Of a stretch of 29,213 nt of DNA, positions 1 to 29,213 are shown piece by piece. Position 1 is the stretch's first letter. Each line of letters starts with the position of its first letter. Source of the stretch: a virus (Duplodnaviria; Caudoviricetes); IMG/VR virus record IMGVR_UViG_3300044878_000197, positions 1 to 29,213 of that record. One strand, given 5' to 3'. The notes below the pieces were generated by a model, which saw only the letters and a list, made by a program, of their open reading frames with translations, was not told the DNA's origin and ran no database searches. The position numbers were made by a program, and so were the translations under genes.

Positions 1-70
1 TCACGAGATCCTGGAAGTCATTGGCAACCACAGTGTCAAAAGACTTGAAAACAGATTGCGGGTTGAACAT
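1..70 (-). CDS. 5' end of a hypothetical gene downstream of the portal (runs off the window)
   Basis: ATG at 70 preceded by GGA; open frame MFNPQSVFKSFDTVVANDFQDLV to the window edge. Confidence 0.5.
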   Translation of the reverse strand, partial: MFNPQSVFKSFDTVVANDFQDLV

Positions 71-98
71 TGGCAATATCCGAATATTGTTTGTGATC

Positions 99-127
99 AA
101 AAAAAGCCGGGGCACTGGGCCCCGGCT
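99..127 (-). terminator. Intrinsic terminator after the portal gene
   Basis: AGCCGGGGC/GCCCCGGCT stem followed by a T run on the minus strand. Confidence 0.8.
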
Positions 128-146
128 GCTGCTGTCAATATACCAC

Positions 147-2771
147 TTATTGCTCGGTTGAGAAGTCGATCTGACGATGGATGTCGTCTTCCTGCTCCAG
201 GCCTTCAGGGTTAGCTTGTCTTGCCATCAGATCATCCATGCCTGGCAAACCTTGGTCTTCTGGCATTTGCGGAGGCATCTGCTGTTGACCCTGTTCTTCA
301 GGTAGTGATGGCATTTGGCCTTCAGGCATAGGAGACATGGCCTGTGGCTCCTGGGCAACCTGGCCTTGCTGCTCAGCCATCATTTGCTGCTCCATGGCCT
401 GTTGCTCTTCAGGGCTTGGGCCTTGCTGCATTTGATCCTGAGGTGCCGGGGCTTGGGCTGGCTCCTGAACCTGCGGTTGCGGCTGGACTCCCATCTGGCT
501 CAGTTGGGCCAGCAGACCCTGGACTTCCAGCAGCACCTTCTGTGTTTCGGCCTGGATCTTCTCTGCTGCGGCCTGCTTTTGGGTTGCATCGGCCTGAGCC
601 TTGGTGGCCTCGATCTGCAGTTTCTGCTGCTGAGCCTGGGCCTGCATTTCGGCCTGTTGCTGCATCATCTGACTCTGCTGGGCCATGGCCTGTTGCTGAG
701 CCTGACCCTGCTCTGCTTGGGCTTTTTCGGCCTGCTCAGCTTTTGCTTTCAAAGTGTCCGCGTCTGGGATCAGATCAGGCAAATCAAGCGATTCGGCATA
801 GGAGCGCAGCAGGATTGCACGACCTTCCAGGCCGATGACTTGCATGTCGGTTGGGTTGTTGGTCGATGCCAGGAACTGCATGCGGGCGTTCTGAGTTTGC
901 TCACGGAGAAGTTGCGCAGTTGCACCTTGAGGGATGACCTTGCAGTCGCCTTTTATCGAGTTGTCGGTGCTGTACATCATGTTATGAATCCACAGCGAGT
1001 AGATGCCAGGCTGTGTGATGCCCTCGTCAAAGCCGAGAATCGCGTTCTTAATGCCCTTGTTTGCCGACTCAAGCAGCATGGACAAGCCAGATGCCGTGCT
1101 ACCAGCGCCACCAGCAGCGGCGCCGCCGTAGGTGTACCTCGGGATATTAGTGGCGTCGTCAGCGCGTTTTTCCCACTGATCGTAGGTCGTCATGAGTTCG
1201 CCGGCCAGTGACGCAGGCTGGTAAAAGCGAATCGCCGGCTGGTTCGTGCCACCGTTGGCGCGGTCGGATTTAGTCCTCCAGCGCTTCATCGGATAAATTT
1301 CGTTAGGGTCTTCCTCAGGCTGCAAGCGGTCTGTTGCGACCTCAATCTGCGGGCCGGAGGCGAAGGCCAGGTTGTTCTGCTGGGCCCTGGCCACAACACA
1401 GCACATATCCTGGACGTCCGACATTAACTCGGGTATAGCGATGCCCCAAAAGCTGCCAGGCACTTGCTGGAAGCAGGACTTCATGTACGGTCGAGCGCCC
1501 ATCGGGTTGCGGTTGATCACGCAACGGATAACGTAGTTTCCGATCAGAATCGCGTCGATCTCGTACTCGTCGAGAGGATCTGGAATCTGATCAGGCGACA
1601 TGCCCCATTGCAGCAAGGTCAGGCCCTGGGCGCTGCCCCAGTAGTGAAGCCCTTCAATCGTCTCGCCGAAGTCGTTCAGATTGTCATGACGACGATCTTC
1701 AATGCGCGCCCGCTCGGAATCCGTGGCAAGCCAGTCTCTCAGGCCACCGCGACCATAGTCTTCCAGGACGCCCTTGATGGCCTCCTCTTTGTACCCTGGC
1801 ACACCTCGAAGTTTGTTCAAGTCACGCCTGGTGTAGAGTTCCCGCTCAATGATGTAGCTGCCATCGTTGATGTCGGTCGAATCTGGCGACGGGTAAATGT
1901 CGAACGGCGAAACCCGGCTGAAGAACGGCTTGATGTTCTCGACCTGTACTGGCTTCCAGCCATCACTCCAAGCAAACTCGGTGACCCTGTGGAACATCGG
2001 CCCTTTCATGATGCCAACCGGGAACGTGCAGAAGTCAGCAATGACCTCCTTCTGAGCCTTCTTCCAGCCGCCTTCCTGAAGCTGATCTTCGATCAAATCC
2101 TCATGGCGATTGCATGCCTCTTTGGCCTTCTCGGAAATCACCTGGCGAATGTGAGCCTCGGCCTTTGCGTAGTCCAGAGGGCCATGGCCAGCATTTGATG
2201 ACAAAGCTTGAAGACCTTGGGCAGGAGCGCCCGGCATCGCCTGAGGAGCAGGAGCCTGAGGTTGACCAGGAAAGGACGTCTCAGGTGCTGGAGCGGACTC
2301 GCCCTGGATATCATCTGGACTAGGCTGAATGATCTTGGCCTTCTCGGCTTCTTCCTGCGCTTGCATCACGGCAACCGCGTGAACCAGCTCTGGCGGCAGA
2401 TCGGCGATGGTCGTAGGGTCGAGGCCCCATGCCCTGCCCTTGGCCGGAAGCATGATGTCGATGATCCACGAGATGGCCGCACGGACTTTCGTGGTGGTCA
2501 GCTTCGGATAAAGGGTGGAGCCACCCTCTTCCTGAATGGCTCGCAGCTTCTCTTCCGAATACTCGCCTTTGAACCGGCGCAGGCAGTCGAGCAGGCGCTC
2601 ATCGATTGGTTGCCTCGACGTCTTGGCCTGGTCGAACGACCTGCGGATGTGACTGGCCAGCGAGCTTTCGACGTTGAGCTGACGGCGCTCCTGCTCCAGC
2701 CTCTGCTGTTCTGCGTGTTCATCAGCTTTCAAATCTGCAGCAGATCGGAAATGCAGGAGTCCCATCGACAT
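147..2771 (-). CDS. Portal protein (podovirus/P22-like) with a long Q/P/E-rich C-terminal tail
   Basis: 874 aa, downstream of terL; portal-like segments RVSPFDIYPSP, PGSFWGIAIPELMSDVQD, ADDATNIPRY, TASGLSMLLESA. Confidence 0.8.
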   Translation of the reverse strand: MSMGLLHFRSAADLKADEHAEQQRLEQERRQLNVESSLASHIRRSFDQAKTSRQPIDERLLDCLRRFKGEYSEEKLRAIQEEGGSTLYPKLTTTKVRAAISWIIDIMLPAKGRAWGLDPTTIADLPPELVHAVAVMQAQEEAEKAKIIQPSPDDIQGESAPAPETSFPGQPQAPAPQAMPGAPAQGLQALSSNAGHGPLDYAKAEAHIRQVISEKAKEACNRHEDLIEDQLQEGGWKKAQKEVIADFCTFPVGIMKGPMFHRVTEFAWSDGWKPVQVENIKPFFSRVSPFDIYPSPDSTDINDGSYIIERELYTRRDLNKLRGVPGYKEEAIKGVLEDYGRGGLRDWLATDSERARIEDRRHDNLNDFGETIEGLHYWGSAQGLTLLQWGMSPDQIPDPLDEYEIDAILIGNYVIRCVINRNPMGARPYMKSCFQQVPGSFWGIAIPELMSDVQDMCCVVARAQQNNLAFASGPQIEVATDRLQPEEDPNEIYPMKRWRTKSDRANGGTNQPAIRFYQPASLAGELMTTYDQWEKRADDATNIPRYTYGGAAAGGAGSTASGLSMLLESANKGIKNAILGFDEGITQPGIYSLWIHNMMYSTDNSIKGDCKVIPQGATAQLLREQTQNARMQFLASTNNPTDMQVIGLEGRAILLRSYAESLDLPDLIPDADTLKAKAEQAEKAQAEQGQAQQQAMAQQSQMMQQQAEMQAQAQQQKLQIEATKAQADATQKQAAAEKIQAETQKVLLEVQGLLAQLSQMGVQPQPQVQEPAQAPAPQDQMQQGPSPEEQQAMEQQMMAEQQGQVAQEPQAMSPMPEGQMPSLPEEQGQQQMPPQMPEDQGLPGMDDLMARQANPEGLEQEDDIHRQIDFSTEQ

Positions 2772-2796
2772 GTCAATTTACCTCGATTGATCGAAA

Positions 2797-3162
2797 TTAG
2801 TGCTTGGTGCTTTTCTGGATCGCCTGGATTGCCTGGGAGATCTCGGCAGCGTTGTTCGCCCGGCGCTTCAACGCTTCGTATCGCATTTCGTGGATATTGA
2901 GGAAGAATTCCTTCATGGCCTTGACGGGGTTGGCATGGAAGTCGATGACCCGAAGGATCAACTCAATGCCAAGCAAATCCTGGGTCATAAACTGGAACTT
3001 AATGCCGGCGTGCTCACGACCACCCTCGTTGATCAGAACGAAGTCAATCTGGACGTTCCCGATATCCTTGCGGAAACGTGGGTCTGAAACCGTGATGTCT
3101 GCGACCTTTTTGGCCACAAACTCGGCAATTACCTTTGGATTTACGGCACTCAAAACTGTCAT
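2797..3162 (-). CDS. Hypothetical protein between terL and portal
   Basis: 121 aa; start overlaps the terL stop (ATGA). Confidence 0.75.
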   Translation of the reverse strand: MTVLSAVNPKVIAEFVAKKVADITVSDPRFRKDIGNVQIDFVLINEGGREHAGIKFQFMTQDLLGIELILRVIDFHANPVKAMKEFFLNIHEMRYEALKRRANNAAEISQAIQAIQKSTKH

Positions 3163-4829
3163 GTATGTGCTCCCCAGCGTGTTTTGCCACGACTGGTATT
3201 TGCAACTGGCGCGTGTTGAGTAGTGCCAGTCGAGATGTTGAATACACCGGCACGGGCAAGGGTTTCAAACGCCTTGGCACCGTGGCTCGCCCAGTCGTGC
3301 CTTGGAGTTGTTTTGTAGATTCCCTTTTTGTCGTCCCACTCTTTACGATATGAGTCGAGGCAATCTATGAGCCTGTCGACGCCGATGGTTTGCTTGGCGT
3401 CATCTTCGCCATCAACTTTATCACTATAAGTAGCGGTTTGTGTGCTTTCCGTGAACCAACAAACAGGCAGGAATGTCCTGACGGCCTGGATGCCCTCGGC
3501 GTGGTTAGCAATTCGAGGAACAATTTCAAATTTGATCCCAAACTCTGCTGCCGCCTCGAGACGAGACTTGGAGTTTCCGAGTTCCCGTACAGCCAAGTCG
3601 TGCGGGCCGTAGTGGTAGCTATAGTGATAGCCCTTCTTTCGCAGCTCGTCGGCGTAGTATTCAAGACCTTCGCCAGAGTGTTCCAGGTAGTCGATGATGT
3701 GAACTTCGCGGCCCACAACCTGAGCAAAAACGATGGACATAGCGTCGCTAATCCCTAAGTCCCAACCAGTTATGACTGGCAGACTTGGGTTGTAAACGAC
3801 CTTTTTCGTGATCCTTCCTTTTTCACGGATAAGGCTCATTTGTTTGGCGAAATATGCGCCCTCAACATTCTGAGCAAACGCCTCTTCCGGTGTGCTTGGG
3901 TATTCTCTCTGCATGTCGTCCAATAGTTTTTCCGCCTTTTTTGCATACCAGGCTTGCTGCCCAGGGGACAAATCAATGCCTTTTGTACGCAAATTTCCGA
4001 AGTAATCGTGCAGCCAGGACGGAATATCCACATCTTTTGGATCGAGGAAGTACGATGTTTCCTCATACCAAGGGAAGAAGTGGAAGTTCCAGTCCATTTG
4101 GCCGATGTTTTTGCCTGTTTGTTGAAGCTTTCTGCCTGATTCACAGAACTTAAAAAAGTAACCCTCACGGCCTTCTGCTGTGGATTCCAGTGTAATTTGG
4201 TTACCAAAACCCACGGCCTCGAACGCACCAGTAACGATTTCCTGCGCCTTGTCTGGGTATTTGCGACAAATCTTCCCGAATTCGCTGACATGGAGGCGCT
4301 GAAGTGTGCCACCACGGTAGGAAGTTGATACTTTTATGCTCGATCCGTTGTCAAAAACGTAACTATCACCCTTGTCCGAGGCCGGAATTGGAAGCTTTAG
4401 GCCAATTTCCTTGAAGATTCCACGCCAACTAGATGACTTATTCAGCTGATCGTAAGCGAACTTCACCTTATTTCTGAAGATATCTTGGGCATCGACGAGC
4501 GTGTGCGCGATACAGCCGGCACTAAAGTTCTTAATCCAGAGGCAATCGTCGAGAGAATCGATCATTTCGAACGTAGTAAAACCCAATTGTCTTGATTTAA
4601 GGATTATATCCTGGCAGTGGTTTGCCTCGAATCTTTGGCGCTGCTGGATATTTGGCTTAAACGTGACAACCTTGCCGTTCTTGTTCTTGATCTTATATAG
4701 CGCGTTTAAGCGATACCATTTATTACTTATTGCCAGAACAAGGTCTTTCTTTGTCTTCAAATCACCAGCTTTATGACGACGAATGAACTCATCGCCATCC
4801 TTTACAATCTGGACACGTAATGGATTCAT
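3159..4829 (-). CDS. terL: Terminase large subunit
   Basis: Walker A ILKSRQLGFTT, Walker B LHVSEFG, motif III ESTAEG, nuclease motifs GWDLG, PHD and HDWASH. Confidence 0.95.
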   Translation of the reverse strand: MNPLRVQIVKDGDEFIRRHKAGDLKTKKDLVLAISNKWYRLNALYKIKNKNGKVVTFKPNIQQRQRFEANHCQDIILKSRQLGFTTFEMIDSLDDCLWIKNFSAGCIAHTLVDAQDIFRNKVKFAYDQLNKSSSWRGIFKEIGLKLPIPASDKGDSYVFDNGSSIKVSTSYRGGTLQRLHVSEFGKICRKYPDKAQEIVTGAFEAVGFGNQITLESTAEGREGYFFKFCESGRKLQQTGKNIGQMDWNFHFFPWYEETSYFLDPKDVDIPSWLHDYFGNLRTKGIDLSPGQQAWYAKKAEKLLDDMQREYPSTPEEAFAQNVEGAYFAKQMSLIREKGRITKKVVYNPSLPVITGWDLGISDAMSIVFAQVVGREVHIIDYLEHSGEGLEYYADELRKKGYHYSYHYGPHDLAVRELGNSKSRLEAAAEFGIKFEIVPRIANHAEGIQAVRTFLPVCWFTESTQTATYSDKVDGEDDAKQTIGVDRLIDCLDSYRKEWDDKKGIYKTTPRHDWASHGAKAFETLARAGVFNISTGTTQHAPVANTSRGKTRWGAHT

Positions 4830-4973
4830 TGGTATATAAGCCTTCTTTTGTGGCCAAAGGGGTGCTCTAGATTTGAAATCTTTAGGGTATTCCCCCTGCG
4901 AGCGGTCAAGATTTCACGTACGATCACGGCAAAACGCCCGAACATAACGGGCATTTGTTTGCTGACAAGTCGC

Positions 4974-5489
4974 TCACTCTTCGAAAACATCCGCAACCAG
5001 CTCGGCCAGAGATCGGCCATCATTACCTTGGTTCTCGTCGTCGAGGTTGTAAGCCTGGCGTTCACCCTTGATAACCTTGAGTTGTGCGTCGACGCCGGCA
5101 TTCAAGCTGCGGGCGAATTTATCGTGATTTTCGTCGGTGATCTTCATCGTGCTCAGCGACTTCGACAGGCGACCTGCGATCTTGCGCCACTCGGCCAGGC
5201 CGGAGCGGTGGGACATCACGATTTGGGCGTTGATGTCGGCAGCGTCGGAGACGATCTGGTCGTCAGTCTTGAATTCGGTGTCCTTCACTTCGGCCAGGGC
5301 AAGTTTGCCCCTGGTGGCCTGGCGGACAGTGGCGCTCAGATCTCGAGTGATGCCGTGCTTTTTGCAGTGCGACCGAATTGCAGTATCACTGATGCCATGC
5401 TTGTCGGCGATTGCGCGGATCGACTCGGCGCCTGCGCGAAATGCTGCCTCAATTGCTTCCCAGTCGGGCTTACCGTCAATACTTGCCAT
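4974..5489 (-). CDS. terS: Terminase small subunit
   Basis: N-terminal KPDWEAIEAAFRAG...SIRAIADKHGISDTAIR helix-turn-helix typical of terS; GGAGG before ATG 5489; upstream of terL. Confidence 0.85.
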   Translation of the reverse strand: MASIDGKPDWEAIEAAFRAGAESIRAIADKHGISDTAIRSHCKKHGITRDLSATVRQATRGKLALAEVKDTEFKTDDQIVSDAADINAQIVMSHRSGLAEWRKIAGRLSKSLSTMKITDENHDKFARSLNAGVDAQLKVIKGERQAYNLDDENQGNDGRSLAELVADVFEE

Positions 5490-5506
5490 TTTGTGCCCTC
5501 CTCGGG

Positions 5507-5977
5507 TCAACGCTTGAGACAGACCTGGGCGACGTACGCTTGAAGGCCTGCGAGAGTTTTTTCGGTTGTCGTCAGTCTTGATCGGAGATCGTGATAATCC
5601 TGTCGAGCAGAGGGATCGAGCTCTGCTGCTCCTGCATAAGCCAAGCTGGCGGGGCTGGCACCGGTGCCGGCTCGCAATGCCGGGCAGTTTGCTTTGATGA
5701 GCAGCCGCTTACGGCCAGCATCGACAGAAGCACGAAGGGAATCATTTTCAGCCTTAGCATTGGCCAGCTCCTGGGTGAACTGTTGATCGACGGAATCTCT
5801 GGCCTTGATGGCCTGTTCGTACCTCGCCCCCGCCGCTTGGAGATCAGCAATCTGCTGGTTTGCCCCAGAAAGGTTTGCTCTCAAAAGAGAGGCTTCAGAA
5901 CGGAGGTTGGACAGGTAAAGGAGTCCTGACAGCAGAGCAAGGGCAACGACGATCAAGGCCACGAGATTGAGCTTCAC
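5507..5977 (-). CDS. rz: Rz-like inner-membrane spanin
   Basis: N-terminal transmembrane helix, coiled coil, LRASVDAGRKRLLIKANCP and C-terminal LAGLQAYVAQVC. Confidence 0.9.
   Translation of the reverse strand: MKLNLVALIVVALALLSGLLYLSNLRSEASLLRANLSGANQQIADLQAAGARYEQAIKARDSVDQQFTQELANAKAENDSLRASVDAGRKRLLIKANCPALRAGTGASPASLAYAGAAELDPSARQDYHDLRSRLTTTEKTLAGLQAYVAQVCLKR
5572..5760 (-). CDS. rz1: Rz1-like outer-membrane lipoprotein spanin embedded in Rz
   Basis: Alternative frame within Rz; signal peptide with lipobox LAVSGC; Pro-rich PAPVPAPPAW. Confidence 0.85.
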   Translation of the reverse strand: MLRLKMIPFVLLSMLAVSGCSSKQTARHCEPAPVPAPPAWLMQEQQSSIPLLDRIITISDQD

Positions 5978-6390
5978 TCTTCGGCCTCCTCGGATATCGG
6001 ATATCGGATATAGGAAAACTCTTCACCGAGGTGCCATCTTCCAGGCCCAAAGTCAGCGCCTGCATTAAATGCCACTCTGTTCCAAGCGCCGATGTGCGCC
6101 ATCTCCAGGTGCTTTACGCCACTGCCGATATCGCCACCTTCCTTGACGTAACCCTTGAGGTACTTGACGCCGATGTCACGCAGATTGGCAAGCAAGCCTT
6201 CCTGGGCTTCATTGAGTGGCAGTGGGTAGTGGATGACGTTCGGAAGCAGCACTTGCTGCAGCAGGTACAGGTTCATGCCTGCGTCAAATGCATTTAATGC
6301 GGCATCATCGGTGACCCTGAACATCAGGGAGTACGAGAGCGTGTCGTAGTCGAGCTTTTCGGTTTCAGAAACCATTGTCCCATCCATCAT
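5974..6390 (-). CDS. Hypothetical protein between endolysin and Rz (start 6390 or 6375)
   Basis: Fills the gap exactly; overlaps the endolysin end and the Rz start. Confidence 0.7.
   Translation of the reverse strand: MMDGTMVSETEKLDYDTLSYSLMFRVTDDAALNAFDAGMNLYLLQQVLLPNVIHYPLPLNEAQEGLLANLRDIGVKYLKGYVKEGGDIGSGVKHLEMAHIGAWNRVAFNAGADFGPGRWHLGEEFSYIRYPISEEAEE
5990..6017. repeat. Short TCGGATA heptad array (site A)
   Basis: TCGGATA x3 plus TAGGAAA; same unit as arrays at 14909, 15983 and 27346. Confidence 0.7.
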
Positions 6391-6898
6391 TTTTCCATGG
6401 CTTTTCCAGGCCAATCTCACAAAGCTCGCGCTCTTTGGCACGGCGGATAGTCAGGCCTTTCACGGGCTTTTTAACCCACTTGCCTTTGACCATTACGGTG
6501 ATCTTGTTGTAAAGGGGAATCGCGGCGCATCCGCCCCAGGTGTCGCCCTCGTTCAGCTTTTTGAGCACAGATGACTTGGCCAGGGTGCCCTGACCCAGGT
6601 TTAGGGTAAAGGACGTGAGGGCAGCACGGCGCTCGTCAGTCAGTGGGACTTTGACAAGGCGGTTTACGGCGGTCATGGCAATGGATACGTCGTCGTAAAG
6701 GAGTTCGTCGCATTGCGCATCGGTCAGGACTTGGCCAAGCTTCACGCCGCCAGTGTGCCCGTCGCAAATCGTGGGGTTGCCGGCAATGTCGGAATAGGCG
6801 ACATGCTCTCGCCCCTCGAACTGATGGACGATGGCAGCCGAGAGGCTAAGCGATACGACAAATCCAGCTTGGACAAGGCGACTATGAAGAGCTGACAT
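6365..6898 (-). CDS. Endolysin, GH24 phage lysozyme, probably SAR-type
   Basis: Catalytic triad E-x8-D-x5-T (FEGREHVAYSDIAGNPTICDGHT), weakly hydrophobic N-terminal segment, GLTIRRAKERELC end. Confidence 0.92.
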   Translation of the reverse strand: MSALHSRLVQAGFVVSLSLSAAIVHQFEGREHVAYSDIAGNPTICDGHTGGVKLGQVLTDAQCDELLYDDVSIAMTAVNRLVKVPLTDERRAALTSFTLNLGQGTLAKSSVLKKLNEGDTWGGCAAIPLYNKITVMVKGKWVKKPVKGLTIRRAKERELCEIGLEKPWKNDGWDNGF

Positions 6899-7115
6899 CT
6901 TCACCACCTGTCGGCTTAGTGGCCTGAGCCAATTCTTTCAGGCGATCACGTCGCTGCTTTGTGTAGAGGACGTACATCTGATATAGAACGTAGATTGCGG
7001 TCAAAACCGAGGCCGTCAGCGAGGCCCACTCATTGATCGAGAGGCCTGGGATGTATGAGCCAGCGGTGATTGCAACAGGTGGTGCCGACTTCGCGAATTC
7101 GTTGGTAATCGACAT
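6882..7115 (-). CDS. Holin
   Basis: Small hydrophobic protein (GLSINEWASLTASVLTAIYVLYQ) with basic tail, overlapping the endolysin start. Confidence 0.75.
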   Translation of the reverse strand: MSITNEFAKSAPPVAITAGSYIPGLSINEWASLTASVLTAIYVLYQMYVLYTKQRRDRLKELAQATKPTGGEDVSSS

Positions 7116-7378
7116 GCAGCACACACCTTGAATAGGTGCCTGGGCCCGTGGGCCCTGGCGGGGGGTTTGACGTCATCGCGACGTTAAGTGCGGCACTATC
7201 GAACACAAGAACCAGATTCAACGCTGAGCGTGCTAGGTGTGTTCGATAGCTTTGAATTGATGGATTACCGATGGGTTTGGATTCTCCGTATCGGAGGCCT
7301 AGTCCTCGCAAAACCACATCAATTGCCGCAAAAGAAATGTAAATCAGTGGTTCGCCAAAATGCCAACATATTTTTCAT

Positions 7379-7404
7379 AAAAAAGCCCCGAAATCATCGA
7401 GGCT
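7379..7404 (-). terminator. Intrinsic terminator separating early cassettes from the late operon
   Basis: AGCCTCGA/TCGGGGCT stem followed by T6 on the minus strand. Confidence 0.7.
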
Positions 7405-7428
7405 CAATAAACACGCGGATATATTGTC

Positions 7429-7872
7429 TCAGAAATGTCCAGATATCAGATCAATATGCAGATTCAATATACGAGTGGCCTCGCTGGACATTACATCGAT
7501 CTCATCCTGAGTGAGTGTTGGAGGGTTGGCCTTGACCGTCTCAAGCAACAACTCCATCCTTGGAATCTCGGTCAGTATCGCCGTGGCTTTGTTCTCAAAC
7601 TCTTTCAGCCCGAGCCTTCCAGCCTTGTTCCACACGTGCGCCTTACTGATCAGTACGACGACCTGGCGTGCGATTTCCTTGTCCGAACAACCTTCCAGAA
7701 AGTCCCTTCTGATCTGCTCGGCCTCAAAGACTCGGTCATATGACGCACCAGCCAGGGGCTTGCCACCGAACCGTGCTGCATATGCCCTGTTGATATGCAT
7801 GGAGCTCGTCACTTCGTCCGGGGCTAGCTCATGTGGCCTGAACATTTGAATAACATTTGATAACGCTGACAT
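7429..7872 (-). CDS. Hypothetical protein
   Basis: 147 aa, AAGG before ATG, followed by a terminator. Confidence 0.7.
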   Translation of the reverse strand: MSALSNVIQMFRPHELAPDEVTSSMHINRAYAARFGGKPLAGASYDRVFEAEQIRRDFLEGCSDKEIARQVVVLISKAHVWNKAGRLGLKEFENKATAILTEIPRMELLLETVKANPPTLTQDEIDVMSSEATRILNLHIDLISGHF

Positions 7873-7898
7873 ATTGATTACCTTGGCAATAGAGAGGA

Positions 7899-8309
7899 TT
7901 AGAACAGGACTTCGAGGGCCTGTAGATAACGATCTAAAGACACCAGGGTATCAATCTTGACCTTGTTGATCTGCTCGGCAGTCTTGGCCAGGGTGCCGAT
8001 CTGGGCATTGGCAAACAATACCAGCATATTGACATTGTTTGAGATCGAGGCGCTGATCTCGTCGACGTTGTGCTTGCTGCGCGCAATGTCCGACGATTTG
8101 AGCAGGTCGATGCAGTCGTGCAGGGCCTTGGAGCCGGCCTCGAGGCTCAGGGCCTGCGTGGCATCCAGGAAGGCCTGGCGCACCAGCGAGGTATTTGCGA
8201 AGACGTGGTGCTCAGCGCCAAGGATGACTTCCGCCGACCAGGTGGCCTTGACCACCGGGACTGAGTAGGAGACTGGGGCGACTGAGTAGTTAGCGATGGA
8301 GTAGTTCAT
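7899..8309 (-). CDS. Hypothetical early protein
   Basis: 136 aa with own promoter/operator and an AAGG RBS. Confidence 0.75.
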   Translation of the reverse strand: MNYSIANYSVAPVSYSVPVVKATWSAEVILGAEHHVFANTSLVRQAFLDATQALSLEAGSKALHDCIDLLKSSDIARSKHNVDEISASISNNVNMLVLFANAQIGTLAKTAEQINKVKIDTLVSLDRYLQALEVLF

Positions 8310-8357
8310 GGTCGAGTACCTTTTTATTGGTTAAGGAGTTTGCAGCTCCTATATATA

Positions 8358-8387
8358 CATAATACAGAGCGTGTTATGTACGTTCAA
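8358..8387 (-). promoter_or_regulatory. Sigma70 promoter with overlapping operator
   Basis: TTGAAC-N17-TATTAT; palindrome CATAATAC-AGAGC-GTGTTATG at 8358-8378. Confidence 0.75.
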
Positions 8388-8467
8388 GCACTATTTGCAA
8401 ATAAATGCAATTATTTTATAAATAATCCTGAAAGCCTTGAAATCATTGGGAGTTTGCGGCCAAACAA

Positions 8468-8878
8468 TTATTCATTAATATCAATCGCCATCTTCTCGTT
8501 AAACCATGCGCCATCAATCACGCTCTGCAAGCTGCACATCGAGGTCGAGACGCATTTGTCAAGACAAAGGAAGTCAACGTAGTAAAAACTGCGATCTTTG
8601 AGGACGGCCACTGACAAGAACATAGGATGCTTCAGAAGAGATTCAAGCGCCAGGTATCCATAGCCACCGGTACTTGCCTGGCTCCTCAGGGCGCGCACGA
8701 GCGCGTAGGCGACATCCTCCTCACCCTCGATATCACCCCGATATTCAGTGTGCCCAAGGTTGGCCGCAGCCAGCTCTGGCATACCCTCCAGACACTGGGA
8801 AAGAGTCTTGCCGGCCTCGGCGTCCTGGCGGATGTGATTGATGACTTCCTTGAATACATCGGCATTAAAATTGAACAT
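8468..8878 (-). CDS. Hypothetical early protein
   Basis: 136 aa; strong AGGAGG RBS. Confidence 0.75.
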   Translation of the reverse strand: MFNFNADVFKEVINHIRQDAEAGKTLSQCLEGMPELAAANLGHTEYRGDIEGEEDVAYALVRALRSQASTGGYGYLALESLLKHPMFLSVAVLKDRSFYYVDFLCLDKCVSTSMCSLQSVIDGAWFNEKMAIDINE

Positions 8879-8907
8879 GCTGCCTCCTGCTGGATTGTTT
8901 TGATTGC

Positions 8908-8931
8908 AAAAAGCCCGGCAGGTGCCGGGCT
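8908..8931 (-). terminator. Intrinsic terminator
   Basis: AGCCCGGCA/TGCCGGGCT stem plus T run. Confidence 0.8.
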
Positions 8932-8949
8932 CTGGGCTTGTGACTTGGC

Positions 8950-9432
8950 TTACATCATGTCGCGCTGCGTGAAGATGCCCTGGTCGTTCTCGACCATGAC
9001 CCAGCCCGGCTCGATCCAGTAGAGTTCGCCGATCATTTTGTCAAAGCTGCAGCTAGACCCGCCATCCATGTCATCAGAGAACCTGTAGTAGGTCTCGCCG
9101 CCATGCGAGATCATGGCTACAGAGTAAGTCTCGTCGATGTACTTGGCAATTGGGAAGCTCGAATCAAGCGAGTTGAACAGAACGTAGAGGGCAGTAACAC
9201 GGTCAGTGAACGCCAGGCCTCCGAAGCCATGCACCTCGTTAACATGGAGGACAGAGCATTCACTCCGCAAGTTCTGGATGTGATCGCAAATGTGCCTGGC
9301 AGTCAGTCCGCGCTCGACAGCGTCGATAATGATGGCCTTGACGAGATTTGATTTGGCTTCTGAAGCACTGATGGAACCTGTCACATAATTTACCCTGGCA
9401 GAGGTGGATGAATTGCTATTGGCGATGGTCAT
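8950..9432 (-). CDS. Hypothetical early protein
   Basis: 160 aa with own promoter, 5' hairpin and terminator. Confidence 0.75.
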   Translation of the reverse strand: MTIANSNSSTSARVNYVTGSISASEAKSNLVKAIIIDAVERGLTARHICDHIQNLRSECSVLHVNEVHGFGGLAFTDRVTALYVLFNSLDSSFPIAKYIDETYSVAMISHGGETYYRFSDDMDGGSSCSFDKMIGELYWIEPGWVMVENDQGIFTQRDMM

Positions 9433-9488
9433 GGTCGTTCTCTCTTATAGTTAGATATGAAGTCAGTCATTTGCCGACTTCATAATTA

Positions 9489-9518
9489 CATAATACATGG
9501 TGTGTTATGCCAATACAA
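9489..9518 (-). promoter_or_regulatory. Sigma70 promoter with overlapping operator
   Basis: TTGTAT-N17-TATTAT; CATAATAC-ATGGT-GTGTTATG at 9489-9509. Confidence 0.75.
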
Positions 9519-9555
9519 TAGCACGCATTAATTTATTTGCAATTAATTGACATAT

Positions 9556-9855
9556 TTATTTGCGCCGTTGCTTCTGTGCCATTTTCTTTTTGGCCGACTT
9601 GGACATTGGCTTCCCTTGATCACTAGGGATCGGGGTGTTATTGAGCCAGCGAGGTTCCGTCGAAGGCATGTAGTAATCTGGCTGGCCATCTTCTTTCATT
9701 ATGAACGAGCCATCTGGATTTACTACAAATGACAAGTAAACAGTGGTCTGCGTGTCTACACAAAAGTGACGGAACTTAGAGTCTGGGTTCTCAGCGGCGA
9801 ATTTGATTACGTCGTTAAAGGTATCGAAATCTTTTTGGTCGTAGATGCGCGTCAT
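9556..9855 (-). CDS. Hypothetical early protein with a basic C-terminal tail
   Basis: 99 aa, GAGG RBS, own promoter. Confidence 0.7.
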   Translation of the reverse strand: MTRIYDQKDFDTFNDVIKFAAENPDSKFRHFCVDTQTTVYLSFVVNPDGSFIMKEDGQPDYYMPSTEPRWLNNTPIPSDQGKPMSKSAKKKMAQKQRRK

Positions 9856-9908
9856 AAAAGCCTCTCGTCTTGGTCATGGAGCCAGGTTCACTGCCCGGCG
9901 ATCCATTA

Positions 9909-9937
9909 ATCGTACGCAGCGGGTATGGCCAAGGCAA
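9909..9937 (-). promoter_or_regulatory. Sigma70 promoter without the CI-type operator
   Basis: TTGCCT-N17-TACGAT. Confidence 0.6.
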
Positions 9938-10032
9938 GCTTTTTGCGGCCAAATCAAAGAAATAAATTGACAACATAGGATAATGATGAGTCTCACATAG
10001 GATAATGATTACCCCTAAATTGCTTTGATGAC

Positions 10033-10055
10033 AAAAAAGCCGGCTTTCGCCGGCT
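10033..10055 (-). terminator. Intrinsic terminator
   Basis: AGCCGGC-GAAA-GCCGGCT plus T run. Confidence 0.8.
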
Positions 10056-10071
10056 CTTGATGTACTTGGAC

Positions 10072-10707
10072 TTAATCGAGTCGTCTCAATGGCGCGTGCC
10101 TGATTGCGTATCCATCCAGATCGTCGCAGACATTGTTTGGATCGAACAGAACGATGGTCGACTCGGCAGAGTTGTCGATCAGGTACAGTTGCAGCATGCC
10201 ATCATCTTCCGCAAAAACCTCGTAGTAGGCACCATGCCCGACTGAGTAAAGCGTTCCTACTCCATCAAATGAACTGCTGTCGAGGTAATCACGCTTGATG
10301 CCGTAGATCGAGATCATCTCGGAAGCCTCGGCAGCGTTGACGATGTCGTGAGTCCTGAAGACCCTGCCATAGATGGATTTGGCCGCAAAGGCTGGCAAAG
10401 GAACTGACTCGCCATCAATCAAGGCCATGTTGCTTCTTGTGTCGTAAGCCACCCAGCCGTGATCCTGGATGTATCGGCCCTCAAGGCTGCTGAGCTTGAT
10501 TACCAGCGGATCAAAGCGTGCGCCGGTGTACTCCAGGCAGATCCTGTCAAAGTAGTGAAAAACGACCCTCAGGGTGCATCCTGCAGGGAAGCTCTCGATG
10601 TTGAACCTGTCGCCAAAGTCGTTTGAGTAGTAGCCAGGATTGGCGATCCCGAATTTACTGATCAGGTCGCTGGCTTCGTTGGCTGTGATGATGTCGTTGT
10701 GTTTCAT
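10072..10707 (-). CDS. Hypothetical early protein with an internal duplication
   Basis: Start moved to ATG 10707 (AAGG RBS, downstream of the promoter); two similar segments HNDIITANEASDLISKFGI and THDIVNAAEASEMISIYGI. Confidence 0.75.
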   Translation of the reverse strand: MKHNDIITANEASDLISKFGIANPGYYSNDFGDRFNIESFPAGCTLRVVFHYFDRICLEYTGARFDPLVIKLSSLEGRYIQDHGWVAYDTRSNMALIDGESVPLPAFAAKSIYGRVFRTHDIVNAAEASEMISIYGIKRDYLDSSSFDGVGTLYSVGHGAYYEVFAEDDGMLQLYLIDNSAESTIVLFDPNNVCDDLDGYAIRHAPLRRLD

Positions 10708-10740
10708 GGTCTTGGCCTTATTGTTATGCTTCATTAATTA

Positions 10741-10770
10741 CATAATACACAGTGTGTTATACTGATGCAA
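10741..10770 (-). promoter_or_regulatory. Sigma70 promoter with overlapping operator
   Basis: TTGCAT-N17-TATTAT; CATAATAC-ACAGT-GTGTTATA at 10741-10761. Confidence 0.75.
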
Positions 10771-10809
10771 CACTATTTATGTATTAATTGACAAATAGTT
10801 TTTGTTGGC

Positions 10810-10834
10810 AAAGAAAAGCCGGCTTGCGCCGGCT
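10810..10834 (-). terminator. Intrinsic terminator after the relaxase gene
   Basis: AGCCGGC-GCAA-GCCGGCT plus T-rich tail. Confidence 0.8.
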
Positions 10835-10849
10835 GGTTACTGAGGTTGA

Positions 10850-12109
10850 TCAGGCCAGGTTGAGATCCTTTTGAAGCGGAGGTTGGTCAGGATGGAAAAT
10901 AGGGAACTCTTCGTTTGGATTCCATTCCGTGTACCCTGACCCTTTGGCGTTCCCTGGTTTAGCGGTGTAACGAACGCCACCAAATAGCATTTCCAGCAGT
11001 TTCATGATCATCTCGACAAGCTCCATTGCCTGGCGGTATGCGATTTCGGCTCTAACTTGATCACCGGTTTTTCCTGTGTTTCTAACCTTGAGTTTGATAA
11101 ATGGGGCTCTGGCGGTGTTTTCGGGGATAAAGTACATGTAGATCCAGCCCCGGTTTGAGTAGTATCTTGCTCCGTTTTTTCCGAAGACAGGCTGTTCTCC
11201 ACCCTTTCTATTTCTTCTTGAAACTTCAACTTTAAGCTGTGGAAGCATGCTTTGGTCATAACGTATTCCTTCTTGCCCTGTCAGTTTTTGCCAAGTGCAC
11301 CTGGCTTTTTTTAGTTTGCTGCCAGCGATAACTCTGTCGCCGTATTCATAGCTGATACCCTTCGGAGCCCCATTCACATCCATCCGCAGGTGGACGTATA
11401 CACCCTGCCTGCGAAGAGCCCTTACGAGCATGCACATGTCGCCGTTGCGCTCTTTGGTGCGCTTCACGCAGCCTGCGATCTTGGCCATGAGGCGATGCTC
11501 AAAAGGCATTGTGCCGGCCTTTTGGGCGCCAATCACAGTGCGCGCATCTACTGTTGGGTTCCACGACTTCTCCGGCCTCACAGCCTTTTTGAGCCCAAAC
11601 TTTTCTTCTAATGCCCACACGGCCTTCATATTCTTTTCGTGGTCATCCTTGTCGCTGATGACTTCGTAGCCTGGTTCGTTGCATATCCTGTTAATTACCA
11701 GGTGAACATGAGGGTTATCGGTGTCACCGTGGTAAGTTGCAACTACTTTGTTTGAACTTTTGAACCCCATCTCTTTGAGCCAGAAGATAACGGCCTCTCT
11801 CCATTGATCTTCATTAAGCCGCTCTTCCTTGTTGATTGAGAGAATCCAGTGGGCTATCGGCCTTAATGGAACTTTCCTGTTTCCCTCTGACCCAATCTTA
11901 AGCTTAGTTGGGACGTCCATATCTAATATCATTGACTCCATGTCATCTTCATCTTTGCGGTGTATTCCAATCTCAGGTCTAAATGCTGCACAGTTAGTAT
12001 AAATGGTCTTTATCTTAGATATGCCATGGTCATGTTTCTTACTTCCGTAGACATATCTAATTCTGTTTCTGGATGATCCTTTAGATGCTTTAAGCTTCTT
12101 ACCAATCAT
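10850..12109 (-). CDS. MOB_P (VirD2/TraI-like) relaxase
   Basis: Catalytic Tyr near the N-terminus (RIRYVYG), motif II AHWILS...EERL, 3H motif HGDTDNPHVHLVINRI, LEEKFGL, GISY. Confidence 0.93.
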   Translation of the reverse strand: MIGKKLKASKGSSRNRIRYVYGSKKHDHGISKIKTIYTNCAAFRPEIGIHRKDEDDMESMILDMDVPTKLKIGSEGNRKVPLRPIAHWILSINKEERLNEDQWREAVIFWLKEMGFKSSNKVVATYHGDTDNPHVHLVINRICNEPGYEVISDKDDHEKNMKAVWALEEKFGLKKAVRPEKSWNPTVDARTVIGAQKAGTMPFEHRLMAKIAGCVKRTKERNGDMCMLVRALRRQGVYVHLRMDVNGAPKGISYEYGDRVIAGSKLKKARCTWQKLTGQEGIRYDQSMLPQLKVEVSRRNRKGGEQPVFGKNGARYYSNRGWIYMYFIPENTARAPFIKLKVRNTGKTGDQVRAEIAYRQAMELVEMIMKLLEMLFGGVRYTAKPGNAKGSGYTEWNPNEEFPIFHPDQPPLQKDLNLA

Positions 12110-12479
12110 AGCCTTCCCCTTCTTCAGATATTTCGCTAAGTTTAACTACGTCGAGGTCTTTGTATATATACCTGATTATATTCATAATCTTCTTTTGGAT
12201 CTTGTGGTTCTCTTTCTTGTCATTTGGTATCAAATCAAAAAGCTCACTAAGATAAGTTCCGATCATGTCGATATCGGGACTGATCACGAACTTAGTCTTG
12301 TACTGCTTGTTGATTACGATGTCGCGGAACAGGGCTGATGCGGATGGATAGCCTGTGGCCTCTAGGACTTTGTTGACGATGACTCTATCCTCGGAGCTGA
12401 CTCGAACGTTAAAGCTTCCGTCAGACTTTGGTGGCTTTTTCTTCTTAGTTTCGGTTTTGGTGATGGTTTGGTCGGTCAT
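12099..12479 (-). CDS. MobC-like relaxosome accessory protein (ribbon-helix-helix)
   Basis: FNVRVSSEDR...ATGYPSASALFRD RHH pattern; overlaps the relaxase start. Confidence 0.75.
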   Translation of the reverse strand: MTDQTITKTETKKKKPPKSDGSFNVRVSSEDRVIVNKVLEATGYPSASALFRDIVINKQYKTKFVISPDIDMIGTYLSELFDLIPNDKKENHKIQKKIMNIIRYIYKDLDVVKLSEISEEGEGYDW

Positions 12480-12544
12480 GTCTTTTACTCTGTTTTGGTT
12501 TCAGCAGTTGCCTGCATAAATACAGAGTGCTCTTGGAGCAAAAC

Positions 12545-12680
12545 TACGCGCAACCCCCACAAGGGGGTGAGCAACAGATAAATCGAAGATTGAACGTCAG
12601 GAGTGTATACCGCTGACATAACTTGTTTCTTGTATAGCACTAGATTTCCCGCTCTCCACCTGGGTTTGTATACCATTGGC
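12545..12680 (+). other. Probable origin of transfer (oriT)
   Basis: Upstream of mobC; inverted repeats ACCCCC-ACAA-GGGGGT (12553-12568) and GTCAG...CTGAC (12596-12617), then ATAACTTG^T with RP4-like 8-nt spacing; contains GGAGTGTATAC as recalled from the ColE1/pBR322 bom site. Confidence 0.55.
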
Positions 12681-13599
12681 GAGGAAAATTGAGTGGCAAA
12701 AAAAAGATCGATCAGGCAGTTGATTTAGTGTCCCAGATTTCGACCTTTAACGACCTTTTTGATGCCTAGTGACCCATTTTGAGGACTTTGTGGGTTATCT
12801 GCTTCCACCCTCATCAATTCCAAAAAACACCAATCCAACACCCGCAGATCAAATTGATACTGAGCTAGGATCTGAGTGGTCTAGATTTGGATGGTTTGAT
12901 GGCTTTGAGTGTCCTGGGGCCCATCTTTTGATCTGGACTAGAGATATGGCGGCGGGCTATTGCGATGACTTCATGAGATTTACTCATGATGTTTGAGTGT
13001 GGCCAGGTGAATTTCCGGCAACTTAGTGGGATATATTGATTGTTGCTAAGTTATCAATAATTAGCCGCCGCATGCTGCGTCGAATGGACGAACTATTGAT
13101 GCTATTGATGTTTGCATGGCAACTATTGAGAACCACGCGAACATAATGCGCGAAGTAACGTGCGAAGTAATAGTAGGCCTTAAGATGAGGTGATTCTACG
13201 ATGTATGTTGCAGCACCTGTCAACTTATTTATCAACTTTAATCATCTTCTGTTTGTTTTATGATCAATATATTGCTCATATTGACAATCATTATCGACGG
13301 CCAACTCTTCGGCAATCATTCCATCCTGACCAACCTCCATCTTGCATCACCGCTGGAGATATTCCGATGTACTTGATATCGATTGTCATCATTCAGAACG
13401 ATTAAGTTCGCACTTGCTGCTGACCCGTAGATGATTATCTACTTACTTGAGAGTCATTGTTGTTTCTGTTTGTCTTTTTGCTTTTGTCTTTAAGTTCTTT
13501 TATTGCTGCTTATTGTCAATTCAAAAGTGCTTTGAATCAAAAACAAAACATTTAAAAGCTTGCCTGCTTACTGTAAAAAACCTTACGCAGGTTTGAGAG

Positions 13600-14030
13600 C
13601 TGAGGGTTTTCTTCTGGCAATACATCACCAAGAGCTTCGGATCCTCCCCGCCCCGTGAGGGGTTAGTTTTGATCGAAAAAGCCCTTAGCGATTGCCTAGA
13701 GATCCAACGCTGGCCCGAGCCGCCGATGGGATTCCCCTGGAGGCCATCAGGATGTGTCCCTGGCCCTGTCTAAGTCACGCCACACAGCGGCGCCAGATCA
13801 CCGTCTTAGACCGCCCCTACGCACTGACATCGCGACCGAGGATTGCTCCAGCATAGTCGCACCGCACGCACGTAGGAACTACTCATTCCGGTTGGGGTCG
13901 CGTCTGCGTCAGTATCCCAAATTCACGCCCGATTGCCCCGTCGTCACTATACCATCCACCGACAATCGCACGGCGAGCAAAGGTCGCGCCGGCAATTTAT
14001 CAACAATGCCACTGGACACGCAAGAGAAGC
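13600..14030 (-). ncRNA. Structured RNA, candidate ColE1 RNA II-like replication pre-primer and origin
   Basis: No credible ORF; nested stems (13823-13837 with 13896-13913, 13768-13774 with 13805-13811, 13742-13746 with 13761-13765); G tracts; blocks collinear with the remembered ColE1 origin. Confidence 0.55.
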
Positions 14031-14089
14031 CGAATATATTTCAGTGAATTGACAATAATGGTCACCGGAAACCAAAATGCCGAACCAAC

Positions 14090-14362
14090 ATGGAGCCAGG
14101 CATGAAAGACCCACACGACAGCTCGACCATCGACATAATCGCCAGCCAGTTCCCTGAGTCAGTCAAGCCAAGGCGAGGACGGCCACCGAAGGGCGCCAGG
14201 GCCCTCTCAGGCAGCGAAAAGAACAAAGCATACAGAGATCGCCAGGAAAAGCTTGGGCGTCGTCCCAGAACGCTCTGGCTAAGCGACAAAGAGGTTGAGG
14301 TAATCAGCAGGTGGCTTGACTCAAGTCGCACCAAAAGACTGTCGACGCCCAGGAGCTCCTGA
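14090..14362 (+). CDS. Small basic DNA-binding protein (AT-hook-like RRGRPP plus helix), candidate replicon regulator
   Basis: STIDI...KPRRGRPPKGARALSGSEKNKAYRDRQ...TLWLSDKE resembles YbfE/CopB-like small regulators; upstream TTGACA-N18-CAAAAT. Confidence 0.65.
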   Translation: MEPGMKDPHDSSTIDIIASQFPESVKPRRGRPPKGARALSGSEKNKAYRDRQEKLGRRPRTLWLSDKEVEVISRWLDSSRTKRLSTPRSS

Positions 14363-14518
14363 GAGCTCGTATAAGCGCGTCAGGCGCACAACCCTAGCGA
14401 GACATCAAAGAGGCTCGGGAAACGTCTGGTAGAGGGCGCCACGGAGGGGATGTTTTGACCTAAAGGCGTTTGCTTACAAACAAACGCTCAAGGTTGATCA
14501 GGAAGGAAAGTAGTCAGC

Positions 14519-14905
14519 TTAGGCTTGGCCTGGCGTAGGCATGACCTCGCATTCAATGTCTGGGTAAAGGTCAAGTCTCATGGCTCGCCCCGTGGCGGTC
14601 TCGGTAGATAACAGAGCATCGACCCACCGAGCTTTTTCGTATGCAATGGCCGCGTTTAGGGCGATCCTGATCGCAGCACCACTCCCCTTCGCAAAAACCC
14701 ACCGCTTACTCCCATTGACGCGCACCTTAACGCTTGGGACGTATTTTGCGATCACGCTGGCGTAGGTGCCAGGGACGTCCAGGAACTCGCCATCCTTTTC
14801 ATCAGTCACTGACATCCCGCGCATCATCTCGCCCGCTGATATCAGGGCACCGAGGTAAAAGGATCGGCCCAGCTTTGCGTATGCATCTTTGATAAAGTCG
14901 TACAT
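14519..14905 (-). CDS. Hypothetical protein
   Basis: 128 aa ORF starting directly after the heptad array; no clear RBS. Confidence 0.5.
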   Translation of the reverse strand: MYDFIKDAYAKLGRSFYLGALISAGEMMRGMSVTDEKDGEFLDVPGTYASVIAKYVPSVKVRVNGSKRWVFAKGSGAAIRIALNAAIAYEKARWVDALLSTETATGRAMRLDLYPDIECEVMPTPGQA

Positions 14906-14908
14906 TTT

Positions 14909-14992
14909 TCGGATCTCGGAATTCGGATTTCGGATAGTGCATATCGGATTGCAGACATCGGAGATCGGATTAGCGATATCGGATATCGGACA
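14909..14992. repeat. Heptad array (12 in-phase units, consensus TCGGATW), probable centromere (site B)
   Basis: TCGGATC TCGGAAT TCGGATT TCGGATA GTGCATA TCGGATT GCAGACA TCGGAGA TCGGATT AGCGATA TCGGATA TCGGACA directly downstream of the par operon. Confidence 0.8.
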
Positions 14993-14993
14993 T

Positions 14994-15020
14994 AAGAACC
15001 CCGCCGTTAAGCGGGGTCTT
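14994..15020 (-). terminator. Terminator of the par operon
   Basis: AAGACCCCGC/GCGGGGTTCTT hairpin. Confidence 0.65.
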
Positions 15021-15033
15021 GGTGGTGCAATTG

Positions 15034-15297
15034 TCAGATCACGCCCTGGGCCTTCAGCGCCTCGAGGATTACAGCACTGATCGACCTCGGCCCCGTCTTA
15101 GAGCGCTTGTTCTTCTCTACGATGGTCTGGATCTTCCAGCTATCGCTTTCCCTGAGGCTGACGGATAGCTTTGTCAGTGGATCATGCTCCGGCTTGTCCT
15201 CAACGGTCGGGGTGACACCGTAGGGGCGATCCGGGTTGGTGACTGCAGCAATCTGCGCCTCGGTCAGTTCCTTCCTTTCGCTTCGTGGCTTAGGCAT
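15034..15297 (-). CDS. Type Ib centromere-binding protein (ParG-like RHH)
   Basis: Small, coupled to parA; flexible N-terminus then LTKLSVSLRESD...SISAVILEAL. Confidence 0.75.
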   Translation of the reverse strand: MPKPRSERKELTEAQIAAVTNPDRPYGVTPTVEDKPEHDPLTKLSVSLRESDSWKIQTIVEKNKRSKTGPRSISAVILEALKAQGVI

Positions 15298-15961
15298 GAG
15301 CAAGAACCTCGTCTACAAAATCCAAGAGCTCTTTTTTGGCCTTGGCATTTTTCATCTCTGTCACAGCAAGGCCATTTTCCGAGGTGTCGATAAACACCTG
15401 GCGATTGCTATTGATGGACTCAAGCAATGTAAACGACGGGAAGTCATCTACGCACTTTTTGAACTGAGCGCGCTCTTTTTCCCGAATCTTGCAATTTGTC
15501 GAGGCCATGGTGTGATAAATCAACACAGGAGGAGCGTACCCGGTCGAATCCTTTATGAATTTCAACTGGGCCTCCAGTTCGTCCATCGTGTCCAGGTCGT
15601 ACTGCGAGCATTTGTATGGCGCGACGAGCAGATCTGCAATCGGCAGCGCGCTCACGAGTTCCGGGCTGATGCTGCCTGATACGTCAACGATGCAGTAGTC
15701 GTAGTCGCCGGCGATTGTCTTGATGTGCCCTGCAATAGCACCACGGCGGGAGCCGACAGTGATAACTGGAGTGGCATCGATGCTCTCGCGATAAGTGGCC
15801 CATTTGCTCGAGGAGTTTTGCTTGTCACAATCGAGGATGTAGACCTTGTTGCCCATCTGACCAAGCACAACGGCCAGGCCGGTAGCGGTAGTCGTTTTCG
15901 CCGTGCCGCCCTTATTGCAGCCGACGATGATGATTTTCATACGTTTTTTGGTAGCGTTCAT
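15290..15961 (-). CDS. parA: ParA family partition ATPase (short, type Ib)
   Basis: Deviant Walker A KGGTAKTT, LDCDKQNS, YDYCIVD; no N-terminal HTH. Confidence 0.93.
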   Translation of the reverse strand: MNATKKRMKIIIVGCNKGGTAKTTTATGLAVVLGQMGNKVYILDCDKQNSSSKWATYRESIDATPVITVGSRRGAIAGHIKTIAGDYDYCIVDVSGSISPELVSALPIADLLVAPYKCSQYDLDTMDELEAQLKFIKDSTGYAPPVLIYHTMASTNCKIREKERAQFKKCVDDFPSFTLLESINSNRQVFIDTSENGLAVTEMKNAKAKKELLDFVDEVLAHA

Positions 15962-15982
15962 TTTTTATACCCTTGGTCGTTT

Positions 15983-16060
15983 TATCCGATATCGGATTTC
16001 TTACTTCGGATATCTGAGATCCGATTAACTACATAGTAGCACGGATCTCATAGCTGTCAA
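15983..16060 (-). promoter_or_regulatory. par promoter with a heptad operator array (site C)
   Basis: TTGACA-N16-TACTAT with extended TG (16033-16060); six heptads in mixed orientation at 15983-16024. Confidence 0.75.
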
Positions 16061-16080
16061 CACTATATGTAATATATTTA

Positions 16081-16452
16081 TTACTTAATGTCGGCATCTG
16101 GCTTTGCAGGCCGCAGCTTGTGCTTGCATATCAGACCGGATACGTAGTTCCTGCTGACACCGGCAAGCTCTGCAATCTGAACGTTTGAAAGCCCCTCCAG
16201 CGCGCCCTGCTTGACGATCTTCATGGTCGCCTCAGCTTTGGCCAGCCTCTTGGGGTTGTAGCTGACAGCCGTCTTTTTATGAGCGGCCTTTTTATCTTCG
16301 ACAGCAAAGCCAAGGTCATATGCGGTGACCCCCATCTTGATCACCTGGATCTCACCGCCAGTAGCTATGAAATCTTCGACGGCCTTGTCCAGATCAATTT
16401 GGATAGGGGCTTTGTATTTGCTCGCGTTTTCGAAAGAATATGGGTTAAACAT
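16081..16452 (-). CDS. SutA-like RNA polymerase-binding segment fused to a C-terminal HTH
   Basis: LDKAVEDFIATGGEIQVI resembles the remembered SutA core LAKAMEEFLSRGGKVQEI; GLSNVQIAELAGVSRNYVSGLI HTH; start set at ATG 16452. Confidence 0.65.
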   Translation of the reverse strand: MFNPYSFENASKYKAPIQIDLDKAVEDFIATGGEIQVIKMGVTAYDLGFAVEDKKAAHKKTAVSYNPKRLAKAEATMKIVKQGALEGLSNVQIAELAGVSRNYVSGLICKHKLRPAKPDADIK

Positions 16453-16522
16453 TTTTTGACTCACACATATATATAGTAGTGGGAGCCTCAGCCCCCACCG
16501 GAAACATTGGGGAGGCGTTGCG

Positions 16523-16945
16523 TCAGGCCAGGTAATGGGCCGCCGCGAATGGGATGTCATCATCTTTGAGCGGTGACTGATCCGGGCCATTGGTGCCCTG
16601 CTGGGACTGCTCAGCCGCTGCGGCTTCAGCGCCCTTGCCACCGGCCAGCTTGACGGTCACAGCGCGTCCGGCGAGCTTGTACTTGACCGACTGATCTTTG
16701 CCCGAAAAAGTTTCGACATGAACATCATCTGCGGAAAAGTAGACCTGCTGGCCGGACTTCAACAGCGGCGCAAAGGTCTCGGCCTGCTTAGCCCAGAACG
16801 TAAGGTCGATCCATTGCGTTGGGCGCTTGCCGTCTTCGCCTTTTACGCCATGTTCATAGGCTACTGGTACGGTAAAAACGGAGGTGCCATTTGCTGTGGT
16901 GCGCAACTCTGCATCGCGACCAACACGGCCAAGATTCGAAAGCAT
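16523..16945 (-). CDS. ssb: Single-stranded DNA-binding protein
   Basis: GRVGRDAELRTT OB-fold start, TQWIDLTFW, acidic DDDIPF near the C-terminus. Confidence 0.93.
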   Translation of the reverse strand: MLSNLGRVGRDAELRTTANGTSVFTVPVAYEHGVKGEDGKRPTQWIDLTFWAKQAETFAPLLKSGQQVYFSADDVHVETFSGKDQSVKYKLAGRAVTVKLAGGKGAEAAAAEQSQQGTNGPDQSPLKDDDIPFAAAHYLA

Positions 16946-16976
16946 ATAAATTCTCTATATATAAAGGAGGGGCGAC

Positions 16977-17132
16977 TTATCGTCGCTTACGCTCAAGAAT
17001 GCGGATTTTGACTTCGGCACAACCTCTGGACATGGCAAAGCCAACGCATTTGCGTGTCGCTACGTCGAGTATGTGGAAAAAATCAGATGAGGCCTGGATG
17101 GCCTGGTAGTGCTGCTGGGATGTTGTTTCCAT
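16977..17132 (-). CDS. Small phage protein (51 aa)
   Basis: ATG 17132 after GAGAGA; FFHILDVATRKCVGF resembles small Pseudomonas prophage proteins. Confidence 0.6.
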   Translation of the reverse strand: METTSQQHYQAIQASSDFFHILDVATRKCVGFAMSRGCAEVKIRILERKRR

Positions 17133-17144
17133 TTCGATTCTCTC

Positions 17145-17340
17145 GTCTCTTTGTGATTTTTGGTGTCCGTCTTTCCGGACTGTCAGACCCTGTGTAGCTG
17201 CACGGACGGGCCCGTCCGACTGTAAGCCATGAGTAGGCCGCAGCTGCATCCATTTATTGACGTACCGAACGCTCGGGCCATGGATGACCGTCACAGCTAA
17301 TTCGGCAGCGCTCCCGAACGGCGCACGGTTAGCTAACGAA
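17145..17340 (-). ncRNA. Structured 5' leader of the leftward early transcript
   Basis: Successive stems AGCTAA/TTAGCT, CATCCAT/ATGGATG, AGCTGC/GCAGCT enclosing CGGACGG/CCGTCCG, and GTCCG-GAAAGA-CGGAC. Confidence 0.55.
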
Positions 17341-17344
17341 GGCA

Positions 17345-17373
17345 AGACTACGATGCGTATAGGCCTCTGTCAA
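17345..17373 (-). promoter_or_regulatory. Leftward early promoter
   Basis: TTGACA-N17-TAGTCT. Confidence 0.75.
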
Positions 17374-17395
17374 TATATGTCAAATCTTTGGACGC

Positions 17396-17420
17396 AAAAA
17401 AGCCCGCGCTTGGCGGGCTT
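17396..17420 (-). terminator. Terminator after the repressor gene
   Basis: AAGCCCGC/GCGGGCTT stem plus T run. Confidence 0.8.
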
Positions 17421-17441
17421 CATGTTTTTTGGTGTATTGAC

Positions 17442-18035
17442 TTACCGACGTTTTGTCCAGCTACCGGTTACGACGCCGATGACATTGCCGCCGAAATGCT
17501 CCTTGGTGCCGGACATCAAAAAGTGACCTTCGTGGGTGTCCATGAACTTGCAGAGGCCGTGACCCTCGGCAATCACAAAGTCGCCGTTGCGAGGGTGTAC
17601 CTGCGGGTCGACAAGAATGATCTCTTTGCTGCGGAAGTCAGGCAGATGGCTGTCTCCAGCCACCTCCAGGCAAAAGGCTTCACTGGAAGCGCTGAATGGC
17701 GTTACCAGGCTCTCGAGATGGCTCGAGCGTGGGATCGTGGTTCCTTGTGTTGGAATGGCGCTCCAGGAGATCAAGGGGGCTCTGGTGGCCGCGTCGATGT
17801 CTCTGGTCAAGACCGGATAGACCAGGAACTCTGGGATGTGGCACTCTCGGAGGATGCGATTGATCTGATCAAGATTTGGCTGTCTAGTGTTGTTGAGCCA
17901 GTGGCCAATACCTCCCTGAGTAACGCCGAGGCGCTGAGCCATTTCGGACTGGGTGATGCGCAGAGCAAGCATTTGTTCACGGACAGCCGCTTGCCATGGC
18001 TGGGCTTTGCGCGAATTTATGATCAGCATCTGCAT
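17442..18035 (-). CDS. CI-like prophage repressor (HTH plus S24-type domain)
   Basis: ITQSEMAQRLGVTQGGIGHWLNNTRQPNL HTH; AFCLEVAGDS...IILVDP...GDFVIA; divergent from cro. Confidence 0.9.
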   Translation of the reverse strand: MQMLIINSRKAQPWQAAVREQMLALRITQSEMAQRLGVTQGGIGHWLNNTRQPNLDQINRILRECHIPEFLVYPVLTRDIDAATRAPLISWSAIPTQGTTIPRSSHLESLVTPFSASSEAFCLEVAGDSHLPDFRSKEIILVDPQVHPRNGDFVIAEGHGLCKFMDTHEGHFLMSGTKEHFGGNVIGVVTGSWTKRR

Positions 18036-18067
18036 TTGTATATCTCCAAAATATTTATGGATATCTA

Positions 18068-18098
18068 TTGTGTTGAGTTGAACACATACCGTATTATG
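18068..18098 (+). promoter_or_regulatory. Rightward (cro) promoter with operator
   Basis: TTGTGT-N18-TATTAT; TTGAACAC-ATACC-GTATTATG at 18078-18098 matches the early-cassette operators. Confidence 0.65.
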
Positions 18099-18131
18099 AA
18101 ACTAGAATAACGATAACGCAAGGAGATTCAC

Positions 18132-18350
18132 ATGAATTGCATCAAAAAGTACAGGATTTTGGCGGGTTTGCAGCAATCAGAGCTAGGCAAGGAGATGGGC
18201 CTTACCCAGGGCGCGATCTCTCACTGGGAGCTTGGAGCTCGTCAGCCGAGCATCTCGGCATGCCGCCAAATCCTCGCAATCATCAGGGCGCATGGTGTAG
18301 ATTGCTCATTAGATGACATGTTTCCTGCCGAAGAAGAGATTGCAGCTTGA
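18132..18350 (+). CDS. cro: Cro-like XRE regulator
   Basis: LQQSELGKEMGLTQGAISHWELGARQPS...CSLDDMFP; AAGGAG RBS. Confidence 0.9.
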   Translation: MNCIKKYRILAGLQQSELGKEMGLTQGAISHWELGARQPSISACRQILAIIRAHGVDCSLDDMFPAEEEIAA

Positions 18351-18359
18351 AATGCAGGC

Positions 18360-18387
18360 AAAAAAAACCCGGCGTGAGCCGGGCTTT
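18360..18387. terminator. Terminator-like hairpin after cro
   Basis: A8-CCCGGC/GCCGGG-CTTT. Confidence 0.6.
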
Positions 18388-18478
18388 AAAAAGAGTTGGA
18401 GCTCTGCAAAAGCTCCAACAGGACTCGACCAAGAGTCATTCACCAGATGAACCACCAAGAACATAAGGTAAATACATT

Positions 18479-19690
18479 ATGACGCAGAATATTACTAACT
18501 GCAATAGCAATACTGGCAATTTGTCACGACGCTTCAAAGGCGTGTGGATTCCGAGCGATCTGTGGCTTAACAGTGAACTGTCCATGACAGAGAAATTCCT
18601 GTTACTCGAAGTCGACAGCTACGAAGACGAAGAGCTGGGATATTGCTATGCCACCAACGGCTGGCTCGGTAAGCACCTCCAGCTTTCCAAAAATCGCATC
18701 TCCTCTGCGCTGGCAAGTCTGGCTGCCAAGGATTTGATCAAAATTGACACCTTTATGAGAGGCAGGGTTTCGGAGAGGCGTCTTTTTGTTGTCAACCCGA
18801 TTGAGGATTACGCCGAGGGTGCGGCGGCAACTCAGGCAACTGATGCAGACCCTACCGCAAGGCCATTTAAAGGCATCTGGATCACCAAGTCGGTTTGGCT
18901 CAATGAATCCCTGAACCTGACGCAAAAGGCTCTCCTGGCCGAGATCAATGCCCTGCAGACAAAAGAGAGGGGTTGCTACGCTGGCAATGAGTTCTTCGCT
19001 AATCGCTTTGGCATGACCAAAAAGCATGTTTCCGACGTAATCAGCTTACTCGCTAAGTCTGGATTCGTTTCTGTGCATCAGGTTCGCGATGGTCTAATTA
19101 CCGTGGAGCGCCGCATTTTCGTTGAAAAAATTGATTCAACGATGAAGTTGTCCGGAAATATGGAAGGGTCTAAAGGGGGTTCCAGGAAACAGGAGAACTC
19201 CACCAGGAAACAGGACAACCGATCCACGAAACAGGACAACCATTCCAAATATCCGGAACATAGAGAATCAGTAAGAGAATCAGATAAAAAATCAGGAGGG
19301 CAATACGCTGCTGCGCAGCTAGCCCCCCAAAAGGTTAAACAGGAAAGAAAGTCATTGGGTGAAGCACAGCAGGAGCAAAGGAGCGAAGGCGACTTTGATC
19401 CGAAGACCATCCCGTACGAGGCGATCAAGGATTTGTACAACGAGATCCTGGGTGAGACCAACGGCAAGTGCCTGGGGATCAACGCTTCACATAAAAAACT
19501 GATCCTTTCCTCGTACAACCTAAAGATAAATGACGAGTACCTGGCCAGGGTCGATGGCATGGACTTTTGGGAGGGCCTCTTCAACGATGTTCTTGATAGC
19601 GCCTACCTGATGAGGATCCGTGCTCCATTCGACTTCCTGATCAGCCCCGTGAAGATCCAGAAGCTCCTTGAAGGCCAGTACCACGACTGA
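18479..19690 (+). CDS. Phage replication initiator (O-like) with two tandem winged-HTH domains
   Basis: Duplicated FKG(V/I)WI...WLN..L..T.K.LL.E unit, internal iterons, C-terminal PYEAIKDLYNEIL...FDFLI...LLEGQY. Confidence 0.85.
   Translation: MTQNITNCNSNTGNLSRRFKGVWIPSDLWLNSELSMTEKFLLLEVDSYEDEELGYCYATNGWLGKHLQLSKNRISSALASLAAKDLIKIDTFMRGRVSERRLFVVNPIEDYAEGAAATQATDADPTARPFKGIWITKSVWLNESLNLTQKALLAEINALQTKERGCYAGNEFFANRFGMTKKHVSDVISLLAKSGFVSVHQVRDGLITVERRIFVEKIDSTMKLSGNMEGSKGGSRKQENSTRKQDNRSTKQDNHSKYPEHRESVRESDKKSGGQYAAAQLAPQKVKQERKSLGEAQQEQRSEGDFDPKTIPYEAIKDLYNEILGETNGKCLGINASHKKLILSSYNLKINDEYLARVDGMDFWEGLFNDVLDSAYLMRIRAPFDFLISPVKIQKLLEGQYHD
19182..19297 (+). repeat. Lambda-type origin within the initiator gene
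   Basis: Three 21-bp units CCA(G/C)GAAACAGGA(G/C)AAC at 19182, 19203 and 19224, then A-rich 12-bp repeats AGAGAATCAG at 19262-19297. Confidence 0.75.
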
Positions 19691-19861
19691 TCGACACTTC
19701 GCCCCACAGGGGCGGCTAAGGCCCAAGGAAGGGCCACATAGAAACTAGCCGAGCTAACGCTCGAAGGAACGATCTCTCGACAAGCAAAGCCCCAACAATC
19801 CTTTGCCTGACCAACCTCAAAAAGCAGTTGTCAATTTATTTGAAAATAATTACACAAAGTG

Positions 19862-19892
19862 TTGTACACATAATACGCTCCGTTGTATTATG
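19862..19892 (+). promoter_or_regulatory. Promoter for the helicase gene with an operator-like palindrome
   Basis: TTGTAC-N18-TATTAT; CATAATAC-N8-GTATTATG. Confidence 0.6.
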
Positions 19893-19934
19893 ACCATATA
19901 GAGAGCTTAAGCTCCGAACCAAAAGGAATCGACC

Positions 19935-21311
19935 ATGAAAAACGCAGCCATTAGACCGCTTGAAGCAGTAAACGCCGAGGAAGGCATCCTTTACACAATG
20001 ATGTACTCAGAGGAACTCTGTGTTGAGTTCGGAGCACAGCTTACCAAGCAGGATTTCAGCAACCATGACAATTCGGCCCTGTTTGACCTGATCTTGGCTT
20101 GCCATCGCAAGCAGCTTCCGACTGACATGGTCACGATCAGCAATATGCTCGAAATTCTGCCATCGAAAAAGCCAACAATCGCAGCGATCATGGAACTCGA
20201 CTACAAGTGCGTAGGCGTGACTGATCCTCGCGGCTACGTGACGATCCTCAAGGAGCGCTCCAAGGCTCGCAAGATGTACGAGCTGGGCCAGAGGCTCATG
20301 GAGATGTCCAAAGAGCCCGGCGACGTCCTGGATCAAGTCGCACTGGCACAAACGCTGGCAATGCAGCTGACATCTTCCGATGACACATCCGACGTCAAAA
20401 TGTTCGGTGTTGCACTCGACAGCGTGATGGACAAGATGCACCGCCGCCACGCCGGGGAAGTCGTAACCGGGATCTCATTTGGCCTGGATGACCTCGATGC
20501 CATCGTTCAAGACCTTCGAGCAGGCAACCTCGGCATCATTGCTGGTCGACCTGGCACGGGCAAAACTGTTCTAGGCCTTGGCCTGGCTGAGCGAATCGCC
20601 TTTAAAAAGGGCGGCGCCTCACTGGTTTTTTCCCTGGAAATGCAATCAGACGAGCTTGCCAAACGCTCCCTGTCGTCGTTCTCGGGCGTTAACCAGCAGT
20701 GGATCGATACCGGCCTGGCAGTAGACGACAAAATGGCAATGTCGAAGCTGGAAAGCTCAGTGAAGAGCATCCGTGAGGCCGACATGCGGATCATCGACAA
20801 GCCTGGCCTGACTTTTGATCGCATCTGCTCGATTGCCCGCTTCCAGCACCGGATAAAAAAGCTCGACGTAATCATCATCGACTACCTTGGCCTGATTTCA
20901 TCTGATCCATCGGCTCGCTGGCAGAACCGGAACCAGGAGCTGGGCTCGTACACCAGGGGCTTCAAGCAACTTGCGAAGGAACTCGGAATCCCGGTAATCG
21001 TGCTCTGCCAGCTCAACCGTGAAATCGAATCGCGCCCTGACCCTACGCCAAAAATGTCAGACCTGCGTGACTCCGGTGAGATCGAGCAGGACGCCGACGT
21101 GATCATCATGGCCCACCGCGACATGAGCTCTGAGCGGGGCAAGAACGGCATCACAGAACTTTACGTTGTGAAAGTCCGTCATGCCCAACCAGGAAACTGC
21201 CTCTTGCAATTCCGTGGCGAAATTGCTCGCTTTGAGAATTGCGCGGAGAAGTTCGAAGATCGCCCTGCAGCAAAAGATCGCAAGTCTCTCAGAGCACGCG
21301 CAGCCGCATAA
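19935..21311 (+). CDS. dnaB: DnaB-like replicative helicase
   Basis: IAGRPGTGKT, FSLEM, IIIDYLGL, LCQLNR, SDLRDSGEIEQDAD. Confidence 0.97.
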   Translation: MKNAAIRPLEAVNAEEGILYTMMYSEELCVEFGAQLTKQDFSNHDNSALFDLILACHRKQLPTDMVTISNMLEILPSKKPTIAAIMELDYKCVGVTDPRGYVTILKERSKARKMYELGQRLMEMSKEPGDVLDQVALAQTLAMQLTSSDDTSDVKMFGVALDSVMDKMHRRHAGEVVTGISFGLDDLDAIVQDLRAGNLGIIAGRPGTGKTVLGLGLAERIAFKKGGASLVFSLEMQSDELAKRSLSSFSGVNQQWIDTGLAVDDKMAMSKLESSVKSIREADMRIIDKPGLTFDRICSIARFQHRIKKLDVIIIDYLGLISSDPSARWQNRNQELGSYTRGFKQLAKELGIPVIVLCQLNREIESRPDPTPKMSDLRDSGEIEQDADVIIMAHRDMSSERGKNGITELYVVKVRHAQPGNCLLQFRGEIARFENCAEKFEDRPAAKDRKSLRARAAA

Positions 21312-21323
21312 TTGTCAATTCTC

Positions 21324-21353
21324 AAAAAAACAAGGGGCCGAAAGGCCCCATTT
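21324..21353. terminator. Bidirectional terminator between convergent dnaB and DHFR
   Basis: GGGGCC-GAAA-GGCCCC flanked by A and T runs. Confidence 0.75.
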
Positions 21354-21869
21354 TCATTTGCGTTCCCAGACTTCAAAGCTGTGTGCTGGGTAATCCCCGT
21401 CCTTTTGGCGAGGATCATTGCTGACCATCTCCCAATCGCACTGATCAAATTCCGGGAAATAGGCGTCACCGTCCGGCTCGACGTCGATTCGGGTCAAATA
21501 CAGGCGGTCAGCGTAATCCATGCCAAGGTCATAAAGCTCGGCCCCGCCGATAATCATGACCTCATCGACCAAGGCTTTCTTTGCAAACAATTCTGCAGCC
21601 GCAACGGCCCCAGCCAGGCTCGAATGCACCGAAGCCCCATCAAGCTCAATGCCCTTTTGGCGAGAAACGACGATGTTCAGCCGTCCAGGCAACGGGCGAA
21701 CTGGCAAGGATTCCCAGGTTTTCCGGCCCATAATGATGGGTTTTCCCATCGTTTTCGACTTAAAGTGCCTGAAATCAGCCGGAAGGTGCCATGGCATGCG
21801 GTTGTCGACGCCGATGACGCCGTTGATGGCCTGTGCTGCGATTACGCTGAGAGAAATACCTGCATCCAT
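21354..21869 (-). CDS. folA: Dihydrofolate reductase
   Basis: NGVIG..NRMPWHLPADFRHFK, IMGRKTWESL, RPLPGRLNIVVSR, IIGGAELY, GDAYFP. Confidence 0.96.
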   Translation of the reverse strand: MDAGISLSVIAAQAINGVIGVDNRMPWHLPADFRHFKSKTMGKPIIMGRKTWESLPVRPLPGRLNIVVSRQKGIELDGASVHSSLAGAVAAAELFAKKALVDEVMIIGGAELYDLGMDYADRLYLTRIDVEPDGDAYFPEFDQCDWEMVSNDPRQKDGDYPAHSFEVWERK

Positions 21870-22012
21870 TACGTATAAATCCACTGTGTCAATTCATGTG
21901 TATTTGGCAAATATAATACATATGTCAATGTGTGCATAATGTTGCGTTTGCAAAACATGTCAATTCATTGCGATCATCGTCAAATAATCACACTTCAACA
22001 TATTGTCAATCT

Positions 22013-22234
22013 ATGACTAATGATCTCGACGGAAGGGGGAAACCCTGCCCGAACTGCAGTTTACCCCTGATTTCACTGGCATCCCAGTTCGTCAGGGTCT
22101 GCGGAACCGGCTGTAAGGCCGAATTCCCGTGGCACCTGGCTGAAAACCAAAAGCCCCTGATGGGACATCACCGGCAAGATAGGCAGTCCATTGAAAAAGC
22201 ACAATCACTATCACAAAGACGTCAAACACCTTGA
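22013..22234 (+). CDS. Small Zn-ribbon-like protein
   Basis: CPNC...CGTGC. Confidence 0.5.
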   Translation: MTNDLDGRGKPCPNCSLPLISLASQFVRVCGTGCKAEFPWHLAENQKPLMGHHRQDRQSIEKAQSLSQRRQTP

Positions 22235-22559
22235 TTTCATTGACGTTTATCGCGTCCTTGAGCTCTTCAATGTGACTGATCCCTGCATCCAGCATGCGGT
22301 CAAGAAACTCCTATGCGCCGGTATCCGGGGTGCCAAGAGTCTCGAAAAGGACTATGGCGAAGCCCAGGACTCCATCGTCCGCGCCTTGGAAATGATCGCC
22401 GAGGATGCCAGCAGCATCGTGATCTCGATCCCTGGCAAGCGTGTCATCTGGCCAGACACCGACGACTCTCCGCGTCAGCAGCGGATCGAGCAAAGCGGTG
22501 AGTTGGCCGAGATTTACGAAGTCCTAGACAAAATGGCTGGGCCCGGTGAGCGAGGCTGA
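22191..22559 (+). CDS. Conserved phage hypothetical protein (DUF3310-like)
   Basis: NHYHKDV...IDVYRVLELFNVTDPCIQHAVKKLLCAGIRGAK. Confidence 0.75.
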   Translation: MKKHNHYHKDVKHLDFIDVYRVLELFNVTDPCIQHAVKKLLCAGIRGAKSLEKDYGEAQDSIVRALEMIAEDASSIVISIPGKRVIWPDTDDSPRQQRIEQSGELAEIYEVLDKMAGPGERG

Positions 22560-22938
22560 GGACGCCCTGTACGCCGATCTCTGGTCGCAGGGCGTCGACG
22601 TTGAGCGTGAGTACCGTTTCGCAGCGGAAGCTTGTGGCGGGTCTGGCAAGGGCGTCAGGAAGCGACTCAAGGCTGTAGGGCTCAGGGACTGGAGGTCTGA
22701 CTTCGTTATCCATGACCGCAAGCTACTGATCGAGGTAGAAGGCGGAGGTTGGACAGGTGGCAGACATATTCGGGGTGCCGGGTTTGAGGAGGATTTGCAA
22801 AAGTACGACGCCGCAGTGCGGCTGGGCTGGACTGTTTACCGATGCTCTCCTGGGATGATCAATTCCGGCCAGGCGATCAGCACAATCATGCAACTTATCG
22901 ATGGGAATCGACAAAATGGCACAACGCAAAGCGACTGA
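22546..22938 (+). CDS. PD-(D/E)XK/Vsr-like phage endonuclease
   Basis: EYRF...WRSDF...LIEVEGG.W..GRH.RG.GF..D..KY..A...GW. Confidence 0.85.
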   Translation: MSEAEDALYADLWSQGVDVEREYRFAAEACGGSGKGVRKRLKAVGLRDWRSDFVIHDRKLLIEVEGGGWTGGRHIRGAGFEEDLQKYDAAVRLGWTVYRCSPGMINSGQAISTIMQLIDGNRQNGTTQSD

Positions 22939-24049
22939 CGCAGAAATCAAACTCGCACTCGAGACAATGAGCGCAGGCAAGGCAGCCAAGCACCTTGGCA
23001 TCAACAAGCGAACGCTTTTTGCCCGCAAAGCAAAGATGGCCCGGCAGGGCTGGTCGCCTGAACACGACATGACCAAGGAAGTCCCTGACGGTTTTCATTT
23101 GAAGGGCACTTCGACCCTTTACGATGAAAATGGCGTGGCGAAATTGCAGTGGGTCAAGACGTCGATTGACCATGAACGTCAGCAAGAGTTGATTGCTGAG
23201 GGCCTGAAGGCCATGGCTTCCGAGCTGCCGAAGGTCGAGCCACGCGAGTTTTACAAGTCCACAGACGCGAATCTGTTGGCTGTCTACCCAATCGGCGATG
23301 CCCACATTGGCATGTACGCAAACAAAGCAGAATCAGGCCAGGATTGGGATCTGAAGTCGATTGAGCGCATCCAGTGTGCTGCGATGGCCAGCCTTGTCGA
23401 ATCGGCTCCTCCTACGAAACAAGCCTTGATTATCAATTGCGGAGATTGGTTCCATGCAGACAATGCGGCTGGCGTGACATCACGTAGCCATCATAGCCTC
23501 GATATGTCTGGCCGGTACTTCGAGATGATTCATGTTGGCATCAAGGTGATGCGTCAATGTATTGAATCTGCGCTGCTTAAGCACGAGACCGTCAAAGTAT
23601 TCAATGTCACTGGAAACCATGACGACCTTGGCTCTTGCTGGCTCGCCGTTGCGCTGTCGCACACATACGAAAACGAACCTAGAGTTATCATCGAGACGTC
23701 CCCTGCCCCCTTCCTGTATCACGAGCATGGCAAAGTGCTGATCGGTGCGCACCACGGACACAGTTGCAAAGCAGAGCGCCTGCCAGGCGTGATGGCTGCT
23801 GACCAGGCTCCTGCCTGGGGCCGTACCGTTTACCGATATTGGTACTTGGGCCATGTCCATCACCAAAGCGTCAAAGAGTACGCCGGTGTAACGGTCGAAT
23901 CTTTTAATACCCTGGCCGCAAAAGACGCCTATTCGGCCTGGGGCGGTTACCGTGCTCAGCAAAACATGAAGTGCATTGTCCTGCACGCAGAATACGGCGA
24001 AGTCGGGCGTTACACCGTAAACCCCGATATGCTAAAGTCCGTGGCCTGA
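22916..24049 (+). CDS. Calcineurin-like metallophosphoesterase with N-terminal HTH
   Basis: GDAHIG, GDWFH, GNHD, HHGH and GHVHH motifs; KAAKHLGINKRTL HTH. Confidence 0.88.
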   Translation: MAQRKATDAEIKLALETMSAGKAAKHLGINKRTLFARKAKMARQGWSPEHDMTKEVPDGFHLKGTSTLYDENGVAKLQWVKTSIDHERQQELIAEGLKAMASELPKVEPREFYKSTDANLLAVYPIGDAHIGMYANKAESGQDWDLKSIERIQCAAMASLVESAPPTKQALIINCGDWFHADNAAGVTSRSHHSLDMSGRYFEMIHVGIKVMRQCIESALLKHETVKVFNVTGNHDDLGSCWLAVALSHTYENEPRVIIETSPAPFLYHEHGKVLIGAHHGHSCKAERLPGVMAADQAPAWGRTVYRYWYLGHVHHQSVKEYAGVTVESFNTLAAKDAYSAWGGYRAQQNMKCIVLHAEYGEVGRYTVNPDMLKSVA

Positions 24050-24078
24050 CAATTTACGGATAATGTTAAAGGGTTTTT

Positions 24079-24339
24079 ATGTGCCACAAATGTGATGAAA
24101 AAGCTGCACAGGGTATCGTGATGGAGCCGTTTAATTTTGACGACACTGTCAGCAATGTCGCGGATGGCCTGAGGGCGGCGATTGATCGCGATATCATCAA
24201 GGCACTTAATCGCCGTGGCATAGACCCAAAAAATCTCACGGCAGCTGATTTCTTTGATGGAGGGAAAATTGATTTGCTTGCCAGGGAGGTCAGCAAGTTC
24301 ATTCCGCGTGTTGGCTACAAGACTCAGGAGATGAAATAA
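24079..24339 (+). CDS. Hypothetical protein
   Basis: 86 aa in a tightly packed operon. Confidence 0.6.
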   Translation: MCHKCDEKAAQGIVMEPFNFDDTVSNVADGLRAAIDRDIIKALNRRGIDPKNLTAADFFDGGKIDLLAREVSKFIPRVGYKTQEMK

Positions 24340-24648
24340 ATGATTGGGTCTATACCAGGTATTTGGCACGAAAGGATGATTGGCTCCCTGCACGAAGTCA
24401 TGATGGAGCCTTTGCGGAGAGCGGCGAGGCGTAAAGCCGAAGCTCATCAAAAATTGAGGCGCATGTACCGAGGCCGGCTTAGCGACAAGCAAAAGCCAAT
24501 TCACAGCAAGGCTGAATTCTTGAAAGCAATGCCTCGCTGGGCAATGCTTGCCTCGTATAAGCGACATCGTGCTCAGCAAAAAACCATAACATTCAAGGTA
24601 TCAGACATTGTCTTTGACTTTGATGATGCCAAAACAACTGCAATTTGA
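24340..24648 (+). CDS. Hypothetical basic protein
   Basis: 102 aa; starts directly after the previous stop. Confidence 0.55.
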   Translation: MIGSIPGIWHERMIGSLHEVMMEPLRRAARRKAEAHQKLRRMYRGRLSDKQKPIHSKAEFLKAMPRWAMLASYKRHRAQQKTITFKVSDIVFDFDDAKTTAI

Positions 24649-24658
24649 GATCAATGAA

Positions 24659-24895
24659 ATGACCCAAAAAACCACAATTGAAGACATTGTCACCGCCTGC
24701 GCCGTCCTAGACGCTGCGCCTGTCGAGGATCGTTACATTGTTTTTACCGAAAAAGGCCTTGTCCATGTCAAAGATGGCCTGGTCATAACGGTCGTCGAGG
24801 ACGATGACGAGGAAGACTTCCTTGCCGGCGCCAAGCCCGATGAAGTGCCGACTGCATGCTCCCTCGAAAATGGTGCGTGCGAAGCCTGCCAATAG
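24659..24895 (+). CDS. Small acidic protein ending in an NrdA-like CxxC tail
   Basis: Ends ACSLENGACEACQ; followed by a terminator. Confidence 0.65.
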   Translation: MTQKTTIEDIVTACAVLDAAPVEDRYIVFTEKGLVHVKDGLVITVVEDDDEEDFLAGAKPDEVPTACSLENGACEACQ

Positions 24896-24910
24896 GTCTG
24901 CTTTGATGCC

Positions 24911-24937
24911 AAAGGCCCCTTGATTGGGGCTTTTTTG
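24911..24937 (+). terminator. Intrinsic terminator
   Basis: GGCCCC/GGGGCT stem plus T run. Confidence 0.8.
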
Positions 24938-25137
24938 TGACTGGATGGTGGGCCCAGCCGCAAAAAAAGGAGAGTTAAATGGGCGTGTTACAGATCCATA
25001 TTTGGTGCTTTGAGCCACAAGGAAGGCCGGAAAACCTATTCTCCTTTTTTTCCGGTTGACCTGGATATAAGTCATGGAGGAATTTGACGCCTTGCGCTTG
25101 AGGCGAATCGCCTAGCCTGAGCTTTGCCTCGCGCACG

Positions 25138-25323
25138 TTTTTAAAGTTTTTAAAGTTATTAAATCTTTTTGGGGCTGGAGGCCTTGTAGCACGTGGCCTG
25201 CAGAGCATTTCATCTCCCTCGCTTCCGGTCAGATCTCCCTCGGATCCGGTGAGTTCGCCCTCGGATCCGGTTAATTCTCCTTTTTTTCCGGTCAGATCTC
25301 CCTCGGATCCGGTGTTATCCACA
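25138..25323. repeat. Plasmid iteron origin
   Basis: AT-rich TTTTAAAGT repeats (25138-25170); five 21-bp iterons, consensus CAGATCTCCCTCGGATCCGGT (25209-25313); DnaA box TTATCCACA (25315-25323). Confidence 0.92.
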
Positions 25324-25388
25324 AGCAAATTCCACTTGTATGCGGGCATTTTTGCAGCTATTCTCCCTAAATAATCAAAAAGGAGAGT

Positions 25389-26156
25389 ATGGTGGAGATT
25401 GATGAGCAAATCATTGAGGTGGATGGCCAATTGACGGCAAGGCGCGTGACGATGGCTAATGCCTTAGCCAGAGCTGCCCATAGCCTGACATTCTCGGAAA
25501 AGCGCCTTGTTTGCATCGCAATCTCGAAACTTGATAGCAAAAAGGCTAGGCAACCAAACGAGATCATCAGGACAAAGATCACGGCTTTTGAGTTCGCCGA
25601 AGCTTTCAAAGTTGACATCGACACCGCCTACAATCAGCTAAAGAGTGCCAGTGGCAACCTGATGAAGCGCCATGTAGAGATCTATAGACCGGCATTCCGT
25701 AGGGGTGGAAAGCCGCTACCTGACACCGTAGTTCGAATGCAATGGGTTGGAGAGGCAGCCTACCAGGTTGGGGAAGGCTGGATCGAGCTAGCATGGTGGC
25801 CTGCGATAATTCCGCACCTGACAGGCCTGAAGAAGAACTTTACGACCTACCTGCTCCAGCAGACAGTCGGACTTAGGACTCTGAGCTCCTGGCGCCTCCT
25901 TGAGCTGCTAACGAGCTTTTCCACGAACGGTTGGCTAGAGATCCCTATCGAAGACTTCTACAAGTCGATGGAAGTCACTGAGAAGCAGCAGCAAGACTTT
26001 GCTAAGGTGCGCACCAAACACATTGAGCCGGCCATTGCAGAGCTTCATGCTAAGGATGGGTGGAAAATCTCCTGGAAGCCAATCAAGTCAGGCAGAAAGG
26101 TAGTGGCTCTTCGATTCGACTTTAAGCGAGATGACCAGCTAAGGATGGATGTTTGA
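25389..26156 (+). CDS. Plasmid replication initiator, Rep_3 (RepB) family
   Basis: VTMANALARAAHSLTFSEKRL, SSWRLLELL, IEPAIAEL, KSGRKVVALRF; directly after iterons and DnaA box. Confidence 0.93.
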   Translation: MVEIDEQIIEVDGQLTARRVTMANALARAAHSLTFSEKRLVCIAISKLDSKKARQPNEIIRTKITAFEFAEAFKVDIDTAYNQLKSASGNLMKRHVEIYRPAFRRGGKPLPDTVVRMQWVGEAAYQVGEGWIELAWWPAIIPHLTGLKKNFTTYLLQQTVGLRTLSSWRLLELLTSFSTNGWLEIPIEDFYKSMEVTEKQQQDFAKVRTKHIEPAIAELHAKDGWKISWKPIKSGRKVVALRFDFKRDDQLRMDV

Positions 26157-27129
26157 TATGAGCCAGACCAAGAAATCGACCTACGACATGTACACCACAA
26201 TGCTTGCAAAAACAGAAAAGGTCATCAGGTCGAAGATGGTGCCTAAGGTAAACACCAAGCACCAGCTCGGCCATGCACTAAGAGAGAATCCTTGGATGCG
26301 CCAGACCCTGGAGTTTTCGATCTACCTCGAAGAATATCTGTGGGAGCGAGATGGTCGCCAAGTGATTTTTCCAGAGTCGGCTGCAGTAGTCGACAACCTG
26401 ATGCGTGCAAGCTTTGACCTTGATAGCTGCGATGGCTTCAGCCTGCCTTTCCGTTCGATGGTCGTTGCAATGCCTGCCGGGTACGTCCACAACGGACTCA
26501 AGATCCCATCGTTTCTGGCTACGTTTGCACGCAACAACACTCCGGACGAGAAGCTGCACCCATTCCTGGACGCGGTCAAAGAGTCGCACTCCGACTATCG
26601 AATCGACGGCAATGCCTCGGAAAGAGTCTTGGTGATCCAGTACCGGGACAACACCGACTCCTGGGCCAAGGTCAGCATCGTCGACACCGACCTTCCTCGC
26701 ATATTGAAGTGCAAGGACGCGGCCACCTTCAGCAAAGAGCTCGGGATGTACAAAGGCATCAAGCGCGGGTTTTCGGAGTACACCGACCAAGACCGCGAGA
26801 TCCACTTTTTTGCACTCAAACTCGTGGCCTCAATGGGCGTGTACTGCCTGGCAACTGGCGGCAAGCGGCTTCTGGATGGCTTTCCAGGGGCGACCATGCC
26901 AAAACTCATGGGGCACGACGGATCGACAGGTATGCGCCTCAGCACGCTGCAGAGCGTCGTCAGGACGAAGGAGTCGCCAGAGGCTCACTATCGGGCTTGG
27001 CATTTCCGCCAGTTGCGTGATGATCGGTTCTACCGTGGCGAGCACGCGCACGCGCCAAAGGGCTCAAGGTACGTGTTCGTCTCCGATGCGATGATCGGTC
27101 AAAAAGTCGACCCATCAACGATGGTCTGA
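26149..27129 (+). CDS. Hypothetical protein overlapping rep
   Basis: 326 aa; C-terminal SPEAHYRAWHFRQL motif. Confidence 0.8.
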   Translation: MFDMSQTKKSTYDMYTTMLAKTEKVIRSKMVPKVNTKHQLGHALRENPWMRQTLEFSIYLEEYLWERDGRQVIFPESAAVVDNLMRASFDLDSCDGFSLPFRSMVVAMPAGYVHNGLKIPSFLATFARNNTPDEKLHPFLDAVKESHSDYRIDGNASERVLVIQYRDNTDSWAKVSIVDTDLPRILKCKDAATFSKELGMYKGIKRGFSEYTDQDREIHFFALKLVASMGVYCLATGGKRLLDGFPGATMPKLMGHDGSTGMRLSTLQSVVRTKESPEAHYRAWHFRQLRDDRFYRGEHAHAPKGSRYVFVSDAMIGQKVDPSTMV

Positions 27130-27345
27130 TGAGCTAGAATTGCGACCCGAGGGCGCATGGATGTCGGGGAGCATAAACCCTGAGGTAGCGGTTCTGGGGG
27201 AGTTAAGGGACTTCCTACGGATCAAGGCACTACCAGCCCTCTCCTCTTCCCAAAGGCGCGCAGTCGCCTTTCGTGGCATTCAGCCATCTAGATCGTTGTC
27301 TACTTACATCTCCACGCACAAACCAATCTCCTCGCATGGTCAACA

Positions 27346-27456
27346 TCGGAACTGCGAAATCCTACATCCGAATTCTTACTTCCGAAATCAGAATTCGGAT
27401 ATCGGATATCGGATATATGAATCGGATATCCGATATCCGATATAGGGGTTCCGAAA
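27346..27456. repeat. Long heptad array (about 16 units, TCGGATA/TCCGAWW; site D)
   Basis: 7-bp phased units in both orientations, same consensus as the par-linked arrays. Confidence 0.8.
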
Positions 27457-27563
27457 TGAAGATGCAATATACGACTAAAGTCTAAGCCCGATGAGTGGCA
27501 CTGGTGTGCCAGATCGCCCTACATATAATGCGCCGGCAATTACAAATACAAGGGAAAACAAGC

Positions 27564-27818
27564 ATGTACATCAACTATGACGCCGCACCTGGCGAGCTGA
27601 GCATCAACCAAGATGCGGCCTCCAGAGTCTTCGGTGTCGTTGATTTTGTCGATTCATTGATCATGGGCGAGGCGTCAAGCACACTCACTAAAGGGCTGCG
27701 AGACGTATTGCTGGATGGCGAAGCATGGAACTGTATGTGCAGGAAGCACGGGTTACATCTGACTTTGTCAGCAATTGGGGATTTGCACGATCTGCTTGAC
27801 GTCAACAAGCGACCGTAG
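27564..27818 (+). CDS. Hypothetical protein
   Basis: 84 aa, AGGGA RBS, stops at a terminator. Confidence 0.6.
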   Translation: MYINYDAAPGELSINQDAASRVFGVVDFVDSLIMGEASSTLTKGLRDVLLDGEAWNCMCRKHGLHLTLSAIGDLHDLLDVNKRP

Positions 27819-27822
27819 AAGC

Positions 27823-27847
27823 AGGGCGCCTGAGGGGCGCCCTTTTT
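27823..27847 (+). terminator. Terminator between convergent operons
   Basis: AGGGCGCC/GGCGCCCT plus T run. Confidence 0.8.
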
Positions 27848-27852
27848 GTTGG

Positions 27853-28548
27853 TTATGCAGCCGCCTTTTTTGCCAGGTTCATCGCCTGGGCGCGAGCTTT
27901 CGAGGCCGCTGAGGCAACAACCACTTCGGGCTCGTCCACGGGCTTGTAGGCAGATGGATCGGACATCGGCAAGTCGGTATCGCCGTTCTTGATCCAGTCC
28001 TTGAATGCGCGGATCGACAACTCTGTCACCTGGCCAACCTTCCAGCCCTCGTTAAAGTTGGCTTCGTAGGCTTTGACGGCGGCGTGCTTGTTTGCGAATC
28101 CAAGCATGATCTTGTGCTCGTCAAACTTGCCATTCCCCTGGTCGATTTGATCAACCACGAAGACTTTGTCGCTGTCAGGCTTTGGCCCAACGTAGACGTC
28201 CAGGGCATCACCGTCAGCGCCCATGCTGCCCCTGATGTAGCCGTAATGATCGCTCATGGTATGAGACCACGCGGTGCCATCCCTGTCCTTGCCGGAGCGA
28301 TCTGAGCCACGCGGGTTTTCGATCAGGATGTTCAGGCCCTGCAACGAGATCTTGCCCTTCTTGTAGTTACCGGCCTCTTTCTGCAGATCTGATGGCTCCT
28401 TGCGCTCGTTCTTCGGCGATGTGGCCGCCTCATGAGCCCCGGCATCAATGTCTTGAGGTTGGACAGGAGGCGAAGTCTCGACAGGAGCCTTGGCCCCCGG
28501 AGGGGCCTCCTTGTTTTTGCTACCAAATTCTTTGAAAAGGTCTCTCAC
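27853..28548 (-). CDS. Stand-alone inorganic pyrophosphatase-like (InPase) domain protein
   Basis: QKEAGNYKKG, IENPRGS.RSG, HYGYI.G..GADGD.LDVYVGP, VFVVDQ, FDEHKIMLGF match the InPase domain of phage polyvalent proteins. Confidence 0.85.
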   Translation of the reverse strand: MRDLFKEFGSKNKEAPPGAKAPVETSPPVQPQDIDAGAHEAATSPKNERKEPSDLQKEAGNYKKGKISLQGLNILIENPRGSDRSGKDRDGTAWSHTMSDHYGYIRGSMGADGDALDVYVGPKPDSDKVFVVDQIDQGNGKFDEHKIMLGFANKHAAVKAYEANFNEGWKVGQVTELSIRAFKDWIKNGDTDLPMSDPSAYKPVDEPEVVVASAASKARAQAMNLAKKAAA

Positions 28549-29213
28549 TGGATCTTCCCACCATTCTTTTTAACGTGGTCGATGACTTCCTGCTCGCTGA
28601 CGCCGTATTGCTTCGCCGTGGCCCGAATGTCATCCATCGACACCGGATCTGGCTCGGTTGCCTTGTCGTACGAGTTGTCGTGGAAAAAGTAGTTGGTCGG
28701 CCCTACCAGCTTGATCCTTTCTTTGACGCCGTCATCGACCGTGGCCAGCCACTTTTGGAACACCGGGGCCTTTTTCATGGCCATATCGGCTGCCTGGGTT
28801 GCTGCGGTCGATTTGCCATCGGATTTGGCGTAGGCGATCATGGATGCGCGTAACTTAGGGCTCGACAACACATCGTCAGCAGCCTTGATTGCAGACTTGT
28901 TCTGACCCATGAATTTAACAGTTGCTTCCCTCGATAGGACTGCGGCTGCACCGAGGCCAGGGGTTCCGAAGAACAGGCCGGGAACCTCTGCTGCAGCGAC
29001 TTTCGCACCGATAGCACCGACGTTGTAAAGCTTAGATATTGCCCCGCCTCGACTGCTGATGTCCTTGACAACAGAGTCGAACTTGCCAGTTGTAATCTTG
29101 TGTTTTTGCCCTTCGTAGATACCGTCCGTAAGCGTATAAAGGCTTTTCATTCGAGCCTGGGCTTCTTCAGGAATGTACTGATTTAGGCGTTTCATTGCCT
29201 CGGGGGATCTGGA
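28545..29213 (-). CDS. 3' end of a probable large virion/ejection protein (partial)
   Basis: Frame open to the window edge, Ala/Gly-rich helical character, coupled to the InPase gene. Confidence 0.55.
   Translation of the reverse strand, partial: SRSPEAMKRLNQYIPEEAQARMKSLYTLTDGIYEGQKHKITTGKFDSVVKDISSRGGAISKLYNVGAIGAKVAAAEVPGLFFGTPGLGAAAVLSREATVKFMGQNKSAIKAADDVLSSPKLRASMIAYAKSDGKSTAATQAADMAMKKAPVFQKWLATVDDGVKERIKLVGPTNYFFHDNSYDKATEPDPVSMDDIRATAKQYGVSEQEVIDHVKKNGGKIQ

Follow-up and report, generated by a model that had tools for sequence, protein, structure and literature searches.

The 29,213-nt stretch of DNA analysed here (the window) comes from the Caudoviricetes record IMGVR_UViG_3300044878_000197 and is a piece of a podovirus-like genome of ~50 kb. 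It contains packaging, lysis and cI/cro genes together with ParA, a ParG-like gene, an iteron-bearing Rep3 replicon, a MOB_P-like relaxase, MobC and a candidate oriT (Table 1), a layout common to two other virus records (G001 and G007). All of these modules were observed in one continuous genome with open frames.

Table 1. Features of the window, with strand and basis of assignment.
Feature	Position	Strand	Basis or remark
Portal protein (podovirus/SU10-like)	147..2771	-	PHROG 332/1216; PF23899 below cut-off
TerL	3159-4829	-	PHROG 2
TerS	4974-5510	-	PHROG 1206
Lysis region	5507..7124	-	PF03245, PF00959, holin PHROGs; also an unknown 155-aa ORF
Rz	5507-5977	-	
Endolysin	6365-6907	-	
Holin	6882-7124	-	
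Run of small unknown genes	7429..10734	-	No family matches; partly common to G001
MOB_P-like HUH relaxase, 419 aa	10850..12109	-	PF03432 above cut-off; open frame
MobC/NikA-like ribbon-helix-helix accessory protein (predicted)	12099..12479	-	Homologues match NikA-like PF21983
Candidate oriT	12540..12640	+	Intergenic block conserved in 7 aligned loci
Hairpin in candidate oriT	12548-12573		
Inverted repeat in candidate oriT	12596-12617		
Predicted nick (position inferred)	12625/12626	+	8 nt after the inverted repeat
Small protein, weak UrfF-like match	14090..14362	+	NF041430, E 6e-9, below cut-off
Partition module	14909..16032	-	PF13614, NF041546 and repeat arrays
7-bp repeat arrays (candidate centromere)	14909-14998, 15983-16032		Flank ParA/ParG-like
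ParG-like	15034-15297	-	Position and size only; no profile match
ParA	15290-15940	-	PF13614, NF041546
SutA-RBD-like protein and SSB	16081..16945	-	PF20661 just below cut-off; PF00436
Immunity switch	17442..18350		PF01381, PF00717, PHROG 3/4
cI-like	17442-18035	-	HTH and S24
cro-like	18132-18350	+	
O-like initiator and DnaB helicase (phage-type replication)	18479..21311	+	PHROG 270 and 19, PF03796
21-bp repeats inside the O-like gene	19180-19247		
Exonuclease-like protein	22901..24049	+	PHROG 704
Plasmid replicon	25137..26156	+	Rep3 and iterons
AT-rich repeats	25137-25163		Replicon
Iterons	25212-25313		4.9 copies of a 21-bp unit, upstream of Rep3
DnaA-box-like 9-mer	25315-25323		3' of iterons
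Rep3	25389-26156	+	Family match confirmed
AcrVA2/FinQ-like protein	26149..27129	+	Atlas feature matches
Ends of virion/injection genes: InPase-domain protein, C-terminal part of DNA-transfer-like protein	27853..29195	-	PF18823

The relaxase scored 66 bits against PF03432 (cut-off 24.6) and has the MOB_P motif pattern, a single N-terminal catalytic tyrosine with HxDxxxxHxH within that domain; Y19, H127, D129, H134 and H136 were invariant in 20 homologues. Its best NCBIfam match was TraI_MobP_relax (E 3e-17, below that model's cut-off). It is filed as MOB_P-like because the curated MOB_P cut-offs were not reached (62.6 bits against 250 for NF041893, 32 against 200 for NF041450). A Foldseek search with the predicted model (mean pLDDT 71) ranked NES, TrwC, MobA and MobM relaxases highest, all at E > 0.001 and none at E ≤ 0.001, and a PDB sequence search with the relaxase alignment gave no match. 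GenBank phages contained distant partial matches only. All 1031 PLSDB matches were less than 60% identical and none spanned 80% of the protein, with the 30 matches listed being 23-39% identical over no more than 32% of it. The nearest kin (53-57%) came from chromosomes of Pseudomonas and from metagenome contigs, and several sat in islands. Against G001, the relaxase had a dN/dS of 0.128 (~0.13) at a dS of 1.27, which matches the backbone dS, and most virion and replication genes had ratios of 0.05-0.35, values that are rough because dS is near saturation. By these comparisons the relaxase is under purifying selection and as diverged from G001 as the backbone.

The mobC gene overlaps the start of the relaxase gene. 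MobC itself had no Pfam match, while 11 of 12 aligned homologues matched NikA-like PF21983 at E ≤ 0.05; its profile gave weak PDB matches that include PcfF and NikA (E 0.04-0.06), and it is 56% identical to the G001 MobC. The candidate oriT block is kept in all three phage-plasmids, at three loci in islands and in a single siphoprophage, and its inverted repeat folds in all five loci tested, with arms of differing sequence. The candidate nick region may resemble ColE1-type sites. The presence of a relaxase, MobC and oriT within a phage, as proposed in the first-pass annotation, was borne out, with MobC and oriT as predictions. The proposed MOB_P typing stands for the PF03432 domain and catalytic motif, and not for the NCBIfam cut-offs or the canonical MOB_P nick motif (C/T)ATCCTG(C/T) (PMC3772185), which is absent from the candidate oriT and occurs twice elsewhere in the window against 3.3 matches expected by chance. 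The window shows the pMOB gene set of a relaxase, an accessory ribbon-helix-helix protein and a conserved candidate oriT with an inverted repeat, with no mating-pair system. T4SS genes had no match in the ORFs scanned, and a coupling protein (PF10412) was found in none of the three records; transfer would therefore require a helper.

ParA was recognised by profile and is present in all three records, while the ParG of the earlier ParA/ParG call was named from position and size. Arrays of 7-bp repeats with a different sequence occur at matching places in G007, and TRF found none at the corresponding place of G001 (two of three records). The Rep_3 iteron replicon was confirmed, and Rep3 occurs in two of the three records, each time with iterons; the nearest Rep proteins sit on 4-8-kb plasmids, with 59% identity to that of a Pseudomonas plasmid. 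No Rep3, DnaB or S24-type cI was detected in G007 (a plasmid Rep was also sought by Pfam and Atlas), and for this reason a plasmid state of G007 is argued from ParA and the missing integrase.

Profiles likewise confirmed the packaging, lysis and immunity genes (portal, TerL, TerS, Rz, endolysin, holin, cI and cro). The portal protein is 64% identical to that of G001 (dN/dS 0.21), and the portal, TerS, endolysin and holin together ranged from 0.14 to 0.21. Three of the small genes share a repeated upstream promoter-like motif, with terminator-like repeats between genes (repeat families D4, D6 and D7); when 7100-13800 was scanned with generic sigma-70 and terminator patterns, matches did not exceed chance. 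The DNA-transfer-like fragment matches the end of a 782-aa G001 protein (PHROG 770). The weakly UrfF-like protein is common to G001 and, weakly, to G007, and the AcrVA2/FinQ-like gene was observed in all three members. For the latter, 26 of 30 Atlas feature matches were AcrVA2-like (score 0.97; TM 0.57 between predicted models), and the spacing of H280-x-R282-x-x-H285 equals that of H286/R288/H291 in AcrVA2; a PDB sequence search with the AcrVA2-like alignment gave no match.

The two relatives place the window in a family with genome sizes of 49-51 kb. G001 is a complete, circular assembly of 49.4 kb with a full virion set and no integrase. Its 127-bp terminal repeat indicates circular assembly only, which can also arise when a lytic genome is terminally redundant. 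The window is syntenic with it at ~70% nucleotide identity, mob module included. In G007 (51.4 kb), the relaxase and MobC genes lie to the side of parA where the window has them. TerL of the window is 72% identical to that of G001 and 67% to that of G007, and the three form one clade (98/98) among mostly integrating relatives, in a tree that left out rows with a stop in the best match. No terminal repeat was found in the window. The virion-side genes at its two ends share orientation, and ~19 kb of G001 lies between the points matching these ends, containing capsid, adaptor, tail-fibre and internal-virion genes that have open frames in G001 and G007 and fall outside the window fragment. Neither a tyrosine integrase (PF00589) nor a serine resolvase (PF00239) was found in any of the three records. 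The co-oriented end genes and missing integrase noted at the outset were confirmed, and both the complete circular G001 and G007, as a third member, support the proposed reading of a circular phage-plasmid that lacks an integrase and has an intact relaxosome.

A search for relatives with and without the module, as the first-pass annotation had suggested, yielded these two further carriers, while the relaxase was found in none of 37 TerL relatives tested, 29 of which had an integrase. IMG/VR scans by oriT pattern and by RepO returned G001 only, and a scan by the AcrVA2-like protein returned G001 and G007 only. G008, found through a ParA at 45% identity, was rejected as a member (the fragment is 26% complete, lacks a relaxase and has no further genes in common with the family); P0002, P0021, P0022 and P0025 are possible further members. 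The AcrVA2-like marker was observed in two of 401 Pseudomonas genomes, both times on large contigs, and no isolate with this phage-plasmid was found among those searched. The host, likely Pseudomonas, is inferred because all three records lack a link to an isolate.

The mob module had been described as more AT-rich than the backbone, and it is: its GC content is 45.9% against 52.5%, below every one of the 453 windows of equal size taken elsewhere (minimum 47.5%). The capture of a small plasmid suggested on that basis is not supported: GC is alike in the three genomes (0.459, 0.464 and 0.465), relaxase dS equals backbone dS, PLSDB holds no close match, kin lie in Pseudomonas islands, and Rep3 is 13 kb away. 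Rep3, only 26% identical to that of G001, was exchanged separately. The MobC-relaxase-oriT unit was also observed in chromosomal islands beside integrases and defence genes, with no virion genes within 10 kb; by gene content these loci have the form of IMEs, whose known relaxase use is mobilisation. The three family relaxases do not group as a single clade (AU p 2.7e-7; tree built on 24 of 48 rows) and were exchanged with island lineages. Integrating siphoprophages account for 21 of 26 viral loci of the relaxase family; att repeats were present around G002 only and absent from G003/G011, G004 and G005.

We judge it probable that the window derives from a temperate, podovirus-like genome of ~50 kb that likely persists as a plasmid, carries a lineage-conserved relaxase with a predicted MobC and oriT, and would be mobilisable by a co-resident plasmid or ICE in a likely Pseudomonas host. 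Rep3 with its iterons and ParA/ParG would maintain the lysogen as a low-copy plasmid, and cI cleavage would lead to O/DnaB replication, packaging and lysis. MobC would bind oriT and aid the relaxase in nicking 3' of the inverted repeat. A helper coupling protein and T4SS could then carry the relaxase-bound + strand through the other element's mating channel, the par/ssb side leading and the mob genes last. The element would re-establish as a plasmid prophage, needing no virion receptor and sparing the donor.

A relaxosome kept for an intracellular job, either starting concatemers by rolling-circle replication during the lytic cycle or resolving plasmid dimers specifically at oriT, is unlikely in our view. 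HUH relaxases can serve as replication initiators, the relaxase family is strongly tied to phages, and no tyrosine or serine recombinase was found to resolve dimers, whereas P1 has Cre-lox. However, O/DnaB and Rep3 already provide two replicons, close TerL relatives package DNA without a relaxase, and the unit also occurs in islands away from virion genes. Quite improbable is a role of the module and the FinQ-like gene in conflict with conjugative elements, or a module that is island-derived cargo, with whole-genome mobilisation rare or incidental. FinQ inhibits F transfer, the FinQ-like gene is in every member and the relaxases were exchanged with island lineages, but the FinQ-like gene is unlinked to the mob module in two of three genomes, and the relaxase is under purifying selection with its own cognate, conserved candidate oriT in cis.

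Capsid and tail genes are missing from the window, and a path from defective phage to mobilisable plasmid is described for P1 derivatives (PMC10879196). Such decay is very improbable here, since relaxase and backbone have diverged equally, the relaxase is under selection, and the layout is shared across the TerL clade; moreover the missing genes fall exactly in the contig-end gap, the low portal, TerS, endolysin and holin ratios point to constraint, and genome size holds. The same evidence on divergence, selection and layout excludes a chimeric assembly or recent phage-plasmid co-integrate, a reading that is largely refuted and to which we give almost no weight. Relaxase-bearing E. coli phage-plasmids have been so read (6 of 222, about 175 kb; PMC10123127), and the Logan assembly is broken up into small fragments at 12657-13304 and near 16200. 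Yet a Logan contig, possibly from the source run, covers 9000-12657 without a joint, depth is similar on either side of the module (8.85 and 8.2), no joints to other DNA were found near it, and it occupies the same place in three records diverged by 25-65%.

The mobilisable phage-plasmid favoured here shares features with several known systems. P1 has separate lytic-type and plasmid-type initiators, as does the window. Like P1, N15, SSU5 and the families of Pfeifer et al. 2021 (PMC7969092), it combines virion, packaging and lysis genes and a lysogeny switch with a plasmid Rep and partition and no integrase; unlike them, the family is ~50 kb with a podovirus-like portal, and is not close to any plasmid or phage record (37% for the best portal match). 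P1-derived mobilisable plasmids also join a phage backbone to a relaxase or oriT, but in those, essential phage genes were lost (PMC10879196), whereas here virion genes are conserved beside the relaxase. MOB_P mobilisable plasmids and IMEs share the three-part MobC/NikA-relaxase-oriT unit, the single tyrosine with HxDxxxxHxH, an inverted repeat before the predicted nick and the lack of mating-pair genes; the unit here differs in lying inside a complete tailed-phage genome, with a divergent relaxase family and no canonical nick motif. Prophage movement from cell to cell, proposed here, is known for Streptococcus Phi1207.3, whose report says nothing of a relaxase and does not settle the mechanism (PMC4260502), and for phage-ICE tandems, which use the adjacent ICE's relaxase and T4SS (PMC13651849). 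Both are integrated, whereas this would be an episome with its own relaxosome. The relaxase-bearing Pseudomonas siphoprophages have a related relaxase (33-43% identity), a NikA-like MobC and a tailed-phage genome, but a siphovirus-like tail, their own integrase, chromosomal insertion and an unrelated virion module.

The first-pass statement that relaxases are generally missing from described phage-plasmids is in line with the literature consulted, in which relaxase-bearing cases are rare exceptions, oversized co-integrates or plasmids that arose by phage-gene loss (PMC10123127, PMC10879196). The capsid-sized lineage described here retains virion genes and a relaxosome together under selection. 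We lean slightly towards a stable group of temperate phages that spread in three ways, vertically as a plasmid, lytically as virions, and without killing by hitching on conjugation. In this reading, Pseudomonas phages would have taken up one relaxase family on two or more occasions, in this plasmid podovirus lineage as well as in integrating siphoviruses, and the family would be exchanged with mobilisable islands in chromosomes. A cloned 1.9-kb module makes testable the standing question of whether one element can profit from both viral and conjugative transfer. If both routes pay, prophage host range would not be limited by receptors, such phages would reach hosts without their receptor, and tools that sort elements into phage or mobilisable plasmid would overlook a class.

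The relaxase-bearing phage-plasmid is real and lineage-wide. The window is classed as linear and 48% complete (29,213 bp, the entire virus record), with no terminal repeat in that length. The first-pass annotation had placed a relaxase, MobC and oriT inside a phage carrying packaging, lysis and immunity genes, ParA and a Rep3 iteron replicon, and profile matches confirmed these genes, with MobC predicted through its homologues and the oriT as a predicted, conserved block. Upstream of Rep3 we observed AT-rich repeats, a 21-bp iteron in 4.9 copies and a DnaA-box-like 9-mer.

Features of the window, with gene assignments from profiles
Feature	Position	Strand
Portal, TerL, TerS, Rz, endolysin, holin, small-gene run of no assigned function (in that order)	left part	-
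Small genes, three with promoter-like motifs	7429-10834	
Relaxase	10850-12109	-
126-aa ORF (MobC)	overlaps relaxase start	-
Predicted nick	12625/12626	+
ParG-sized ORF, ParA, SutA-domain protein, SSB, cI	after 126-aa ORF	-
Protein with SutA domain	16081-16470	-
cro, O-like initiator, DnaB, exonuclease, Rep3, 326-aa ORF (in that order)		+
Rep3 and iterons	25137-26156	+
326-aa ORF	26149-27129	+
Two virion-type genes	right end	-
Dispersed 7-bp repeat arrays	5990-6016, 14909-14998, 15983-16032, 27345-27457	

Two other virus records have the same layout. G001, a 100% complete record of 49,374 bp with direct terminal repeats and the sole close virus record retrieved by the relaxase, was syntenic with the window at ~70% nucleotide identity, and at 73.8% across window positions 10814-12694; the ~19 kb of G001 that separates the counterparts of the window's left and right ends carried genes for capsid, adaptor, tail fibre and internal virion proteins. 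G007, retrieved by ParA (51,424 bp, 92% complete), had in common with the window the virion module, ParA (50%), RepO (30%) and the 326-aa ORF (52%), and its relaxase (34.5% identity) and MobC sat on the same side of parA. Rep3, DnaB and S24-type cI were not detected in G007, which may replicate as a plasmid from an O-like initiator alone. The absence of an integrase, as first annotated, held in all three records (PF00589, 0/3), and neither a serine resolvase (PF00239) nor a coupling protein (PF10412) was found in any of them. Also observed in G007 were a single HTH regulator and, within repO, 22-bp iterons (locus L135, 8970-11531), as well as a dihydrofolate reductase gene amid small cassette genes (L137, 12541-13107).

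A chimera or a recent origin was rejected on the synteny of G001, the third record G007, the divergence of 20 gene pairs and an unbroken contig. In a Logan assembly, possibly of the source run, window positions 9000-12657 lay on a single contig with 0 differences and no joints listed (depth 8.85 to the left and 8.2 to the right, with short low-depth pieces in between). Between the window and G001 the relaxase was 77% identical (dS 1.27, dN/dS 0.128 by NG86), and dN/dS was 0.28 for MobC, 0.12 for DnaB, 0.17 for RepO, 0.21 for portal and 0.14 for endolysin, all approximate because near saturation. Higher values were measured for Rz (0.86) and one small gene (0.59), and TerL was saturated.

The relaxase exceeded the PF03432 cut-off and is MOB_P-like, scoring under the NCBIfam cut-offs, with Y19 and H127-x-D129-x4-H134-x-H136 invariant across 20 homologues. 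Top fold matches of its predicted model were the NES, TrwC, MobA and MobM relaxases, all above E 0.001, with none at E<=0.001. The 126-aa ORF had no Pfam match, and 11 of its 12 aligned homologues matched NikA-like. The conserved stretch 5' of mobC, shared by the three phage-plasmids, one siphoprophage and three loci in islands, comprised a hairpin and an inverted repeat with a short block after it. The inverted repeat folded in 5/5 tested despite differing arm sequences (z -1.3 to -4.4, whole stretch), and a conserved G lay ~8 nt past it. Since the usual arrangement is repeat, then nick (PMC3772185), we predict the nick at 12625/12626 on the + strand; transfer would then begin with par and ssb and end with mob. 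The canonical MOB_P nick motif was absent from the candidate oriT.

Several accessory features were also observed. Three of the small genes had a repeated AT-rich promoter-like motif upstream (17-bp spacing), with terminator-like hairpins between, and these genes are candidates for early host-takeover or anti-defence functions. The phage protein with the SutA RNA-polymerase-binding domain was present in all three members, as was the 326-aa ORF, which is AcrVA2/FinQ-like with an HxRxxH motif (family motif from 10.1101/2022.11.29.518452), is relocated beside parG in G007 and has homologues carried by Pseudomonas megaplasmids. The 7-bp arrays, placed around parA/parG and 3' of the AcrVA2-like gene, are likely a co-evolving centromere; in G007, where such arrays flank ParA, the heptamer differs from the window's (L135 5984-6081, 6380-6473, 7866-7959).

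A TerL scan retained 80 of 175 relatives, and 37 of the 80 were tested (contigs of ~40 kb or more). None of the 37 contained a relaxase and 29 contained a tyrosine integrase, which was present in 19 of the 21 with a completeness of at least 90%. The three records with a relaxase formed one clade (98/98) in a TerL tree of 25 rows, nested among these relatives, so integrase loss with par and mob gain marks one lineage. The host is likely Pseudomonas, as indicated by the SutA domain, by the kin of the relaxase, by the best match of Rep3 and by TerL matches at 66% in G256 and G067; no isolate with the window's phage-plasmid was found among those searched. Four other plasmids in PLSDB, all typed non-mobilisable, had the same podovirus-type portal (54-87 kb, 25-37% identity); these (NZ_CP090492.1, NZ_CP024609.1, CP061838.1, NZ_CP103299.1) may represent phage-plasmids that lack a relaxase and have been little described.

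Relaxases at 53-57% identity were located on chromosomes of Pseudomonas and on metagenome contigs; several of them adjoined an integrase or defence genes, and within 10 kb no homologue of the phage's other genes was found. The family was present in 16/401 Pseudomonas genomes. A more distant branch adjoined siphovirus tail genes in 21/26 viral loci, with an integrase in 5/5 tested records. Head, packaging or tail genes were seen in the integrating siphoprophages G002, G003 and G005, and in G002 the mob module lay within a tRNA-Ser (att) duplication. This second, unrelated lineage of siphovirus-like prophages (L113/L144 = G002 333-47005, L116, L154-L178) carries its related relaxase, together with a NikA-like gene, at the tail end. 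The relaxases of the window and G001 grouped with the island branch (99/99) and that of G007, on a long branch, fell outside, a single clade of three being rejected (AU p 2.7e-7), so either the module was replaced at its site or islands received it from this lineage. The module is AT-richer than the backbone, as first annotated (45.9% against 52.5% GC, below all 453 same-size windows elsewhere), but the capture read from this did not follow, since mob GC is equal in all three phage-plasmids and is no guide to its date.

A circular assembly is no proof of a plasmid state, and virion formation and transfer are predictions from the genes. We hold with moderate confidence that helper-dependent conjugative transfer would be the most likely purpose of the mob module; no resolvase was found, so the relaxase may, less probably, serve a function inside the cell. 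In PMC12282955 no phage-plasmid is found conjugative and ICEs may mobilise prophages, and PMC10123127 gives conjugation elements in 6/222 E. coli phage-plasmids (~175 kb), possibly co-integrates or artefacts. Such genes are sporadic in phage-plasmids according to 10.1101/2025.08.29.673033 and 10.1101/2025.11.07.687105. The prophages moved by conjugation in PMC4260502 and PMC13651849 are integrated, whereas our three records lack a detected integrase (for background: PMC7969092, PMC11389934, PMC13478746, 10.1101/2024.01.30.577996, 10.64898/2026.01.13.699239). In the main texts of a mainly open literature we found no earlier description of a phage-plasmid family that is capsid-sized and keeps a conserved relaxosome; elements with a relaxase may be included in Fig. 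S14 of PMC10123127 and in Table S4 of PMC7969092.

The replicon was also exchanged: Rep3 of the window and G001 were 26% identical, with 21-bp versus 22-bp iterons at the same position (L125:3616-4850 in G001). With relaxase and Rep3 both exchanged, the lineage retains slots for a mob module and a replicon while their contents change, and this speaks for selection on function. The element is a variant of the phage-plasmid and resembles one long ago fused with a mobilisable element.
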